Shown one piece after another: positions 1 to 64,000 of a DNA stretch of 64,000 nt; within the stretch, counting starts at the first letter, position 1, and the number at the start of each line of letters is the position of its first letter. Under the pieces are notes generated by a model that was given only the letters and a program-made list of their open reading frames with translations, was not told the origin of the DNA and did no database searches. Origin of the DNA: an uncultured delta proteobacterium (lineage in GTDB: Bacteria > Desulfobacterota > Binatia > JACPRU01); assembly GCA_963745025.1 (NCBI GenBank), contig CAVUWD010000010.1, positions 160,001 to 224,000 of the forward strand. The letters are read 5' to 3'. The position numbers and the translations under genes are program-made.

Positions 1-128
1 CAGCGGTCGTGAAGGGGCTGGCGGGCGAGAACGAGCTCCGCCGCCTGAACGGCGCCGACCATTTCCTCTTCGGCTTCGAGGAGGAGGTCGGCGAAGCGGT
101 GGCGCGCTTCTGTGCGCCCGCGGCGTAG
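1..128 (+). CDS. Partial (3' end) alpha/beta hydrolase
   Basis: Frame 3 reads AVVKGLAGENELRRLNGADHFLFGFEEEVGEAVARF..*; GADHF is a typical catalytic-His motif; stop TAG at 126-128. Confidence 0.6.
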   Translation, partial: AVVKGLAGENELRRLNGADHFLFGFEEEVGEAVARFCAPAA

Positions 129-133
129 AGGGC

Positions 134-418
134 CTACGCGTCGACCTTCACGCCCCGCCAGAACGCCACGTAGCCCCTGATGTTGTCCGCCGCGGGCTTG
201 GTCTGCGGGTAGTACCAGGCGGCGTCCTTGTTGACCTGCCCGTCGACGACGACGTCGAAGTAGCTGGCTTCGCCTTTCCAGGGGCAGGTCGTGTGGGTCG
301 CGCTCTCGCGGAAGTACTCGCGGCGGATCGCGTCGGGGGGAAAGTACTGGTTTCCTTCCACGACCTCGCAGCGGGTGCTCTCGGCGAGCACGGCCCCGTT
401 CCACGTCGCTTTGGGCAT
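134..418 (-). CDS. DUF427 domain protein
   Basis: VVEGNQYFP, TTCPWKGEASY and AAWYYP motifs; GGAG RBS upstream. Confidence 0.9.
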   Translation of the reverse strand: MPKATWNGAVLAESTRCEVVEGNQYFPPDAIRREYFRESATHTTCPWKGEASYFDVVVDGQVNKDAAWYYPQTKPAADNIRGYVAFWRGVKVDA

Positions 419-486
419 GATCGATCTCCTTCCTCAAAACAGCCGGCGTGTCGCGATGTCGGCGCCCTCGTCCGGCCGCGGGCGAC

Positions 487-1899
487 TCAAACCTCTGGCC
501 ACTCCGGGTGCCAGGGCCGCTCGCGCTCGAATGCCCGCGCCGCCTGAAGCACTAGATCCTCGCGGTGACGGGGACCGACGAGCTGCATGCCGATCGGCAG
601 GCGCGCCCGCGACAGGCCCGCTCGGACGGTCGCCGCGGGATGCCAGGACAGATTGAACGGAATCGTGAACGAGGCGACGCTCAACGGCACCTGCGGACGG
701 CCTTCGGTCTCGGCCGGAAATGGACCGCGAGCAGGAGGCGGATCGTAGGGAACCGTCGGCGTGACGAGCAGATCGAACCGCTCGAAGCTTCGCGCGCACC
801 AGTCGTTGAGCTCCGCGCGCAGACGAGCCCCTTCTCCCCAGAGCTCGGGCGTCATTTTCCAGCCGAGACGCACGGTCTCGAGGAAGGCTCGTCCGAAATC
901 GGGCGCTCGCCCCGGGAGCAGCGAATGGAGCTGCGAGGCGAGCTCGAAGCTGCCGAGGATGCTCCATTCCCGTCCGATCATCGGCGGCCCGTCCGGCAGC
1001 GGTTCGACGCCGTGACCGAGCTTGCCGAACACCGCCGCCGCTTCCTCGACGGCGGCGGCGACGTCCGACTGCACCACGGCGTAGCCGAGATCGAGCGAGA
1101 TGCCGATGCGAAGCTTCCCGGCAAGCGGCGTGCGCACCGTCTCGAGGTAGGAAAGGCCCGGATGCGGCAGGCTGTTCGGATCGTGAGGCGAGGGGCCGAC
1201 CACCTGATCGAGGAAAAACGCTCCGTCTTCGACCGTCTTGGTGAGCGGCCCGCAGACCGCCGTATCGCCGTAGCCCCAATGTTTCGAAGGTCCGACCGGG
1301 ATGCGCCCGAACGACGGCTTCAGGCCGAACGCGCCGGTGAAGCTCGCCGGGATGCGGATCGAGCCGCCGCCGTCGCTCGCGGTCACCAGGGGAAGCACCG
1401 AGCCAACGAGCGCCGCCGCCGAACCGCCGCTCGATCCGCCAGGGGTGCGATCGAGATTCCAGGGGGAACGCGTCACGCCGTAGACGAGGTTCTTGGTGAT
1501 CGCCGCGTAGCCGAACTCGGGCGTATTGGTCTTGCCGACGACGATCGCTCCCGCCGAGCGCAGCCGCGAGACCTGCGTCGAGTCGCGCTTGGCGACGTTG
1601 CCGCGAAAGGGCACCGAGCCTTGCGAGGTGACGAGCCCCGCGACGTCCTCGAGATCCTTGACGCCGAGCGGGACGCCCTCCAGGGGGCGGGCTTCTCCGC
1701 GGGCGATTCGCTCGCCGGCCGCGCGCGCGTCGGCGCGGAGCGCGTCACGGTCGCGCAGGGTCACCACGGCGTTCAGCGACGACCCGGTCGCCTCGACGCG
1801 GGCGAGCACGAGCTCCAGCAGCTCGACGGGCGAGATTTGCCGCCGCCGCAGCGCATCGCTCAGCTCGATCAGGCTCGATCTGCGAAGGTCGAAGTCCAT
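487..1899 (-). CDS. Amidase signature family enzyme
   Basis: GVPLGVKD, TPGGSSGGS and SDGGGSIRIPA (Ser-cisSer-Lys triad); start taken at MDFDL (1899). Confidence 0.9.
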   Translation of the reverse strand: MDFDLRRSSLIELSDALRRRQISPVELLELVLARVEATGSSLNAVVTLRDRDALRADARAAGERIARGEARPLEGVPLGVKDLEDVAGLVTSQGSVPFRGNVAKRDSTQVSRLRSAGAIVVGKTNTPEFGYAAITKNLVYGVTRSPWNLDRTPGGSSGGSAAALVGSVLPLVTASDGGGSIRIPASFTGAFGLKPSFGRIPVGPSKHWGYGDTAVCGPLTKTVEDGAFFLDQVVGPSPHDPNSLPHPGLSYLETVRTPLAGKLRIGISLDLGYAVVQSDVAAAVEEAAAVFGKLGHGVEPLPDGPPMIGREWSILGSFELASQLHSLLPGRAPDFGRAFLETVRLGWKMTPELWGEGARLRAELNDWCARSFERFDLLVTPTVPYDPPPARGPFPAETEGRPQVPLSVASFTIPFNLSWHPAATVRAGLSRARLPIGMQLVGPRHREDLVLQAARAFERERPWHPEWPEV

Positions 1900-1904
1900 G
1901 AAGC

Positions 1905-2123
1905 TCACCAGTAGAGGGCGGCGTCGCCGCTCGCCGGGTCGAAACCGACCCGGGGCAGCGGTCCGAGGCGGAAGCGGCGGCCGCTCACGCCGCGCCACGG
2001 ACAGGTGACGCAACCGTCGTCGATCGCGACCCGTGTCAGCTCGGTCGTCTCCACGCGGCGCATCTTCGTGCAGCCGGCGGTCGAGTTGCAAGAAGGGTCA
2101 ACTGGGAGATGGTCGACTGGCAT
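1905..2123 (-). CDS. Small 72-aa ORF with a degenerate Rieske-like CPWxG motif (possible remnant)
   Basis: ATG overlaps the MFS stop (TGATG) and the ORF ends 5 bp before the amidase start; contains DDGCVTCPWRG..RFRL. Confidence 0.35.
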   Translation of the reverse strand: MPVDHLPVDPSCNSTAGCTKMRRVETTELTRVAIDDGCVTCPWRGVSGRRFRLGPLPRVGFDPASGDAALYW

Positions 2124-3376
2124 CAAGCGCCCGGCATCGGCGCTCGGCTGATCTCGATCGGCCCCATGCCGGCTCCGAGCGGGACGGCCTCGACCGTCAC
2201 GGGCGCAAACCGGCCGAGGAGGAGAAACGCCGGCGCGGTCGCGAGGAAGAGCGCCGCCGACAGCAACCACGACGCGGGGATCCCGTGGTCGCGCGCGACG
2301 AAGCCGATCACGACGAGGCCGGCGCCCCCGCCGAGCGTTCCGATCATCGACCGAATCGACAAGACGGTGGCGCGGCGCTCGGCGGCGACGTGCTCGTTCA
2401 TCCACGCCTGCATCACCGGCTCGCTCAGGCCGAAGCTCACCTCCTGGAGGAGCCAGCCGCCGAGCGCTGGAGAAAAGGTGGTCGCCAGCGCGGCGACGCC
2501 GAGCGCCACGCCGCGCCACGCGGCCGACAGGCAGAGCACGCGCTCGCGGCGCAGCCGCTCGAGGAGCCGCGGCAAGAGTGCGCTGCCGGCGACCGCCGCG
2601 AGGTTCAGCAACACCCAGAGCCAGCCGATGATCCACACGCCCTCCGCGGAGAGGTCGATCATGCGCTGCTGCCAGAGCATGTGCGCTGGGATGGCCGCAA
2701 AGAACGAAGCGCCCGTGAGCGCGCAGACGAGCCCGAGAACGGGCGTGCCGTGCACCGATCGAAATCCCTCGCGCATCGCGGTGAGCAGGCCCGGTCGCGT
2801 CGCCGCCGGTATCGCTCCCTTCGGCGCCTCGTGCATCCGCCAGAGGGCGATCGCGCCCGTCGAGACGAAGCCGCCGGTGGCGACCCACCAGGGAAGCGAG
2901 AAATCGACGGCGGCGAGATATGCGCAGGCGAGGCCGCCGACGATCATCATCACCCGTGCGAGCATCTGTGCGCGCGCGAAGAAGCGCGCGACCGGTCGCT
3001 CGTCGCCCTCGGCGCGCATGCCATCGATCGCCCAGGCATCGAGCGCACCGCTGGCGAGCGTGGTGCCGACACCGTCGATCACCTCGGCGACGGCGCAGTC
3101 CCGGAAGTCGTGCGCCACGGCGTAGAGGCCGAACGCGAGCGCCCGGACGGCGCAGGCAAGGAGGAAGGACGTCTTGCGGCCGACGAGGTCGGCGGCGGCC
3201 CCCGTCGGCACCTCGAAGGCGAAGATGACGACCAGGTAGATGGCGAGCACGAGGTTCACCTCGAGCGCGTCGAGGCCGCGGCTACGCAGAAACAGCGGGT
3301 AGACCGGTGCGATGAACCACGCCCAGAGGCTGTAGAGGCCGAAGACCAGATAGTATGTGCGCTCGGTGCGGGTCAT
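2123..3376 (-). CDS. MFS transporter
   Basis: About 12 hydrophobic segments; FEVPTGAAADLVGRK and ASGALDAW motifs; start at MTRTERT. Confidence 0.9.
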   Translation of the reverse strand: MTRTERTYYLVFGLYSLWAWFIAPVYPLFLRSRGLDALEVNLVLAIYLVVIFAFEVPTGAAADLVGRKTSFLLACAVRALAFGLYAVAHDFRDCAVAEVIDGVGTTLASGALDAWAIDGMRAEGDERPVARFFARAQMLARVMMIVGGLACAYLAAVDFSLPWWVATGGFVSTGAIALWRMHEAPKGAIPAATRPGLLTAMREGFRSVHGTPVLGLVCALTGASFFAAIPAHMLWQQRMIDLSAEGVWIIGWLWVLLNLAAVAGSALLPRLLERLRRERVLCLSAAWRGVALGVAALATTFSPALGGWLLQEVSFGLSEPVMQAWMNEHVAAERRATVLSIRSMIGTLGGGAGLVVIGFVARDHGIPASWLLSAALFLATAPAFLLLGRFAPVTVEAVPLGAGMGPIEISRAPMPGA

Positions 3377-3465
3377 GGGTAACCCGTAACCGTAGCGCCG
3401 CCGCGGGACTGAGGCAACGGGAATCGGCTCGTGCGATGTGACCCGCACCCGATCAGTTTTCGCAC

Positions 3466-3669
3466 GACGCTCGAGGAGACGGACGCGGTCGGTTGTGGTC
3501 GGCCCGTACTCGGGTCGATCACAATCAACCGCAACCGCGCGGAGCGCGGAAGACAATAACCCTCGACACTGGTCTATTGTCTTCCGCGCTCGCGCGCGGT
3601 GGCTGGATTTTCCGGTCGACCCGAATCCGGGCCGACCGGAAAGTCCAGCGCTTCCGGATCTCGAGCGCC
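3466..3669. repeat. Multi-hairpin palindromic element (REPIN/MITE-like or structured RNA)
   Basis: Three long stems (3485-3532, 3534-3600 with a perfect 17-bp core, 3602-3649) closed by CGCTCGAG/CTCGAGCG; hairpins 1 and 3 are inverted copies of each other. Confidence 0.75.
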
Positions 3670-3828
3670 GGAGGCGAAGAGTGAGGCATCACTCGTGCGC
3701 AGGGCGGATACGGCGAATCGGAGGCAGCCGTATTCAAGGACCCGCGAACCCGGTGCGACCCCATCGGGCGCCGCCCGAAACGCCGCCCAGCCGCCCGCTG
3801 CGATCGCCAGATTCCGAAGGCCGCAGGC

Positions 3829-5127
3829 TCACCCGACTTTCGCCCGCTTTTCTGCGGCGGTTCGATACAGCAGGTCCTTCTCCATCAGGTAGCCGAACTG
3901 CATGCGGAATTCCTCGACCGAGATGCCGCAGACGGCGGCGAGCTTGCCGAGCTCGTCGGGATCGTCGAAGTCCGACTTGTTGAGCCGCAGCATGTAGCGG
4001 CGCGCGATCGAGTAGGACTCGGAGGCGACGTCGACCATGCGCACGCGCGTGCGGCCCGTCTCGTGATCGAGGATGTGTTTGAAGTAGAGCGGCACGAAGT
4101 GCCCGTCCTGAATCGACACCATCGCCGCGTTGCCGCCGTCGAGGACGAACTGCGCGGCGGAGAAGCCGAGGTCGCGCGTGTACTCCATGTCGAAGGGAAT
4201 CGGGTCCGCGCAGCGCAGCTCGTAGCCGATCTCCTTGTCGGCGATCGTGACCTTGATGCCGAAGCCCTTGAGGCGCGCCTGCACCTGTCGCTTGATGATG
4301 TCGCCGAAGTCGATCTCTCCGAGCCGAATGTGCCCGTGCGCGTCGCGCTCCACCGACTCGAGCTCCTCGAGCTCGCGCGCGTCAAAGCGCTCGACGAGAC
4401 CCTCGGCCAGCACGGCGACCCCGTCGGTGCGGCCGTAGGAGAGCCGTTTGACGATCGCCCCGACCAGGATGTCGACCACGTGGCCGAGGCGGATCGGCGT
4501 GTCGGCGAACTCCTCCGGGATCACGGTCAGGGTCGCGCCCGCGGCCTTGCCGATGCCGAGCGCCAGATGCCCGGCCTTGCGGCCCATCGAAACCACGAAG
4601 TACCAGCGCGACGTGGTCTTGGCGTCGACCATCAGGTTACGGACGATGTCGACGCCTACGTCGCGCGCCGTTTGATAGCCGAAGGTCGGGATGCCGTGCG
4701 GCAAATCGAGGTCGTTGTCGATCGTCTTCGGCACGTGGACGACGTGGATCCGACCGGCGGCAGTTTCCTCGATCTTCATCGCGCTGTAGGCCGTGTCGTC
4801 GCCCCCGATCGTGATCAGCTTGTCGATGTTCAGCCGGAGGAGAGACGCGACCACGCTCTCGAGCAGCTTCTTGTCGTTCGTCGGGTTGTCGCGGGCGGTG
4901 CCGAGCGTCGAGCCGCCGCGGAAGTGGATGCGGCTCACCTGCTCGATGGTCAGATCGCGCGCGTGAGAGATGTCGCCGAGCATCAGCCACTTGAAGCCCT
5001 CCTCGATGCCGAGCACCGCCACGCCATCGAGATTGGCGCGAATCGTCGCCGCGGCGATCACGCTGTTGATTCCCGGCGCGGGCCCGCCGCCGACGAGGAT
5101 GCCGAGATTCTTGGGGTGCGTTGCCAT
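3829..5127 (-). CDS. pfp: Pyrophosphate-dependent phosphofructokinase
   Basis: GGGPAPGIN, IGGDDT (Asp at the donor-specificity position indicates PPi), PKTIDND and MGRKAG motifs. Confidence 0.9.
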   Translation of the reverse strand: MATHPKNLGILVGGGPAPGINSVIAAATIRANLDGVAVLGIEEGFKWLMLGDISHARDLTIEQVSRIHFRGGSTLGTARDNPTNDKKLLESVVASLLRLNIDKLITIGGDDTAYSAMKIEETAAGRIHVVHVPKTIDNDLDLPHGIPTFGYQTARDVGVDIVRNLMVDAKTTSRWYFVVSMGRKAGHLALGIGKAAGATLTVIPEEFADTPIRLGHVVDILVGAIVKRLSYGRTDGVAVLAEGLVERFDARELEELESVERDAHGHIRLGEIDFGDIIKRQVQARLKGFGIKVTIADKEIGYELRCADPIPFDMEYTRDLGFSAAQFVLDGGNAAMVSIQDGHFVPLYFKHILDHETGRTRVRMVDVASESYSIARRYMLRLNKSDFDDPDELGKLAAVCGISVEEFRMQFGYLMEKDLLYRTAAEKRAKVG

Positions 5128-5248
5128 GAGCGCTCCGCTTCGCGGCCTTTGAATTGTGCGCCGAAGCCGCCCGCCGGGGAAGGGCTCGGGGAAGGTGTCG
5201 GCCACCGCTTCGCGGGGCAGCCGCTTCAGGAAATGGGGCCCGACGCCC

Positions 5249-5671
5249 TCAGTTCTTCTGCGCCCCGCGCATCATCAGATAGAGGCCGACGAACACGCCG
5301 AGGACCGCGATCACGAACAGCGTGAAGACCACGATGTTGGATAGCGGAGGCGCAAGCTCGAGCCCGCGCTGGCGGACGAGCGCGGCGATGATCGAAGCGA
5401 CGATGTTTCCCCACGCGGCGACGATGAACGACCAGGCGTAGAGCGGCACGCGCCGCTCGTCGAGCGACAGATGCTTCAGGGCCGCGCCCGCTGCGATCGT
5501 CAGGAGCCCGTTCAGTACGCCTTCGAGGTGCGCCATGCGCCAGGCGCGAACGTCGCCCTCGAGCCGCCCCATGGCCACCAGACCGAAGGGCAATCCGGCG
5601 AGCAGTCCCACCCAGATCACCGCCGCGCCGTGGAAGAGCATCTTGCGTACGTAGCCGTCGATCGTTTCCAT
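5249..5671 (-). CDS. Styrene oxide isomerase (StyC)-like 4-TM membrane protein
   Basis: RKMLFHG, AWRMAHLEGVLNGL, AAWGN and QRGL match StyC segments RKMAGHG, GWARAHSGPALNGM, DGWSN and NRGL (recalled from memory); GGAGG RBS. Confidence 0.65.
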   Translation of the reverse strand: METIDGYVRKMLFHGAAVIWVGLLAGLPFGLVAMGRLEGDVRAWRMAHLEGVLNGLLTIAAGAALKHLSLDERRVPLYAWSFIVAAWGNIVASIIAALVRQRGLELAPPLSNIVVFTLFVIAVLGVFVGLYLMMRGAQKN

Positions 5672-5758
5672 CCGCCTCCCCCGTCGTTAGACCTGCTGCG
5701 AATTTCGGATCGACGTTAGGCGGTTGCATGAATGCCGAAACGATGTCAACGAGCGCCG

Positions 5759-6568
5759 ATGTCCGCCCGTCTCGAGCTGCCTGCCGATCACCCGCACGTC
5801 GCCCTCGTCACGATCGACCGCCCCGAGCAGGCCAACTCGCTCGACCCGCGGACGCTCTTCGAGCTGGCGTCCGCGTGGCGGCGGATCGCCGGCGATCCCG
5901 AGATCCGCTGCGCTGTCGTGACGGGCGCCGGCGATCGCGTCTTTTGCGCCGGCATGGACATGAAGACGACGATTCCGGCCTCGCAGCGGTTCGCGCGCGG
6001 TGAGCGCATCGACGAGGAATCGATGGAAGGGCTGCGGAGCGTGGCGACGGCCCTGCTCGCCGACTTCGACTTGGGGACTCCGCTCGTCGCCGCGGTGAAC
6101 GGACACGCGCGCGCCGGCGGCTTCGATCTCCTCCTCGCCTGCGAGATCCGCTTCGCGGTGCCGCACGCGACGTTCGCGCTGGAAGAGGTCGCGCTCGGTC
6201 TCTACCCGACGGGCAACGCCACGGTCCTCCTGCCTCGGCAGATCCCGTGGGTGCACGCCCACGAGCTACTGCTCGCCGCCCGGGCGATCTCCGCCGAGCG
6301 CGCGCTGGCCATCGGCCTGGTGAACGAGATCGTTCCGCCCGAGCGGCTGCTTCGGCGTGCGTTCGAGTGCGCGGACGCGATCGCCGGCAACGCTCCGCTG
6401 GCCGTCCGCGAGACACGTCGCGGAGTGCGCGAGATCCTCCACCTGTCGCTCGCGGACGCCTATCGGCGGCAAGAGGAGATCGGACGCGAGCTTCGCAAGA
6501 CCGAGGACGCGCGCGAAGCGCAGCGCGCCTTCGTCGAGAAGCGGAAGCCGCGGTGGCGGGGGAAGTGA
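5759..6568 (+). CDS. Enoyl-CoA hydratase/isomerase family protein
   Basis: FCAGMD, AAVNGHARAGG and AFVEKRKPRW crotonase motifs. Confidence 0.9.
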   Translation: MSARLELPADHPHVALVTIDRPEQANSLDPRTLFELASAWRRIAGDPEIRCAVVTGAGDRVFCAGMDMKTTIPASQRFARGERIDEESMEGLRSVATALLADFDLGTPLVAAVNGHARAGGFDLLLACEIRFAVPHATFALEEVALGLYPTGNATVLLPRQIPWVHAHELLLAARAISAERALAIGLVNEIVPPERLLRRAFECADAIAGNAPLAVRETRRGVREILHLSLADAYRRQEEIGRELRKTEDAREAQRAFVEKRKPRWRGK

Positions 6569-6570
6569 AC

Positions 6571-6630
6571 GGCTACCGGTAAAGACTTCGCGGTTCCTTT
6601 GCGGTAGTCGGTAGCCGGAAGCCGGTAGCC
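6571..6630. repeat. Heptamer-periodic palindromic element between convergent genes
   Basis: GGCTACCGG...CCGGTAGCC arms; CGGTAGT-CGGTAGC-CGGAAGC-CGGTAGC 7-bp repeats. Confidence 0.55.
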
Positions 6631-6641
6631 TCCTGCGAGGC

Positions 6642-7556
6642 TCATGCGCTGCGCGTCTTGGTCGTCGCAGGGGCCTTGCTTGCCGAGCGGATACGACGCG
6701 TGCTCGCATGAACGAGGTACGCCGGCGCGTACACGGGGCGGCGGTCGCGCATGTAGCGGCTCTGGAGCGTCGGCGCCTCGGCGATCTCCAGCACCCGGTA
6801 CCCGAGGCGATTGAGGAATGGGCCGGCATCTTCCGGATGAATCGCGAACGTTACCGGCTCGCCGACGAGATAGAGCGCGCTTGCCGACAGCCGGTGTGCG
6901 GCGGAGACCAGGTCGGAGCCCTGCGGGATCTGCCACAGGTCCATGGCGATCTCTGACCCTGCGGCGGAGATCTCGCGCAGCTCGGCGAGCGTCTTCTTGA
7001 CGGCGTCTCGGGAGAGATACATGGCAACCCCCTCCCACACGTAGAAGGTGCGCACGCCCCGCTGAAAGCCCGACTCCTGCAGGCGGTCGCGCAGCGAATC
7101 CGCCTGGAAATCGACTTCGACGACCCGAACGTCCGCGACGGGAAGGTCGCGGGTGTGGGCGGCGAGAATGCGAGCCTTGCGCCGGCTGGTGGCGGGATGA
7201 TCGACCTCGAAGACGGGGCGATGCTTGAGCTCGTCCGCGAACCGATACGCGCGCATGTCGTACCCCGCTCCGAGAATCACGACCTGCTCGGCGGTGCGCG
7301 CGAGCGCGCGCCGCAAGCAGTCGTCGATGAAGCGGTGTCGGCAGAGCACGAAGGCAACGACGCCGGGGGCGAAGCGCTCGGCGAGATCCCCGAGCTGCCC
7401 GCTTGCCTCCCACGTGGCGAGCGCGGCACGCAGCATCGGTCCGAGAAAGAACTTGGCATAGGGATCGTCGACGATGCGATCGGCGGGTTGGTGCCGCTGA
7501 TCAGTCGCCCGCATCCAGCAAACGGCCTCCGCCGTCTGGCTCGGCTCGCCGCGCAC
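6642..7556 (-). CDS. SAM-dependent methyltransferase (LCM / TIGR00027-like)
   Basis: DDPYAKFF, QVVILGAGYDMRAYR, FEVDHP and WEGVAMYL motifs. Confidence 0.9.
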   Translation of the reverse strand: MRGEPSQTAEAVCWMRATDQRHQPADRIVDDPYAKFFLGPMLRAALATWEASGQLGDLAERFAPGVVAFVLCRHRFIDDCLRRALARTAEQVVILGAGYDMRAYRFADELKHRPVFEVDHPATSRRKARILAAHTRDLPVADVRVVEVDFQADSLRDRLQESGFQRGVRTFYVWEGVAMYLSRDAVKKTLAELREISAAGSEIAMDLWQIPQGSDLVSAAHRLSASALYLVGEPVTFAIHPEDAGPFLNRLGYRVLEIAEAPTLQSRYMRDRRPVYAPAYLVHASTRRIRSASKAPATTKTRSA

Positions 7557-7659
7557 GTCAGCACCTCACCGGGACGTCGCCCCAAGCCGAACGCGCGATG
7601 GTGGCGATGCCCCGTATCTCATACGTTCGTCGAAAAACGAGAATTCCTACCGGAGTAGC

Positions 7660-9309
7660 TCAAGGAGACCGGCCCTCGACCTTCTCGCGCAGGTTCTGCG
7701 CCAGGCGCTTCATTGCCGGCGAGGGGTCGGACGGGGAAAGCCGGACCTCGATGAGGCTCGGCCGATCGCGGATCGCCAGCGCCTTTGCAAATGCATCTTC
7801 GAACGCGTCTTCGGTCGCGGCCTCGTACCCCGCGATTTCGCCGAAGAGCTCGCCGATCCGGTGGAAGCGCCACGGCGCGACGTCGTTGAAAGGCCCGTCG
7901 AGGATGAAGCGCTCCGTCGAGTAGCCGGCGTTGTTGAACACGACGACGATCGCGTTCGAGCCGATTCGCGCGAGCGTCGAGAGCTCCGTGCCGGTCATCT
8001 GGAAGGCGCCGTCACCCACCAGCACCAGCGGACGGCGGTCGGGACGCGCCACCGCCGCGCCGAGCGCCGCGGGCATCCCGAAGCCCATCGTGGTGTAGTA
8101 TGCAGAGGCCAAGAACTCGGTCCGTTCGTGGACGCGGAGCTCGACGGCCGCGAACAGGCAGTCGCCCACGTCGCACACGACGACCATGTCTGGCGTGAGA
8201 CCTTCGTTCAGCCGACCGATCAGCCGGCCGATCTTCATCCGCTCGCCCGCCTTCGGAAAGCCGGGCGCCGCGGGACCGGGGACACCGGTCGGCAGCGGCC
8301 GCCCTTGCGCGCCGCCCTTCTTGATGAGCAGCGGCACGAAATCGCGCAGCTGAACTCGCGGATAGCGATGATGGCGGATCACCACCTCGCCCTGGCTCGC
8401 GCGCACCATGAGCTTCGGGTCGAGCCGGGCCGTGTAGACGCCGAGATCGACGTCGTTCAGCGCCACGCCGAGCAGCAGCAGCAGATCGGCGGCTTCGACG
8501 CGCTCGCGCGCCGCATCCGGGCCCATCGCCCCCTCGTAGATCCCGAGGTAGGCGGGATGGCGCTCGCCGATCACCGATTTCCCGGTGAGCGTCGCGGCGA
8601 TCGGCAAGCGCAGGCGCTCGACGAGCTGCACGAGCGTATCCTGCAAGCCGCCGCGGTGGAGCTCGACGCCGGCGAGCAGCACCGGCGACGTGGCGGAATC
8701 GAGGAGGCTCATGGTCTCGGCGACCGCTTCCTCGAGCGCTGCCGGATCGCTCGAGGGGGCGGCCAGCGACTCGCCCGGCATCGGGTATCCCGTGAGCTCG
8801 ACGACATCGCGCGGGAGCTCGATGTAAACGGGCCGGCGGTGGTGCTGCGCGGCGGCGAGCGCGCGATCGATCTGGCGAAACGCAATCGCCGGATCGTCGA
8901 GCACTGCGGCCGCACAGGTGATGCGATCGAAGATCTCGCGCTGGAAGGTGAACGGCCCGAAGCGGTGGTGAATGAGCGGATCCTCGCGCTGCTCGCGCAG
9001 GCCCGGGGCGCCGCTGATCACCACCACCGGAGACGACTCGGCGTACGCGCCCGCGACCGCGTTGACCACGTTCAACGCGCCGACGCCGTAGGTGACGGCG
9101 AGCGCCCCGAGACCGCGGCACCGCGCATAACCGTCGGCCGCGAACGCCGCCGTGTCCTCGCGCGTCGTGCCGACGTGCTGGATCGGGCTCTTGACGATCT
9201 GATCGTAGAACTTGAGGACGTAGTCGCCGGGCACGCCGAAGATGTGGGCAACGCCGGCGGCGTAGAGCTTGTCGAGGAGGTACTCGCCGATCATCGGGGT
9301 GGCGGGCAT
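7660..9309 (-). CDS. TPP-dependent alpha-keto acid decarboxylase (indolepyruvate/phenylpyruvate decarboxylase family)
   Basis: IFGVPGDY, AADGYAR, HH loop and GDGAFQMTG..NN TPP-binding motif. Confidence 0.9.
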   Translation of the reverse strand: MPATPMIGEYLLDKLYAAGVAHIFGVPGDYVLKFYDQIVKSPIQHVGTTREDTAAFAADGYARCRGLGALAVTYGVGALNVVNAVAGAYAESSPVVVISGAPGLREQREDPLIHHRFGPFTFQREIFDRITCAAAVLDDPAIAFRQIDRALAAAQHHRRPVYIELPRDVVELTGYPMPGESLAAPSSDPAALEEAVAETMSLLDSATSPVLLAGVELHRGGLQDTLVQLVERLRLPIAATLTGKSVIGERHPAYLGIYEGAMGPDAARERVEAADLLLLLGVALNDVDLGVYTARLDPKLMVRASQGEVVIRHHRYPRVQLRDFVPLLIKKGGAQGRPLPTGVPGPAAPGFPKAGERMKIGRLIGRLNEGLTPDMVVVCDVGDCLFAAVELRVHERTEFLASAYYTTMGFGMPAALGAAVARPDRRPLVLVGDGAFQMTGTELSTLARIGSNAIVVVFNNAGYSTERFILDGPFNDVAPWRFHRIGELFGEIAGYEAATEDAFEDAFAKALAIRDRPSLIEVRLSPSDPSPAMKRLAQNLREKVEGRSP

Positions 9310-9362
9310 GCTGGGTCAGCCTATCATCTAGAACACCAGGGGAGCGAGGCGCGCACCGCCCA

Positions 9363-10142
9363 TCAAAGGCCGTGCTCACGGAGAAATCTCAGCACGCGCT
9401 CGGAGCAGAAGCGAGCCGTATTCGGCTCGCTGTGCGGGCTGTGGCCTCCCTCCGGGACTGGTGCGAGCGTCGCGTGGCGGAGATGGCTCGCCAGCTCCTC
9501 CGGCTCGCTCGGCGGCGTGTGCGGGTCTTCTTCCCCGTACATCACGAGCGCCGGAGCCCGGATCGCTTCGAGCCGGCCTTCGTAGAAGTCGCCGCCGATC
9601 GCGTGGAATGCGAGCCACGCCCGACTGTGCATGGTGATGACCGTCCGCCAGCGCGCGTCGCCATGATCGGCGCGCAGACGCTCGATCCTGCCTTGCGAAA
9701 GTGAGTCGGGCTCGGCCGCGAACTTCGCGAAGAAATCCTTCGACTTCGCACGGTAGAAGTGGATCGCCTCGAGCACCAGCGCGGATACGCGCTCGGGGTG
9801 GCGAGCGGCGAAGAGCGCGGCGATGATCGCGCCGTCGCTGTGTCCCCAGAGGATCGCCCGCTCGATGCCGATCGCGTCGAGAACGTGTCCGAGCTCGATC
9901 ACTCCGTCGTCGTGATACGTGACCGGCAAGTCGTCGAGCGGCGTGGAGCGTCCGTAGCCGCGCCGGTCCGGAAAGATCATCCGGTAAGAAGAGCCGAGCA
10001 CCGCGACCGCGTCGTCGAACGGCATGACGCCGCGCCCCCAGCCGCTGTGAAGACAAACGAGCGGGGGGCCTTGGCCCGTCTCCTCGTACCAGATCCGCGC
10101 ACCGGGAATCTCGACGAAAGGCACGAGGTCAGCGGGCTCCAC
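9363..10142 (-). CDS. Alpha/beta hydrolase
   Basis: DRRGYGRS, GHSDG nucleophile elbow, GGHSPH. Confidence 0.9.
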   Translation of the reverse strand: MEPADLVPFVEIPGARIWYEETGQGPPLVCLHSGWGRGVMPFDDAVAVLGSSYRMIFPDRRGYGRSTPLDDLPVTYHDDGVIELGHVLDAIGIERAILWGHSDGAIIAALFAARHPERVSALVLEAIHFYRAKSKDFFAKFAAEPDSLSQGRIERLRADHGDARWRTVITMHSRAWLAFHAIGGDFYEGRLEAIRAPALVMYGEEDPHTPPSEPEELASHLRHATLAPVPEGGHSPHSEPNTARFCSERVLRFLREHGL

Positions 10143-10647
10143 TCAAGACGCCGTAGAGCCACTGGCCGATGACTCCCATGACCGGCGGGAGCAGGACTCC
10201 GGGCACGAAGCGAGCGAGAGTCAGCGGCCAGCCGAGCAGGGGCGCTTCGTACGTCAGCATGCGAATCGGGCTGACCAGCGTCTTCGCGGTCAGCAGGCTG
10301 ATCAGTGGGCCGGGCGCCGCGCCCTTTTCGAAGAGGCTCGCGACGACCGGGAAAAGGAGATACGGGCCGCCGGGGATCACGAGGCCGGCGCCCCAGCCGA
10401 TCAGGATGCCGCGCCCGGGGCGCTCGGCCCCGAGCCACTTCGATAGCGTGGGCGCGGGGATCAGCACGTCCATCAGGCCGGCGAAGAGGAAGCCGAGCAA
10501 GAGATCGAGCCACACGCCGCGGACGAGTTTCAGGCTCGCCTCCCAGCCGCGGAGCGGCAGCGCCGGATCCTTCCAGAACGCAACGCCGGTCGCGATCACC
10601 ACCAGCCCCAGCAAGACCACCAGGCTCGCGTCCACCCGCCGCCTCAT
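10129..10647 (-). CDS. Small permease (DUF318/ArsP-like)
   Basis: Hydrophobic; IPGGPY motif; ATGA overlap with the pqqE stop. Confidence 0.7.
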   Translation of the reverse strand: MRRRVDASLVVLLGLVVIATGVAFWKDPALPLRGWEASLKLVRGVWLDLLLGFLFAGLMDVLIPAPTLSKWLGAERPGRGILIGWGAGLVIPGGPYLLFPVVASLFEKGAAPGPLISLLTAKTLVSPIRMLTYEAPLLGWPLTLARFVPGVLLPPVMGVIGQWLYGVLSGAR

Positions 10648-11872
10648 CGCTCGCGATCGATTCTCATCGTGCGATACTCGTACGCGATCGCTCCGCCCGT
10701 GTCGGCGGCGGCGGCGCGCGCGGCTTCGACGAGCGCGTGATCCGGCGAGAGCGAGCAGACCGGATCGGTCGCGGTCGGATCTCCGGTCAAGTGAAACGCC
10801 TGGCAGCGGCAGCCGCCGTAGTCGACCGCCCTCCGCTCACAGCTCCGGCAGGGCTCGCGCATCCAGTCTTCACCGCGGAAGCGCCGGAAGCCGTGTGACT
10901 CGCGCCAGATCTCGCCGAGCGAGCGCTCGCGCACGTTGTCGAAGGGCGGCCCGGGAAGGGTGTGAGCCGCGTGGCATGGCAGCGCGAGCCCGTCCGGCGA
11001 GACGAGCACGAAGCGCCGGCCCCAGCCGTCCATGCAGGCCTTGGGGAAGGTCGCGTAGTAGTCCGGCGTGACGAACAGGACCTCCATCTTGCCCTTGAGC
11101 CGCTCGCGAGCCTCGCCAGCGACCGCTCGCGCGCGCTCGAGTTGATCGCGGCGCGGCAGCAACGCCGAGCGGTTGCGGAGCGCCCAGCCGAGATACTGCG
11201 CGTTGGCGAGCTCGAGACGGTCGGCGGCGAGCGACTCGGCGAGCGCGATCACCTCCGCGATGCGGTCGAGGTTCTGGCGGTGAAGGACGACGTTCAGCGT
11301 GAGCGGGAACCCGATCTCCTTGGCGCCGCGCGCGACCTCGAGCTTGCGCTCGAAGGAGCGGTGGCCGGCGATCGCATCCGAGGCCGCGGCGGTCACGTCC
11401 TGGATCGAGACCTGCACGTTGTCGAGGCCGGCGCCGCGGAGCTCGCGCAGGCGCTCGCGCGAGAGCGGTACGCCGGCGGTGGCGAGGTTCGTGTACAGGT
11501 CGAGCCGACGCGCGCCCGCGACGAGCTCGACGAGGTCGTCCCGCAGACAGGGCTCGCCGCCGGTGAACGACAGCTGCACGACGCCGAGGTCCTCGGCCTC
11601 GGCGAAGACGCGGAGCCAGGTCTCCGTATCGAGCTCCCGACGGTGGCGCTCGAGCTCGAGCGGGTTCGAGCAGTAGACGCAGCGGAGCGGACAGCGGTAG
11701 GTGAGCTCGGCGATCAGCGTGTAGGGACGGAGCTCGCTCGGTAGGGTAGCGGATTGCCTTTGATCGCGACCGGCGGGAGCGATCCGTGAGGTACGCTCGC
11801 TCGGTAGGGTAGCGGATTGCCTTTGATCGCGACCAGCGGGAGCGATCGTGAGGCGCGCTCTTCGGCGCTCAC
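10644..11872 (-). CDS. pqqE: PqqE radical SAM enzyme; 5' end interrupted by a 125-bp repeat insertion causing a frameshift
   Basis: ELTYRCPLRCVYCSNP (CxxxCxxC) lies in frame upstream of the tracked ORF; SPASM motifs CMDGWG, PCH and CRSC..GGCRCQA; GTG at 11872 overlaps the pqqD stop. Confidence 0.9.
11732..11860. repeat. Tandem repeat (63+62 bp) inside the pqqE 5' end
   Basis: GCTCGCTCGGTAGGGTAGCGGATTGCCTTTGATCGCGACC at 11732 and 11795; flanking GCTC direct repeat. Confidence 0.9.
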
Positions 11873-12153
11873 GGTACGCCCTCGACGACCAGGCAGCGCT
11901 CCGCCATCGTGTTCAGAAACTCGAGCACTTCGCGCTCGACCGTGGCGCGGTCTTCGGGCGCGTACCTCTGGAGCAGCCGCTCGACGATCTCGGCCACCGT
12001 GTGCTCGCCCGTACAGAGGTGCACGACGTCGGCCGCGGTCGGCGACAGCTCCAAGCCCTTCTCCGGAAAGAGAATCATCGTTCGCTCGCTCTTGCGATCG
12101 AAGCGCAGGCGCGCCTTGGCGGCGAGCCGCGGGCGGCTGGTGAGCGACATCAT
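11869..12153 (-). CDS. pqqD: PqqD peptide chaperone
   Basis: RPRLAAKARLRFD..ILFPEKGLEL..CTGEHTVAEIV; located between pqqC and pqqE with 4-bp overlaps. Confidence 0.9.
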   Translation of the reverse strand: MMSLTSRPRLAAKARLRFDRKSERTMILFPEKGLELSPTAADVVHLCTGEHTVAEIVERLLQRYAPEDRATVEREVLEFLNTMAERCLVVEGVP

Positions 12154-12872
12154 GGCGACAGGCGCGAACCGGGATCGATATAGGCGTGGTGCACGCAATC
12201 GACCAGGTGCCAGAGGATCTCGGTCTTGCGCACCAGCGCGGCGACGCAACGCTCCTGAGCCTCGTGGCTCGTCGCGTGGCTCACCACGAACTCGATCGCT
12301 TCCTCCGAGTCGCGCCGAGCGCGCGGCACGCGCGAGCGGAAATATTCGAGGGTCTCGGGCTTCACCCAGGGGTAGTGTTGTTCCCAGGCGAGCACCCGCC
12401 TGGCGAGCAGGTCGGGCGCGAAGAACTCGGTGAGCGACGAGGCCACGGCCTCGACGAGCGAGCGCTCGCGCACCAGCTCGACGTAGGCGTCGCAAGCGAA
12501 GCGCACCCCCGGCAACACGCCGCGGCAGCTCCGCACCTCGTCGCGGTCGAGGCCGACGCCGTCGGCGAGCCGCAGCCAGAGCTCGAGCCCCCCCTCGCCC
12601 TCGCGGTCGCCGTCGTGATCGCGGATGCGCCGCAGCCACATTCGACGAAACGCCGGATCCTCCGACTTCGAGACGATGATCGCGTCTTTGATCGGAATTC
12701 GCGTCTGATAGTAATAGCGGTTCCGCACCCATTCCTGGAGCTGGCGGCGCGTGAGCTTTCCCTCGTGCATGAGCAGGTGGCAGGGGTGGCGGTCGTGGTA
12801 GCGGGTTTCGCCCTCGCGACGCAGCCACGCGACGAACTCGCCCCTCGGCAGGGGTGCGCGCGATCCGCTCAC
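12150..12872 (-). CDS. pqqC: Pyrroloquinoline-quinone synthase PqqC
   Basis: RYHDRHP, WVRNRYYYQTRIPIKDA, RIRDHDG and ASSLTEFFAP motifs. Confidence 0.95.
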   Translation of the reverse strand: MSGSRAPLPRGEFVAWLRREGETRYHDRHPCHLLMHEGKLTRRQLQEWVRNRYYYQTRIPIKDAIIVSKSEDPAFRRMWLRRIRDHDGDREGEGGLELWLRLADGVGLDRDEVRSCRGVLPGVRFACDAYVELVRERSLVEAVASSLTEFFAPDLLARRVLAWEQHYPWVKPETLEYFRSRVPRARRDSEEAIEFVVSHATSHEAQERCVAALVRKTEILWHLVDCVHHAYIDPGSRLSP

Positions 12873-13792
12873 AGCTCGATCTCCATTCCGTCCTCGGCAA
12901 CCTCCCACCCGGCGGCGCGGACGGCCTCGGCCTCCGCCGAGTCCTCGCGGAGGATCGGGTTCGTGTTGTTCACGTGGATGAACATGCGCCGTCTCGCCTC
13001 GAGCGCGCGCAGCGCGGCGAGGCTTCCCCCGGCGCCGCCGATCGGCAGGTGCGCCATGTCTTCGGCGCGCTTGCCGCCGAGACCGAGGTCGACGAGCTCC
13101 GTCGCCGACCAGAACGTGCCGTCGAAGAACACGCAATCCGCGTCCTCGAGCGCGCGGTACACGCGGTCGGTGATCGCGCCGGCCCCCGAAACGTAGGCGA
13201 GCACACGGCGGGTCGCGTCGTCGCGGATCCGCAGGCCGATGTTCTCCTCGGGATGCTTCGGCTCGATGCCCTCTAGGTGAATCGGTGGCTTCCCCGGCGC
13301 GGCGACCGCGGCGATCGACAAGCCGCTCGGACGTTCGCCGTCGAGCACCAGGCGTGTCGCAGCGCCGTCGCAATCCAACCGGCGCCACGTCACCTGGCCG
13401 TCGAACCGCTGAAGCGTGCGGAAGAAAGCGTTGCGCTGCGAAAAGCCGCGCCAGACCGACTCGGTCGCATAGACCGTCAGCGCCTGAGACTCGCGCAGCA
13501 GGAGCAGGCCAAGGCAATGGTCGAGATCGCCGCTGGTCAGCACGATGCCCGCGATCGGAGAATGGCGGGGAGCGTGCGGGTGAAGCGCGGGGAAGCCTTC
13601 GATCTGCAGGCGGAGGTCCGGCGAGGCGTTCAGCAGGTACCAGTGCTCGCCGTCAGCACTGACGGCGAGGCATTCCTGGCTTCGGGGCTTGGCGCGAATC
13701 GTCGAGGCGCGGAGCCCCCGGCAGTTCGGACAGCCGCAGTTCCACTGCGGAAACCCGCCACCCGCCGCAGAGCCGAGGACCCGGATGCGCAT
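12869..13792 (-). CDS. pqqB: PqqB
   Basis: LGSAAGGGFPQWNCGCPNC, NASPD, FFDGTFW, MAHL and HVNNTNP motifs. Confidence 0.95.
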   Translation of the reverse strand: MRIRVLGSAAGGGFPQWNCGCPNCRGLRASTIRAKPRSQECLAVSADGEHWYLLNASPDLRLQIEGFPALHPHAPRHSPIAGIVLTSGDLDHCLGLLLLRESQALTVYATESVWRGFSQRNAFFRTLQRFDGQVTWRRLDCDGAATRLVLDGERPSGLSIAAVAAPGKPPIHLEGIEPKHPEENIGLRIRDDATRRVLAYVSGAGAITDRVYRALEDADCVFFDGTFWSATELVDLGLGGKRAEDMAHLPIGGAGGSLAALRALEARRRMFIHVNNTNPILREDSAEAEAVRAAGWEVAEDGMEIEL

Positions 13793-13885
13793 CTCGTCCC
13801 GGAACATTACAGACCTTCGTTCCGGCGGCGCGTCCGGGAGAAGGTCTGTCGAGTGTGGTGCAACGAGGAGAGCGGTCGGAAGCGA

Positions 13886-13990
13886 TCAGGATTCGACGCC
13901 GTTGAAGTCGTCGCGCTGAAAATCGTCCTGATAGGAGTTGATCTCGCAGTCCATTTTGATCTCGACGAAATCGGGTTTTTCCCAGGTCAT
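13886..13990 (-). CDS. pqqA: PqqA precursor peptide (34 aa; not in the ORF track)
   Basis: Translates as MTWEKPDFVEIKMDCEINSYQDDFQRDDFNGVES; WxKPxF and E-x3-Y core; directly upstream of pqqB. Confidence 0.92.
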   Translation of the reverse strand: MTWEKPDFVEIKMDCEINSYQDDFQRDDFNGVES

Positions 13991-13996
13991 GCCGGC

Positions 13997-14025
13997 ATCC
14001 TAAGAGCGGTCGCTCGCGGAGTCAA
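13997..14025 (-). promoter_or_regulatory. sigma70-type promoter for a leaderless pqqA
   Basis: TTGACT-17 bp-TAGGAT, then 6 nt to ATG; no Shine-Dalgarno. Confidence 0.7.
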
Positions 14026-14027
14026 CA

Positions 14028-14151
14028 CCGGGGACGTTCTTGACCTTCGTAACCTTCGTCGCACCTCTCTGCTTGCAGGGTTTCCTAGCCCGAGGGGAAC
14101 GCGATGAAGCTTACGTGCGATGAAGGTTACGAAGGTCAAGAACGTCCCCGG
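14028..14151. repeat. 124-bp element with 37-bp inverted repeats (MITE/REP-like)
   Basis: CCGGGGACGTTCTTGACCTTCGTAACCTTCGTCGCAC (14028-14064) and its reverse complement (14115-14151), 36/37 identical. Confidence 0.85.
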
Positions 14152-16099
14152 GGAGGTATTTGCGAATCGCCGTGATCAACTGCTCGCGCGTAACGGGCTT
14201 GGTGAGGAAACCGGTGCAGCCGTCGGCGAGAGAGCGTTCGAGCTTCTCGTCGAGGGCGTGAGCGGTGAGTGCGAGAATCGGCGTCGGCGGGTGGCGGCGC
14301 TCGGCCTCGAACTCTCGTATGGCGCGCGTCGCCTCGTAGCCGTCCAACACCGGCATCTGGAGATCCATGATCACGAGGTCGTACGGGTTCGATTGAAACT
14401 TCAGGACCGCGACCGCCCCGTTGTCCGCCGTGTCGAGCTGATACGGCGTGCGCTTGAGATAGAAGCCGAAGAGCGCACGGTTGTCGTCGGAGTCGTCGAC
14501 GAGAAGGATTCGGGCGGCGCGACGCTCGGGCGGCGATGGCTCGGATGTGCCGGGTGCGGGTGAATCGTCGCGACGCGGCGATCCCGACGTCGGTTCCGCG
14601 AAGGGCCGCTCGAGACGAACCGTAAAATGGAATCGGCTGCCGCGGCCGGGCTCGCTCTCCACCCACAGCCGGCCGTCCATGAGCTCCACGAGTCGCCTGG
14701 CGATCCCGAGCCCGAGGCCGGTGCCGCCGTACTGGCGGCTGATTTCGGGATCCGCTTGCTCGAAATCCTCGAAGACCGACGCGAGCCTCGCCGCGGGGAT
14801 GCCGATCCCCGTGTCGATCATCGTGAAGAGGATCATGCCGGGCACGAGATCGTTCTCCACGCGCGCCGTCACGCTCCCCTTTTCCGTGAACTTGATCGCG
14901 TTTCCGAGCAGGTTCAGGAAGATCTGCCGCAGGCGGTCTTGATCGCCCATGACGGTCTGGGGCACCTCGGGGAGTATGATCGCCGTCAAATCGAGGCCCT
15001 TCTTGGCCGCGGCTGGCTGCAGCAGCTGAACGACGTCGTTCACCAGCTCGTGAAGATGGAGGGGAGCCTTTCGCAGGTCGATGCGGCCGGCCTCGATCTT
15101 CGACAGATCGAGGACGTCGCCCACCAGCCCGAGGAGGATTCCGCTCGCTCGGCGCAGCATCTCGAGGTACTGCCGCCGCTCGGCTTTGACGGAGTTGTCC
15201 GCGAGCAGGTCGGTGATTCCGACGATCGTGTTGAGCGGCGTGCGGATCTCGTGGCTGAGATTGGCGAGGAATTCGCTCTTGGCGCGATTCGCGGCCTCGG
15301 CGGCGTGCCGCGCGCGGCGCAGCTCCTCGATGGCGCGCCGACGCTCGGTGACGTCGCGGAAGCTCCACACCCACCCGATCACCTTTCCCTCGAGCAAATG
15401 AGGAATCGACGAGCGCTCGTAGGTGCGACCATCGGGAAATTCGAGCAGGTCATACCCCTGCGCCTCTTCGCCGAGACGCTCGTCGAACCGACGACGCAGT
15501 CGCTGCGGATCGACGACCTGGGGCAGCATGAAATCCCGCAGCGCCTCGCCATCCTTCGCGTCGAGGAGAGAGCGAGGGACGCTCCACATCTCGACGAAAC
15601 GCCGGTTGTAGTGGACGATCTTTCGCGATTGGTCGAGCACCAGGATTCCGTCCGCGATCGACTCGAGCATTGTTTGCAGTAGCGAGAGCGAGTGCTGGAT
15701 CGCTTCCTCGGCGAGCTTGCGCTGGATCGAATAGCGGATCGTTCGTGCCAGCAGCGGAGCATCGAACTTGCCTTTGACGAGACAGTCTTGCGCCCCCTTC
15801 TCGAGCGCGTCGAGGGCGGCTTCTTCGTCCTCGACGCCGATGAGCACGACGATGGGTACGTGCGGCGCGCTGCGGCGCAGAGTCGCCACGGTCTCGGTTC
15901 CGTGGCTATCGTGAAGTGAGAGATCGAGAAGGACCACGTCGACGGTGTCCTTCGACAACCGAGCGATTGCCGAGCCGAGATCGCCCGCGACCTGGAAGCC
16001 GAAGCTGTCGTGAAGAACATCGCGCAGCATCTCTTCCACCAGACGCGCGTCCCCTGGATCGTCTTCCACGAAAAGAATCTGGCTCGGCATCGCCTTCAT
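14111..16099 (-). CDS. Hybrid sensor histidine kinase (REC-PAS-HisKA-HATPase-REC)
   Basis: FLANLSHEIRTPL H-box, NLLGNAIKFT, DTGIG, GGTGLGL; receiver domains at both ends. Confidence 0.95.
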   Translation of the reverse strand: MKAMPSQILFVEDDPGDARLVEEMLRDVLHDSFGFQVAGDLGSAIARLSKDTVDVVLLDLSLHDSHGTETVATLRRSAPHVPIVVLIGVEDEEAALDALEKGAQDCLVKGKFDAPLLARTIRYSIQRKLAEEAIQHSLSLLQTMLESIADGILVLDQSRKIVHYNRRFVEMWSVPRSLLDAKDGEALRDFMLPQVVDPQRLRRRFDERLGEEAQGYDLLEFPDGRTYERSSIPHLLEGKVIGWVWSFRDVTERRRAIEELRRARHAAEAANRAKSEFLANLSHEIRTPLNTIVGITDLLADNSVKAERRQYLEMLRRASGILLGLVGDVLDLSKIEAGRIDLRKAPLHLHELVNDVVQLLQPAAAKKGLDLTAIILPEVPQTVMGDQDRLRQIFLNLLGNAIKFTEKGSVTARVENDLVPGMILFTMIDTGIGIPAARLASVFEDFEQADPEISRQYGGTGLGLGIARRLVELMDGRLWVESEPGRGSRFHFTVRLERPFAEPTSGSPRRDDSPAPGTSEPSPPERRAARILLVDDSDDNRALFGFYLKRTPYQLDTADNGAVAVLKFQSNPYDLVIMDLQMPVLDGYEATRAIREFEAERRHPPTPILALTAHALDEKLERSLADGCTGFLTKPVTREQLITAIRKYLPGDVLDLRNLHRT

Positions 16100-16275
16100 C
16101 GGGATTCTCGTGGCAGCGGTGTGACGGTCATTCAGCCAAGAGTGGATTCGATATCTGCCCGGTTACGACGCCCCGATTTCGAAGGAGGAGGTCGCTCAAC
16201 TCCATTCATCCGTCGTCGAAATCCGACATCGTATCAGCGGACTCCTCTTTGCTACCATGAACACATAGCCTAGGA

Positions 16276-16291
16276 AGCATTGGCTATGCCA
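16276..16291 (-). promoter_or_regulatory. sigma-54 -24/-12 motif upstream of the hybrid kinase
   Basis: TGGCATAGCCAATGCT (GG-N10-GC). Confidence 0.5.
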
Positions 16292-16479
16292 GTTCCTCGA
16301 AATCAGAAAATCCTTTAGAAACCCAGTAATTTTCTGCCTGCAAATCCGTCAAAAACAGTGCGAGTCGTCAGGATTTTGTGCGCCGGAAGTTGATAGTTCG
16401 GCGAGTTCGGCGCCACCGGCTAGACACCGTGTCGATTCGGGGCTAGCACGCTGGAACCGTGCGTGCGCCGATTCGTCCC

Positions 16480-17055
16480 ATGCCGGATCCCATCTCGCGC
16501 TTCGCGAAGTTGTTCGCCGAGGCCAAGCGGCGGCGCGAGCCGCATGCCGACGCCATGGTGGTCGCGACCAGCACACCGAACGGCCGTGCTTCGGCACGCT
16601 TCGTCCTGCTGAAGCAGTTCGATCACCGCGGTTTTCTCTTCTTCACGGACGCACGCAGTCGCAAGGGAGAGGATTTGCGAACGAACGCCTACGCCGCCGC
16701 CGTCTTCTACTGGCACCGAACGGAGAAGCAGGTGCGAATCGCGGGGCGCGTCGAGCGAGCTTCCGACGACGAGATCGATGCCTACTGGGAGGGTCGGCCG
16801 AGAGCGAGCCGGATTTCGGCTCTCGCCTCACGGCAGAGCGCCGAGATCGTCAGCCGGCGCGAGTTGTTGGCCACCGTGCAACGCTTGCGACGTACGCTTC
16901 GCGGGCGGCCGGTGCCGCGGCCAGGGGCATGGGTGGGTTTCCGCATCGTCGCCGACCGTATCGAGATCTGGAACCGGCGCCTGCATCGCTTGCATCACCG
17001 CGAGCTCTTCGTACGCCGAGGAGACCGTTGGGAGCAGCGCCTGCTCCAGCCATGA
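16480..17055 (+). CDS. pdxH: Pyridoxamine 5'-phosphate oxidase
   Basis: SARFVLLK, SRKG, KQVRIAG, ASRQS, RLHHR and LQP motifs. Confidence 0.92.
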   Translation: MPDPISRFAKLFAEAKRRREPHADAMVVATSTPNGRASARFVLLKQFDHRGFLFFTDARSRKGEDLRTNAYAAAVFYWHRTEKQVRIAGRVERASDDEIDAYWEGRPRASRISALASRQSAEIVSRRELLATVQRLRRTLRGRPVPRPGAWVGFRIVADRIEIWNRRLHRLHHRELFVRRGDRWEQRLLQP

Positions 17056-17256
17056 AGGGAGCGCGCCAACCCGAAGCGAAGTGATCCGGGGGGCGAAACG
17101 GGGCAGGCTCGCGCCTGGCGCGGGCCGCGTCACGAGCGCCAGGTCTACCGCGATGCCGTCTTTTGGGGGGAAGGCTTCGAGAAAGAAGCTCGTGTGGCGG
17201 ACAAGCCAAGCGCGGGACCGCCGCGTTCGGGTCACGGAAGAAATTTCCGATCGAGG

Positions 17257-19664
17257 CTAACTGGACAGGCGGTGGAGCGGCAGCTCGACGTGGAAGGCGG
17301 CGCCGCGGGGCTCGCGAGGGCTGAACAGGAGGTCGCCGCCGTGGGCGAGCACGATCTGCTTCGAGACCGCGAGGCCGAGGCCCGACCCCTGCGCCTTGGT
17401 GGTTTCGAACAGGCGAAACAGCTGTACGGAATCGGGGATGCCGCAACCGTCGTCTTCGACGGAGATCCGCAACTTGTCCGGCGGTACGATGCTGGCGACG
17501 ATCTTCACCTCGCCGGGACCCGAGTCGATGGCTTCGATCGCGTTCTTGAGCAGGTTGTCCAGAACGCGGCGAAGCTTCCCTTCGTCCGCCTCGATTTGCT
17601 TTGGCGATTCCGTAGCGTCGAGCTTGAGAGCGATCTGATGCGCGCTCGCCACCGGTTGCCAAACATTGAGCACCTCTCGAAGAAAGCGCGGGAGCTCGAT
17701 CTGCTGAAGATCGAGACGCTGCTCGCGGGCGAAGCTCAGGAACTCGCGAATCAGCCCCTCCAGCCGACGCACTTCGGAGACCAGCTGCTCGACCGGCTTG
17801 ATCACGTTGCCGAGGGGTTGGGTCGGATCGCGACGCGCCCGCTGCAAGACCAATTGCGCTTGCATCGATAGACCCGAGAGCGGGTTTCCGAGGTCGTGCG
17901 CGATCTTGGCGGTGATCGCTCCGATGTCGGCGAGGCGGGCGCGCTCCTGGGCGAGCTTTTGCAGCTCGAGAAGCTGCGCCTCGGCCTGCCTTCGCTCGGT
18001 GACATCGATGCCCATGCTGGCGAGGAAACGCTGCCCGGCGGCATCGGTGATGGGGAACTTGAATGACAGCCACTCGCGCATCCCCTTGTCGGGCGTCGGC
18101 GCCTGCTCGAGCACCTCGATCGGCTTGTTCGACGTGAGAACCTCGAGGTCGTGGGCGCGGAGCTGCTCGGCGACCTCTAGGGGCCAGAGCTCGAAGTCGT
18201 TCTTGCCATAGACCGCTTCGAGCGACGTGTGGAACACGCGCTCGTAGGGTTTGTTCACGTAGATCATCCGTCCGGATTCGTCCTTCATGAACGCGGTTGC
18301 CGGGCTGTTGTTCATGAACGCCTCGAAGCGGGCCTCGCTGTAACGAACCGCATCTTCGGAGCGCTTGCGCTCGACGAAGTCGCCGATCTGCCGCCCTAGC
18401 CCCTCGAGCACGCGCACCAGGTCCCCCCCGACCTCGCGGAGACTGCGGTCGAAAAAGCAGATCACCCCGGCGACATCCCCCCCGATGAAGATCGGGGACG
18501 CGAAGGCCGCGCACAGCTCGAGATTACGGAGCAGGGCCGCGCGCACGAGCTCGTTCGCCTTACGGAGATCGGAGATCAGGACCGCATCTCCGCTCGCCCA
18601 TACCATTCCGGGAAGCCCCTCGCCGCGCGCAAGAGACATCGTCTCGCTGACCGATACGTATTCCGCGGCGTCGAGCGCCGGGACGTACCAAAGCCCGTCG
18701 AGGCGGAGCGTCTGCGTCTCGCTATCGACGTACCAGAGCTCGCCGAGATCCCACCCCGCCGCCATGCAGATCGCTTCCAGGAGCCGCGGAGTCGCGCCGG
18801 TGAGCGAGTCGGCCTCGGCGAGCACGCGAGTCACGGCGTACTGCGCGGCGAGATGACGCTCGGCGCTGCGCCGCTCGGTGATGTCCTGGCCGATCGACAG
18901 GACGCCGGACACGCTTCCCTTGGCGTCGCGCAGGACACGGGTATGCCACTCGATCTCGCGGCTCGAGCCCCCCCGCGGGTCAGGAGCGAGCCGAAGTAGG
19001 CCTTGGCTTCCCCGTCGCAGAGCGTTTGGATGAAGACCTCCCGCGCCCGTTGTCGCTCCGGCGCCGGCAAGAACGTGGAAAACCAGTTCTTGCCCTTGGT
19101 CTCGGCCAGCGGCAAGCCCGAAATCTTCTCCATGTATGGGTTGTAGAGCACGATCCGCCCCTCGAGATCGCGCACGAGCACGATCGCCTCTGCCGCCTCA
19201 ACCAGCCGTTCGGCGAAATCGCGTTCACGGCGCAGCGCTTCCTCCATCCGCTTTCGCTCGGTGGCGTCGCGAATGATAGCCGTGAAGAGTACTTCGTCGC
19301 CGACCTGCGCTTCGGAAACGGACACCTCGATCGGGAAGACCTCGCCGTTCTTGCGCCGCGCCTCGACGTAGCGAATGCGCCCGATCACCTTGGTGACGTG
19401 GGTCTTGTGATAATTCTGGAGGTATTGATCGTGCTCCTCGTGATACGGAGGCGGCATCAGCATGCGAATGTTCTCGCCGAGCACTTCCGACGCTGAATAC
19501 CCGAAGATCTCTTCGGCGGCACGGTTGAAGAGTGTGACGATGCCGTCGCGGTCGATGCTGACGATCGCGTCGCGAGCGGTGTCGAGCACCGCCGCCCAGC
19601 GCGCTTGATCGAGTTGACGCAAGGAGAGCGCGTTCCTCGCGCGTTTCGATACGCTTTGGCTCAC
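17257..19664 (-). CDS. FixL-like heme-PAS / PAS / GAF / PAS sensor histidine kinase; frameshift at the C7 run 18968-18974
   Basis: FNRAAEEIFGY..LMPPPYHEEHDQYL..VIGRIR FixL-type PAS; adding one G joins LLTRGG to SSREIEWHTRVLRDAKGSVSGV; H-box AKIAHDLGNPL; start uncertain. Confidence 0.85.
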
Positions 19665-19892
19665 GGACTTCGGCAGGCCTTCGGGAAAGGAGCTAGCGGA
19701 GCATCGCAGAGGTCGCAAGGGGGCCGCGTTTTCCTGTGTAGCTCCCGCCTTTCCGATGCGCGCCCGGGGCTCCAGCGCGAGGCGAGACGGTGCACGCGGC
19801 GCTCGTGCCGACCGAACCCGCTCCATCGCGCCCTCGGGACGTTCGAGGATCGAGCGGTCGCGCAACGAATCGGCAAGCTCCGAGGCGAACGC

Positions 19893-20432
19893 TCAGCGCG
19901 TTTTCACCGACGGCACCGTCTCTGTGCGGAGGAGGCCATGACTTTCGACGTCATAGCCTGCTCGGGCGAGTGCCCGGCGGGCGGCGTCGATCGTCTGGGC
20001 GCCCTCTCGTAGCGGAGCAACGGGCAGATCGGGGGCCGAACGAAGCCGCGCGAGGAGCACCGCCCGGGCCTCTTCGCCCAGTTGCTCGGAGGCCTCGTAG
20101 AGGCCTCCGGGGCCCCCTTCGAGTCGATCGTGGTCGGCCAAGACGGCACGGAGCGCACGCACGATCCCGGCTGAAGGTGTAGAAGCGAGCAGCGCAGCCA
20201 GCGCGTCGTAGCGGCGCCGAAGCCTAGCCACGGTTTCCGTGGAAACTCGATGAGCGCGCTCGAGCGCAGGGAGCAGTATCTTCTCCTCCATGCCGATATG
20301 TTTGAGAAGTCCTGCACGAAAGGAATGGTAGGCCGAAATGTCCATTTCACCCGAATCGCAGGTGACGCGCGCGAGCAAACCGACGAGCCGGCCATGATCT
20401 GCGATGAGAAACTCGAACAGCGGTCCGAACAC
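19893..20432 (-). CDS. Hemerythrin-like domain protein (metal ligands partly degenerate)
   Basis: FLIADHGRL and KHIGMEEKILLP (HxxxEE) motifs; GTG start inferred. Confidence 0.7.
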   Translation of the reverse strand: MFGPLFEFLIADHGRLVGLLARVTCDSGEMDISAYHSFRAGLLKHIGMEEKILLPALERAHRVSTETVARLRRRYDALAALLASTPSAGIVRALRAVLADHDRLEGGPGGLYEASEQLGEEARAVLLARLRSAPDLPVAPLREGAQTIDAARRALARAGYDVESHGLLRTETVPSVKTR

Positions 20433-20460
20433 TTGCCAAGAGACCTCTGGCCTGGACCAA

Positions 20461-20476
20461 CGCAAAAATCCTGCCA
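20461..20476 (-). promoter_or_regulatory. sigma-54 motif upstream of the hemerythrin-like gene
   Basis: TGGCAGGATTTTTGCG. Confidence 0.65.
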
Positions 20477-20654
20477 GTCGGCATGCCGAAAACCCGTCGC
20501 TTCTCGCTCCGACAAAATTCTCCGAGCCAGCCATCCTCTCAGGTCTGAGAAACTTATGCCTCTTGCGTCTCAGTTTCGGCTTTGAGACCAAGAAAGCAGC
20601 GCATTCGCAATGCTCGGGCGATTTGCCAGGATGTCTGCGTAGGTCGTGGCGCCG

Positions 20655-22349
20655 ATGGTGAACCACCGCACAATAGTCGCGTACTTCTCGATGGAAGTCG
20701 GCATCGATCCCGCGATGCCAACATATGCCGGCGGTCTTGGCGTACTCGCCGCCGATACCATCCGGTCTGCCGCCGATCAGGAAGTGCCGATGGTCGCTGT
20801 CACCCTCCTCCATCGCAAAGGCTACTTTCGTCAGAAGCTCGCTGCCGACGGTTGGCAAAATGAGGAGCCGGAGCAGTGGGTGGTCACCGATTACCTCACC
20901 GAGCTCCCCGAGAGGGCTACGGTGACGATCGGAGGCCGTGAAGTCGCCCTGCGCGCGTGGCAATACCTGGTGACCGGCGTCGGCGGCTATACCGTACCGA
21001 TCTACTTCCTCGACGCCGATCTAGCGGAGAACGCCGAGTCCGACCGTAGGCTGACGGATTCTCTGTACGGAGGAGACGACCGCTACCGCCTCTGCCAGGA
21101 GGTGATCCTCGGAATCGGCGGCGTGCGCATGCTGCGGCAGCTCGGCCACACCGAGCTCGCGCACTTCCACATGAACGAGGGACATTCGAGCCTGCTCGCG
21201 CTCGAGCTTCTCGACGAAGAAGCGAACCGCCAAGGCCGAACCACGATTCGCCACGAGGACGTGGAGGCGGTTCAGCAGAAATGCATTTTCACGACGCACA
21301 CGCCGGTCGAATCCGGCCACGATCAGTTTCCGATGACGCTCGTAGAGCAGGTGCTCGGTCGCCGCGAGATCCACGAGATGGAGGATTTGTTCTGCTGCGA
21401 GGGTCGGCTGAACATGACCTTTCTCGGATTCAACCTGAGCCACTACATCAATGGCGTCGCCAAGAAGCACCGCGAGGTGGCGCAGCGGCTCTTCCAGCGC
21501 TTCAAGATCGACGCGATCACCAATGGAGTCCATGTCGCGACCTGGGTCGCGCCCGCGATCGCCGAGCTCTTCGATCGGCACATCCCCGATTGGCGGGCCG
21601 ACAATTACAGCCTTCGCTATTCGGTCTCGCTGCCGCGCGAGGAGGTGTTGCGGGCCCACGCGGCGGCGAAGCTCGAGCTCGTCGATTGGCTGAATCGCGA
21701 GCACGGAGCAGGCTTCGACCCCGAAGTCTTCACGATCGGCTTTGCCCGCAGAGCCACCGGCTACAAGCGAGCCGACCTGCTGTTCGCCGACGTCGAGCGG
21801 CTCAAGTCGATCGTACGCGACAACGGCCCCCTACAGGTCGTCTTCGCCGGCAAGGCGCATCCGCGAGACTCGAGCGGGAAGGAAGCCATCAAGCGCATCT
21901 TCGCCGCCCGAAAGCGGCTGGCTCAAGAGATCCCGATCGTCTACGTCGAAAACTACGATCTCGCGATCGCCAAGCGCCTGGTCGCCGGCGTCGACCTCTG
22001 GCTCAACACCCCCGAACCGCCGCTCGAGGCTTCCGGAACGAGCGGCATGAAGGCGGCCGTCAATGCCGTGCCGAGCCTGAGCGTCCTCGATGGCTGGTGG
22101 ATCGAGGGACACCTCGAAGGGGTCACGGGGTGGGCGATCGGCGAAGCGCGCGACACCTCCGATGGCGATAGTTGGTCGAAGGACGCCGCCTCGCTCTATG
22201 ACAAGCTCGGGGGCGTGATCCTCCCCATGTTCTACGGCGAGCGCGATTCGTTCACCAACGTCATGATCCGTTCGATCGCGTTAAACGGATCGTTCTTCAA
22301 TACGCAAAGGATGATTCAGCAGTACGTCGTCAAGGCGTACTTCGAGTAG
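20655..22349 (+). CDS. glgP: Alpha-glucan phosphorylase (short form)
   Basis: [32 protein letters not shown] and [10 protein letters not shown] (PLP Lys). Confidence 0.95.
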
Positions 22350-22354
22350 CGACA

Positions 22355-22976
22355 TCAGGGGCCGACGTCGGGCGGGGCAATCTTCGCGGCCGCGGGCTGG
22401 GGGACCACCCGGTCGCGGCGGTAGATGTCTCGACGAAACTGCACGGCCCCCTGCTCGTCGACCCACGCCGTCCAGTAAACGATCGCGATGTCGGCTGGGT
22501 CCTGCAGACGGATCGTGGCGGTGCCGCCCGTTTTGATCGCGGCGGCGAAGGTCTGGGGCGTCCAGTCGTCCTGCCCGCGGAGCAACCATGACGCGATTTC
22601 GGTCGCCCCGTCCACTCGAATGCAACCGTGACTCAAGGCCCGCACCGGGCGCTCGAAGAGATGCTTCCTCGGAGTGTCGTGTAGAAACACGCGATACGGA
22701 TTGTCGAACACGAACTTCAGCTGCCCGAGCGGGTTCGTCGCCCCCGGCGGTTGCCAGAAGCGCAAGCGTGCGGCCCGTGGGCTCCACCAATCGACTTTCT
22801 GCGGGTCGATCGGGCGCGCGGCGGCGTCCCGCCCGTCGAAAACGATGATGCCTTCGCGGTCGAGACGCGAGGTCGTGATCGCGCGGCTGCGGCTCGGCAG
22901 CGATGGCTGAGCGGACGGTGAGTGAAAGCGCGACGACGAGCAACGCTTGCGTCCGTGGCGAGTTGCTCAACGACAT
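22355..22976 (-). pseudogene. Murein L,D-transpeptidase (YcbB-like) with an internal deletion
   Basis: C-terminal NPLGQLKF, FLHDTP and SHGCIRV intact; a signal peptide (MSLSNSPRTQALLVVALSL..AIAA) is joined out of frame near 22865. Confidence 0.7.
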
Positions 22977-23278
22977 CGCTCGGCCGAAGGCGCCACGAGC
23001 AGGGATCGACGGAGTTGGATGCGCTCGGAGGCGCCCCGGAGCCTCAGCTTCGTTCGTGCGTTTGGCAAGTGACATCGTTCGAGCCCGAGCCTATGGCAAG
23101 CCCTACAGAGCAAGCGACAGGCGAATGTCCTCGAACGCAAGAAACAGGAATCTCGAATCTGCTTTCATGGGAACCGCACCAGGCCCGCTGCGAAGGCGTT
23201 GGTAGCACCTTTCGCCCAAGGCGCCATTCTCGGCTGCGAGAATGAGCTCGGGGAACGGTTCCCGGGAATGGTAAGCCG

Positions 23279-23686
23279 CTACTTTTCCTGGATCGTTTCC
23301 AGGTAAGCGGCAAGGGCGCTGATCTCGGCGCGGGCCCCGCCCGATCCATCCTTCCAGCGGAAGAGCCGTCCCCACACCGGCATTCGGCGGGATCCATGAG
23401 AGGCCACCATGGTTTCCCCATCGATGAAATCGATCACCCAACGCGTCTGGAACTCGCCGCCGTGCCTCTTCTGGATCAGCGTCAGGTCCGGCGGCGCCGT
23501 CTTCAGAGATGCCGCTGCCGGACCTCCACCTCTCGCGTCGACGCCGTGGCAGGTCGCGCAGTATGTTTCGAAGACTTCCTTGCCCCACGCCGTCGGTATC
23601 TTCCGCGTCTCGTACATCTCCATGGTGCCACTCGCGCCGAGCGCAATCATGGACAGAGTCGCTAACCATGGAAAAGCGATGCGCAT
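23279..23686 (-). CDS. Monoheme cytochrome c
   Basis: Signal peptide; CATCH; HG..MPVWG axial Met. Confidence 0.9.
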   Translation of the reverse strand: MRIAFPWLATLSMIALGASGTMEMYETRKIPTAWGKEVFETYCATCHGVDARGGGPAAASLKTAPPDLTLIQKRHGGEFQTRWVIDFIDGETMVASHGSRRMPVWGRLFRWKDGSGGARAEISALAAYLETIQEK

Positions 23687-23701
23687 AGCGCAGGGCGTCC
23701 T

Positions 23702-24181
23702 CTAGGTTTCTCGAACGAGCTCAACAGGCGCTGATGGCCGTGTGAGTATTCGGATCTCTTCGACGAGCCTCGTGCAGGCATCGAGCAGATTGCTGCGTGT
23801 GAGAATGCCAACGACCTTCCCTTTTTCGACGATCGGCACAGCTCCGATGCGCTCGCGGCGGATCAGTTGAGCCGCATGGTCGATCGTGCCATCCGGCGGA
23901 AGCGTCAGAACGTTTCGCGTCATCACTTCCTCGACGGGGATCTCCCCCGCGCTGGCCGAGGGTCGGCGGCGGCTTCTCCTGCGGCGTCCCAAGATGTTTA
24001 GAACAGATGGAAACGCGTCACGCAGGTCGCGGTCGGTGATGATGCCGACGAGTCGGCCTCGAACGACGACGGGGAGCTGGTTAATCCGCTGCTTCTCCAT
24101 GAGCTCGCGAGCATGAAGGATCGTGTCACGCGGCTTGATGCTCACGATCGGGCTGGTCATCCATTCTCGGACTCGAATCAT
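23702..24181 (-). CDS. CBS domain protein
   Basis: Tandem CBS (RINQLPVV..GIITDRD; IGAVPIV..GILTR); GAGGAG RBS. Confidence 0.92.
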   Translation of the reverse strand: MIRVREWMTSPIVSIKPRDTILHARELMEKQRINQLPVVVRGRLVGIITDRDLRDAFPSVLNILGRRRRSRRRPSASAGEIPVEEVMTRNVLTLPPDGTIDHAAQLIRRERIGAVPIVEKGKVVGILTRSNLLDACTRLVEEIRILTRPSAPVELVRET

Positions 24182-24210
24182 GTGGCTTGGTCTCCTCTTT
24201 GATTGCTGAC

Positions 24211-24226
24211 AGCAATTCGCTTGCCA
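24211..24226 (-). promoter_or_regulatory. sigma-54 motif upstream of the CBS-cytochrome c operon
   Basis: TGGCAAGCGAATTGCT. Confidence 0.7.
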
Positions 24227-24303
24227 CCCCTAGAACTCGACTTTCCCGTCGGTGCGCTCGTGCTAGTATTGCGATACGCGCTGCCGATCGAGGGCGCGTT
24301 CGT

Positions 24304-25353
24304 ATGTCTTTCCGTAGTCTGCGTCTGCGACGTGTCGGTAACGACGGTTTTCTGGTGGCTCGGTCTGAAGGAAAGCTGCATCTCAACCGCTCGGCCGAGG
24401 CCGCATCGCCATGGCGACTGCGGCGTCGGAAGCTTCGGCGACCGCGGCGCACGACCGGCAAGGAGCGCCGCTGGCTGAACCCTTACTGGGGGCCGTTCAA
24501 GTGGACGGAGCGGAACGTGGACCGCTTCGCTGCGCGGCACATCTATCCCCACCTGCTCGGCATCTGGCACACTTACTGTTGGCTGCTCGAGCGACGTTTC
24601 GAGGTGGCCGAGGCGACGATCGAGCCGCCCCTTTGGCCAAGCGATGCGGCGGATCTCCGGGTCCTGCTGCTGAGCGACATTCATGCTGGCGCCTTCCTCA
24701 AGCCGGAGGTGTTGGGCTCGCTTCTTGGCACGCTCATGGACCTGAATCCCGACGTCGTCGCCGTCGCCGGTGACATCGTCGAGGGCAAGACCGAGGATCT
24801 CGACGGTTTCCTGCCCGCGCTCTCACTACTCGCCCGAGCTCCCCTCGGTGCGTGGTACTGTCATGGGAACCACGATTACTACACATTCGCGCCCGAGCGC
24901 ATCCGCGCAGAGCTCGGCTCGATCGGCATCCGCACGCTCCGCAACGAATCGGTCATCCTCGGCCACCGCGGAGCGTGCGTGGTGGTCGGCGGCATCGACG
25001 ACCGCATCCTCGGCGGTCCCGATTGGGAGCAGCTCGTCGCGGTGAACGGCCCGCCCCATCTTCTGCTCGCGCACAACCCCGACGACTTCTACGAGGCCGA
25101 GCGGCGCCGGGTGGCGCTGGTGCTTTCCGGGCACACGCACGGCGGGCAGATCCGCTTCCCGAAGGGGCCGCCGCTCATCCGCCAGAGCAAGTTCTGTCTG
25201 GACGAGGGCCTCTACGTGCACGGAGAGACTCTGCTCGCGGTCTCGCGGGGCGTCGGCGCGGTGGGGCTGCCGTGGCGCGCCGGGGCCCATCCGGAAGCGA
25301 TGCTCCTCTGTGTCCGTGCGCCGCGCCGCTCAGGTGGCGCGCCCCAGCGGTAG
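24304..25353 (+). CDS. Metallophosphoesterase (YkuE-like)
   Basis: DIH, GD, GNHD, AHNPD and GHTHGGQ motifs; start uncertain. Confidence 0.88.
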   Translation: MSFRSLRLRRVGNDGFLVARSEGKLHLNRSAEAASPWRLRRRKLRRPRRTTGKERRWLNPYWGPFKWTERNVDRFAARHIYPHLLGIWHTYCWLLERRFEVAEATIEPPLWPSDAADLRVLLLSDIHAGAFLKPEVLGSLLGTLMDLNPDVVAVAGDIVEGKTEDLDGFLPALSLLARAPLGAWYCHGNHDYYTFAPERIRAELGSIGIRTLRNESVILGHRGACVVVGGIDDRILGGPDWEQLVAVNGPPHLLLAHNPDDFYEAERRRVALVLSGHTHGGQIRFPKGPPLIRQSKFCLDEGLYVHGETLLAVSRGVGAVGLPWRAGAHPEAMLLCVRAPRRSGGAPQR

Positions 25354-25358
25354 GCCCG

Positions 25359-25532
25359 ATGCCTTGGACGGAGCTCCGCTACCCGCCCGCCATGGAGCAT
25401 TTGCCCGCGGGTGTGCGCGAGAAGGCGATCGAGATCGCCAACGCTCTGCTGGAAGAAGGTCGGGAGGAGGGCGCCGCGATCCGCATCGCAATCGCGAAGG
25501 CGAAGGAGTGGGCCGCGCGCCGCGATCTGTAG
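25359..25532 (+). CDS. Small DUF2188/ChaB-like protein (57 aa)
   Basis: MPWTELRYPPAMEHLPAGVREKAIEIANALLEEG..AIRIAIAKAKEWA, a recognisable conserved small protein. Confidence 0.8.
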   Translation: MPWTELRYPPAMEHLPAGVREKAIEIANALLEEGREEGAAIRIAIAKAKEWAARRDL

Positions 25533-25543
25533 CTTGGGCGAGC

Positions 25544-26273
25544 CTAGACGGTCTCGAGGCCGCCCGTGCTTCTGAGCGGGGCGGCGCAGATCGGCAGCGA
25601 AGCGGGCCTCTCGAGCCATCTCGCGGCACTTCGTCGTCCGACACCGGCCGGAAGTCGGTCGCGAAGCCGCCGATCGTCAAAAGAGGGCCGGCGTGGTGCA
25701 TTGTCGACCGAGCTCTCGACCAGCTCCTCGAGCAGTCTCACGGTCTCGAGCCGCAGAACCACGGGGACGGCGAGCACGAGGCGCTCGATCGGCTGGCGGC
25801 GCAAGGCGCCGATCGCGGCGACCACGGTGGCGGCCGTGGCTGACGCCGTCGTCGACGAGGATGGCCGTCGCGCCGGCTGGAAGCTCGAGCGGCTCGCCGT
25901 CGCGGAAGAGCTGCTGGCGGTCGCGCGATGCTCCACCCGCTGCTCCGCCGTCTCGCGCGACACGTGCGCGCGCCAGGCTTCGCTCCTCTCGGCGGTCGCC
26001 GGATGTCAGATAGGGCTCGCCGCCCTCAGCAACGGCGCCGATGGCGAAATCGGGATTCTGCGAGGCGCGCAGCTTGCGGGAGATGATGACGTCGAGCGGA
26101 GAGCTCGAGCTCACGGGCGATCTCCGCCGCCGGCACGACGCCGCCGCGTGGCAGGCCGAGCACGGACCGCGCGCTGCGCCTGCCGATAGCGCTGCGAGCC
26201 GCCTCGAGAGCAGCGCAGCCCCCCTCGCGACGGTCGCGGAACCGGCTGGGAAGGCATCGCGGTCGGGGTCCAT
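25544..26273 (-). pseudogene. Phosphoribosyltransferase (Rv0571c/Rv2030c N-terminal type) with multiple frameshifts
   Basis: RFRDRREGG, VLGLPRGGV, LDVIISRKL..NPDFAIGAVAE, ILVDDG, LVLAVPV and DFRPVSDDEV distributed over three frames. Confidence 0.8.
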
Positions 26274-26298
26274 GGGCGATCGCACGGAAGCTCAAGGA

Positions 26299-26314
26299 TG
26301 CAAGCCACGAGCCA
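26299..26314 (-). promoter_or_regulatory. sigma-54 motif upstream of the PRT pseudogene
   Basis: TGGCTCGTGGCTTGCA. Confidence 0.55.
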
Positions 26315-26621
26315 TCGAGTGTCTGCTGTGGCAGGGCAGCGCGATCGGCTCGAGGCGGGTATCGCAGGTCTCGAAAATGCAAAGCTCGGCGACCACGCGT
26401 TCCCAAGGGTAGGAATGGCCGCGGCGGCGCCAGGCCTGGGTCCGCGAGGAACTCGACGCGGCGGTCGGCCAGAAACACGGAAATCCAGGTTCCCTCGTTC
26501 TCCTCCGTGTCCGGGACCCGCAGGCGCCAGGGGAAGATCGGCCCCGACGGTCTTCTCTCCGCACTCCTTCTTTGGCAAAAGAAGCTTGCCTTCGCATAGA
26601 GTAAAGAAGGGGCGGGTAGGA

Positions 26622-27116
26622 ATGCGTATCCGGCGAATTCTCGTACCGATAGATTTTTCCGCCGGCTCCGACTACGCGTTGAAGTACGCGGCGGTTCTCG
26701 CTCGCGAGTTTGGAGCCCGGATCATCGTCTTCCACGCTCTCGAGCCGCTCATCCTTGGCGATATCTATGGATCCCCGGGATCCCCGGAGATCGCCGGCCT
26801 GAACGAAGAGTTGAGGCGTTCTGCGAGCCGCCGCGTTACGCTCCTCGTCGCCCGGCTCAGAAAACGGGGACTGCGCAGTCAGGGCGTGATCGAGCACGGC
26901 TCGGCCGCACACGCGATCTTGGAGCAAGCGGCGAAGTCGGCCGATCTCGTCGTGATGGGGACCCACGGTCGAAGCGGATTCTCGCGCCTGCTGATGGGAA
27001 GCGTCGCGGAGAAGGTCGTGCGCGGCGCGCGCCATCCTGTGCTGACGGTCCGCGAGCCCCGACGACCGGCGAGACGGCCCGCGCGAGCGCGATCCCGCCG
27101 CGGAGCGAAAGATTGA
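26622..27116 (+). CDS. Universal stress protein
   Basis: RILVPIDFS; DLVVMGTHGRSG..MGSVAEKVVR. Confidence 0.92.
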   Translation: MRIRRILVPIDFSAGSDYALKYAAVLAREFGARIIVFHALEPLILGDIYGSPGSPEIAGLNEELRRSASRRVTLLVARLRKRGLRSQGVIEHGSAAHAILEQAAKSADLVVMGTHGRSGFSRLLMGSVAEKVVRGARHPVLTVREPRRPARRPARARSRRGAKD

Positions 27117-27523
27117 AGTTTCGCCGAATCCTCGTGCCGCTCGCGCTCGACGCGGGCGAAGCCCCTGTGTTGGCCTTCGCCACGAAGCTCGCGAGCGTGG
27201 ACGGCGGAACGATCTTCCTGCTCCACATCCTAGCCGAGAGCGAGAAGCAGCCCGCGGCGCCGCGCACACAAGAGCTCGCACGGACGGCGCTCGAGGAGAT
27301 GGCGCGCGTGAACCTCGATCGCGAAGTTCCCCGAGAGATCTTGTTCGGGACCGGCGATGTGCCCTCCGTGATCATCGATTTCGAACGGGTGATCCCCGCC
27401 GACCTCGTCGTGATGAGGACGCACGCTCGAGTGGCGCTGCTACGGAAGGCGCTCGGCTCGGTCACCGAACGTGTCGTTCGCGAGTCGCTGTGTCCGGTGC
27501 TCGTTGTTCCGCAGGCGATCTGA
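27113..27523 (+). CDS. Universal stress protein
   Basis: RILVPL; DLVVMRTH..LGSVTERVVRESLCPVLVV; TTGA overlap with the upstream USP. Confidence 0.88.
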   Translation: MKFRRILVPLALDAGEAPVLAFATKLASVDGGTIFLLHILAESEKQPAAPRTQELARTALEEMARVNLDREVPREILFGTGDVPSVIIDFERVIPADLVVMRTHARVALLRKALGSVTERVVRESLCPVLVVPQAI

Positions 27524-27534
27524 GAGAGCCGGAG

Positions 27535-29661
27535 TCATTTCCCGCGGCGCGCGGAATTATTTCCGCCGAACTTGGTAGCCGAATCGCGGGCGGGCACGCG
27601 CTCGAGATCGGCGAGCCACACCTCGGCGACGCCGTCCGAAGGCGCGCGCCAGTCGGCGCGCGGCGAGAGTGAGCCGCCCGATCCGACCTTGGGGCCGTTC
27701 GGAAGCGCGCTCCGCTTGAACTGGGTCGTCTGGAAGAAGCGCTCGAGGAAGACGCGCAGCCACTGCTTGATCACCGCGAGCGAGTACTCGTCCTTCCATG
27801 CGCTCCACGCCAGGAAGGCGACCTTCGAGGGCGCGTAGCCGAAGCGCAGCACGTGGTAGAGGCTGAAATCCTGCAGGGTGTAGGGGCCGATCACCGATTC
27901 GCTGAGCTGCCCCGGCTGGCGCGGGCTTTCGCCGGGTACGAGCTCGGGGCTGATCCCGGTGGCGAGCACCTGGGCGAGCGTTTGGCTCGCCGCCGAGTCG
28001 AACTGACCGGAGTCCGCCACCCATTCGATCAAGTATCGGATGAGCGTCTTCGGCACGCTCGCGTTGACCGCGTAGTGTGACATCTGGTCGCCGACACCGT
28101 AGGTGCACCAGCCGAGCGCGAGCTCGGAGAGATCGCCCGTGCCGACAACGAGCGCACCGTGCCGGTTGGCGAGGCGGAAGAGATGGCTGGTTCGCTCGCC
28201 GGCTTGAACGTTCTCGAACGTCAGGTCGTAGACCTTCTGCCCGCGCGCATAGGGATGACCGAGATCCTCGAGCATCTTCCGGCACGAGGGCCTAACGTCG
28301 ATCTCTTCGGCGGTCGCACCGATCGCTCGCATCAGCTGCCAAGCCTGCCGCTTGGTGCGAGCGCTGGTCGCGAAGCCGGGCAGGGTGTAGGCGAGGATGT
28401 TCTTCCGCGGCAGCGAGAGCTCGTCCATCGCGCGTGCGCAGACGAGCAGCGCCTGCGTCGAATCGAGGCCCCCGGAAACGCCGATGACGAGCTTCTTCGT
28501 GCCGGTAGCCCGCATGCGCGTCACCAGACCCTGCACTTGGATGCGGTACACTTCCTCGCAGCGTGCATCGCGCGTCTGAGGATCCGCCGGCACATAGGGG
28601 AAGCGAGCCACCGGGCGCTCGAGAGCGAGCCGGCCGCTCGGCAGCTCGAGCGAAAAGTCGATCGTGCGAAATCGTGCGACCTCCGTTGCGTGTCGGCGGA
28701 CCGACTCGCCGAAAGAGTTTTGGCGCATGCGGTCCGCGGCGAGCCGATCGAGATCGACGTCGGCGACGGTGAGCTGGGGGTCGCTGGAGAAGCGTTGCGA
28801 TTCGGCGAGCAGCGTTCCGTTCTCCCAAACCATCGCGTGCCCGTCCCATGCCAGGTCGGTGGTGGATTCGCCGGGTCCGGCCGCGCTGTAGAGATACGCG
28901 GCGAGGCAGCGCGCCGACTGGTTGGCGGCGAGCTCGCGACGATACTCGTGCTTGGCTACCACGACGTTGGAGGCCGAGAGGTTGGCGACGACCGTGGCGC
29001 CGGCGAGCGCGGCGAAGCTCGAGGGCGGCGCCGGGACCCACAGGTCCTCGCAGATCTCCGTGAAGAGCACGAGCCTCGGCTGCTCGCGGAGCCGGAAGAG
29101 AAGGCCTGGGCCGAATGGGGCGGTCTGTCCGGCGATCGTGACCTCGTCGCGGCTGCAGGTGCTGCCCGGAGTGAATTGGCGTAGCTCGTAGAACTCCCGA
29201 TAGTTCGGCAGGTACTGCTTCGGCACGACGCCGAGGAGCCTGCCCCGACAGATCAGCGCGGCGCAGTTGTAGAGGAGCGCATCGACGGCGACCGGCAGTC
29301 CGACCAGCACGGCAATCGATAGGTCTCGCGTGCGCGTGAGGAGAGTCGCGAGCGCGCTCTCGGCACCGCGCAGCAGCGCCTCTTGGTGAAAGAGGTCCTC
29401 ACAGCTGTATGCGGAGAGCCCGAGCTCTGGAAACACACAGACGATCGCTCTCTTCCGCGCGGCCTCTCGGATCAGCGCGACCGTGCCCTCCGCGTTGAAC
29501 GCGGGGTCCCCGACGCGCACCGGCGGGGTGGCCACCGCCACGCGCACGAACCCATGCGTATAAAGACTGAAGAAGCTCGAAGGAGCTCGAATGGGTCGAC
29601 TCGTTCTCCCCACTGGGGGTATCGCCGGTCGAGAAGCAGCGGTGAGGTCGGTACTCTTCAC
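27535..29661 (-). CDS. nadE: Glutamine-dependent NAD+ synthetase
   Basis: [44 protein letters not shown] and SPRADW motifs. Confidence 0.95.
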
Positions 29662-29677
29662 GAAAGCGCGCGCGAAT

Positions 29678-31120
29678 TCAACGGCTTCTGCACCCCTCTC
29701 CCCGTTGGGGAGAATTCGGCGCCCGAAGCAAGCGGTGCGCCGCCAGACCGAGCCCGAACCAGCCGAGGCTCAGCCACACCGAGGAGTCGCCGCGCAGAGC
29801 GAGAATCGCCACCACCGAGAGGCTGGCGGCGGCGAAGATGAGAGGGGGAACGGGGTAGAGAGGCACGCGGTACGGGCGATCGAGATCGGGCTGGCGCCAC
29901 CGCAGCACCATCACGGCGAGCACGGAGAGCGCGGCCGTGACGAGCATCGCGCTCGAGGTGTAGGCGAGAAGCTCGTCGAAACGGCGGAAGGTGACGAGCA
30001 CGATCGACCATGCCGCTTGAAGCCAAAGCGCGGCTACCGGCGCGCCGGTTCGCGGATCGCGTCGGGCGGCAAACGCGAGGCCCTCGCCGTTCCGCGCCAT
30101 GGCTTGCACGATGCGCGATCCACCGAGCACGGTGCCGTTGATCGAAGCGAGGACGGCGCAGAGGATGAGCAGCGTGGCCACGGCTTCGCCCGCGGTGCCG
30201 AAAAGCTCGCGCGCAGCTGCCGTTCCCGCCTCGCCGACGAGCGCCAGGCGGCGCAGCGGGAAGAGCGCCGCGAAACCGACACAGAGAACGAGGTACACGG
30301 CGGCCACGCCGGCGGTGCCGCCGATGAGCGCTCGCGGCAGGCTCCGCTCCGGATGGCGGATCTCGCCCGCCACGTAGATCGCGGCGTTCCAGCCGGAGTA
30401 GGCGAAGTAGACCGGCAGGAAGGCGGCGGCCAGCGCGCCGGCATCGAAGGCCCCGGCAGGGGCCGCAACCCCTGGCAACCCGCGCACGGCGACGACGACG
30501 CTGCTGGTGGCTGCGAGAAGAACGACCGGCACGCCGGCAAGCAGCAGCTCGACTCGGCCCGAGACGACGATCCCGAGATGGTTGATCGCCGTGAAGGCGA
30601 CGACGATCAGGCTTGCCCAGAGGGGCGCCGCGGCAAGCTCGACGCCGAGAAACCGAATCGGCTCGGCGGCGGCAGGACCGAGGAGCGCCGGCAGCTGGAA
30701 GGAGGCAGCCGCCACGGCCAGCGCCGCCAGCGATCCCGGAAAGATCGCGAGAATTTGCACGACGCCCGCGGCGAATGCGATCGGCTTTCCGTAGGCCTCG
30801 CGCAGGTAGACGTACTCGCCGCCGGAGCGCGGCATCATCGCGCCCAGCTCGGCGACCGAGAGGGCGCCACAGAGCGCGACCACTGCGCCCGCGGTCCAGA
30901 CGAGAAGGTACCAGACGGTCGAGCTCACGTGAGCGGCGACCTGTGGTGGGCCGATGAAGATGCCGATGCCGAGCATCGAGCCGGCGACGAACGAGGCAGC
31001 CTGCCAGCCCCCGGCGCGCGGCGGGCCCTGTTCCGTCGGCGCCGCGGCTGCGAACGTGGCTTCGGGCGCCGGTCGTGCTCGCGGACTCTTGCCGCCTTGG
31101 ATCGCGTGCGTGCCGCTCAT
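29678..31120 (-). CDS. APC-family amino acid permease
   Basis: [30 protein letters not shown] and RPYRVPLYP motifs. Confidence 0.92.
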
Positions 31121-31378
31121 CGGAGGTTAAGGCCTGGAAGCACCGCCGAGCCGCCCGTTACGTGAGTGATCGCGTTGCGGTCGTATTCGTCGTGCGACCG
31201 ATACGAGGCGAAGGAGCGCAGCATCACCTCGACGCGGTCGATCCAGACACCCACGGCTTTGAGTCCCACGGCAACACCATAGTTCGTGAAGGCGAACTTC
31301 CTAGCGCGGGGATCGGGCTCACTGCAAAAATAGCCGCGCGTCGAGACGCCGCAGGACCTCCGCGACTTCGGCGTGCAT
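31117..31378 (-). pseudogene. Internally deleted hypothetical gene remnant
   Basis: ATG overlaps the upstream stop (MHAEVAEVLRRLD), joined out of frame to GYFCSEP..KFAFTNYGVAVGL..DEYDRNAITHV..PG, whose TGA overlaps the permease ATG. Confidence 0.55.
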
Positions 31379-33365
31379 CACGCCGGTCCGTAAAGCGAGA
31401 AGGGATGCGATCGCGGGAAGCCTCGGGCCGCGGGCTCGGTGATCGGGTGCACGCTACGGGCCTCGTCGAACCAGATGTACTCGTCGAACTGGTGGGGCAA
31501 GGATGCGTGCAGGTAGTGGCTCGCGAGCTCGGTCTCGGGGCGGTAGACGACGCCGATCGCACGCTCGAGGCGCGGCGCCTCGAGCTCGAAACGAACCTCT
31601 GGCCGGTTCGGCTCCCGCAAGTGGAGTAGGAACGCTGCGACCGCCGAGTCGTGGCAGAGCCGCTCGTAGCTCTCGGGATGTGCGGGCCGGACCTTCATGA
31701 TCTGCATGGGACCGTCCCACGCGCTCGCCGCCGCCACCGTGCCGTGATCCGTTCCGAAGCCGATCAGGAACGCGCGATCGCCGTATGCCTCGCGACAGAG
31801 CGACCCGACGTTCAGCTCCCCGCGTATCCCCATTTCCGTGGCGGCGGCGTCACCGAGGTGCGAGTTGTGCTCCCACAAGACGGCCTTCGAATCGGGCCCA
31901 TGAAAAAGCAGCAGCGCCTGCAGGGTTTCGAACATGTGCCGGTCGCGGAGATTCCACGACTCGACTCCGCCGTAGTACATGACTCGGTAGTAGCGCTCGG
32001 CGTCGGCGATCAGCCGCGCGTTCTGCGCCGCATCGAAGTAGCGCTCGCCGTCGCGCTCGGAGTACTCGACCTGCCGTGCCACCATGTCGCGGAGCATCGC
32101 CACGGCCTCCTTCTCGCAAACTCTGTAGCGGCCGGTGGTCGCGGCACGACCGTAGGTGGCGGCGTCTCCTTCCCAGGGAGTCAGGCATCCGTAGCGCTCG
32201 CGCGCGACGTTCGCCGTCGGCGGATCGACGCGGTCGAGGTAGTCGAGGACCAGGCGGATCGAGGTGTACATGCTGTAGAGGTCTAGGCCGAAGAAGCCCG
32301 CCACCCGAGGCCGCCGCACGGCATTCCATTCGCGGAGCCACTCGACGAAGCCGAGAACCTCTTGATTGCGCCACATCCACGTCGGGAATCGCGCGAAGGC
32401 GCGCCAGGCGCGGTCTACTTCGGTCATCCCCTGGACGTAGCGGTTGACGCGCATCGCGTCCGGCCAGTCGGCCTCGACGGCGACGATGTTGAATCCGCGC
32501 GAGCGGATGAGCTCCCGCGTGAGGCGTGCGCGCAACCGGTAGAACTCCGAGGTCCCGTGCGTGGCCTCGCCGATCAGCACGAGCCGCGCGTTGCCGATGC
32601 GCTCGAGGAGCGCTCCGAGATCCGCTTCCTCGAGATCCTGGAAGGGCTCCGCGACCTCGCGGATCAGGCCGGCCACCGTGGCCGGGCGGCTCGGCGGCCG
32701 CGGCGATGGCGCCCGTTCCTCGACCTCCCAGCCTTCGGCGCCGATGAGGGGGACGAAGCGGACGGCGCCCAGGTCTTCCTCCGAGAGCTGGCCGTCCAAG
32801 CCACGCGTGATTCGAACGAGCGTCTGGGCTTTCTCCTCCCCGACGGGGATGACGAGCCTCCCCCCACCGCGAGCTGGTCGAGAAGCGACGGCGGCACCTT
32901 CGGCCCTCCCGCGGCGACCACGATGGCGTCGTAAGGCGCATGCTCCGAGCAGCCGAGAGTTCCGTCGCCGTGTAGGACCGACACGTTGTCGAAGCCGAGG
33001 TCGCGCAGGCGTCGCGAGGCGATCCTCGCGAGCTCCTCGTGGCGCTCCACGGTATAGACCTCGCGCGCCATGCGGCTCAGGACGGCTGCCGCGTAACCCG
33101 AGCCGGTTCCGATCTCGAGCACTCGATCGCCCGGCCCGAGCTCGAGCGCGGCCGCCATCAGCGCGACGATGTAGGGCTGAGAGATCGTCTGCCCGCTCTC
33201 GATCGGTAGCGGCGTGTCCTGGTAGGCAAACTCCGCGAGCTCCGGCGGTACGAAGACCTCGCGCGGAACGGATCGCATCGCCGCGAGCGCCGCCGGGTCG
33301 CGGACACCGCGCGCCGCGATCTGGGTCTCGACCATCTTCTCGCGTTCGGCCTGCTGGTTCTTCAC
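31378..33365 (-). CDS. pcm: Protein-L-isoaspartate O-methyltransferase fused to an erythromycin esterase domain; frameshift at the C6 run 32860-32865
   Basis: QTISQPY and VLEIGTGSGY; adding one G restores VGGRLVIPVG..VRFVPLIG into GEATHGT, AVEADWPD, WEHNSH and ERAIGVVY. Confidence 0.88.
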
Positions 33366-33374
33366 GCGAGGTGC

Positions 33375-33935
33375 CTAAGCCGCTCGTCCGCCGATCGGTA
33401 CCAAACTGCTCGCCTGCGGCCCCTTTTCGCCCGCTTCCTCCGCGAAACGTACCTCCGTGCCGATCTCCAGCCGGTCGAAGCTTCCTTCACGGACGCTGCT
33501 CTGGTGAAAGTAGATCTCGCGACCGTCCGGCGTCTCGATGAAGCCGTAACCCGCTTCGGGGAAGAGCTTCGCGACCCGACCCCGCAGCGGCTGGTCGTGT
33601 GTCTTCACGTCCGCCCGCACCTCGCGCGCATAGTCCTCGATCTGGCGCGTCGCCGCCTCGAACGCGTCGCGCAGCGCGACGTAGAGATCCTGGTGCGCGC
33701 CGTGCTCGGCCGGGTCGCGCTTGACGACGATCTCGCGTCCGGGAACCGAAACGTTGATGCGCACGTGATAGACGTTGCCCTTGTGGTGCCGGTGGTGCTG
33801 CGCCTCGACCATGACGCGGCAACTCGTGATGCGCGGGTAGAAGTGGTCGAGCCGATCGGCGTATTCCCGTACGCGAGCCTCTATGGCTTCGGACGAAGGA
33901 ATGCCGCGGAACGAAAGCTGTAGTGGAAGCTGCAT
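33375..33935 (-). CDS. HPF/RaiA ribosome-associated protein fused to a cold-shock domain
   Basis: MQLPLQLSFRG..ITSCRV..HHKG; GYGFI..IYFH..GEKGPQAS. Confidence 0.9.
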   Translation of the reverse strand: MQLPLQLSFRGIPSSEAIEARVREYADRLDHFYPRITSCRVMVEAQHHRHHKGNVYHVRINVSVPGREIVVKRDPAEHGAHQDLYVALRDAFEAATRQIEDYAREVRADVKTHDQPLRGRVAKLFPEAGYGFIETPDGREIYFHQSSVREGSFDRLEIGTEVRFAEEAGEKGPQASSLVPIGGRAA

Positions 33936-33972
33936 CCGTCTCTCTCCTATGGGCTCGAATGTAAACCGTCCG

Positions 33973-34431
33973 TCACGCCGCGATGTCCGCCACTTGCGGC
34001 CTCGCAAGCCGCTTGAAGTCCAAGTACTTCATGCGAATGCTCTCGGTGTGAGTGCCTGCCTGAAAGGCAATGTTCGTGTCGTCCTCGAGAGTGCGATCGA
34101 CGATCACCGGAAGCCCAAAGAGGTTGCCGAAGGGCGGCATGGCGCCGGTCTCGCACTGCGGGAACATCCGTTCGAACTCCTCCTCGGAGGCGAGACGAGC
34201 TTCTTTCTGTTGCACCGCGGCTGCGAACTTCACGAGATCGACCTTCTTCGGCGCCGGAAGCACCGCCATGAAAAAGCCGTTCGGCACCTTGACGATCGCA
34301 ACCTTCGCGTGCTCCCGGCCCGGCACGTGCTCGGCAGCCGCCACCTCCTGGGCCGTAAAGGCGATCCTGTGCGCGATTGGTTGGTACTGGACTCCGCTCG
34401 TATCGAGGAACTCCTTCAGCTTGGTAATCAT
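33973..34431 (-). CDS. YbaK/EbsC-family aminoacyl-tRNA deacylase
   Basis: AKVAIVK, FPQCETGAMPPFG and FQAGTH motifs; GGAGG RBS. Confidence 0.9.
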   Translation of the reverse strand: MITKLKEFLDTSGVQYQPIAHRIAFTAQEVAAAEHVPGREHAKVAIVKVPNGFFMAVLPAPKKVDLVKFAAAVQQKEARLASEEEFERMFPQCETGAMPPFGNLFGLPVIVDRTLEDDTNIAFQAGTHTESIRMKYLDFKRLARPQVADIAA

Positions 34432-34607
34432 GACTGTACCTCCCTTTCTCCGAGATATGTAAGCAAGGAACATACAACGCCCGCGGGATGGATCATTCCG
34501 GTTGCCAATTTACCATCGATGCGAAAGCAGGCATGCTGAATTCCCAGAACTGGGAGCCTCCGTTCTTAGACGGCTGCTGGCGCTCGCGAAATTCGATTGC
34601 GGCGGTT

Positions 34608-34623
34608 TGGCAAGCGGATTGCG
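34608..34623 (+). promoter_or_regulatory. sigma-54 motif upstream of the avidin gene
   Basis: TGGCAAGCGGATTGCG, nearly identical to the 24211 motif. Confidence 0.7.
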
Positions 34624-34661
34624 AGGACGGTGGGTAAGGAACGAGAGGCAGGGAGGTCAAG

Positions 34662-35081
34662 ATGGCGATCACGCTTTCGGGAACTTGGTACAACCAGCAC
34701 GGTTCGGAGCTTCGGATCCAAGTCGACCCCGAAGGGAAGATCGATGGCAGCTTTCGCAGCGGGGTGGGATTCCCCGAAGCCGGGGAGGAGTTTCCCGTCA
34801 CCGGGTTCGCCCAAGGCGACCTCTTCGGATTCACGGTCAGTTTCGGGAAGTACGATTCGGTCACGTCGTGGACCGGTCACTCTGGCGTGGAAGACGACGA
34901 GGAGGTTCTTTCCAGCCTCTGGCACATGAGCGTCGGGCTGCTGCCCGGAACCGCCTCCGAAGGTCAGCTCTGGAAGGGCGTCTGGGCCGGAGCCGACGTC
35001 TTTCGCCGCGAGCGGCGTGAAGCGCGTCGCGGCTCGCGAGTGGCCCCATCGCATCCGATGATCCCACCCGCGGGCTGCTGA
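34662..35081 (+). CDS. Avidin/streptavidin family protein without a signal peptide
   Basis: GTWYNQHGS, GSFRSGVG, GFTVSF, SVTSWTG, LWH and WKGVWAGADVF align with streptavidin GTWYNQLGS, GTYESAVG, GWTVAW, SATTWSG, QWL and WKSTLVGHDTF; GGAGG RBS. Confidence 0.92.
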   Translation: MAITLSGTWYNQHGSELRIQVDPEGKIDGSFRSGVGFPEAGEEFPVTGFAQGDLFGFTVSFGKYDSVTSWTGHSGVEDDEEVLSSLWHMSVGLLPGTASEGQLWKGVWAGADVFRRERREARRGSRVAPSHPMIPPAGC

Positions 35082-35104
35082 ACGCGGGCTGGCATCAGGT
35101 ATCA

Positions 35105-35157
35105 GGCCTCGGGCTTCAGGAAAGGACTTCGCTGAGTCCTTGCTGAAGCCCGAAGCC
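35105..35157. repeat. Heptamer-periodic hairpin (REP/terminator-like) after the avidin gene
   Basis: TCGGGCTTCAG/CTGAAGCCCGA plus AAGGACT/AGTCCTT stems; preceded by GGCATCA-GGTATCA-GGCCTCG-GGCTTCA. Confidence 0.6.
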
Positions 35158-35283
35158 GGCGACGCGGCCTTTCGATGAGGATGTCCCGCCAGACTTTTCC
35201 GAACCGGGATTAGTGACGCCACTCTCGTGGAACGAATGGTGATCTGCGTGCGGGGTGGCAGGTGGAAATACGACGACGGCCGC

Positions 35284-36348
35284 GTGAGTCCGCGCACTCA
35301 CGTGCGAACCTCCATTTGGGGTGTCGCGACGGCGGTGGCCATTGCATTGTCGATCGCGCTACCGTGTGCGGGGGCAGATAGGCCGTACCACGCGCTGCCC
35401 TCGCTCGACGCGCTAGCCAAACCAACGGGACCCAATCTGTGGCTCGAATCCTACACCGAGGTCACTGGCTCGGTTGAGCCGCTCAACGGAGGGGTTCCCG
35501 AGGTACAGATGTCCGCCGAGCCGCGAGCCGCCGAAACGCGCCCGCATCTTTTCTTGGCCTTGGGTATTTCGGCCGGCGTCGTCGGAGGCATGGTGCTGAA
35601 CTCCCTCACGGATGGCAAGACGCAGCCTTACCACTTCGCGACCGAAGGATGGTTCCGCGAGAACACCTATGTCGGCGGAGGAGACAAGGCCTCGCACTTC
35701 GTTTCATTCGAGATCATCTCCCTTGAGCTGGCCACGACGTTCCAGTATCTCGGTTTCTCGCGATGGCAGTCCGAACTCGGCGGATTCGCCGTGTCGTCGC
35801 TGACCGGCCTGACCAACGAGATCTGTGATGGCGCCAACAAGTACGGATTCTCTTATGAGGATCTTGTGATGGATGTCCTTGGGGCAGGCACGGCCGCGCT
35901 CACCTCCGCCACCGGAACAGGTGATCTCATCGGCTTTCGCGTCGGGCTATTGCCAGGTCCGGTGCCGCCCGCGGATGACGACGGCTTTGGAACTGGACGG
36001 GACTACTCGCACGAGATCTACACCGCCGACTTCAAGCTCCGCGGATTCGCCAGACGTCTCAGCCTAGGGGAGAAGGCTGCCAGGTTCGTGCTGGTATCAA
36101 CCACCTACGGCGTGGAAGGCTACCCATACGGAACGTCAGATCAGCAGAAGCGGCTCGTTGGTTTTGAGGTCGGCGTGAACTTCGAGGAGATCCTGTACGC
36201 ACTGGACGTGGACCAACAGAAGTGGTGGGGGATCGTCGCTCATGCACTGTTGGACAACTTTCGCATTCCGTACACCCAGCTCGGATTCCGATACGATCTC
36301 AACCATGGCAACTGGTACGGGCCGGTTGTTGGCAGCACCACGATGTAG
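35284..36348 (+). CDS. DUF2279/YfiM-like exported protein
   Basis: Signal peptide; GGDKASHF and EICDG..GFSYEDLVMD motifs; start uncertain. Confidence 0.7.
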   Translation: MSPRTHVRTSIWGVATAVAIALSIALPCAGADRPYHALPSLDALAKPTGPNLWLESYTEVTGSVEPLNGGVPEVQMSAEPRAAETRPHLFLALGISAGVVGGMVLNSLTDGKTQPYHFATEGWFRENTYVGGGDKASHFVSFEIISLELATTFQYLGFSRWQSELGGFAVSSLTGLTNEICDGANKYGFSYEDLVMDVLGAGTAALTSATGTGDLIGFRVGLLPGPVPPADDDGFGTGRDYSHEIYTADFKLRGFARRLSLGEKAARFVLVSTTYGVEGYPYGTSDQQKRLVGFEVGVNFEEILYALDVDQQKWWGIVAHALLDNFRIPYTQLGFRYDLNHGNWYGPVVGSTTM

Positions 36349-36536
36349 TCGAGGCAGTCCAAGACCGTTTCGTTCGAGTGGCAGTCGTAGCAGGCGGCTC
36401 GAAATCTCGCTTTGACCTCGGGTGGCGCGGAAAAGTCGCTCTCTACCGGGGGGTTGCTGCGCTCTACGCGCACGAGCTGCGCGATGACCAGAAAGGCGAT
36501 GCTGCCGATCCCGAGCATCCTGAGAACGCGTCGCAC
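36349..36536 (-). pseudogene. Truncated heme-binding (Haem_bd-type) cytochrome c domain gene
   Basis: IAQLVRVERSNPPV..AACYDCHSNET; homology stops where the opposite-strand DUF2279 gene ends. Confidence 0.75.
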
Positions 36537-36576
36537 TCGCGCCTCCTCTCCGAGACTCCGCCAATTGCCGTGGAAG

Positions 36577-37026
36577 CTACTTTTCCTGGATCGATCGGAT
36601 GTAGTCGGCGAGGGTTCGTGACTGAAGCAAGCCGGTATACTCGCGATAGAACTGTGTCTTCAGCTCCTCGTCGAAGACCGCGCCCCACACGGGCATCTCC
36701 CGCGGGCCGTGCTCCTTCACCCATCGTCGCCCGTCTATGAAGGAGAGAAGCTTGGGCTCGTCGAGCTTACCCCCGTCCTTCTTTGCGAGCTGGGTGAGAT
36801 CGGTTGGCCTGCGCTTGAGAGTCTCGGCGAGCGGGCCGTCGCCGCGGCACTGAAGGCCGTGGCACGAAGCACAATAGCGTCGGTAGAGAGCCTCGCCGCT
36901 CGGCGAGGTCGGTTCGCTCGAGCATCGCGCGAACGCGAGAAAGACGGCGCTGGCTAGCGAGAGAGACAACAAGAGCCGTGCCGACACGCGGTGGCCCGAC
37001 GCCCCTCCTTGCCCGTTCGCATCCAT
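36577..37026 (-). CDS. Monoheme cytochrome c (paralog of 23279-23686)
   Basis: CASCH; HGPREMPVWG; ends IQEK like its paralog. Confidence 0.9.
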   Translation of the reverse strand: MDANGQGGASGHRVSARLLLSLSLASAVFLAFARCSSEPTSPSGEALYRRYCASCHGLQCRGDGPLAETLKRRPTDLTQLAKKDGGKLDEPKLLSFIDGRRWVKEHGPREMPVWGAVFDEELKTQFYREYTGLLQSRTLADYIRSIQEK

Positions 37027-37032
37027 CGGGCG

Positions 37033-38646
<1,614 letters not shown>

Positions 38647-38745
38647 GGGACTTCCTCGGCGCCCGCGAACTCAGCGCTTCGTGAGTACCGCCAAGCGCAA
38701 TCGCGCCTCTCTCCTCGGCATCGTCATGACGGGGGCGGAGTCCAG

Positions 38746-39216
38746 CTACTTCTTGCCCTCGATCTGGACAGAAACCTTCTTCGGCGCGAGTTCCTTCGGA
38801 ACCGGCATGCTGATCTCGAGAACGCCCTTGTCGTAGCTCGCCTTGATCTTGTCGGCGTCGACCTTCCCGGGAAGCCGCATGCTGCGCTCGAAGCTGCCGT
38901 AAGCGATCTCCTCGTGTGTGTAGTCTCCCTCTTTCTTCTCCTCCTTGTGCTTGCGCTCGCCCTTCACGGTCAGCACGTCGCCGGTCACACTGACGTCGAC
39001 TTCTTTCGGGGAGACTCCCGGAAGATCCATGCGCACGACGAGGTTGTCGTTCCGCACCAAGCTCTCCATCGCGGGATGGCCTTTCCCCGCGAACGCCGTG
39101 CCTTCGAACGGTGTTCGCCCCATGAATCGGGCGAAGAGGTCATCGAGGTCGTGGTGCCACTCTTCGAGCTCCCGAAAGGGCTCTTCGTGACGTCTCCATG
39201 GGATCAATGAGCGCAT
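38746..39216 (-). CDS. Hsp20/alpha-crystallin small heat shock protein
   Basis: DLPGV, LTVKGER, YGSFERS and ASYDKGVLEI motifs; GGAGG RBS. Confidence 0.95.
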   Translation of the reverse strand: MRSLIPWRRHEEPFRELEEWHHDLDDLFARFMGRTPFEGTAFAGKGHPAMESLVRNDNLVVRMDLPGVSPKEVDVSVTGDVLTVKGERKHKEEKKEGDYTHEEIAYGSFERSMRLPGKVDADKIKASYDKGVLEISMPVPKELAPKKVSVQIEGKK

Positions 39217-39269
39217 GTTCTTTTCCTCCTTCTCTTCTCGGATGACCGAGACATCTAATCGCAGCGAGA

Positions 39270-39285
39270 TGCAATCCCCGGACCA
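39270..39285 (-). promoter_or_regulatory. sigma-54 motif upstream of the hsp20-groEL-cytochrome c operon
   Basis: TGGTCCGGGGATTGCA. Confidence 0.65.
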
Positions 39286-39443
39286 CGCGCTGCAGCGCGA
39301 TTCCGTGCGATCCGGCGTTCGATCCGAATTGCGAACATGAGAATTGCTGGCGTGGCTCTCCCGAAAACAGGAAGAACCGAATGGCTAACTTTCGCTTCAA
39401 GGGTAAGCTCCCGATGCACGGCCAACGTCCTCACACTTCACGT

Positions 39444-40394
39444 TCAGGCCGAGTTGCGGCGGTGCTCGAGGGGCCCGATGCCCGGCCGGTAGATATCTTC
39501 GCGAGTGAACGGAATCGCCGTGACGTTGGCCGCAAGCTTGGACGCGACGACCTGGTAGAGGCCGATCGCGCCTTCGGAGAAGAAGACCGAGGAGGCCGTG
39601 AGGTAGAGACGCCAGATTCGATAGGTCTTCTCCGGGACGAGCTGCAGGGCCTCGCTCCGGTGCTGCTCCAGTCGCTCGGCCCACTGGCGACAGGTCCGTG
39701 AGTAGTGTTCGCGTAGCTGCTCGACGTCGCGTATCTCCCAGTTCACATCCTCCATCACGGACAGGATGTGGCTTACGTGGGTGAGTTCCCCGTTCGGGAA
39801 CACGTAGCGGGTGATGAAGTCCCATTGCGGGGTCCACTTCCAGCGGCGTTCGTGTGTGATGCCATGGCTCAGGAACAGGCCGCCGGGCTTCAGGAGCTCG
39901 CGCACCTGAGAAAAATACGCAGGGTAGTTGGCGATTCCCACGTGCTCGATGATCCCCACCGCCGCGATCTTGTCGTAGAGATCCTGGCCGCGGATCTCGC
40001 GGTAGTCGCGGCACTCGACCTGGCAGACTCTTTCGAGGCCACGCTCGCGGATGCGGGCTCGCGCATAGGAGGCCTGCGACGGGCTGAGCGTCACCCCGTG
40101 TGCTTCGACGCCGTAGTGCTCGGCAGCCCACACGAGGAGACTTCCCCAACCGCAGCCGATGTCGAGCAAGCGCTCGCCGGGCTGAAGCCGGAGCTTGCGG
40201 CAGACGAGATCGAGCTTGTCGCACTGCGCCTCGTCCAGACCACCATCCGGACGGCGGTAGTAGGCGCAGGTGTAGACCATGGTGGGGCCGAGGAAGAGCT
40301 CGTAAAACTCGTTCGAGACGTCGTAGTGGTACTGGATCGCCTTGCGATCTCGCTCGATGTCCTTCTCTCGACTGCCCTTCAGAGCCGCGAACAT
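39444..40394 (-). CDS. CFA-synthase/TmpB-like SAM methyltransferase, catalytic domain only
   Basis: AIQYHYDVSNEFY, MVYTCAYY, LLDIGCGWG, YVFPNGEL, HY and RIWRLYL motifs; own GGAGG RBS. Confidence 0.9.
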   Translation of the reverse strand: MFAALKGSREKDIERDRKAIQYHYDVSNEFYELFLGPTMVYTCAYYRRPDGGLDEAQCDKLDLVCRKLRLQPGERLLDIGCGWGSLLVWAAEHYGVEAHGVTLSPSQASYARARIRERGLERVCQVECRDYREIRGQDLYDKIAAVGIIEHVGIANYPAYFSQVRELLKPGGLFLSHGITHERRWKWTPQWDFITRYVFPNGELTHVSHILSVMEDVNWEIRDVEQLREHYSRTCRQWAERLEQHRSEALQLVPEKTYRIWRLYLTASSVFFSEGAIGLYQVVASKLAANVTAIPFTREDIYRPGIGPLEHRRNSA

Positions 40395-40425
40395 TGCGCG
40401 TCCCTCCTAGCTCGGCATCCGTTCC

Positions 40426-41541
40426 TCAACCCATGCCGAATGCCCCCTCGAATACCAGGCGCCTTCGTAGCCAAGCGTTGCGGCAAATCAGTGAGCCGAG
40501 GGAGAGCAACCAGCGGCGCGGGAGAAGTCCTCCGAGCCGCGTCGCAAAGCCGGGCTCACCGGCTCCGAAGCGGGCGTCGATTGCTGCGCGATACTCGCTC
40601 GCCAGCTCCTCTTCGTCTCTGCCGCCGAGTCGCTGTAACACATGAGCCGCCGCGAGATTTCCGCTCGTCACGGCCGGCGCGATGCCCTCTCCCGAGACGT
40701 CCCTGGCGAGCCCGGCCGCATCCCCGACCAAGAAGAACCCCGGGCCCGCAACTCTTCGTGGCGCCGTGGTGCGGAGGGAGTAGGCGTGGCCGCGAAACGG
40801 CTCGAGCTCGATCCGGTGCGGCAGCCGCCCGCTCTCGACCAGCCGCTCGACGAAGGCCTCCGTCCGGCGGTGAAGACCGCGCCCGTCGTCGAGCGCGCCG
40901 ATCCCCAGGTTGAGAAAATCCCCCTTCGAGAAATACCAGCCGTAGCCGCGCAGATCGGGCTCCGGAAAGAGCTCCGGAACGCCGGGACGAGGGGCGATCG
41001 CGGCGACCCGGCCCTGCCCGATGCGAGTCTCGCTTTCCTGCGTCACTACTACCGATTCTCGCTCGGGGATTTCGCCGAACGCGCGAGCGACCGGGCAGTG
41101 GTGACCGCCGGCGCCGATCAGTAGCGGCGCGACGAAATCACCCCGCGGCGTCTCGACGACGAAGCGGCCGGCGCGCCGCTCCAGGTGCGATACCCGCACG
41201 CCGTCGATCACCTTGGCACCGGCGCCGCGGGCGCGTTCGAGCAAGAAGTGATCGAACTCGCGACGTACGATCCCGAAGCTCACCGTGTGATCCCAAGCCG
41301 TCTCCCACACCGCGCCGGCGAGCTCGAGCGTGGCACGCGCGAAGGGCTGCAGCGTCAACGGATAGCTTGCGGGATCGAGCGCGAGCTCCGCCCACACCCG
41401 ACGTGTCACCCACCCCGCGCAGAGCTTCACACGCGGGAATCGAGCGCAATCGAGAACGAGAGCCCGCACGCCGGACTGAGCAAGCCGCCACGCGGCGGTG
41501 CTGCCGCCAGGTCCACCTCCGACGATGATCGCATCGTACAT
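40426..41541 (-). CDS. FAD-dependent oxidoreductase, geranylgeranyl reductase family
   Basis: IIVGGGPGGS, FPRVKLCAG, RREFDHFL, GYGWYF and VGDAAGL..SGEGI motifs. Confidence 0.9.
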   Translation of the reverse strand: MYDAIIVGGGPGGSTAAWRLAQSGVRALVLDCARFPRVKLCAGWVTRRVWAELALDPASYPLTLQPFARATLELAGAVWETAWDHTVSFGIVRREFDHFLLERARGAGAKVIDGVRVSHLERRAGRFVVETPRGDFVAPLLIGAGGHHCPVARAFGEIPERESVVVTQESETRIGQGRVAAIAPRPGVPELFPEPDLRGYGWYFSKGDFLNLGIGALDDGRGLHRRTEAFVERLVESGRLPHRIELEPFRGHAYSLRTTAPRRVAGPGFFLVGDAAGLARDVSGEGIAPAVTSGNLAAAHVLQRLGGRDEEELASEYRAAIDARFGAGEPGFATRLGGLLPRRWLLSLGSLICRNAWLRRRLVFEGAFGMG

Positions 41542-41569
41542 GCGGAGGAGTGCCCTCCTTGGTCGTTAC

Positions 41570-41914
41570 CTAGACGTTGCCGAGCGCGCGCAGGATCGAC
41601 AGACGATCGCGGAGGCCGAGACGAATCGCCTCGATCTGGTTGGCGAGCCCGATCGCCACGAAGAGGTCTCCCTCGACGTCGAGATCCCCTTCGGCATACG
41701 CAACCGCGAAGCGCAACGTGTTCGGCCGCAACACGAGCGCGCGGAAGGTCTCTCGGCGCCGGAATACGAGCGTGAATGGCTCCCCGCTCGGGCCGAGATG
41801 GACGTGCGTCCCATCCCACAGGCGAACGGCGAAGCCAAACGGCACGTTTCCGAAGATACGGCGTAGAATCGCTGCCGCCGCCCCGGCCGATCCTGTCTCC
41901 CCTGCGATCTTCAT
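41570..41914 (-). CDS. Stand-alone N-terminal (lipid-binding) domain of a CFA-synthase-like enzyme
   Basis: FAVRLWDG..FTLVF..AYAEGDLDVEGDL, the typical CFA synthase N-domain. Confidence 0.8.
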   Translation of the reverse strand: MKIAGETGSAGAAAAILRRIFGNVPFGFAVRLWDGTHVHLGPSGEPFTLVFRRRETFRALVLRPNTLRFAVAYAEGDLDVEGDLFVAIGLANQIEAIRLGLRDRLSILRALGNV

Positions 41915-42013
41915 TCGCTCAAGAGCATCGCTGCCATGCGAACGCCGACACACCGATTGTCCGCCCGCGGCGGGCCGTTATCGAGGCGAAAAGGGCCCAT
42001 CCCATGCGAATCG

Positions 42014-42505
42014 TCACTTTCGCGACCGAGCGTCCGTCTCCGTCTGTCCGTCCGGCGGCGGCTCGAGAGCGGCCAAGTGGGCTTCGAGGAGATCGCTGCG
42101 GGTGAGGATCCCGACGAGTCGGTGATTTTCGACGATCGGCACGGCGCCGATCCGCTCCCGGCGCAGCAAGCGGACCGCTTCGGCGAGGCCAGCGTCGGGG
42201 TGAAGCGTCAACGGGTTCGCGGTCATCACCATCTCGACCGACACCTGCTCCGGGCTCGAGAACGATTTTCGTCCCTTGCGCATGTCCTGCCGCAGGACGT
42301 CGAGGATCGATGGAAACGCATCGCGGAGATCCCGATCGGTGACTATGCCGACGAGCCTGCGATCCTCGACGACCGCCAGCTGGTTGATGCGATTCTCTTC
42401 GAGCAGCTGGCGAGCCCGGGTGACGGGATCGAGCGGCTTCACCGTCTTGACGGGGCTCGTCATCCAGCTACGGACTTTGTCTGCGGGGCCTGAAGGCTTG
42501 CTCAT
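42014..42505 (-). CDS. CBS domain protein (close paralog of 23702-24181)
   Basis: WMTSP..RINQL..TDRDLRDAFPS..RERIGAVPIV shared with the paralog; GAGGAG RBS. Confidence 0.92.
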   Translation of the reverse strand: MSKPSGPADKVRSWMTSPVKTVKPLDPVTRARQLLEENRINQLAVVEDRRLVGIVTDRDLRDAFPSILDVLRQDMRKGRKSFSSPEQVSVEMVMTANPLTLHPDAGLAEAVRLLRRERIGAVPIVENHRLVGILTRSDLLEAHLAALEPPPDGQTETDARSRK

Positions 42506-42564
42506 TCCGATCTCCTCTTCGTAGAGCCCCAACGCGCAGGCTGGGCCAAGCCGCTCACAGAAAA

Positions 42565-42580
42565 TGCAAGGCCCGGGCCA
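42565..42580 (-). promoter_or_regulatory. sigma-54 motif (leftward of a divergent pair)
   Basis: TGGCCCGGGCCTTGCA. Confidence 0.65.
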
Positions 42581-42710
42581 ATGCGCAATGCTATGGGCCA
42601 GGCGACGAGTACTCGAATCGCTCGGAATCGGCCTTCCAACCATCGAGAAACCGCGTACTAGTTTCTCTCGGAATCGAGAACGGCCCTGGTCGAAGAGCCG
42701 TGCGCACTCG

Positions 42711-42726
42711 TGGCACGGAATTCGCT
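42711..42726 (+). promoter_or_regulatory. sigma-54 motif (rightward of a divergent pair)
   Basis: TGGCACGGAATTCGCT. Confidence 0.65.
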
Positions 42727-42753
42727 GCCTCATCCTGGCGAGGAAGGCTCAGC

Positions 42754-43290
42754 ATGTCAGGCCGGCGGATCTATCGCGAAGACGTCGAGATAGCGCAGGC
42801 TGGGGAGAGCGTCCAGCAAGCTGCGCGCCGCATGCGCGAACGCCGCGTCGGCACCCTGGTCGTCGTAGACGACCTCAGGCATCCGATCGGGATCATCACC
42901 GATCGCGATCTTGCCGTGCGCGTGCTCGGGGAAGAGCGAGATCCGGTGACTACGCAGGTCGGAGATGTGATGAGTCGACCACCGGTGGTCGTCTCGCAAG
43001 ACACCCCGACCGAGTCTGCGTTGGCGCTCATGAGTACACGAGCCCGAAGCTTTCGCCGCCTTCCCGTCGTCGATGGCAGGGGTCGCCTCGCCGGTATCAT
43101 CACCGTCGACGGCGCTTTGACGCGAATCGCAGCGGAGCTCGCGTCGATCGACCGCGTCATCGAGGGACAGACGCCATTTCTCACGGACGGCCTCGTCCGG
43201 GAAAACGCGCCTCCCCAGGTTAAACGCGGGCCGCGCGCCGTGTCGCGCCGACCCGCCGCTCTGGGCGAGACCAAGGGCCGATCGACGTGA
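42754..43290 (+). CDS. CBS domain protein (Rv2626c/Hrp1-like)
   Basis: AARRMRERRVGTLVVV..GIITDRDL..RRLPVVD..GIITVD. Confidence 0.9.
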   Translation: MSGRRIYREDVEIAQAGESVQQAARRMRERRVGTLVVVDDLRHPIGIITDRDLAVRVLGEERDPVTTQVGDVMSRPPVVVSQDTPTESALALMSTRARSFRRLPVVDGRGRLAGIITVDGALTRIAAELASIDRVIEGQTPFLTDGLVRENAPPQVKRGPRAVSRRPAALGETKGRST

Positions 43291-43320
43291 TACGGTCGCG
43301 CGAAAGCCGGTGACTTGGCG

Positions 43321-46113
<2,793 letters not shown>

Positions 46114-46172
46114 GAGAATCGGTGCCCGCGATTCGCCACAGCTTCGCGAGCCACCCGGGCGCAGCCCGGAAT

Positions 46173-46188
46173 GGGTCCGGGGCTTGCA
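46173..46188 (+). promoter_or_regulatory. sigma-54 motif upstream of the malic enzyme gene
   Basis: GGGTCCGGGGCTTGCA, nearly identical to the 39270 motif. Confidence 0.55.
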
Positions 46189-46252
46189 TGTTCCAACCAC
46201 GGAGAAGCGCGACGATGGAAGATGCCTTCCGGTTTGGATTGGAGGTCGATTA

Positions 46253-47590
46253 GTGCCGACGAAGGAAGATTTGCTCGCCAAGGCGGCGAAGCCCTCGCAA
46301 GACGCTCTTCGCCTCCATCCGTTCTATCGCGGCAAGATTCAAGTGCTGCCGAAGTGCCCGGTCCGCAACCTCGGCGACTTCGCGGTTTGGTACACGCCCG
46401 GCGTGGCCGCGCCGTGCAAGGAGATCCGCAAACATCCCGAGCTCGTCTGGGAGCACACGAACCGCGGCAACTCGATCGCCGTCGTCACCGACGGGACGCG
46501 CATCCTCGGTCTCGGCGACATCGGTCCCGAGGCCGGTCTTCCGGTGATGGAAGGCAAGGCATTGCTCTTCAAGTACCTAGGCGGCGTCGATGCGGTGCCG
46601 ATCTGTCTCGGTACCAAGGATCCCGACGAGATCGTGCGTACCGTGACGCTCCTCGAGCCCTCCTTCGGCGGCATCAATCTCGAAGACATCGCCCAGCCGA
46701 AGTGCTTCCGTGTGCTGGACCGGCTGCGCGCGGTGATGAAGATTCCCGTTTGGCACGACGACCAGCAGGGCACCGGCACCGTCGTGCTCGCGGGGCTTCG
46801 TAACGCGCTTCGCCTGGTGGGAAAGGAGCTTCGCCGGGTGCGCATCGCGATGATCGGCATGGGCGCGGCCAACGTCGCCAACTACCGGATGCTTCTGGCG
46901 TCCGGCGTAGATCCGGGCGCGATCGTCGCGTGCGACAGCCGCGGAATCCTCCACCCGGGCCGAAGCGACGTCGAAGCGGCGCGCGACGAGTTCGCCGACA
47001 AGTGGCGGGCCTGCACCGACACGAACGCGGATCGCATCCGCGGCGGGATTGTCGAGGCGCTCGGCGGCGCGGACGTGTGTCTCGCCTTCTCGTCCGGGGA
47101 AGCGATCCAGCCCGAGTGGGTGAAGGGGATGCGCAAGGACGCGATCCTCTTCGCATGCGCCAATCCAGTGCCTGAGGTCTGGCCCTGGGAAGCGCGCGCA
47201 GCCGGCGCGCGCATCGTCGCAACCGGCCGCAGCGACTTCCCGAACCAAGTGAACAACTCGCTCGGCTTCCCCGGTATCTTCCGCGGCGTCCTCGACGTTC
47301 GCGCGCGTGCGATCAGCGAAGAGATGGCCATCGCGGCCGCCGATGCCCTGGCCGACTTCGCCGTCGAGCGCGGGCTCGGGGAGGACGACATTCTGCCGCG
47401 AATGGACGAGTGGGAGGTCGTTCCGCGCGTCGCGGTGGCGACTGCCGTCGCGGCGGAACGGCAGGGGCTCGCGGCGCTTCACGTCGACGCCGAGCGTCTC
47501 CACGCGGATGCCGTCCGTCGACTGCGCGATGCCCGCGCATCCGTCGACACGCTGTTCCGGGCAGGGCTGATCGCGCCACCGCCAGATTGA
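46253..47590 (+). CDS. NAD(P)-dependent malic enzyme (short form)
   Basis: YTPGVA, GLPVMEGKALLFK, INLEDI, HDDQQGT and ATGRSDFPNQVNN motifs; GGAGG RBS before the GTG. Confidence 0.93.
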   Translation: MPTKEDLLAKAAKPSQDALRLHPFYRGKIQVLPKCPVRNLGDFAVWYTPGVAAPCKEIRKHPELVWEHTNRGNSIAVVTDGTRILGLGDIGPEAGLPVMEGKALLFKYLGGVDAVPICLGTKDPDEIVRTVTLLEPSFGGINLEDIAQPKCFRVLDRLRAVMKIPVWHDDQQGTGTVVLAGLRNALRLVGKELRRVRIAMIGMGAANVANYRMLLASGVDPGAIVACDSRGILHPGRSDVEAARDEFADKWRACTDTNADRIRGGIVEALGGADVCLAFSSGEAIQPEWVKGMRKDAILFACANPVPEVWPWEARAAGARIVATGRSDFPNQVNNSLGFPGIFRGVLDVRARAISEEMAIAAADALADFAVERGLGEDDILPRMDEWEVVPRVAVATAVAAERQGLAALHVDAERLHADAVRRLRDARASVDTLFRAGLIAPPPD

Positions 47591-47707
47591 CGGAGGTCTC
47601 GATGAGTCAGACGACGACGGTTGCGCGCGAGACGATCGCGGGGCACGAAGGCGAGGCGCCGCCCGAAGCTCCGCTCGCGGAGAAGAAGTGACCCAGCGGA
47701 GGCTCCC

Positions 47708-48190
47708 ATGGAAATCCTGAGCATCTCGATCGCTCTGCCCGAGGGGACCAACATCGTCGTCGGCCAGGCGCACTTCATCAAGACGGTCGAAGACCTGGCG
47801 GAGATCGTCATCACGACCGTCCCGTCGGCGAGATATGGGCTCGCGTTCAACGAATCGTCGGGGCCCTGTCTCGTCCGGTGCGAAGGAAACGATCCCGAGC
47901 TACGGGAGAGCGCCAGCCGAAATGCCCAGGCGATCGGCGCTGGGCACGTGTTCGTGCTCCTGTTGCGCGAGTGTTACCCGCTGAACGTGCTCGGCCGCAT
48001 CAAGGACTGCCCCGAGGTCTGCTCGGTCTTCTGCGCGACCGCGAATCCAGTCGAGGTGGTCGTGGCCGAGTCGGCGCAGGGCCGAGGGATTCTCGGCGTG
48101 ATCGACGGCCAGAGACCAAAGGGCGTCGAGTCGGCGCCAGACGTCGCCGACCGCAAGGGATTTCTCAGAAGGATCGGCTACAAGTTCTGA
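47708..48190 (+). CDS. Adenosine-specific kinase family (DUF355/PAE2307-like)
   Basis: GQAHFIKTVEDL, AFNESSG, GAGH, CATANP, GRGILGVIDG and IGYK motifs. Confidence 0.88.
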   Translation: MEILSISIALPEGTNIVVGQAHFIKTVEDLAEIVITTVPSARYGLAFNESSGPCLVRCEGNDPELRESASRNAQAIGAGHVFVLLLRECYPLNVLGRIKDCPEVCSVFCATANPVEVVVAESAQGRGILGVIDGQRPKGVESAPDVADRKGFLRRIGYKF

Positions 48191-48203
48191 GCTCGGCGAT
48201 CGG

Positions 48204-48914
48204 TCAGTGCGCAGCCGGAAGTCGCGGTCTACGCCCGACGGACTTTCGATGGTGCGGCGGAAGGCGGAACATCGCGCCGTCGCGGCCGAGCTCTCCGAAC
48301 GACGGCCGTTCGCCACGGTCCACCGCGCGGATCGTCGGCCGCCCGATGTGTGCGAACACGAGGCGGCGAATGCCGTGCTCGCGCGCCTCGCGGGCCACGT
48401 CGAGAGCCGCGGCGTGGCCCCCCGCGCCAGCCGCGAAGCGGATCGGCCGCCGCCAGCCTGCGGCGTCGGCGAACATCAGATCGGCCGCGGCGGCCCACGC
48501 CGGGAACTCGAGGAACTCCGGAGCCCACACGACCTGAGAGCGGCCCGCCTCGATCCGGTAGCCGCAGGTCCGATGTGACGTGTGTACGACCGGGTGGGGT
48601 GTGATGCGAAGACCGGGCGCAGACCATGCAACCAGGCGGGGTACGAGTCCGCGCGCCATCGCGAGCCGACGGATCGCGATGGCGAGCTCGGCCTTCTCGT
48701 CGGTCACGAGCCATGCGTCGAGGCGCCCGCGTGGCACCGCCGCGGAACCGCCGTCGATCATCACGCGGCTACGGCCATGCGTGACGAGCAAGCCCGCCGG
48801 CGCGTAGCGGGGCGAGTTCATCGCGCCCACGCCGAGGAGCCACAATCGAAGCGGCTCGCCACCGGCTCCGAGATGTCGTCTGCGCCCGCCCCGGAGCGGC
48901 CGACTTTGCTTCAC
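48204..48914 (-). CDS. MBL-fold metallohydrolase-like protein
   Basis: LGVGAMNSPRYAPAGLLV, VVHTSH..GYRI, WAPEF, GGH and FAHIG motifs. Confidence 0.65.
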   Translation of the reverse strand: MKQSRPLRGGRRRHLGAGGEPLRLWLLGVGAMNSPRYAPAGLLVTHGRSRVMIDGGSAAVPRGRLDAWLVTDEKAELAIAIRRLAMARGLVPRLVAWSAPGLRITPHPVVHTSHRTCGYRIEAGRSQVVWAPEFLEFPAWAAAADLMFADAAGWRRPIRFAAGAGGHAAALDVAREAREHGIRRLVFAHIGRPTIRAVDRGERPSFGELGRDGAMFRLPPHHRKSVGRRPRLPAAH

Positions 48915-49345
48915 TCCTCCTCTCGGCCCGGCGTGACCGGAGCCTCGGCGGCGCCTGCGATCCCCGAGGCCGCCGTGGTTTCCTTGCGCTGCTTGCAGGC
49001 GAGGCAAAGGCGCGCGGCGGGAATCGCCCGCAACCGCTCGGCATCGATCGGCGCGCGGCACGACTCGCATGCGCCGTAGAGCCCCGCGGCGATCTTACCG
49101 AGCGCGTGTTGGATCTCCTCGAGCTCCGTTCTCTCGCGATCGTCGAGCCGCGCGAGCAACCGCTTCGCGGCCTCTTCCTGCGCGCGCTCTAGCCATTCGC
49201 TCTCCCGGTCCTCTTCGATCGCGTGGAGGTCCGCTTCGACGCCCTCGAAGACGTGGAAGAGCGTGCGCCGGGCCGCGATGAGCCGTGCGCGCAGCTCGTC
49301 GATCGTCCCACGGTCGAGTGAACGGCGGCGGTTGATCCGGTTCAC
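48911..49345 (-). CDS. TraR/DksA C4 zinc-finger protein
   Basis: Coiled coil then YGACESC..RL.AIP.ARLCLAC; GTGA overlaps at both ends. Confidence 0.88.
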   Translation of the reverse strand: MNRINRRRSLDRGTIDELRARLIAARRTLFHVFEGVEADLHAIEEDRESEWLERAQEEAAKRLLARLDDRERTELEEIQHALGKIAAGLYGACESCRAPIDAERLRAIPAARLCLACKQRKETTAASGIAGAAEAPVTPGREEE

Positions 49346-49722
49346 GAGTGATACCTCACTCGCGGCAGGGTGATGTGCAGCACGCCGCCGCACAAGGTCA
49401 CCACCCGTTCCTCGGGCGCGACGGGGAAGGGCAGGCACACCCGGCGGCGAAACGTGCCGCTGCGGACGGCGTCCCGATGCAGGCGACCGAAGCCCGGCTC
49501 GCGGATCTTGCCCTCGACGTGCACTTCGTCTTCGGATGCGAGCACTCTGACGTCGCCGACCTCCACCCCGGCAAAGAAGATGCGGATCTCCAACTCCTCG
49601 TCCGACTCGAGGACTTCGAACGGCGGCTCGAGCGCCTCCGCTTCCCCAGTGACGAGCTCGAGCGCCAACTCCAATTGCGAAGCGGCTTCGTCGCGGTCGT
49701 CCTCAAAAGTGTTGTTCGCCAT
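49342..49722 (-). CDS. Hsp20 family protein (divergent)
   Basis: PPFEV, AGV, VEG, GTFRRRVCLP and GGVLHITLP motifs. Confidence 0.8.
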   Translation of the reverse strand: MANNTFEDDRDEAASQLELALELVTGEAEALEPPFEVLESDEELEIRIFFAGVEVGDVRVLASEDEVHVEGKIREPGFGRLHRDAVRSGTFRRRVCLPFPVAPEERVVTLCGGVLHITLPRVRYHS

Positions 49723-49750
49723 TCTCCCGACCTCTCTGATCCCTCAATCA

Positions 49751-49766
49751 AGCAGAAGCCGTGCCA
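49751..49766 (-). promoter_or_regulatory. sigma-54 motif upstream of the hsp20-dksA-MBL operon
   Basis: TGGCACGGCTTCTGCT. Confidence 0.7.
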
Positions 49767-49867
49767 CCGGTGATCGTCTTACCGCCGGCCGCCGTTGCCA
49801 ACAATGAGAAAGGCGACGCCGGCTCATGACCGAAGCCGGGAATTGCGGAGAATCTTCGTGCGCGGCC

Positions 49868-51232
49868 TCAGAGCGTAACGCTCAGCTCCCTCAGGATCCG
49901 CTGGTGCGACGTTTCGAGCGCCGCGCTGACGCGCACGGGATATGCCGGATCGACTGCGTCGAGGGCGCGCAAGCGGGCCGGCAGCTCGGCGATCCCGCGG
50001 CTCGCGCGGCTCCGAGCCGCCGACAGCGTCTCGCTCCCCGCCGCCGTGCGGCGGCCACCTCGCATGACCTGGACGAGGAGCGGGCGGCCGTCGAGCGCCT
50101 CGTCGTGGTGCGCGATCACGTCGCTCACCGCCTCGCCCTGCGTGAACGTGCGAAACACTTGCTTGCGCCCTGGCAGGATCGGCTTCTCGGGCGAGAGCTT
50201 GGTTCGTCCGATTCCGGCATACTCGACGAGCTTGTAAGCCATGTCGAGATACGGCGCATCATCCGAGACACCCATGTGGGTGCCCACCCCGAATCCAGCG
50301 ATGGGCGCGCCCTGCGCGACGAGCTTGGCGATCGTGTACTCGTCGAGGCTCGAGCTCGCGAAGAGGCTGACCCCCTGGAGGCCCGCTTCGTCGAGTATCC
50401 GGCGCGCCGCCTTCGACAGCGCATCGAGATCCCCGGAATCGAGGCGTAGCGCCGAGATGCGGAAGCGCTCGCCCATCTCGCGCGCGAGCGCTACGACCTT
50501 CCGTACCGCCGCGAGCGTGTCGTACGTGTCGACGAGCAGCACCGTCTCGGGATAGAGGCGCACGAACGCTCGGAAGGCTTCGATCTCGTTCGCATGGGCC
50601 TGGACGTAGCTGTGCGCCATCGTTCCCGCGACGGGAATTCCATAGGTCAGTCCCGCCAGCACATTCGACGTCGAGTGGACGCCCGCTACGTAGAAGGCCC
50701 GGGCCGCCTTCATTCCCGCGTCGGTTCCGTGCATTCGCCGAACTCCGAAATCGACGACCGTGCGACCGTTCGCGGCGGTCACCACCCGAGCCGCCTTGGA
50801 CGCTGCGACCGTCTGGAAGTGCAGCTGATTCATGAGAAACGTCTCGGCGAGCTGCGCCTCGGGAAGCGGAGCGACGACCTCGACGAGGGGCTCGCCGCCG
50901 AACACGACCGTTCCCTCGGGCACGGCGAACACGTCTCCGCGGAATCGGAGACGCGCCAGACGCTCGAGAAAGCGGTCCGAGAACAGTCCGATGCGCGACA
51001 GCGCGGCGATCGCCTCCACCGGGAACGACAACGTCTCGAGATAGCGCAGGACATCATCGAGGCCGCAAGCGACGAGATAGTTGCGATGCTCCGGCAGACG
51101 ACGGACGAAGAGATCGAAGACCGACTCTTCCTCCATCCCCTCCTCGAAGTAGGCCTGGAGCATCGTCAGCTCGTAGAGGTCCGTCAGCAAGGCGGCGTTC
51201 GAATCGTTCACCCATCCGCTTGGACCGTTCAC
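49868..51232 (-). CDS. pncB: Nicotinate phosphoribosyltransferase
   Basis: LLTDLYELTM, DFGVRR, GTMAHS, LVDTYD, RLDSGD and FGVGT motifs. Confidence 0.95.
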   Translation of the reverse strand: MNGPSGWVNDSNAALLTDLYELTMLQAYFEEGMEEESVFDLFVRRLPEHRNYLVACGLDDVLRYLETLSFPVEAIAALSRIGLFSDRFLERLARLRFRGDVFAVPEGTVVFGGEPLVEVVAPLPEAQLAETFLMNQLHFQTVAASKAARVVTAANGRTVVDFGVRRMHGTDAGMKAARAFYVAGVHSTSNVLAGLTYGIPVAGTMAHSYVQAHANEIEAFRAFVRLYPETVLLVDTYDTLAAVRKVVALAREMGERFRISALRLDSGDLDALSKAARRILDEAGLQGVSLFASSSLDEYTIAKLVAQGAPIAGFGVGTHMGVSDDAPYLDMAYKLVEYAGIGRTKLSPEKPILPGRKQVFRTFTQGEAVSDVIAHHDEALDGRPLLVQVMRGGRRTAAGSETLSAARSRASRGIAELPARLRALDAVDPAYPVRVSAALETSHQRILRELSVTL

Positions 51233-51287
51233 TGGACTTCTTCCTCGGACGACTGCGATTCGCCGGACCAGACTTCGCAGATCTCCT

Positions 51288-52226
51288 TCAAGTGTGTGCC
51301 AAGAGGTCTGCGACCGACCGGCCGCGGTGCAGGCGCTCGATTGCCGAGGCGAGCAGCCCGCCGATCGCTACGGCGTGGATCGGCACCGAGCTGCGCGGAG
51401 GGGCCGGCAGGCTGTCGCTGACGATCAGCTGCTCGATCCCGGCGGCCGCGAGTCGCTCGAGAGCCGAACCGCAGAAGAGGCCGTGAGTCGCCACGACCGT
51501 GCTGCCGGGCAAAGCGCCCACGGCGCCGAGCGCCCGGACCGCCGCATCGATCGTCGCTCCCGTGCTGATCATGTCGTCGACGACGAGCGCTCTTCGCCCC
51601 CGCACGTTCCCGCTCACCCCATGGACGCTCACCTCGGTGCCGCTCAGGCGAGTCTTGTGAACGACGGCGACCGGAGAGCCGAGAAGTTGGCCATAGCGGT
51701 CGGCGAGCTTGGCGGCGCCCAAATCGGGCGCGACGACGACGCTCTGCTCGCCCGCGAACGGCCGCGCGGCTTCCGCGAGGAGCGGTACCGCCGTCAGGTG
51801 CTCGACGGGCATGGCGAAGAAGCCTTCGAGCGCCGGGCTGTGCAAGTCGACGGCGACCATCCGTTCGAACCGGCCGACTTGGAACAGGTCGGCGATGAGA
51901 CGCGCCCCGATCGCTTCGCGCCCACGCGCGCGGCGATCGTGGCGGGCGTAACCGAGGTAGGGAACCACGGCGGTTAAACGCCGTGCCCCATCGCGTCGGC
52001 ACGCATCGGCGAGCAGCATCAGCTCGAGCAGATTTCCATCCACGGGAGGACCCGTGGGCTGGACGAGATAGACGTCGTCGCCGCATACGCTCTTCTGAAC
52101 CTCGACGTGCATCTCGCCGTCGGGAAAGCGCTCGAGCGTTCGCGGCACGAGCGTGACGGCGAGTCGCTTTGCGATCGCTTCGGCCAAGGGCACGTTCGCA
52201 GAGCCCGTGAGGATCGTCGGTGCCAT
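51288..52226 (-). CDS. prs: Ribose-phosphate pyrophosphokinase
   Basis: RFPDGE, PYLGYAR, DLH, VAPDLG, VDDMISTGAT and ATHG motifs. Confidence 0.93.
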   Translation of the reverse strand: MAPTILTGSANVPLAEAIAKRLAVTLVPRTLERFPDGEMHVEVQKSVCGDDVYLVQPTGPPVDGNLLELMLLADACRRDGARRLTAVVPYLGYARHDRRARGREAIGARLIADLFQVGRFERMVAVDLHSPALEGFFAMPVEHLTAVPLLAEAARPFAGEQSVVVAPDLGAAKLADRYGQLLGSPVAVVHKTRLSGTEVSVHGVSGNVRGRRALVVDDMISTGATIDAAVRALGAVGALPGSTVVATHGLFCGSALERLAAAGIEQLIVSDSLPAPPRSSVPIHAVAIGGLLASAIERLHRGRSVADLLAHT

Positions 52227-52245
52227 GACTCGCCCCGTTCCAGTG

Positions 52246-52261
52246 AGCCAGCAGCGTGCCA
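52246..52261 (-). promoter_or_regulatory. sigma-54 motif upstream of prs-pncB
   Basis: TGGCACGCTGCTGGCT. Confidence 0.55.
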
Positions 52262-52444
52262 AACATGGTCCTGATGTGCATTTCGTGCCGGCGCCACAAT
52301 GCTACGGATCCCATGATCGTCCCCGCACGCGCTTTTTGCAATTCTGGGAATCCCCGGTAGCCGTCTTCGCAGAATCGAGAGAGGCCGGGGTCATGAGAAT
52401 TCGCGCCGAGGTCGCCTCGCGAGGCTAGAAGTCTCGGGCCTAGC

Positions 52445-52453
52445 TGCTAAAAT
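52445..52453 (+). promoter_or_regulatory. Extended -10 promoter for a leaderless USP gene
   Basis: TGcTAAAAT, then 6 nt to GTG; no Shine-Dalgarno. Confidence 0.55.
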
Positions 52454-52459
52454 ATATTT

Positions 52460-52927
52460 GTGCGGATTCGGCGAATCCTCGCTCCGACGGACTTTTCGAC
52501 GATCTCGCTCGCGGCGGTCGATTATGCGTTAGGCCTAGCGCGCGACATTGGGGCGGAACTCGCGCTCCTCTACGTGGAAGACATGGCGTACGCGCTTCCT
52601 GCCGAACTCGTCTCTACGGAAACGGGGACCCGCGTGATGGAACAGGCGCATCGGGCGGCGCAGCATCAGCTGAAACTTCTCGCCAACCGGGTTCGCAAGC
52701 CCGGGCTCAAAGTTCATGCCCTGATTCTCGCCGGACCGGCGGCCACGCGCATCGTCGAGGCGGCATCGAAGCTCCGCGCCGACTGGATCGTGATGGGCAC
52801 GCACGGTCGCACGGGCATGGCGCGCGCATACCTCGGCAGCATTGCCGAGCGCGTCGTCCGGCAGGCCACGTGCCCCGTGCTGATGGTGCCAAGCCGCAAG
52901 GCGCCGGCTCGCCGCGCCCGCCGTTAA
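52460..52927 (+). CDS. Universal stress protein
   Basis: RILAPTDFS; IVMGTHGRTG..LGSIAERVVR..CPVL. Confidence 0.92.
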   Translation: MRIRRILAPTDFSTISLAAVDYALGLARDIGAELALLYVEDMAYALPAELVSTETGTRVMEQAHRAAQHQLKLLANRVRKPGLKVHALILAGPAATRIVEAASKLRADWIVMGTHGRTGMARAYLGSIAERVVRQATCPVLMVPSRKAPARRARR

Positions 52928-53808
52928 CCCGGCGGACTCCCGCCAGCGACGAGCTCGCCGCATTCACTTTCGCGGCCGCGCACGACGCGTCGGCCGCGAA
53001 ACGGGCCGCGGGTCTCCGTCACGACCGTCGCCTGCCGCTCGCCTCGACCATCATCCGCGTAGATGACCACCCAGTCGGCGGTCTTTCCGAGCTCGTGCGC
53101 CCGGAAGCTGTTCGAGAAGAGAGCCGTGTAGTGTCGGCCCCCGCGCTCGGTGTGGAGGATCGGGAGCCACGCTTCGCTCCGCGGATTGAAGCGGCGCGGG
53201 GTGATGCGATGGAGGGTTCCCGCCGCCGCCCGCTCGCGATACTCGCGATCCACGTCGAGAAGCTCGGCAACCGGGGGTTCGGCTCGGCTCGAGACGGGAA
53301 CGCGGGCTCTGCGGCCGAGCCTTCCCGCCAGGGCCTCGATGACGCCACGAAGTCGGCGTGTGCCGAAGCCTCTCACCGTCGCCAGGCGACCCTCGTGCGC
53401 CGCGACTTCGAGCTCCTCGAGCGTCTCGACCCCGAGCTGCTCGTGAATTCTCTTCGCCAGCTCGGCCCCCACGCCCGGAATCGTGGCGAGCAGTGCCTCC
53501 GCGCCGGCCTCGCCTCGGAGACGTTCGAGGAGGGCAAGCCGTCCGGTTTCGACGATCTCTGCGATCACGCGCGCGAGACTCTCGCCGACGCCGGGAAGCT
53601 TCGTGAGCTCGGGGATGCCGCCGGAGGCGAGAATCTCGGCCACGGGCCGCTCTAGCTGCCGCACCGTGGTGGCCGCGCGCCGGTACGCCAGGGTGCGAAA
53701 CGGGTTGGCTTGCTGCGACGCGAGCAGCTCACCGACCTCATCGAGCGCTTGGGCAACGTCCTCGTTCTGCGTGCCTGAAGCGGGCGGGCGCGCGAGAGCG
53801 TGTGGCAC
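52924..53808 (-). CDS. PolX N-terminal/helix-hairpin-helix domain protein lacking the polymerase core
   Basis: ANPFRTLAYRRAA, LPGVG, IPGVG and TLEELE..AHEG motifs; C-terminal PRRFNP..WLPILH..ALFSN..TADWVV. Confidence 0.8.
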   Translation of the reverse strand: MPHALARPPASGTQNEDVAQALDEVGELLASQQANPFRTLAYRRAATTVRQLERPVAEILASGGIPELTKLPGVGESLARVIAEIVETGRLALLERLRGEAGAEALLATIPGVGAELAKRIHEQLGVETLEELEVAAHEGRLATVRGFGTRRLRGVIEALAGRLGRRARVPVSSRAEPPVAELLDVDREYRERAAAGTLHRITPRRFNPRSEAWLPILHTERGGRHYTALFSNSFRAHELGKTADWVVIYADDGRGERQATVVTETRGPFRGRRVVRGRESECGELVAGGSPPG

Positions 53809-53810
53809 CG

Positions 53811-54071
53811 TTACCCCTTCCCCGCGCGTGCCGCGAGATACGCGACGCAGCGTTCGAGGCTCGAAAGCTTCGGGTAGTCCTCCTCCGGAATGTCGACGCC
53901 GAGCGCCTCGTGGACGCGGACGAAGAAGTTGAGGAGGTCGACCGAGTCGAGGTCGAGCTGGTCCCGCCAATCGACTTTCGGGTCGATCGACGCGGGGTCG
54001 ACTTCCGGGGCGATCGTGCGAAGCACCCGCAGGACCGTTTCACGGATCCCTTGCTCGTAGGCCGCGCTCAC
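53811..54071 (-). CDS. Acyl carrier protein
   Basis: LDLDSVD phosphopantetheine site; GVDIPEEDY; GTGA overlap with the E2 stop. Confidence 0.9.
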   Translation of the reverse strand: MSAAYEQGIRETVLRVLRTIAPEVDPASIDPKVDWRDQLDLDSVDLLNFFVRVHEALGVDIPEEDYPKLSSLERCVAYLAARAGKG

Positions 54072-55363
54072 AGCTTCTCCGGCTCCTGCAACAGCGCGTC
54101 GATCGCGGCGAGGAAGCGACCCCCGCGATGGCCGTCGCTCACGCGGTGGTCGGCAGAAAGCGTCGCCGAGATCACCGGACGGACGCCGAGCATGCCGCCC
54201 GAGGCCCACGGTCGCTCCACGACCTTGCCGAAGCCGACGAGCGCAACCTGCGGCGGATGGATGACACCGAACACGCTTTCCACGCCCTGGTCCCCGAGGT
54301 TGGTCACCGTGATCGTCGCGTCGGCGATCTCGGAGCTTCGCAACACGCCCGTCCGTGCTCGGTTGGTGACGTCCAGAATTTCCTTCATGAGCTCGCCGAG
54401 CGGCTTGCGATCTGCATCGTGCAGGGCAGGGGCCACGAGCCCCCCTTTCCGGAGCGAGATCGCCATGCCGACGTGGACGTGCTCGCTCGGGCGAAACTCG
54501 CCGTCGATCCAGAAGCCGTTCATCTCGGGTGCTGCGCGCGCGGCGAGCGCCACCGCTTTGACGAGCAGCAGCGAATGTAGCAGCCGCTCGGTGACCGGCC
54601 GTTTGCGGTTCTCCTCGGCGAGCCACGCGAGCGCCCGCCCGAGGTCGATGTGCGTCTCGAGATAATAGTGCGGGATCTCCCGCTTGGCGCGCGTCATGGC
54701 CGTGGCAATCGCCCGGCGCATCGCGGCCGTGCGCTCCTCGACGGTTTTCTGCGCCGCTCGCTCGGCCGGAGCGGGAGGCGCCGCGGGCGGGGGGACCGCC
54801 GGCAGCGCCGCTTCCCGAGCTGCCGCTGGCTTCGGAACGCCGCGAGCGGCCGCAGTATTCTCAACATCGGCCACGCGGATGACGTTCCCTTCGCCAGCAA
54901 TCACCGTGGCGAGATCGACGTTGAGCTCTGCGGCACGACGCCGCGCGAGCGGCGAGACCCGCGGCCGTGCGCCGCCCCCCGGCGGCTCGACGCCCGGAGG
55001 TGTTCGCGGTGCCCGTGCGGGCGCTGGCGGGGCCGGGCTCGGGGGGGGCGGCGCTTTCTCGCGAGGAATCGGCTCGCGCGGTGCCGGTGGCGCAGCCTTT
55101 GCGGGCGTCTCGGCAGCGGCCGCCTGGCCGTCTCGTCCGATCATCGCCATCACCGCGCCGACGGCGAGCTCCGTCCCCGGCTCGGCGAGGAGTGACTCGA
55201 TCACTCCATCCTCGAACACCTCGATCTCGATCAGCCCCTTGTCCGTCTCGACGAGGGCGATGATGTCGCCGCGGCGCACGCGGTCGCCGGGCTTCACCAT
55301 CCACTCGACGAGGGTGCCGTAGTCCATGTCGGCACCGAGCGAGGGCATGAGGAACTCAGCCAT
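54068..55363 (-). CDS. pdhC: 2-oxoacid dehydrogenase E2 (dihydrolipoamide acyltransferase)
   Basis: VETDK lipoyl site, SPLARR binding domain and DHRVSDG catalytic motif. Confidence 0.92.
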
Positions 55364-56378
55364 GCTCTCCCATTACGCGAATGGCCGCAGCGACGATGCG
55401 CGGCACCTGGGGCAGCGCCGCCTCCTCGAGATGCTTGGCGTAGGGCATCGGCACTTCGGCCGAGCAGACTCGCTCGACCGGCGCGTCGAGCTCGTAGAAC
55501 GCGCTCTCGACGATGCGTGCGGTGATTTCGGCGGAAAGGCTGCCGCTCTTCCATCCTTCGTCGACGATGACGGCGCGGTGCGTGCGCGACACCGATTGCA
55601 CGATCGGCTCGACGTCGAGCGGCCGTAGCGTTCGCAGGTCGATCACCTCGGCCTCGATCCCTTCGAGAGCGAGCTCCTCCGCCGCCTTGAGCGTCTTCGG
55701 CAGCGTTCCGCCGTAAGTGATGAGGCTTACGTCCGTTCCCGACCGGCGGATCGCCGCGTGGTCGATTTCGACGGCCCCGGCATCGGCGGCGAGCTCTCCC
55801 TCCATCGCGTACAGCGTGCCGTGCTCGAAAATCAGCACCGGATCGGGGTTCTCGAGCGCCGTCCAGAGCATGCCGCGCGCGTCCTCGAGCGTCGCCGGCG
55901 CGAGCACGCGGATCCCCGGGATGTGCGCGTACCAGCCCTCGAGGCTGTGCGAGTGCTGCGCCGCGAGCTGGCGGCCCGCGCCCGTCGTCATGCGGATCAC
56001 GAGCGGGATGTTGAACTGTCCGCCCGACATGTGGAGGATCGTCGCGGCGTTGTTCACGATCTGGTCGAGGGCGAGCAGGCTGAAGTTCACGGTCATGATC
56101 TCGACGATCGGACGCATGCCGCCGAGCGCCGCGCCGATCCCGGCCCCGACGAACGCCGACTCCGAGAGCGGCGTGTCGCGGATGCGCTCGGGGCCGAACT
56201 CGTCGAGCAGCCCCTTGCTGACGGCGAAGCAGCCGCCGTAGCGGCCCACGTCTTCACCCATGAGAAACACCCGTGGATCGCGCTCGAGGGCCTCGCGAAT
56301 GGCCGCGCGCATTGCCTCGCGATAGGTGACCCGCACTTTGGCGGCGGCTGCGGGCACCGCTCCACCGAGGGCGCTCAT
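55356..56378 (-). CDS. pdhB: Pyruvate dehydrogenase E1 beta
   Basis: MGEDV, DTPLSE, AAQHS and DLRTLRPLD motifs. Confidence 0.92.
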
Positions 56379-57366
56379 CGCGGCGACACCTCCGAGTAGA
56401 CGAAGCGTTCCAATTCTTCGACGGGCTCGAGGCTCCCTGCCTCGGCGAAGGCCACCGCGTCGGCTACCTCGGCGGCGATCTCCCCTTCCATGCGCTCGAG
56501 ATCCGCTTCCGCGATGAGGTCCGCTTTCTTCAGGGTTGCGGCCAGCGCTGGGATCGGATCCCGCTTCTTCCACTCCTCGACCTCGCGCTTGTCACGGTAG
56601 AGCTCGGGGTCGAACATCGAGTGCGCGCGGAAGCGATAGGTGCGGAGCTCGAGAAAGCACGGGCCGCCGCCCGCGCGCGCCCCTTCCACCGCGCGGCGCG
56701 CGGCACGCTCGACCGCGAGCACGTCCATGCCGTCGACGGGCCAGGCCGGCATTTCGAACGTCGCCGCTTTGAGCACCAGGTCGGTCTCGGACTCCGAGCG
56801 GCCGAGCGCCGTGCCCATGGCGTAGAGGTTGTTCTCGCAGAGGAACAAGACCGGCAGGTCCCAGAGCGCGGCGAGATTCATCGATTCGTGAAACTCGCCT
56901 TCCGCGACGGCGCCCTCGCCGAAGAAGCACGCGGTCACGCGCGAACGCCCCTGCATCTTGTCGGCGAGCGCGAGGCCGACGGCGAGCGGTAGCCCGCCGC
57001 CGACGATGGCGTTGCCGCCGTAGAAGCGCGTCGCCTTGTCGAAGAGGTGCATCGAGCCGCCGCGGCCGCGACTGCAACCTTCGAGCTTGCCGTACATCTC
57101 CGCCATGATCGAGCGCGCCGACAAGCCGCGCGCCAGCGCATGACCGTGCTCCCGATAGGTAGCGACGACGGCATCCTCGGGCGCGAGAGCCTGCATGACA
57201 CCGACCGCGACGGCCTCTTCCCCGATGTAGACGTGGAGGAAGCCGCGGATCTTCGTCGCGCTGTAGAGCTCGACGCACTTCTCCTCGAAGCGGCGGATGC
57301 GCAGCATCTCGCGAAGCAGCCGAAGCGCATGATCGCGCGGCGGCAGCGTGGGCGTGGTCTCGAGAG

Positions 57367-57370
<4 letters not shown>
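56375..57370 (-). CDS. pdhA: Pyruvate dehydrogenase E1 alpha
   Basis: [31 protein letters not shown] and TYRFRAHS motifs. Confidence 0.93.
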
Positions 57371-59140
<1,770 letters not shown>

Positions 59141-59153
59141 GTCGCGAAAAGTC

Positions 59154-59169
59154 CGCAAGAAGCGTGCCC
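59154..59169 (-). promoter_or_regulatory. sigma-54 motif upstream of acsA-pdhABC-ACP
   Basis: GGGCACGCTTCTTGCG. Confidence 0.65.
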
Positions 59170-59473
59170 TTAAACTTATAGCCTTTCGAGTAGGGCAGTG
59201 TTCCCGAAACTTGGAATGGAAATTTTCCTCCTTTCCGCTTTCGAGAACGAACTATCATTGAAACGCAGGCATCAGAGAAAGCATAAAGTGACGTTGATGA
59301 GATACTCTAGCGACGAAGATTTGACGCAGGAAACCGAAGTGTCGAATGACAGAGATTAGTCCACTACTAATATTGTTCTTAAAATTCAAGTGCTTGACGC
59401 CAGTTTGCCTTGATTCGGTTGATGTATTTAACCATCTAAAATTTATGGCATGAGTCTTGATAAGTCCTAGTCC

Positions 59474-61198
59474 ATGATTCCAGATAAATCGACTGAACAA
59501 TCGTTTGGCTACTTCTGGACTCGGATCCCTTCACGGCGAGTAAGAGGGGAACTTCACGCCCTTATTTGCTCTCTTCTCTTTGCGGTGGTTGGACTCTTCC
59601 CGAGCCAATCTCATGGTCAGGCTGCGGATCCCGTGGCGCCTCAGGCACGGCGTCCGGCTCATTCGCTTCGGGCATCGGTGAAACTCCGCACCCCGGCCGA
59701 AATGGACGAGGCGGAGCGCATGGTCGTGAGCCCGACATCATCAGGCTCGGTCCCGTTTCGTTCGACCATCAGCGCTGATGAGCTGGTGGCGCTCAAAGCG
59801 GGGCCGGCGTTGCAGGTCTCGGTCGCTCGCCGAGCGTCGAGGTCTAGCGGTGGCATGGCTGCACTCGTGGGCGCCGCCTCGATTAATCTCCCGATTGTTC
59901 AAGGGATAAACGTCGATGGGGTGGATCAAGGAACGGGCGTTTTGATACCGCCGGATACGCATGGCGCGGTGGGCGCGAGCCAGTTCGTCGAGGTCGTGAA
60001 TCAGCGGTTCGTCGTATACAGCAAGGACAATCCGCCCAAACTGCTGAAGAACGTCTCGCTCGCGAACTTTTTCGGGTATGCCGCGCCGTTTCCGGGTCTC
60101 TTCGATCCACGGGTCATCTATGATCCTACGTGGAAGCGCTGGATCGTGACGGCGAACGCGTTCCACGAGTCGCCCGGGGTGCAAAAGCTACTCATCGCCG
60201 TATCGAAGACTTCGAACGCTAAGGGCGCATTCTACGTCTTCCACAACTTCGACACGGACGTCCTCAACAACGGCAACTTCAGTGATTTTCCCCAACTCGG
60301 TATGGATCAGGATGCGATCATCTTGACGACCAACGTCTTCGAAAACGAGGCGGAGACTTCTCCGTATGTACGGAGCGAGGTCATCACGTTTGCGAAGGCC
60401 CGGGCTTATAATGGGTTGGCACTGGAGGCTCAGTTCTTCGACGCGGGCCTATCAGGGACGATCGCTCCGCCGATCGTGTTGGATGAGAACCCGCACACGT
60501 TCCTCGTCGCTGCCGCCCCCGTTGCCTACCCGAATGGAATCTCGCTGGGCCTCTTCACGCTTACTAACGCGAGCCGGGGCTCCGGGGCTTCGCTTGCGGG
60601 ACCGGTGTCGGTGCCCGTCGCGGCCTATGGTGTGCCAGGGGACGCGCAGCAGCTCGGCACGACAGATACCCTGCTCACCAGCGACGCCCGCTTCGCGAAC
60701 GCGAGCACTCAAGTGGACGATACGCTGTGGCAGACCCACTCGGTGGATACTGGGACTGGGTTGCCGACGCCTGTATGGTACAAGATCAACACGGAGGCGC
60801 AGAGCGTCGCCGAGCAAGGCCAATTCTACTCGACCCCGACGTCGTTCGACTTCAACGCATCGATCGTTGCCAACCAGGAAGGCGACATGTTCGTCACATG
60901 GTCTTCGACCGATCCGTTTCCAAATTCTGGGTTTCCGGCCGTGAACGCGCAGGTGCGCTTTTCCGGCAGAACCGTTGGCAATTCCGCGACCGATCTTTCT
61001 CCGGGCAAAGCTCTCTTCACGAGCTCGACGTTCTACAGTCCTGTCGACTTCGGCCTTTCTCCCTGGCCTTGGGGCGACTATTCCTCCATCACGATCGATC
61101 CTGCGGACGATATGCAGGCGTGGCTCGTGAACCAAAAGAATAGCTCGAAGAGCACCTGGGGCTCCCGGATCGGCCGCATCACCTTCCCCTCTCCATGA
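59474..61198 (+). CDS. Uncharacterised secreted beta-rich protein (PPD..GAVG / WGDYS family)
   Basis: Signal-like hydrophobic stretch; IPPDTHGAVG, FDPRVIYD, DFPQLG and WGDYSSITIDP; lower GC than its neighbours; start uncertain. Confidence 0.7.
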   Translation: MIPDKSTEQSFGYFWTRIPSRRVRGELHALICSLLFAVVGLFPSQSHGQAADPVAPQARRPAHSLRASVKLRTPAEMDEAERMVVSPTSSGSVPFRSTISADELVALKAGPALQVSVARRASRSSGGMAALVGAASINLPIVQGINVDGVDQGTGVLIPPDTHGAVGASQFVEVVNQRFVVYSKDNPPKLLKNVSLANFFGYAAPFPGLFDPRVIYDPTWKRWIVTANAFHESPGVQKLLIAVSKTSNAKGAFYVFHNFDTDVLNNGNFSDFPQLGMDQDAIILTTNVFENEAETSPYVRSEVITFAKARAYNGLALEAQFFDAGLSGTIAPPIVLDENPHTFLVAAAPVAYPNGISLGLFTLTNASRGSGASLAGPVSVPVAAYGVPGDAQQLGTTDTLLTSDARFANASTQVDDTLWQTHSVDTGTGLPTPVWYKINTEAQSVAEQGQFYSTPTSFDFNASIVANQEGDMFVTWSSTDPFPNSGFPAVNAQVRFSGRTVGNSATDLSPGKALFTSSTFYSPVDFGLSPWPWGDYSSITIDPADDMQAWLVNQKNSSKSTWGSRIGRITFPSP

Positions 61199-61300
61199 CG
61201 ACTCGGCGCTCGCCACGGCAAAGAGAACCTTCAGCGAGTTTTCAAGATTTGCGAGCCTCAGAGGTAGAGCAACGACGCGCTTCGTGATTACCCAGACGCA

Positions 61301-61843
61301 ATGCTTCTCGAGATGTGCCAGGTCCTCTACTGCTTCGGCCCGGCGTACGCGGCCGACGTGGCGCCCGTCCTGGTTCGCGGCATGTTCGAGCCGCTCGCCC
61401 GGCCGCTCGACGCCGGCCGTAGCTTTCGCGGTCGACCGATCTTCGGCAGCCACAAGACTTGGCGGGGTCTCGTCTTCGGACTCATCGCGGGGAGCATCGT
61501 GTTCCAGCTCCAAGCCCTCTTCTACGAGCTCGGATGGCTGCGCGAGCTCGCGCTAGTCGACTATCACCGCCAACCCGTGCTGCCGGGCTTGCTGATGGGG
61601 TTCGGGGCGATCGCGGGCGACTCGATCAAATCGTTCTTCAAGCGACAGGTGGGGATCGCGCCGGGCTCGAGCTGGCTCGTCTTCGATCAGCTCGATTTCT
61701 TCTTCGGGGCGTCGCTGCTCCTGTCGATGGTGCAGCCCCTGCCGCTCCTCCCGTGGATAGCCGTGCTGCCGATCGTATTCGTGTGCGACGTGATCGTGGC
61801 GGCGCTCGCCTACACGTGTGGGCTGAAGGACGCGTGGATCTGA
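61301..61843 (+). CDS. CDP-archaeol synthase (CarS)-like membrane cytidylyltransferase
   Basis: PAY.A...PV, PLD.G..F.G..IFG..KTWRG, GD..KSFFKR..G and DQLD motifs. Confidence 0.85.
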   Translation: MLLEMCQVLYCFGPAYAADVAPVLVRGMFEPLARPLDAGRSFRGRPIFGSHKTWRGLVFGLIAGSIVFQLQALFYELGWLRELALVDYHRQPVLPGLLMGFGAIAGDSIKSFFKRQVGIAPGSSWLVFDQLDFFFGASLLLSMVQPLPLLPWIAVLPIVFVCDVIVAALAYTCGLKDAWI

Positions 61844-61861
61844 GGCGTCTCTTCGCTCACC

Positions 61862-62746
61862 CTACGCGACGCGCCTGCTACCCGCCTCGAGCCAAAGAGC
61901 CTTCAGGTCTTTCGGCAGCTGGCTGAATATGTCCCAAGCCTCGCCTTCTTTGCCGGTGGCGCTGCCGAGCAATCGCTGCAGACCACGGAAGACGACGCGC
62001 ACGGCTTTTTCCGCCTGCGCATCGCTCTCCAAGCCGGCCCTCCGGCGCACCCGGCCGATGAATTCCTCCCTGTGAATTCGTCGAACGCGACGGTTGGGCC
62101 GCTCCTGTTCTAGCCAGAGTGGCTTCACCTGCGCGGGAAGCTGCGCCGCGACGTCGGCGGCCTCTTTGGGCGTGAGGCGATCCCGTAGCTCCTGGAGTAC
62201 CGCGAATGCGATGCCCTCCGCTTGCCGGTGCTCGCAACCCAGACGCTGCGCGATCTCGCGGATGAGTGAGGGCTTTCGCGCCCTCGCTCCGCCGCGTCGC
62301 GCCGCGCGGAACGCATCGCCGGCCTCGCTAGCCGCGGCGCACTTGAGCGCCCGGACGACGTCCTCGCGAGAAATGATGCCGACGACCTCCTCGCCCATCA
62401 TGACCGGGAAGCTCTTGAATCGCGTGTCGGCCATCATGCGAATCACCCGCGTGAGCGGCGTGTGGCTGCGGACCGTGATCGGCTCGCGGGTCATCACGGC
62501 CGAAACCTGTTGGCGTAGCATCTGCGGGTACGATTGCACGTCCGAGCGCCGCTCGAAGCCGAAAGCCTTGAGCAGGTCGAGCTTGGTGAGCACGCCGACG
62601 AGGCGACCTTCCTCCACCACGGGAATGCAGTTGAACTCGTTCTCGTCGAAAATCTCTTGGGCTTTCGCGAGCGTGGTACGACTGTCGATCGTGACGACCG
62701 GAAAGGTCATGAAGTCGTCCGCCCGGTACTCGAGGAACTCGAACAT
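61862..62746 (-). CDS. CBS domain protein fused to a DUF2267 domain
   Basis: MFEFLEYRADDFMT tandem CBS, then LRDRL..EA..VAAQLP and QLPKDLKALW; GGAGG RBS. Confidence 0.85.
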   Translation of the reverse strand: MFEFLEYRADDFMTFPVVTIDSRTTLAKAQEIFDENEFNCIPVVEEGRLVGVLTKLDLLKAFGFERRSDVQSYPQMLRQQVSAVMTREPITVRSHTPLTRVIRMMADTRFKSFPVMMGEEVVGIISREDVVRALKCAAASEAGDAFRAARRGGARARKPSLIREIAQRLGCEHRQAEGIAFAVLQELRDRLTPKEAADVAAQLPAQVKPLWLEQERPNRRVRRIHREEFIGRVRRRAGLESDAQAEKAVRVVFRGLQRLLGSATGKEGEAWDIFSQLPKDLKALWLEAGSRRVA

Positions 62747-62770
62747 GGCGCGGCCTCCCGCTAAGGAGCG

Positions 62771-62786
62771 AGCACAGACCATGCCG
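62771..62786 (-). promoter_or_regulatory. sigma-54 motif upstream of CBS-DUF2267
   Basis: CGGCATGGTCTGTGCT. Confidence 0.6.
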
Positions 62787-63090
62787 AGCGGCGTGCGATA
62801 GGAGCGCCGGGTTGATGGCCAGGTTTTCCCGCGGTCGGGAAAGGGGAAGTCATCGAATTCTCGAATGGAGGAACGTCTTCAGCTCGTTGCGGTCCTTTGG
62901 CCGACCTGCCTCGGGCGCTCACGATCTGCCGGCTGGCACGTTCCTTGGGACGCTTGCGCTCCATGGCGACGCGCCATAACGATTTCATCCGACGTTGCAT
63001 TAGCCTCGGGCAACTCGAAAGGAGAGTTCTGTAAAGCAGCCCCTGACATCGACCGATCTGCAACCGCCGCCCGCCTGTCGCCCCCCGGCG

Positions 63091-63849
63091 GTGACGGATT
63101 GCGAGACATCGGCAGGGCAGCTCGTCCTCGAGGCGCGCGACCTTTCGGTGACGATCGGGTCGGAGGAGATCGTCTCGGGTGTGTCACTGACTCTGCGCCG
63201 CGGGGAGGTCCTAGCGCTGATCGGGCCGAACGGGGCGGGGAAGACCGTCCTGCTGCGGGCCCTCCTCGGTCTCGTGCCGTACTCGGGAGAGGTGCATTGG
63301 CGAGAAGGGGTTCGCTGCGGCTATGTCCCGCAGCGGCTCACGGTCGACCGCTCGATACCGCTCACCGTTCGGGAGTTTCTGCTCCTCAAGTCACCGCGCT
63401 TCTGGTTTCCGAGCCGGAGTGCGATCGCGGACCTAAAGCACGAGCTGGACCTCGTGGGCCTCTCCACCGACCTCCTCCGCAAGTCACTCGGCGAGCTCTC
63501 CGGCGGACACTTGCAGCGGATTCTCATTGCCTGGGCGATGCTCGGTCACCCCGACGTGCTTCTATTCGACGAGCCGACGGCGAGCGTCGACCTCGGATTC
63601 CAGGATACCGTTTACAACCTCGTCCGGCGGATGCAGCGGGAACGGGGAACGGCCATCCTTCTCATCTCGCACGACCTGAACGTCGTCTATCGTCATGCCG
63701 ACCACGTAATGTGCCTGAACAAGAAGGTGCTGTGCTACGGCCGCCCGCGCGACGTCCTCAATGCGGAGAGTCTGGCGCGCCTATACGGCGAGGTGGCCTT
63801 CTACGAGCACGATCACGCGAATGCTCCGATGATGCAGTCGCAAACGTGA
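63091..63849 (+). CDS. znuC: Zn/Mn ABC transporter ATP-binding subunit
   Basis: GPNGAGKT, GYVPQ, LSGG, FDEPT and ISHDL motifs; C-terminal YEHDH. Confidence 0.88.
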   Translation: MTDCETSAGQLVLEARDLSVTIGSEEIVSGVSLTLRRGEVLALIGPNGAGKTVLLRALLGLVPYSGEVHWREGVRCGYVPQRLTVDRSIPLTVREFLLLKSPRFWFPSRSAIADLKHELDLVGLSTDLLRKSLGELSGGHLQRILIAWAMLGHPDVLLFDEPTASVDLGFQDTVYNLVRRMQRERGTAILLISHDLNVVYRHADHVMCLNKKVLCYGRPRDVLNAESLARLYGEVAFYEHDHANAPMMQSQT

Positions 63850-64000
63850 TGGGACCCGGCCTGGCACAGAGCCTCGTCATGGCGGGCGCCGTCGGCACGG
63901 CGTCGGGAGCGATCGGCGCGTTCGTCATCCTGAGGAGAATGGCACTCGTCGGCGACGCTCTCTCCCATGTGGCGCTGCCTGGGATCGCCGTGGCGATCCT
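63849..64000 (+). CDS. znuB: Zn/Mn ABC transporter permease (partial)
   Basis: GAFVILRRMALVGDALSHVALPGIA; TGATG overlap with znuC. Confidence 0.88.
   Translation, partial: MGPGLAQSLVMAGAVGTASGAIGAFVILRRMALVGDALSHVALPGIAVAI

Follow-up and report, generated by a model that had tools for sequence, protein, structure and literature searches.

Gene Content and Organization of the Window

The window analyzed here is a 64,000-nucleotide stretch of a Candidatus Binatia genome (G000); the source is an uncultured soil and sediment bacterium of the class Binatia. Its features between 14 and 63 kb are listed below. The gene map was built from Pfam, with other evidence given in brackets. Promoters are predicted, mismatches are counted against TGGCAC-N5-TTGC, and UAS denotes an upstream dyad, which has no strand.

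14111..16099, minus: hybrid histidine kinase (PAS, HisKA, HATPase, two receiver stretches)
16277..16291, minus: sigma-54-type site, 2 mismatches, without a strong UAS, ~177 nt upstream of the hybrid kinase
17257..19865, minus: FixL-type haem-PAS sensor kinase (PDB search and Pfam) in two overlapping ORFs, haem-PAS (~18831-19865) and GAF-PAS-HisKA-HATPase (17257-18912)
19893..20432, minus: hemerythrin-domain protein (PF01814, E 1.7e-6), heading a unit that extends into the FixL-type kinase
20462..20476, minus: sigma-54 promoter, 1 mismatch, UAS 77 nt upstream
20534..20553: UAS, PWM 18.2
23225..23244: UAS, PWM 16.9, weaker second copy at 23259
23279-23686, minus: cytochrome c, after the CBS-pair gene
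23702..24181, minus: CBS-pair protein
24212..24226, minus: sigma-54 promoter, 1 mismatch, 30 nt before the ATG
25757..26258, minus: phosphoribosyltransferase gene in three frames (tblastn with the PRT of contig C13: pieces in frames -1, -2 and -3)
26300..26314, minus: sigma-54 promoter, 1 mismatch
26398..26417: UAS, PWM 14.5
34508..34558: two UAS copies in tandem, beginning at 34508 and 34539 (31-bp offset)
34608..34622, plus: sigma-54 promoter, 1 mismatch, before the next two genes
34662-35081, plus: avidin-family gene
35236-36348, plus: DUF2279 gene
36240..39216, minus: unit of Hsp20 (38746-39216), GroEL (37033-38646), cytochrome c (36577-37026) and Haem_bd (36240-36536)
39271..39285, minus: sigma-54 promoter, TGGTCC variant, 2 mismatches
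39356..39375: UAS, PWM 15.6
39444..42505, minus: unit of CBS (42014-42505; start read from the sequence), DUF7884, FAD oxidoreductase and cyclopropane-fatty-acyl synthase family (39444-40394)
42566..42580, minus: sigma-54 promoter, 1 mismatch
42632..42682: tandem UAS pair (42632, 42663), common to two divergent promoters
42711..42725, plus: sigma-54 promoter, 1 mismatch, before the next two genes
42754-43290, plus: CBS
43321-46113, plus: acyl-ACP-synthetase/acyltransferase-like gene
46175..46189, plus: weaker sigma-54-type site, 3 mismatches, before malic enzyme and an Adenosine_kin-family gene
46214-47590, plus: malic enzyme
48204..49722, minus: unit of Hsp20 (49342-49722), DksA-type zinc finger protein and metallo-beta-lactamase fold protein
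49752..49766, minus: sigma-54 promoter, 1 mismatch; UAS 49793-49812
49868-51211, minus: nicotinate phosphoribosyltransferase
51288-52226, minus: PRPP synthetase
52247..52261, minus: sigma-54 promoter, 1 mismatch; tandem UAS at 52333 and 52364
52924..59140, minus: AMP-ligase, 2-oxoacid dehydrogenase E1 alpha, E1 beta and E2, carrier protein, HHH protein
59155..59169, minus: sigma-54 promoter, 1 mismatch; UAS 59199-59218, PWM 20.0
61862..62746, minus: CBS-DUF2267 protein
62772..62786, minus: weaker sigma-54-type site, 3 mismatches; UAS 62824-62843, PWM 15.0

The hemerythrin gene starts at an in-frame GTG read from the sequence and is separated from the next ORF by 27 nt. A USP gene was considered as the unit behind the minus-strand site at 26300 and rejected; the gene there is the phosphoribosyltransferase, whose three-frame reading in the assembly is attributed to frameshifts or assembly errors.

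Predicted Sigma-54 Promoter Sites

All 13 GG-N10-GC sites proposed by the sequence-only reading were recovered at most 1-2 nt from their proposed positions, and all are intergenic, correctly oriented and facing a downstream gene. They lie close to start codons as proposed, with 14-60 nt between the GC and the likely start at 12 sites and ~177 nt at 16277. Nine match TGGCAC-N5-TTGC with one mismatch, two with two (16277 and 39271, minus) and two with three (46175, plus; 62772, minus). At no more than one mismatch, the window contains 11 matches, above the dinucleotide-shuffled background (2.45 ± 1.68 in 100 shuffles; maximum 7, 0/100 reaching 11); two of these are not among the 13 sites, one being intragenic (55088, plus) and one without the GC (62934, plus). 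The excess is weak at two mismatches (57 vs 45.0 ± 6.6; 3/100 shuffles reach 57). Genome-wide, 214 sites have at most one mismatch with GG and GC both intact, and 10 of them fall in the window (1.13% of the genome), where 2.4 are expected. The genome encodes rpoN and 22 full-length enhancer-binding protein (EBP) genes, with a further EBP gene split in two.

Counting against these promoters, some contigs from RNA libraries of close relatives extend over predicted start sites and a UAS region (record 6 of X15: 42210-42684; the Hsp20 contigs terminate 20-28 nt upstream of where the start is expected), although such contigs cannot show starts and libraries of this kind may contain DNA.

A Shared Upstream Dyad

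The promoters share the upstream dyad TTCYCA-N4-TGRGAA, which usually precedes the promoter element by 45-120 nt and is often paired at 31 bp. It emerged from a motif search of the 13 window upstream regions (log-likelihood 83.2 vs 50.0-61.3 in five shuffles), and an independent search of nine upstream regions from a second gene cluster on contig C13 returned the same dyad (61.7 vs 39.0-44.7 in four shuffles). With up to two mismatches, its consensus occurs 18 times in the window compared with 3.06 ± 1.66 in shuffles, none of 100 reaching 18. At PWM >= 15 there are 66 matches in the genome, a count that takes in the 14 training sites; the window accounts for 11 of them, where 0.75 would be expected, and C13:222-266 kb for 12, where 0.51 would be. 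Tandem pairs spaced 30-32 bp occur at 12 loci.

The dyad is also coupled to the promoter element. A UAS lies 40-170 nt upstream of 34 of 2214 sigma-54-like sites, compared with seven at the mirrored position, and 20 column-permuted matrices gave 0-16 such sites genome-wide and 0-1 in the window. The matrix was partly trained on promoters later scored, a circularity that independent discovery and conservation lessen but do not remove. The ~34 promoters with a UAS are distributed over the window (9), its C10 flanks (3), the C13 cluster (9) and elsewhere (13). Two of the 13 window sites (16277 and 24212) have no UAS at PWM >= 13.5, the sole UAS-like copy at 46175 is downstream of the site, and no sigma-54 site was recognized downstream of the UAS pair at 23225/23259.

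The C13 Cluster and Its Candidate Activator

The regulon appears to exceed the window, running on into the C10 flanks and the C13 cluster with the likely activator. The C13 cluster contains four USP and four CBS genes, NorCBQD-like genes, COX1/2, RtcB, PRT, DksA, BON and an EBP gene; nosZ has a perfect sigma-54 site with a UAS at C16:432972. The EBP (G000:C13:259589-261022), a 478-aa NtrC-type protein of REC-AAA+-HTH_8 architecture encoded in second position in a CBS-EBP operon, is the probable activator of the dyad-bearing promoters. Its orthologues occur in 25 of 40 relatives at 59-95% identity (paralogues <=50%) and form one clade (SH-aLRT 100).

Synteny in relatives is consistent with this assignment. 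G001, G002 and G006 all retain the CBS-EBP adjacency, along with UAS copies at the promoters of EBP and COX2, and G001 and G006 also keep the promoter at 42711..42725 before orthologues and the promoter and UAS before the CBS-PCMT-EryEst operon. In G001, a member of the same genus, a single ~70 kb region brings together the two clusters, the EBP gene and the kinase genes, and the 140-kb stretch there has 18 UAS matches against 2.6 expected at the G000 genome-wide rate.

Putative Haem-Based Sensor Kinases

The sequence-only reading had suggested an O2-sensing FixL-like kinase, and the haem-PAS ORF indeed matches the FixL haem domains 1d06/1dp6 in the PDB (E 1e-27 to 1e-26) and retains the His aligning with the FixL chain, pointing to a putative haem-based sensor. 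In G001 it is fused to the neighboring GAF-PAS-kinase ORF in a single 810-aa frame. The EBP gene lies outside the window with no adjoining kinase in G000, and the proposed kinase-to-EBP pairing draws on relatives only. A protoglobin-HisKA-HATPase (globin-coupled) kinase is encoded <=1.5 kb from the EBP orthologue in 11 of 25 genomes, and also at the Binatia MAG locus L049. FixL-type PAS domains lie <=1.6 kb from it in three of the 25 and 5-7.4 kb away in two, and these five genomes gave no protoglobin match.

Comparison With Known Systems

The proposed resemblance to the Mycobacterium tuberculosis DosR regulon was borne out at the level of Pfam families (USP, Hsp20, CBS, PRT, NAPRTase, Erythro_esteras, S30AE) and not beyond: PDB searches with the CBS, USP and Hsp20 proteins at E <= 1e-5 retrieved no chains named as M. 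tuberculosis proteins. For several of the listed families no sigma-54 site was detected in this genome, namely for three USP genes and for the YbaK/HPF-CSD/PCMT/EryEst/permease/NadE operon. Nor is such a system undescribed, since NmpRSTU of Myxococcus xanthus already combines a haem kinase, an NtrC-like regulator and a sigma-54 low-oxygen regulon including CBS, USP, hemerythrin, HemN and cbb3 oxidase genes (PMC11841059). The Binatia system follows the same logic, whereas the NmpRSTU regulon is smaller and its binding site different. Burkholderia cenocepacia has a clustered 50-gene low-oxygen locus, lxa (PMC3721108).

Alternative Explanations and Proposed Model

The GG-N10-GC matches could be chance or compositional products of G+C-rich intergenic DNA, with the genes using sigma-70-type promoters, as the weak excess at two mismatches and the two sites with three might suggest. 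This is very improbable given that no shuffle reached the count at one mismatch, that the sites are oriented and placed before start codons, that coupling to the dyad is far above controls, and that the sites are conserved before orthologues while flanks have diverged. It is unlikely, but less so, that the same sigma-54/EBP circuit responds to nitric oxide or nitrosative/redox stress instead of O2 limitation, with the haem kinases as NO or CO sensors and a regulon for denitrification, NO detoxification and damage control. Sensors of the haem-PAS and globin types can accept NO and CO as ligands in addition to O2. The NorCBQD-like genes and cytochromes of the C13 cluster, nosZ with its perfect site and UAS, and the hemerythrin gene heading the kinase operon would fit such a signal, but most members are general survival genes without an NO link (Hsp20, GroEL, USP, CBS, NAD salvage, RNA repair, lipid), a haem-copper O2 reductase also belongs to the regulon, and O2 sensing is the role described for the nearest characterized sensors, FixL and the globin kinase NmpU/AfGcHK (PMC11841059).

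A general energy-starvation or stationary-phase regulon, somewhat less likely than a nitric oxide response, would have the EBP integrate an unknown cue, for example adenylate charge via the co-encoded CBS protein, while the neighboring haem kinases serve other regulators. In every case a CBS gene stands ahead of the EBP gene, the clusters are rich in CBS and USP genes and also encode DksA-like proteins and an HPF, and the EBP of G000 has no kinase beside it. However, 14 of the 25 relatives with an EBP orthologue encode a predicted haem-sensor kinase directly next to it, and globin-type and FixL-type sensors are distributed complementarily, which is hard to explain unless the haem kinases are the EBP partners.

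We favor, with a probability of roughly 70%, the reading that the window carries the greater share of a sigma-54 regulon for survival of oxygen limitation, with haem-based oxygen sensors as its most likely trigger. Support for sigma-54 wiring and for haem sensing comes from the promoter and dyad evidence, the activator orthologues with haem kinases beside them, and the FixL-type kinase of the window. The motifs with their enrichment, co-occurrence and conservation, and the linkages between genes, are read directly from the sequences; the signal, induction, phosphorylation partners and any dormant state we infer, as follows. Falling O2 would be reported by haem-based sensor kinases, in this genome the FixL-type kinase, perhaps with the hybrid kinase as a possible phosphorelay partner, and in many relatives the globin-coupled kinase. 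The kinase would phosphorylate the C13 EBP, which would bind the dyad and open the sigma-54 promoters. The genes driven in this way may protect proteins and ribosomes (Hsp20, GroEL, BON, DksA-like), sense nucleotides (CBS and USP proteins), supply NAD and PRPP (Prs, PncB, PRT), repair RNA (RtcB/archease), remodel lipids and provide alternative respiration (NorCBQD-like, NosZ, haem-copper oxidase, c-type cytochromes). The sensor kinase genes would themselves be driven, so that the circuit may feed back on its own sensing.

Predicted sigma-54 promoters and gene content of the cluster

The sequence-only reading had listed 13 GG-N10-GC sites in the window, and all 13 were found to be present, intergenic and oriented toward a gene. 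Nine of these sites differ from TGGCAC-N5-TTGC at a single position, two at two positions and two at three, and the distance to the probable start codon is 14–60 nt in 12 of the 13. The motif is also denser than the background: 11 matches with ≤1 mismatch occur in the window, against 2.45 ± 1.68 in 100 dinucleotide-preserving shuffles, none of which reaches 11. The excess is weak at ≤2 mismatches (57 vs 45.0 ± 6.6, with three of 100 shuffles equally high). Across the assembly of this genome (G000; 5.65 Mb, 20 contigs, 92.65% complete), 214 sites have ≤1 mismatch with GG and GC intact, including 10 in the window, which spans C10:160001-224000 and represents 1.13% of the genome. The genome contains the rpoN gene that such promoters call for (C6:408760-409236; PF04552, E 1.6e-61). 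Searches with PF00158 returned 24 matches at E ≤ 1e-20, corresponding to 22 full-length genes for NtrC-type enhancer-binding proteins (EBPs) and one in two pieces, and no EBP gene was found within the window.

A sigma-54 site was not detected in G000 for the three universal stress protein (USP) genes or for the operon encoding the hibernation factor with cold-shock domain (HPF-CSD), the erythromycin-esterase-family protein (EryEst) and NadE. A further TGGCAC-type −24 element at 62934-62948 (+), with GG instead of GC at −12 and approximately 140 nt upstream of a gene for an ABC transporter ATPase, was left out of the promoter count. No Rfam family reached its gathering score in the window.

Pfam scans of the window confirmed the families named in the sequence-only reading. 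The second cluster, at 224-265 kb of contig C13, is of similar character and includes at least 11 intergenic sigma-54-type sites.

Protein families encoded in the window (Pfam), in the C13 cluster and in the 20 kb after the window
Window: three USP, two Hsp20, GroEL, four CBS
Window: HPF (S30AE) fused to a cold-shock domain; PCMT; erythromycin-esterase-family protein
Window: NadE, PncB, PRPP synthetase, glycogen-phosphorylase-like protein
Window: cyclopropane-fatty-acyl synthase family, acyl-ACP-synthetase/acyltransferase-like protein, malic enzyme
Window: avidin-family protein, DksA-like protein, hemerythrin, c-type cytochromes
Window, left edge: two histidine kinases
C13 cluster: four USP, four CBS, NorCBQD-like genes, COX1/COX2, c-type cytochromes
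C13 cluster: archease-RtcB, phosphoribosyltransferase (PRT), DksA-like, BON, PolX, TrkA, Pat-like acetyltransferase
20 kb after the window: Lon-like protease, two USP, RtcA, CBS, BON
20 kb after the window: second GroEL and Hsp20, glucan phosphorylase, HemN_C gene

Individual genes of the window
10644-13807 (-): PQQ biosynthesis set immediately left of the cluster, with Lactamase_B_2 (PqqB-like), PqqC-family, PqqD and radical SAM/SPASM (PqqE-like) proteins
33375-34007 (-): S30AE and cold-shock domains joined in a single 210-aa ORF
34662-35081 (+): avidin-family (biotin-binding) gene, behind one of the best combinations of promoter and tandem dyad
37033-38646 (-): GroEL, located between Hsp20 and cytochrome c in G000 only; Hsp20 adjoins the cytochrome gene in the same-genus relative G001, and GroEL is missed out in one RNA-library contig from a relative, which runs from 37039 straight to 38417

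A dyad shared by the upstream regions

Expectation-maximisation over the window's 13 upstream regions, two of which come from one intergenic stretch, recovered an imperfect dyad (log-likelihood 83.2 at width 18 vs 50.0-61.3 in five shuffles). When nine upstream regions from the C13 cluster were searched separately, the same dyad emerged (61.7 vs 39.0-44.7, width 16); its consensus is TTCYCA-N4-TGRGAA. Simple k-mer counts over the upstream regions were only suggestive, and enumeration of exact inverted repeats yielded nothing occurring in at least five regions. At ≤2 mismatches the consensus is found 18 times in the window, compared with 3.06 ± 1.66 in shuffled sequence, and none of 100 shuffles reaches 18. 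Scored with a symmetrised matrix (≥ 15), the genome has 66 matches; the window accounts for 11 and the C13 cluster for 12, where 0.75 and 0.51, respectively, would be expected. The 66 include the 14 training sites, and the matrix is to that extent circular. Dyads are paired at 12 loci, with starts 30-32 bp apart.

The dyad is coupled to the promoters in position. It lies 40-170 nt upstream of 34 of 2214 sigma-54-like sites, compared with seven at the mirrored position, and twenty column-permuted matrices used as a control gave 0-16 coupled sites, with 0-1 in the window. The 34 coupled sites are distributed over the window (nine), the flanks of the window on C10 (three), the C13 cluster (nine) and the rest of the genome (13). 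Beyond the two clusters, the predicted regulon takes in nosZ and its accompanying cytochrome c gene, genes for a PfkB kinase and an Fe-S/NrfD-type complex, and a cytochrome c gene immediately ahead of the window. The nosZ locus (nos_propeller and cupredoxin domains; G000:C16:430444-432972, L128) has a strong dyad 69 nt upstream of its sigma-54 site, which is the sole perfect TGGCAC-N5-TTGC found intergenic with GG and GC intact. A strong dyad is absent at two of the 13 sites of the window, and the site at 46175 has a dyad-like copy on its downstream side only. A pair of dyads just after a cytochrome c gene (23225-23274, 32 bp apart) has no recognised sigma-54 site downstream on the strands read. 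The paired dyads are predicted to be EBP binding sites common to the sigma-54 promoters of the regulon, and they are conserved in relatives.

A probable activator conserved in the class

The proposed activator is encoded directly after a CBS gene in the C13 cluster:
C13:259589-261022: EBP of 478 aa, with Response_reg (30-138), Sigma54_activat (169-336) and HTH_8 (436-471) domains

Orthologues with 59-95% identity were identified in 25 of 40 relatives of the class (G001-G040), and paralogues do not exceed 50%. The orthologues form a clade with SH-aLRT 100 in a quick tree, apart from the other 21 EBPs of G000, and the best two public matches are EBPs of Candidatus Binatia MAGs (68-69% identity). 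The adjacency of CBS and EBP genes is widespread, and the order Pat-CBS-EBP-COX2-COX1 is kept in G001, G002 and G006, where dyad copies abut the EBP start and a dyad and sigma-54 site precede COX2. In G000 (C13:261030-261079; L141 2942-2991) tandem dyads likewise abut the EBP start codon and leave no space for a promoter, an arrangement kept in G001, G002 and G006, and the EBP may therefore be subject to negative autoregulation.

Synteny in related genomes, which the sequence-only reading had suggested comparing, extends to the cluster as a whole. A region of approximately 70 kb in G001 (C27:175-245 kb) comprises a C13-type cluster that includes the EBP; immediately after it come most genes of the window in inverted order, the last being the FixL-type kinase, PNPOx and the hybrid kinase. 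Within 140 kb fetched from this genome, 18 dyads score ≥ 14, compared with 2.6 expected at the rate of G000. G001 and G006 retain the promoter at 42711 and an upstream dyad ahead of their orthologous CBS-PCMT-EryEst operon, with differing flanks; sigma-54-type sites near this operon were seen in other families too. Taken alone, the surroundings of the EryEst gene in G001 and G006 suggest that the big cluster is not conserved, which is wrong: the cluster sits elsewhere in G001, on C27. Two further Binatia loci (L048 and L049) each have only two dyads and one strong sigma-54 site.

Probable haem sensor kinases

The FixL-like kinase named in the sequence-only reading is supported by sequence matches to FixL haem domains in the PDB, and it is read in two overlapping ORFs:
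18834-19865 (-): FixL-type haem-PAS part, matching the FixL haem-PAS entries 1d06 (E 3.5e-27) and 1dp6 (E 2.4e-26)
17257-19865 (-): FixL-type haem-PAS and GAF-PAS-HisKA-HATPase, in two overlapping ORFs

The histidine of its EHD motif aligns with the proximal histidine of FixL haem domains, and haem binding is predicted. A frameshift or an assembly error probably accounts for the two ORFs in the window, because the G001 kinase (within locus L160, G001:C27:237842-241234) is a single 810-aa frame. The FixL-type form of G002 and G006 is shorter (519-529 aa) and has no GAF domain. The kinase gene lies behind a hemerythrin gene, and the hemerythrin promoter at 20462 (-) has a dyad 77 nt upstream; the sensor therefore seems to be under its own regulon.

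A kinase is located beside the EBP gene in 14 of the 25 relatives with an orthologue (11 globin-coupled, three FixL-type), and none is adjacent in G000. The globin-coupled form is a protoglobin-HisKA-HATPase kinase ≤ 1.5 kb from the EBP.

Relatives with a globin kinase near the EBP
G003, G004, G007, G015, G017, G020, G023, G026, G034, G036, G039

The Binatia MAG locus L049 has a globin kinase near the EBP too. In G008, G011 and G040 the EBP has a FixL-type PAS no more than 1.6 kb away, and in G019 and G029 there is one within 5-7.4 kb; protoglobin searches gave no match in these five genomes, and no protoglobin was found in G000 (92.65% complete). No globin kinase lies near any of the 78 distant EBP loci (L050-L127), whose EBPs are paralogues, and protoglobin searches gave no match in the Corallococcus genome from which one of these loci (L074) comes. 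We read this distribution as a single regulator served by interchangeable haem sensors, with phosphotransfer presumed from the arrangement of genes. In G007 (L146, G007:C161:23035-27414) a globin-coupled kinase and the EBP orthologue occupy one open frame of approximately 892-894 aa, which is either a fusion or merely the consequence of no in-frame stop between the two genes.

Split genes and public sequencing runs

Three further genes are interrupted in the assembly:
25757-26258 (-): PRT gene behind the 26300 (-) promoter, with tblastn pieces in frames -1, -2 and -3
G000:C11:597977-599793 (L137): KdpA, in three ORF pieces
G000:C10:236922-238531 (L047): second GroEL, in two ORF pieces

Taken singly, the three-frame PRT gene is either a pseudogene or an assembly error. 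Because several genes are split (the FixL-type kinase, PRT, the second GroEL and KdpA), indel errors in the assembly are suggested.

Among public DNA runs, matching sequence (shares 0.22-0.37) occurs in metagenomes from sediment, bog, wetland and soil, and four RNA-library runs (rice paddy, sediment, soil) have small shares. RNA contigs approximately 95-98% alike cover parts of 33000-52900 (HPF/YbaK, avidin, cytochrome c/Hsp20, DUF7884/CBS and Hsp20b/DksA), and some contigs of relatives cross predicted start sites; these contigs come from relatives, possibly include DNA, cannot show starts, strands or levels, and are not evidence of expression.

Comparison with described systems

The supposition that nothing of this kind had been described as a system needs amending. 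The closest described system is NmpRSTU of Myxococcus xanthus (PMC11841059), in which seven sigma-54 promoters and 23 genes are driven by NmpR, an NtrC-like regulator, together with a protoglobin kinase (NmpU) and a hybrid kinase (NmpS). The nmpU operon itself belongs to the NmpR regulon, as do a CBS gene heading the nmpR operon, a USP gene, hemN-hemerythrin and genes for a cbb3 oxidase, and hypoxic induction of the regulon has been demonstrated in M. xanthus (PMC11841059); DosR-regulon USPs are mentioned there as well. Like NmpRSTU, the Binatia system has an NtrC-like regulator and sigma-54 promoters preceded by two predicted binding sites; a haem sensor kinase is the probable partner of that regulator and a hybrid kinase a possible one. 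Also in common are a CBS gene placed first in the regulator operon and USP, hemerythrin and oxidase genes, assigned in the Binatia by motif and gene order only. HemN has its counterpart in the HemN_C gene of the C10 flank, and the sensor operon under the regulator in the hemerythrin-kinase operon behind its sigma-54/dyad promoter.

The two systems differ in several respects. The binding site is GCGCA-N5-TGCGC for NmpR, with copies 14-15 bp apart, whereas the Binatia dyad is TTCYCA-N4-TGRGAA with starts 31 bp apart. With approximately 34 promoter sites and two large clusters, the Binatia system is several-fold larger than the seven promoters and 23 genes of NmpR, and the sensor is a FixL-type haem-PAS kinase in G000 rather than the protoglobin NmpU. 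No link to pilR or motility was seen in the Binatia system. Two Myxococcota MAGs (L157, L158) have EBPs adjacent to globin kinases that share 45% identity with the EBP of the Binatia, and other G000 EBPs match them better; these MAG EBPs fall outside the Binatia clade in a quick tree whose backbone is unresolved. Orthology of the Binatia EBP with NmpR is thus not supported by the two MAG sequences compared.

The closest clustered analogue is the lxa locus of Burkholderia cenocepacia (PMC3721108), a 50-gene cluster of USP, alpha-crystallin/Hsp20, metabolic, electron-transfer and regulatory genes that is required for anoxic persistence and has one motif at 17 intergenic points and extra members elsewhere in the genome. 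A large cluster, a repeated regulatory motif and further members elsewhere are common to both, but the lxa motif is of the Anr/FNR type (TGA-N6-TCA) at ordinary promoters (PMC3721108), whereas the Binatia cluster would rely on sigma-54 and an EBP. The FNR-type box TTGA-N6-TCAA is absent from the cluster; its one match in the window (0.28 expected), at 9062, is outside it.

Resemblance to the mycobacterial DosR regulon was the central analogy of the sequence-only reading. At the Pfam level, the USP, Hsp20, CBS, PRT, NAD-salvage and ribosome-hibernation families are indeed shared. The more specific likeness to Rv2626c, HspX and Rv2623 did not hold up for the CBS, USP and Hsp20 proteins compared, which gave family-level Pfam matches only. 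Among the PDB chains that these proteins matched at E ≤ 1e-5, none bears the name of an M. tuberculosis protein, and the resemblance is therefore limited to the family level. DosR is a NarL/LuxR-type regulator of sigma-70-type promoters, fed by the GAF-haem kinases DosS and DosT. Haem kinases acting on a single response regulator would be common to both systems, as proposed for the Binatia; unlike DosR, the latter have an AAA+ EBP with sigma-54, and PAS-haem or globin sensors instead of GAF-haem ones.

In rhizobia, FixL signals to FixJ, a LuxR-type regulator, and NifA-RpoN serves low-oxygen control. By analogy, a FixL-type haem-PAS kinase as O2 sensor and sigma-54 promoters under low oxygen may be shared with the Binatia, in which, unlike in FixL-FixJ, the probable partner is an NtrC-type EBP. 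No FixJ-like LuxR-type regulator was seen in the window by Pfam. A 2025 survey of other phyla (PMC12316311) reports predictions of sigma-54 sites upstream of genes for chaperones and USPs. Among the papers listed in literature searches on Binatia/Binatota, none pairs the lineage with sigma-54 or universal stress, and searches on sigma-54 with USP, Hsp20 and dormancy, and on RpoN with USP and low oxygen, did not find the present system.

Proposed mechanism and significance

Our results carry the original proposal of a sigma-54 dormancy regulon only in part: it widens to a genome-wide, conserved EBP regulon, and its match to DosR is reduced to the family level. From what is established for NtrC-type EBPs, the phosphorylated regulator would oligomerise on the tandem dyads and remodel the closed sigma-54 complex. 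The signal would be low O2, as the gene linkage suggests, and the outcome might, speculatively, be a dormant state.

We propose that Binatia may possess a self-contained low-oxygen survival supercluster of approximately 70-100 kb, with kinases, one dedicated EBP, an enhancer code and more than 30 target promoters, and that it arose independently of NmpR and DosR. Its input module would have been repeatedly exchanged between globin-coupled and FixL-type kinases on a fixed regulator and DNA code, and the supercluster may enable these bacteria to stop growing, as in the DosR response, where soils and sediments periodically turn anoxic. We hold this reading tentatively, at a probability of roughly 0.4.

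The logic of Myxococcus NmpR would thereby reach another lineage, in a clustered regulon of far greater size, and beside DosR and lxa there would be a further wiring that unites the same families (USP, Hsp20 and CBS). The apparent swap of globin-coupled and FixL-type kinases on one regulator offers a clean natural case of modular sensor exchange. The dyad together with the sigma-54 site could be used for annotating the regulon in metagenomes and for reading metatranscriptomes of oxic-anoxic gradients. Promoter, dyad, activator and candidate sensors constitute a testable regulatory code for how an abundant uncultured lineage may survive anoxia.

Follow-up and report, generated by a model that had tools for sequence, protein, structure and literature searches.

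A paired 16-bp dyad as candidate upstream activator sequence of a sigma-54 regulon in an uncultured delta proteobacterium

A stretch of 64,000 nucleotides from an uncultured delta proteobacterium (GCA_963745025.1, CAVUWD010000010.1:160001-224000; hereafter the window) carries a palindromic box that recurs in pairs, which raises the question of which protein would read these pairs and in response to which signal. The original prediction took them for an enhancer, shared across a regulon, of a sigma-54 activator, and the sequence evidence gathered below supports that reading.

Nine box pairs and a single box at 20536 had been claimed, and all were reproduced in position and sequence (Table 1). 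In order, the nine start-to-start spacings are 32, 32, 31, 30, 31, 32, 31, 31 and 32 bp, and the statement that some boxes match in one half only was borne out (for example, 26368, GTCTCGAAAATGCAAA; 39328, ATTGCGAACATGAGAA; 49827, TGACCGAAGCCGGGAA). The refined site is TTCYCR-N4-YGRGAA, a 16-bp dyad that is almost always paired, with 39 strong sites counted in the genome. A weak third box, starting at 39391, was seen near pair 39328.

Table 1. Boxes, sigma-54 promoters and candidate kinase in the window. Gene starts are rough calls made in this analysis.
Feature	Position	Strand	Remark	Predicted genes behind promoter
Candidate sensor kinase, two overlapping frames	17257..19865	-	Pfam	
Sigma-54 promoter TGGCAGGATTTTTGCG	20461..20476	-	59 bp downstream of single box 20536	FixL-type kinase gene
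Single box CTCTCAGGTCTGAGAA	20536..20551	.	PWM 16.8 (partly circular, see text)	
Box pair TTCTCGGCTGCGAGAA / TTCCCGGGAATGGTAA	23227..23274	.	32 bp apart	
Sigma-54 promoter TGGCTCGTGGCTTGCA	26299..26314	-	53 bp from pair 26368	
Box pair	26368..26415	.	32 bp apart	
Box pair	34510..34556	.	31 bp apart	
Sigma-54 promoter TGGCAAGCGGATTGCG	34608..34623	+	51 bp from pair 34510	avidin-family gene 34662-35081 (+)
Sigma-54 promoter TGGTCCGGGGATTGCA	39270..39285	-	42 bp from pair 39328	hsp20 (38746-39216), groEL (37033-38646), cytochrome c gene (36577-37026), all -
Box pair	39328..39373	.	30 bp apart	
Sigma-54 promoter TGGCCCGGGCCTTGCA	42565..42580	-	53 bp from pair 42634	CBS-domain gene ending 42014 (-)
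Box pair	42634..42680	.	31 bp apart; common to two divergent sigma-54 promoters	
Sigma-54 promoter TGGCACGGAATTCGCT	42711..42726	+	30 bp from pair 42634	CBS gene 42757-43290, acyl-AMP ligase/acyltransferase 43315-46113, malic enzyme, adenosine kinase, all +
Sigma-54 promoter TGGCACGGCTTCTGCT	49751..49766	-	28 bp from pair 49795	hsp20-family gene 49342-49722 (-)
Box pair	49795..49842	.	32 bp apart	
Sigma-54 promoter TGGCACGCTGCTGGCT	52246..52261	-	73 bp from pair 52335	PRPP synthetase (to 51288), nicotinate phosphoribosyltransferase (49868-51232), both -
Box pair	52335..52381	.	31 bp apart; between PRPP synthetase gene (-) and USP gene 52460-52927 (+)	
Sigma-54 promoter GGGCACGCTTCTTGCG	59154..59169	-	31 bp from pair 59201	acyl-CoA synthetase-like gene (to 57398), 2-oxoacid dehydrogenase E1 alpha, E1 beta, E2 (54068-57370), all -
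Box pair	59201..59247	.	31 bp apart	
Box pair TTCCCGCGGTCGGGAA / TTCTCGAATGGAGGAA	62826..62873	.	32 bp apart	
Sigma-54-like motif, variant -12 element, TGGCACGTTCCTTGGG	62934..62949	+	60 bp from pair 62826	ABC-transporter genes (+) downstream

Eight of the nine pairs had been placed about 30-75 bp from a sigma-54 motif, and the same eight-ninths were found here, with gaps of 28-73 bp: seven lie within 170 bp of a strict TGGCAC-N5-TTGC-type motif, and the eighth (62826) stands 60 bp from the variant TGGCACGTTCCTTGGG (a TTGG/TTGT -12 variant also occurs beside four other pairs in the genome). For pair 23227, situated just beyond the point where a cytochrome c gene ends and with a YkuD-type gene 150-250 bp downstream, no sigma-54 promoter was recognised. 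Conversely, two window promoters lack a pair, with no box at 24211 and only a single abutting box at 16276. Promoter 26299..26314 is followed by an ATG at ~26273 that opens a 198-aa ORF, for which no Pfam family was found. Two pairs had been said to lie between divergent genes; such an arrangement was indeed seen, yet for at least five pairs (on rough gene calls), and 42634 is the one window pair flanked by clear sigma-54 promoters to left and right.

Genome-wide, a strict sigma-54 consensus lies within 170 bp of 20 of the 39 strong sites, whereas random places averaged 1.4 and never exceeded 5 (200 trials). The remaining 19 are without one in that range, ~12 of them (a PWM-based call) without even a weak one; they include pair 23227 and the one that immediately precedes the candidate regulator gene described below. 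The 29 box-to-promoter gaps, also PWM-based, cluster at 19, 28-33, 38-42, 50-54, 60 and 73 bp and are phased at ~10.5-11.5 bp (Rayleigh p ~3e-4 at 10-10.5 bp and <1e-4 at 11-11.5 bp, versus 0.37 at 8 bp), and a ribosome-binding site and an ATG follow the promoters within 25-45 bp. When 4-mer dyads were counted without a seed upstream of 151 consensus promoters, TCTC-N6-GAGA ranked first (7 vs 0.85 expected). Since the box and promoter PWMs were trained on sites later scored, counts based on them (box scores, weak-promoter and gap calls, and the pair count around orthologues) are partly circular; the exact-pattern, spacing-histogram, mismatch-pair, strict-promoter, shuffle and unseeded dyad counts are free of this. 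Pairs at the 3′ ends of genes were observed at 23227 and C14:77169.

The activator had been expected outside the window, and indeed no sigma-54 activator gene was found in it: the PF00158 hit of this contig lies at C10:103644, the window starting at C10:160001. The most likely binder, judged from its sequence and setting, is a 478-aa REC-AAA+-HTH protein encoded on another contig (G000:C13:259589-261022), which has the receiver aspartate context, Walker A/B motifs, a GSFTGA loop and an HTH_8 domain and scores 422 bits against the NCBIfam NtrC model, far under the 558.6 cutoff. A CBS gene lies ahead of the regulator gene in this genome (G000), G001 and G006, and oxidase genes follow the regulator gene here.

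As to the input, one of the two overlapping kinase frames in the window (18831-19865) holds a FixL-type haem PAS domain and the other (17257-18912) a GAF-PAS-HisKA-HATPase series (Pfam). The PAS domain aligned end to end with the FixL haem domain of PDB 1D06 (E 3.5e-27), and the NCBIfam FixL match reached 116.8 bits, under the model's 850-bit cutoff. In G001, of the same genus, the kinase orthologue is a single 903-aa frame with one TAG inside, and at the place orthologous to 20536 the promoter TGGCAGGGTTCTTGCG is accompanied by two boxes with a spacing of 30 bp. In 16 of 23 relatives the regulator orthologue has a haem sensor kinase as its neighbour, either of the protoglobin or of the FixL-PAS type: a protoglobin domain lies within 1.5 kb in 11 of these 23 orthologue-bearing genomes (Pfam architecture Protoglobin-HisKA-HATPase in seven of the 11), and the genome's best FixL-PAS match lies within 7.5 kb in five further ones. 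The window kinase is 38% identical to the PAS domains of the kinase adjoining the orthologue in G040. No protoglobin gene was found in this genome (completeness 92.65%), and the window kinase and the C13 regulator are on different contigs; the former is probably the sensor kinase for the latter.

The gene content of the regulon points to low oxygen and stress. It includes USP, CBS and BON proteins, Hsp20 and GroEL; haem-copper oxidases, c-type cytochromes, clade II NosZ (861 bits vs a cutoff of 625) and hydrogenase maturation proteins; and RtcB/RtcA and enzymes of NAD and PRPP synthesis. Taken together, it is likely that the paired dyad, its two centres separated by 31-32 bp (three helical turns), serves as upstream activator sequence for one NtrC-family regulator, the C13 protein being the candidate, with a haem kinase as input and a low-oxygen or dormancy output. 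Two regulator dimers would occupy the pair of boxes from the same face of the DNA, at 60-140 bp ahead of -24/-12 promoters, and, once phosphorylated by a haem-based sensor kinase, would assemble the active ring that lets sigma-54 RNA polymerase form the open complex. In this genome that kinase would be 17257-19865, which is also preceded by a box and a sigma-54 promoter, and in sister genera the protoglobin kinase encoded beside the regulator; the output would be a low-oxygen or dormancy-type programme of ~30 operons. The type of switch is familiar, and its novel parts would be the DNA site and the large gene set.

We infer oxygen as the signal, together with the sign of the response, and it is possible, though unlikely, that regulator and sites are as proposed and the signal is instead NO, CO, redox, or energy charge via the CBS/USP proteins. 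Haem-based sensors of the PAS and globin types can bind several different gases, which counts for such a signal, as do the GAF and second PAS domains that the window kinase also carries and the CBS gene ahead of the regulator in three genomes. Oxygen is favoured by the two unrelated haem-sensor types (protoglobin and FixL-PAS) that adjoin orthologues of the same regulator across lineages, by the terminal oxidases, NosZ and hydrogenase maturation genes in the regulon, and by the closest studied system, which responds to hypoxia (PMC11841059).

That system, likened by description rather than sequence, would be NmpR of Myxococcus xanthus (NmpRSTU). As described (PMC11841059), NmpR is an NtrC-like response regulator that works on sigma-54 promoters via two dyad sites at a fixed distance, 15-bp sites separated by 14-15 nt (a centre-to-centre distance of ~29-30 bp); its regulon includes a CBS protein (encoded first in the operon of the regulator itself), a USP and a high-affinity oxidase, and it controls its own signalling genes, with a protoglobin haem kinase as input. 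On that description, the fixed distance between two dyads, the sigma-54 promoters and the NtrC-like regulator recur here, as do the CBS gene ahead of the regulator, the oxidase genes after it, and the protoglobin kinases, which adjoin the orthologues in 11 relatives. The described NmpR site, however, is GCGCA-N5-TGCGC rather than TTCYCR-N4-YGRGAA, and it showed no spacing peak in this genome and was absent upstream of the window promoters. By the same account, seven NmpR promoters compare with ~39 sites here, the protoglobin kinase of relatives here differs in directly adjoining the regulator, and this genome, with no protoglobin, seemingly uses a FixL-type PAS kinase.

Other systems share single parts of the arrangement. 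At enteric glnAp2, two high-affinity dyads about three helical turns apart, ~100-140 bp upstream of the -24/-12 promoter, form the oligomerisation platform for NtrC, a REC-AAA+-HTH activator; the dyads here are likewise paired three turns apart, with a candidate activator of that build, yet differ in site sequence, signal (nitrogen for NtrC) and regulon. The DosR/DevR dormancy regulon of Mycobacterium tuberculosis combines haem kinase input with USP and small heat-shock genes for low-oxygen survival, a likeness in both proposed input and gene set; DosR, however, is a NarL/LuxR-type regulator working with the housekeeping sigma factor, in contrast to the candidate AAA+ activator and sigma-54 promoters here. 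Frame 18831-19865 keeps the His of the ...HD.Y... segment, presumably the haem ligand of FixL. Its alignment with rhizobial FixL (PDB 1D06, 1DP6) spans the whole haem PAS domain, but the window kinase carries GAF and PAS domains in addition, as well as an NtrB-like H box, and its partner would be an NtrC-type activator, not FixJ.

That the sites are a sigma-54 enhancer bound by some other activator, either one of the ~22 others or one that the assembly, 92.65% complete, does not contain, with the C13 protein a mere regulon member, appears distinctly unlikely. Only the C13 locus among 23 PF00158 (sigma-54 activator) loci has strong pairs within 1 kb; for the others such pairs are at least 11 kb away, or the contig holds none. 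Around the orthologue in 20 relatives (386 kb within 10 kb of it), 26 pairs at 30-33 bp were counted, versus 3-8 at control spacings (a PWM-based, partly circular count), the enrichment appearing at 14 of the 20 loci; the orthologue is flanked on both sides by pairs in G001, G002 and G006, and in G023, G020 and G040 the only strict match or one of few lies 4-7 kb from it. Even in a Phycisphaerales genome, pairs stand beside the best homologue of the regulator, and the HTH recognition helix, LSSLYRK in all orthologues read, is invariant wherever the motif is conserved. Two observations speak for another binder: G021 has three good strict pairs and a best regulator homologue of only 47% identity with a different HTH, and the pair immediately ahead of the C13 gene, with no sigma-54 promoter alongside and an unusual, conserved spacing of 30 bp, could mark a target rather than the binder. 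A strict motif match was absent in 12 of the 25 orthologue-bearing relatives (23 full-length, 2 truncated).

The ~31-bp spacing that the original prediction took as characteristic is kept in orthologous promoters of other genera. In all four hsp20 orthologues (G001, G006, G003 and G007) a sigma-54 promoter goes with a pair spaced at 31-32 bp, and in three genomes the gap between them is an identical 42 bp; of six CBS gene orthologues, four likewise keep such a pair and a sigma-54 promoter. Across genera the centre and flanks of the boxes vary and the outer letters are kept, which argues against a non-regulatory repeat (REP-like, hairpin or terminator remnant) that is intergenic by accident. 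That such a repeat explains the boxes is very improbable, although a few pairs do sit at gene 3′ ends and, in other phyla, the loose pattern does catch genuine hairpin repeats (101 of the 120 collection loci that were classified, for example TTCCCCC-WW-GGGGGAA in Bacteroidales). Mirrored positions show no covariation (Watson-Crick 28 vs 33 expected at positions 4/13, 37 vs 35.5 at 6/11), which indicates a protein site rather than a hairpin; with the fixed pair spacing, phased with promoters, and the 14-fold promoter association over random, this largely refutes the repeat.

Significance against background, on which the original prediction also depended, was found both in the window and genome-wide. 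Exact TTCYC-N6-GRGAA occurs three times in the window (one of them, 12059, unpaired) against 0.23 expected, and 0 of 100 shuffles reached three. With boxes jointly matching at least 16 of 20 specified letters, the window has five pairs at 31 bp and four at 32 bp, versus 0-3 for any other spacing between 16 and 60; against these nine, 200 first-order shuffles averaged 0.32 and never exceeded 5. Genome-wide, near-perfect pairs (each box at least 9 of 10 letters) number eight at 31 bp and seven at 32 bp, versus 0-2 for any other spacing between 10 and 69, and 17 pairs have at most two mismatches versus 0 for a reversed-pattern control. Chance matches to a degenerate consensus fitted by eye have a negligible probability, despite the one-half-only boxes and the high background of the loosest criterion (140 matches at 30-33 bp vs 86-105 at control spacings), being refuted by this spacing histogram, by the clear excesses over controls in these counts and by the 11 of 15 near-perfect pairs outside the window that gave the consensus. 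The 40 strong pairs are spaced at 31 (22), 32 (15), 30 (2) and 33 bp (1). Finally, position 6 is R in 76 of 79 boxes and position 11 is Y in 70 of 79; both were absent from the earlier consensus and free in the seed pattern, so that their emergence counts for a real site.

Re-reading placed the nine box pairs and the single box at exactly the positions, and with the letters, of the original prediction, which had proposed the palindrome TTCYC-N6-GRGAA as the enhancer of a sigma-54 activator and had rightly remarked that several boxes match on one half only. The exact palindrome occurs three times in the window, against 0.23 expected. Requiring at least 16 of the 20 specified letters per pair yielded five pairs at a spacing of 31 bp and four at 32 bp, with zero to three at each other spacing from 16 to 60 bp and an average of 0.32 in shuffled sequence. 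Across the assembly (G000; 5.65 Mb in 20 contigs, ~67% G+C), of which the window is C10:160001-224000, boxes with at least nine of ten letters formed eight pairs at 31 bp and seven at 32 bp, and zero to two at every other spacing from 10 to 69 bp; 11 of these 15 near-perfect pairs fall outside the window that supplied the consensus. With at most two mismatches in 20 letters, 17 pairs were found in G000 versus none for the pattern read backwards. These tests are independent of any model trained on the sites, and in each of them (window counts, shuffles, genome-wide spacing peak and backwards control) the motif exceeds the background. Furthermore, when 4-mer dyads were counted without a seed in the DNA ahead of 151 consensus promoters, TCTC-N6-GAGA ranked first (7 versus 0.85 expected; p = 2.7e-5 over 2816 dyads, only borderline once corrected).

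A matrix was seeded from 28 pairs with the middle six positions left free; it showed a purine at position 6 and a pyrimidine at position 11, and in the final set of 79 boxes R6 is present in 76 and Y11 in 70. The refined site is therefore TTCYCR-N4-YGRGAA. Among 40 strong pairs the spacing is 31 bp (22 pairs), 32 bp (15), 30 bp (two) or 33 bp (one), the prevailing 31-32 bp being three turns of the helix; one triple box is found at C16:433006/433038. The boxes could also be read as hairpins, a reading contradicted by the absence of covariation between the arms: Watson-Crick combinations number 28 at mirrored positions 4/13 (33 expected under independence) and 37 at positions 6/11 (35.5 expected). 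In this the box behaves like a site for a dimeric protein.

Promoters of the sigma-54 class accompany the boxes. Ten -24/-12 motifs were found in the window by a plain consensus scan, each with a ribosome-binding site and start codon within 25-45 bp (coordinates tabulated below). A strict motif lies within 170 bp of seven of the nine pairs and the pair at 62826 has a variant -12 motif (TGGCACGTTCCTTGGG) at 60 bp, so the original count of eight pairs in nine placed 30-75 bp upstream of a sigma-54 motif is right, with measured gaps of 28-73 bp; beside the pair at 23227, a sigma-54 promoter was looked for and none was found. Genome-wide, a strict promoter is found no more than 170 bp from 20 of the 39 strong sites, where random places give 1.4 (maximum 5 in 200 trials); the other 19 have none within that distance, ~12 of them not even a weak one. 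The 29 gaps between proximal box and -24 element span 19-109 bp and cluster at 19, 28-33, 38-42, 50-54, 60 and 73 bp, with a periodicity of ~10.5-11.5 bp (Rayleigh p ~3e-4 or below versus 0.37 at 8 bp; nine periods tried) that fits face-of-helix coupling of the activator to polymerase. The boxes are thus confirmed as an observation, and their interpretation as the site of a sigma-54 activator is supported: they very probably act as a sigma-54 enhancer.

Coordinates of paired boxes, sigma-54 motifs and repeats (window positions unless a contig or locus is named)
Feature	Position	Strand	Detail
Box pair	23227		32-bp spacing
Box pair	26368		32-bp spacing
Box pair	34510		31-bp spacing
Box pair	39328		30-bp spacing
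Box pair	42634		31-bp spacing
Box pair	49795		32-bp spacing
Box pair	52335		31-bp spacing
Box pair	59201		31-bp spacing
Box pair	62826		32-bp spacing
Sigma-54 motif	20461	-	consensus scan
Sigma-54 motif	24211	-	consensus scan
Sigma-54 motif	26299	-	consensus scan
Sigma-54 motif	39270	-	consensus scan
Sigma-54 motif	42565	-	consensus scan
Sigma-54 motif	49751	-	consensus scan
Sigma-54 motif	52246	-	consensus scan
Sigma-54 motif	59154	-	consensus scan
Sigma-54 motif	34608	+	consensus scan
Sigma-54 motif	42711	+	consensus scan
TTGG/TTGT -12 variant	62934		approximate
TTGG/TTGT -12 variant	G000:C6:212633		approximate
TTGG/TTGT -12 variant	G000:C10:236762		approximate
TTGG/TTGT -12 variant	G000:C13:228020		approximate
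TTGG/TTGT -12 variant	G000:C16:66266		approximate
Regulator-upstream pair	L029:1443		other genome
Regulator-upstream pair	L030:1403		other genome
Regulator-upstream pair	L031:1292		other genome
Dispersed repeat	G000:C5:7423		one of several copies
Dispersed repeat	G000:C10:259659		one of several copies
Dispersed repeat	G000:C16:348407		one of several copies
Dispersed repeat	G000:C19:131912		one of several copies
Dispersed repeat	G000:C20:59489		one of several copies

Some sites depart from this arrangement. In five pair-adjoining motifs TTGG or TTGT replaces TTGC at -12 (TGGCACG-N4-TTGG); they represent a local variant of the promoter or else sites without function. Two strong pairs, G000:C14:77169 (between convergent genes) and window 23227, lie at gene 3' ends with no recognisable promoter. 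Conversely, window promoters 24211 and 16276 have no box pair. The former (24211-24226, minus strand, TGGCAAGCGAATTGCT) is good, heads a CBS-cytochrome c operon and is without a box in the 200 bp ahead of it; pair 23227, which has no promoter of its own, is ~950 bp downstream of it, just beyond the end of that operon, and possibly activates it as a downstream enhancer. The latter (16276-16308, TGGCATAGCCAATGCT) serves the hybrid kinase gene 14111-16099, and its -24 element is directly abutted by a good single box (TTCCTCGAAATCAGAA, PWM 12.5), which is too near for activation and might repress instead. A YkuD-type gene on the minus strand (22281-23075) is seemingly split over two frames, with a signal-peptide-like start in that frame and the catalytic domain in frame 22355-22966.

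The arrangement is kept in orthologous promoters. At hsp20 orthologues from four genomes of three genera (G001, G006, G003 and G007), both the sigma-54 promoter and a pair at 31-32 bp have survived between diverged flanks (49% mean column identity), with a pair-to-promoter gap of 42 bp in G000, G001 and G006. For two CBS genes, pair and promoter are retained at four of the six best orthologous loci. Loss of the 31-bp spacing, which the original prediction had named as telling against it, was thus not seen (hsp20, four of four), and this comparison does not refute the enhancer reading.

The predicted regulon was assigned by Pfam and NCBIfam on rough gene calls. In the window, the genes behind pairs comprise an Hsp20-GroEL-cytochrome c set, a second Hsp20, two divergent CBS operons (one continuing into acyl-AMP ligase/acyltransferase, malic enzyme and adenosine kinase), PRPP synthetase with nicotinate phosphoribosyltransferase, an acyl-CoA synthetase-like gene with E1/E2 dehydrogenase genes, and an avidin-family protein. 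Targets elsewhere in the genome include many USP, CBS and BON proteins, a third Hsp20 with GroEL, two haem-copper oxidase sets, several c-type cytochromes, a DsrO/DsrP-like pair, a Sec-type NosZ behind a triple box (861 bits, cutoff 625), HypA/HypB beside a NiFe hydrogenase gene, RtcB and RtcA, a Lon-like protease, a DksA-like protein, a PfkB kinase and a MacB-type exporter. The strong sites are concentrated at C10:147-240 kb (14) and C13:225-261 kb (10). The theme of the regulon is respiration and survival at low oxygen, and its predicted N2O reductase and hydrogenase maturation genes bear on greenhouse-gas turnover. At G000:C11:599783 a strong pair (PWM 18.1 and 13.7) is directly upstream of kdpA with only a poor sigma-54-like motif, which may make the potassium pump a regulon member.

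Four RNA runs, all as contigs and 92-99% alike, were placed on window 36500-44000, where hsp20 is covered. In runs X15 and X16, which come from two studies, the contigs stop at the sigma-54 promoter (39279 and 39287), and the boxes of this region are uncovered; starts, strand and level cannot be read from such contigs. Contigs from X15 and X17, both from close relatives, join position 37039 directly to 38417; most of groEL is therefore missing between hsp20 and the cytochrome c gene in those relatives, which looks like a strain difference in the hsp20 operon.

As originally predicted, the activator is not encoded in the window: the only Sigma54_activat (PF00158) match of the contig is 56 kb ahead of the window start. 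Of the 23 PF00158 loci in G000, only one (C13:259589-261022; hereafter the C13 regulator) has strong pairs within 1 kb, the remainder being at least 11 kb from any. One pair (G000:C13:261032-261077) fills the 59-bp gap between the upstream CBS gene and the regulator start, and a second, with promoter AGGCATACCACTTGCG, is found just beyond the regulator end, ahead of COX2/COX1 genes. The protein (478 aa; REC, Sigma54_activat, AAA_lid_14 and HTH_8) has a receiver with the usual acidic pocket, Walker A/B motifs, a GSFTGA loop and a Fis-type HTH; its score stays below the cutoff of every named NCBIfam equivalog, AtoC coming nearest (452 bits versus cutoff 714). Clear orthologues (60-95% identity; paralogues at most 48%) were found in 23 of 40 relatives, with contig-truncated copies in two more, and every orthologue that could be read has the same recognition helix, LSSLYRK. 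In relatives G001, G002 and G006 the orthologue has pairs on either side. The 10 kb to each side of it in 20 relatives, 386 kb in total, contain 26 pairs with a spacing of 30-33 bp, spread over 14 of the 20 loci, versus 3-8 at seven control spacing sets, a count that relies on the site-trained matrix. A strict match that is the only one of its genome, or one of few, lies 4-7 kb from the orthologue in G023, G020 and G040. Two observations speak against a one-to-one link: relative G021 combines three convincing strict pairs with a homologue of no more than 47%, whose helix differs, and a strict match is missing from 12 of the 25 relatives that carry the orthologue. Position and co-conservation, a link of a genomic kind only, make the C13 regulator the candidate activator, and the protein probably binds the boxes.

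The pair upstream of the regulator has a spacing of 30 bp in four of four genomes from two genera, versus 31-32 bp elsewhere, and lacks an adjacent sigma-54 promoter; its role may be auto-regulation of a different mode.

Haem sensors recur beside the regulator. Of the 23 relatives with the orthologue, 11 encode a protoglobin domain no more than 1.5 kb from it, and at seven of these loci Pfam recognises a full Protoglobin-HisKA-HATPase kinase; no protoglobin was found in G000 (assembly completeness 92.65%). In five other relatives (G008, G040, G011, G029 and G019) the genome's best match to a PAS protein of the window is within 7.5 kb of the orthologue, and in G008 and G040 a PAS-HisKA-HATPase gene directly adjoins it. 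The window protein is a FixL-type kinase (17257-19865, minus strand) read as two overlapping frames. Its PAS domain, in frame 18831-19865, keeps the histidine that we take to be the FixL haem ligand. This domain aligns end to end with FixL haem domains (PDB 1D06, E 3.5e-27; 1DP6), and frame 17257-18912 encodes GAF-PAS-HisKA-HATPase with an NtrB-like H box. The orthologue in G001 is one frame of 903 aa with one TAG inside, and the two-frame reading reflects either a frameshift or an assembly error. The kinase gene is downstream of sigma-54 promoter 20461 and single box 20536, and at the equivalent place G001 has two boxes and the same promoter; ~600 nt separate promoter and first start codon in G000 and G001 alike. 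We infer that the FixL-type kinase is paired with the C13 regulator in G000, in which case kinase, regulator and boxes would form a self-reinforcing loop. Oxygen is the signal we favour, with some reserve. Protoglobin and FixL-PAS kinases seem to have replaced one another beside a conserved regulator, which amounts to a natural experiment in swapping sensors onto a fixed output. For the uncultured lineage a testable circuit is now proposed, made up of a 16-bp site with ~39 targets in the genome, a single candidate activator and a putative haem sensor, and it predicts which genes are jointly switched on when oxygen runs short.

The kind of switch itself is textbook, NtrC at glnAp2 being the standard pair-of-dyads architecture. 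In the literature searched, no description was found of the TTCYCR-N4-YGRGAA site or of sigma-54 in this lineage, and the system is described here as a new binding site and a large predicted regulon of an uncharacterised NtrC-family member, for which haem-sensor input is plausible. The closest studied system, in the available account of it, is NmpRSTU of Myxococcus xanthus (PMC11841059), in which an NtrC-like regulator is fed from a protoglobin kinase through a phosphorelay of the hybrid kinase NmpS and the double-receiver protein NmpT, the site is GCGCA-N5-TGCGC, the regulon holds CBS, USP and oxidase genes, and the signalling genes are auto-regulated. By that account the present system works likewise, as compared by site, sensor and gene content and with no claim of membership: CBS, USP and oxidase genes stand behind boxes, a box and sigma-54 promoter precede the kinase, and pairs flank the regulator gene. 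A protoglobin sensor adjoins the orthologue in the 11 relatives, and none was found in G000. A REC-PAS-HisKA-HATPase-REC hybrid kinase is encoded at window 14111-16099 behind its own sigma-54 promoter. An NmpR-type site is ruled out in G000, where GCGCA-N5-TGCGC has no spacing peak at 29-30 bp and, upstream of 11 window promoters, reaches at best eight of ten letters in two and at most seven in nine. The predicted system is a second, differently wired example beside the only studied sigma-54-driven oxygen regulon, NmpR (2025). DosR is a functional analogue whose wiring, by a NarL/LuxR-type regulator at housekeeping-sigma promoters, differs from the -24/-12 promoters and AAA+ candidate regulator here. 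The available text of the Desulfovibrio vulgaris sigma-54 regulome (PMC4641369) gives no motif letters, its logos being figure-only, and a similar site there cannot be judged from it.

A loose pair pattern was scanned over a collection of 185,579 species' genomes. Among the matches listed, 101 of 120 classified loci are a hairpin repeat of Bacteroidales and Clostridia with no relation to the enhancer; the scan was swamped by it and therefore gives no picture of true spread. At least 19 loci among the matches listed have pairs of the R6/Y11 form (record labels Planctomycetota, Zetaproteobacteria, Magnetococcales, Nitrospinota, Deltaproteobacteria, Veillonellaceae and others), nine of the 19 with a strict sigma-54 promoter within 200 bp, versus five of the 101 in the hairpin class, which is described without a nearby sigma-54 motif. 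Planctomycete genomes encode a regulator homologue at 47-52% with a near-identical HTH, and in one Phycisphaerales genome a pair lies 0.84 kb upstream of the best homologue, a lead and not a result. A 2025 survey of Planctomycetia, in its available text, reports USP genes enriched behind predicted sigma-54 promoters (PMC12316311). The R6/Y11 pairs, their promoters, the Phycisphaerales pair and this survey lend support to a tentative and rather doubtful proposal: that the LSSLYRK regulator family and the paired enhancer make up a single ancient sigma-54 module that serves low-oxygen survival across phyla, from Binatia to Planctomycetota/Acidobacteriota and perhaps Zetaproteobacteria, Nitrospinota and Magnetococcales, with the DNA site kept and the haem sensor swapped. 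The sensor would be protoglobin in some lineages and FixL-PAS in others, and the module may be a functional counterpart of DosR and FNR/FixK.

Several repeats resemble the boxes. The hairpin repeat consists of paired perfect TTCCCCC-WW-GGGGGAA 15-16 bp apart (L075, L080, L091 and ~100 other loci among the matches listed, in records of Bacteroidales, Rikenellaceae and Clostridia) and recurs many times per genome in some peat/fen Bacteroidales MAGs, with at least 20 loci in one record set. In G000, the 'pairs' at C2:78463 and C11:422747 are reverse-complement copies of one repeated segment, with an IS200-type transposase gene near the latter copy, and may not be independent sites. A dispersed repeat, CTACCGGCTACCGGAA ... 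TTGCCGGAAGCCGGAA, scores weakly with the box matrix and is probably a REP-like element not related to the enhancer.

Follow-up and report, generated by a model that had tools for sequence, protein, structure and literature searches.

The usual view of avidins is that they are secreted and serve in defence; a 2021 survey of bacterial avidins reported signal peptides in about half of them (PMC8033661). The role of bacterial avidins and of the tails that plug some of their binding sites is stated there to be open (PMC8033661, PMC3344845, PMC5398887). In streptavidin C1 of Streptomyces cinnamonensis (7CQ0), residues 180-188 occupy the pocket of their own subunit; an Asn-Pro pair was proposed as the key element, and the tail did not block biotin binding (PMC7924230). 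Bradavidin (2Y32) and, reportedly, hoefavidin also carry a C-terminal intrinsic ligand. That of bradavidin binds between subunits (PMC5398887) and was proposed to make the protein selective for free biotin over biotinylated proteins (PMC3344845). More generally, intrinsic avidin tails were reported to make large biotinylated ligands bind less well, and a host-sparing effect was suggested (PMC3344845). Strep-tag, Strep-tag II and the related HPQ/HPM library peptides are free, laboratory-selected ligands; HPQ/HPM peptides contact Ser88, Thr90 and Trp120 of streptavidin, with the Gln bonding Thr90 (PMC5608804).

The window analyzed here is a stretch of 64 kb from the genome of an uncultured delta proteobacterium of the Binatia. 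It contains an avidin-family gene whose product has no leader and ends in a tail resembling both types of ligand (Table 1).

Table 1. Features of the avidin locus (positions in the window).
Feature	Position	Strand	Basis
Dormancy/low-oxygen-type gene island around the avidin gene	20646..62782	.	Pfam scan
Sigma-54-type -24/-12 site, TGGCA-N6-TTGC, 54 nt 5' of ATG	34608..34622	+	pattern and close relatives
Upstream in-frame TAA, 8 codons 5' of ATG	34635..34637	+	
GGGAGG, Shine-Dalgarno-like, ahead of ATG	34651..34656	+	read from sequence
Leaderless avidin-family gene, 139 aa (P0002)	34662..35081	+	ORF, Pfam and alignments
Eight-stranded avidin barrel with biotin-pocket core, residues 5-116	34674..35009	+	
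Basic linker, poorly conserved, residues 117-128	35010..35045	+	
P-S-H-P motif (kept) and variable next residue, residues 129-133; predicted self-plug	35046..35060	+	
G+C-rich stem-loop 3' of the stop codon, without U-run	35110..35152	+	fold prediction, without shuffle control

The initial annotation had described the product as a leaderless cytoplasmic avidin, and this description was confirmed. The in-frame TAA upstream of the start excludes a signal peptide, and strand 1 of the barrel begins at about residue 7 in the AlphaFold model. The protein matched PF01382 over model positions 2-115 of 116 (Pfam; E 1.5e-20, 74.2 bits against a cut-off of 24), the sole match to this family in the host genome. 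The single-chain AlphaFold barrel has eight strands (mean pLDDT 90) and superposed on streptavidin with Z 17.4 and an rmsd of 2.0 over 111 aligned residues (VIA superposition). As in tamavidin 2 (2ZSC), the barrel begins near the N-terminus, and residues 7-121 of the tamavidin chain match residues 4-117 of the query. Tamavidin differs in being fungal and in having a proposed defence role, and we know of no link between it and dormancy. The stem-loop behind the gene is possibly a terminator or an mRNA end structure. In three studies of paddy, soil and sediment, RNA libraries yielded contigs that span the avidin gene at ~97% identity; such contigs are no proof of transcription. The DUF2279 gene of the window was considered as a silent control for these contigs and dropped: it was uncovered, but the relatives concerned may be without it.

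Homologues were collected as 33 sequences from one search and the best 150 of 481 from another. Six proteins longer than 260 residues were left out; this left 177, in 171 of which the whole barrel was present. It should be noted that ranking was by similarity to the query with its tail included, so that tail-bearers are somewhat favored. One protein (P0108) was left out because its avidin half stands behind a tape-measure-like stretch, which looks like an assembly chimera. Conservation of the S-H-P motif, a check proposed in the initial annotation, was examined in these best-listed homologues: 96 tails had at least 16 residues, and S[HY]P was present in 64 of them, compared with a mean of 1.9 and a maximum of 7 in 2000 rounds of tail shuffling. 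On the sequence side, the refuting outcome named in the initial annotation, a motif that is not conserved, was thus not observed. In 55 of these 64 tail-bearers the motif Ser was located 15-18 residues past the last barrel Phe (F114). When the best-listed homologues were divided by barrel identity to the query, the motif was found in all 27 proteins at 50% or above, in 25 of 38 at 40-50% and in 12 of 106 below. In the alignments the linker and the sequence after the motif vary freely and S-H-P is constant.

The four residues SHPM are encoded by bases 35049-35060 and follow a basic linker, as had been claimed. Among the 64 best-listed tail-bearers the residue following P-S-[H/Y]-P was V in 16, T in 14, L in 14, M in 6 and F in 3. 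Since V, T or L stands there in 44 proteins and M in only 6, the kept unit is P-S-[H/Y]-P and HPM is a trait of the query's sub-lineage only. Thus, of the Strep-tag-like HPM tail proposed earlier, the S-H-P core holds; HPM as a conserved motif, and a Strep-tag-type His-Pro-Gln/Met as a family trait, were rejected on these counts. The C-terminus of one homologue, P0045, reads S-H-P-Q-F (the Strep-tag II core) and that of another, P0061, S-H-P-M-F. A role of the motif His as a metal ligand was disfavored, Tyr being found there in 4 of the 64 proteins and in loci L022-L026. Most tail-bearers (57 of 64) fell into one weakly supported clade of 73 proteins (FastTree 0.76). By a hydropathy rule, rather than SignalP, a hydrophobic N-terminal stretch was present in none of the 64 tail-bearers and in 28 of the 107 other best-listed homologues. 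In one group of relatives (P0024-P0030 and P0036, at loci L013, L017, L018 and L042) the tails run beyond P-S-H-P into a conserved, amphipathic-looking segment, and the avidin gene lies immediately downstream of a PEP synthase gene; hydrogenase or HypF genes are near it in L013 and L017.

The path of the tail was examined in two single-chain AlphaFold models, in which its pLDDT was 62-68. In a structure comparison with 48,161 solved chains, the 50 best-listed matches were inspected. Avidin chains aligned only to residue 117-119, with the exception of streptavidin C1 (7cq0); the bradavidin chain ended at model residue 117-118 in both models, short of the query tail, and no alignment in the Foldseek and VIA PDB lists went beyond residue 120. 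Residues 3..134 of model 1 aligned with 48..187 of 7cq0 (123 residues, rmsd 2.9, Z 14.7, 27% identity), and residues 3..130 of model 2 with 48..181, a register two off from that of model 1. If the end of the model 1 alignment is ungapped, His131-Pro132 would lie over Asn184-Pro185 of 7cq0, the alignment giving end points only. Self-plugging, as put forward in the initial annotation, therefore gains from the agreement of the modelled tail path with the self-binding peptide of streptavidin C1 and loses from the low tail confidence and the difference in register. On these models a plug within the same subunit, in no particular register, is moderately supported; the path drawn by AlphaFold may also be an echo of full-length streptavidin in its training set.

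Compared with streptavidin C1 and full-length streptavidin (2BC3), our protein has the same eight-stranded barrel, most of the biotin contacts and a C-terminal peptide built around an x-Pro pair; the return of this peptide to the pocket of its own subunit is shown for streptavidin and modelled here, with low tail confidence. Streptavidin differs in that it is secreted, comes from Streptomyces and has an Asn-Pro plug core, whereas the present family has Ser-His/Tyr-Pro and, at this locus, a dormancy-type island; the query linker is also shorter, with no helix predicted. Bradavidin differs in its signal peptide and its unrelated tag sequence (PMC5398887). The likeness to Strep-tag-type peptides lies in the S-H-P core and in the receptor, equivalents of Ser88, Thr90 and Trp120 all being present in the query, whereas the Gln that bonds Thr90 is replaced by V, T, L or M in most natural tails. 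Because the residue after His-Pro is mostly V, T or L rather than Gln or Met, the tail is equally near to streptavidin's Asn-Pro plug and to the Strep-tag.

The pocket map of the initial annotation was reproduced in our alignments. The retained streptavidin equivalents are N11 (N23), S15 (S27), S33 (S45), S66 (S88), T68 (T90), W70 (W92), W87 (W108), W104 (W120) and D112 (D128), and Phe replaces Y43 (F31) and W79 (F61). Four further replacements at the pocket rim had been missed: H13 (L25H), F37 (N49F), M89 (L110M) and W108 (L124W), which could shift the specificity. Among the best-listed tail-bearers, H13 (86%), F31 (81%), M89 (91%) and W108 (72%) are typical, the equivalents of N23, S27 and D128 are 95-98% kept, and W104, the counterpart of the Trp120 that neighboring subunits of tetrameric (strept)avidins donate to each other, is kept in 94%. 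A lowered affinity had been argued from the change at W79, which is a weak argument, as tamavidin, a natural biotin binder, has Phe at this position (PMC7924230). Our literature search found no paper on the effects of Y43F or W79F on streptavidin affinity.

A core of seven residues (equivalents of N23, S27, T90, W92, W108, W120 and D128) was intact in 55 of the 64 tail-bearers and in 17 of 70 short-tailed proteins among the best-listed homologues. The core was intact in 86 leaderless proteins, among which 13 were short-tailed; 10 of these 13 had an N-terminal extension of at least 24 residues, which leaves 3 with neither tail nor extension. The association between tail and intact pocket is inseparable from kinship, as just 2 independent pairs had support (p about 1); for co-evolution of the tail with F31 or with loss of the signal peptide there were likewise 2 such pairs. 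Five short-tailed proteins (P0098, P0112, P0114, P0145 and P0183) share a Trp-containing N-terminal extension of ~25-30 residues without a hydrophobic leader, possibly an N-terminal plug.

Control of the gene by sigma-54 had also been claimed. The interval given in the initial annotation opens at 34608, which is the first base of the sigma-54-type site, whereas the ORF itself starts at 34662. In the 64-kb window the strict pattern occurred 3 times against 0.17 expected, and genome-wide it was not enriched (20 copies, compared with 15-26 for other spacings). We retained the pattern only because of the placement of its copies: 6 of the 20 lay within 10 kb of a gene for a universal stress protein (USP; 5.6% at random, 0-4 for other spacings), and a ribosome site and start followed 11 of the 20. 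The host genome contains rpoN and over 20 full-length sigma-54 activator domains. Among genome loci, 4 of 19 carry a site upstream of the avidin gene, and among metagenome loci 3 of 18 do, mostly those of close kin (random 1.6% per 250 nt); the site was at the same position in L009, L032, L033 and L034, and a relaxed match was present in L010, L012 and L020. In two relatives (P0010 and P0020) the called N-termini are over-long and read W-Q-A/G-D-C, which is the sigma-54 site translated. Given these counts, sigma-54 control is likely in the host lineage, as judged from sequence, and the wider claim of family-wide control was rejected. Three more sites of this type lie on the minus strand of the window: one at 24212-24226 precedes a CBS-pair gene, one at 20462-20476 precedes a small ORF that looks hemerythrin-like, and one is at 16277-16291. 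On another contig of the host genome (C13), three further sites lie next to a cluster of USP genes and to a sigma-54 activator, the latter a candidate for the regulator of the island.

The island around the avidin gene includes genes for glycogen phosphorylase, a CBS protein, USPs, NAD synthetase, an erythromycin-esterase-like protein, PCMT, an HPF-CSD protein and YbaK, together with cytochromes c, GroEL, Hsp20, CFA synthase, NAPRTase, PRPP synthetase, lipoyl PDH subunits and DUF2267. In gene make-up the island resembles the mycobacterial DosR dormancy set (DosR gene list, PMC5309233), a likeness that takes in the domain content of Rv2030c, Rv2004c and Rv2626c. As markers we used USP, CBS, Hsp20, PEP synthase, NiFe hydrogenase, LonC, PRT, esterase, HPF, AAA_33 and DLH. 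Eighteen genome loci encode an S[HY]P tail, and 14 of them contain at least one marker gene, compared with 6.2% of random 12.4-kb windows of the host genome. In this comparison the markers were picked post hoc from the loci themselves, some of the loci belong to close relatives, and a single genome provided the background. The tail-bearing loci without a marker were L007 (3.4 kb), L016, L021 (6 kb) and L025, and the tail-less L029 sits in a similar dormancy-type context. The dormancy link of the initial annotation is thus strengthened by a neighborhood repeated across phyla and weakened by the post hoc choice of markers. A first locus search with a broad alignment gave no usable pattern. No biotin-carrier, lipoyl-carrier or bioB gene was seen in the 55 loci, many of which are only 1-2 kb, and no defense or secretion family was found among 121 neighbor proteins (Pfam scan). 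The host itself has bioB, four biotin-carrier domains and several lipoyl domains; no BioY match was found in its genome (93% completeness).

Several genes close to the avidin gene have features of their own. The HPF/ribosomal S30AE protein (33375-33932, minus strand) is fused to a cold-shock domain, and HPF matches also flank the avidin gene in L032, L040, L041 and L055. A one-base frameshift near 32830-32910 appears to split the PCMT gene (32361-33365, minus strand); at the split, RNA-library contigs differ by single bases, so that either a misassembly or a lesion of the strain is possible. The GroEL copy (37033-38646, minus strand) adjoins Hsp20 and is without the usual Gly-Met tail, and an RNA-library contig of one relative skips 37039-38417, which means that this strain has lost most of the gene. 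The interval 35227-36536, which separates the avidin gene from the cytochrome c genes, is taken up by DUF2279 and haem-binding-domain genes; no DUF2279 gene was found at the corresponding position of L009, and a recent insertion is possible.

On the reading that we favor, this leaderless avidin with an intact pocket core may quite plausibly hold free biotin in the cytoplasm during low-oxygen dormancy, its P-S-H-P tail being predicted to fold onto its own pocket. The gene would be switched on together with the island, through sigma-54 in the host lineage. The tethered tail would act as a weak built-in competitor, displaced by free biotin and only poorly by bulky biotinylated carboxylases, so that the four biotin-carrier proteins of the host would be spared; a tight, unplugged avidin beside biotin enzymes should be toxic (PMC8033661). 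Biotin freed as metabolism winds down would be held in the cell and given back on regrowth, either by slow release aided by the tail and the lost Y43 hydroxyl or by proteolysis. It should be noted that the tail of streptavidin C1 does not stop biotin from binding, and release from such a store is therefore without an explanation by precedent.

The rim replacements typical of the clade (H13, F31, M89 and W108) would also suit a pocket retuned to lipoate or lipoamide, to desthiobiotin or another biotin precursor, or to a His-Pro peptide of a partner, with the tail gating the site. Such retuning would agree with the absence of biotin genes nearby (55 loci) and with the lipoyl PDH cluster in the window's island, and the equivalents of T90, D128 and W120 could have been retained for the tail itself. 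We consider it unlikely, because the ureido-binding equivalents of N23, S27 and D128, of which lipoate would have no need, are almost invariant in tail-bearers, and for lipoate also because the relatives' 55 loci contain no lipoyl domain. The four biotin-carrier domains of the host could instead be the targets: as a dormancy brake, the avidin would bind the biotinyl arm of acetyl-CoA or other carboxylases and stop fatty-acid synthesis, its tail tempering the toxicity. Further shutdown factors, among them the HPF-CSD protein, are encoded in the island, and L007 and L021 adjoin thioesterase or fatty-acid hydroxylase genes. However, linkage to carboxylase genes is absent from the 55 loci, and intrinsic tails are reported to disfavor large biotinylated ligands (PMC3344845), for which reason carboxylase inhibition ranks below biotin storage, the other option of the initial annotation; we regard the brake as quite unlikely.

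Defense, the usual proposal for avidins including the fungal tamavidins (PMC8033661), would here take the form of a stored anti-predator or anti-competitor protein, plugged in the cytoplasm and turned into a biotin scavenger after lysis or ingestion and clipping of the tail. The streptavidin tail is cut off on maturation (PMC8033661), and the basic, exposed linker and the patchy distribution would be in keeping with this. As the neighbors are metabolic and stress genes, with no defense or secretion family among the 121 scanned, this account appears improbable. Low tail confidence in both models would be expected if the tail worked outside the pocket, as a tetramer clamp or protease tag, and the gene were a passenger of a stress island; protease genes of the Lon-like and FtsH kinds stand on the flanks of L014, and L020 has a Lon-like gene nearby. 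This seems highly improbable, since the narrow spacing between barrel and motif and the free sequence after it fit a tethered ligand, and both models trace the tail path of 7cq0.

Self-plugging avidins were already known. In our literature search, which covered mostly papers open without subscription, neither an SHP-tailed clade without leader nor a link to dormancy or to a dormancy island was described. Four motifs of the clade were absent from the supplements of the 2021 survey (PMC8033661), in which line breaks could hide a match. It is possible, if rather doubtful, that a widespread branch of avidins serves as an intracellular vitamin-hibernation factor, a cytoplasmic store of biotin, gated by a Strep-tag that evolved in nature, in dormant Binatia, Myxococcota, Melainabacteria and Cyanobacteria. 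If so, the peptide libraries that yielded S-H-P against streptavidin would have found anew an ancient ligand built into this family, and SHP-tailed avidins would be ready-made tag/receptor pairs, offering natural S-H-P tails with their receptors to protein engineering. A leaderless, plugged branch would also allow a direct test of whether an avidin controls its own cell's biotin.

Named relatives came from deltaproteobacterial and Binatia genomes, Myxococcota, Obscuribacterales and one cyanobacterium. Matches in the ESM Atlas were avidin clusters only, the nearest of them mostly Binatota, and viral contigs gave one weak match of 25 residues among 74 candidates, which was set aside. The gene is patchy (5 of 7 genomes in the family, 2 of 400 in the phylum sample), and the family relative at L008 has an avidin gene truncated by an early stop, which indicates that the gene can be lost. 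Four secreted, animal-like avidins (P0033, P0034, P0180 and P0184, the last from Ptychodera flava) have His-Pro or His-x-Pro at a matching distance from the barrel, which suggests that the plug motif is old or has arisen more than once. Natural tandem avidins with two barrels were also observed (P0048, P0110, P0117, P0149, P0160 and P0170).
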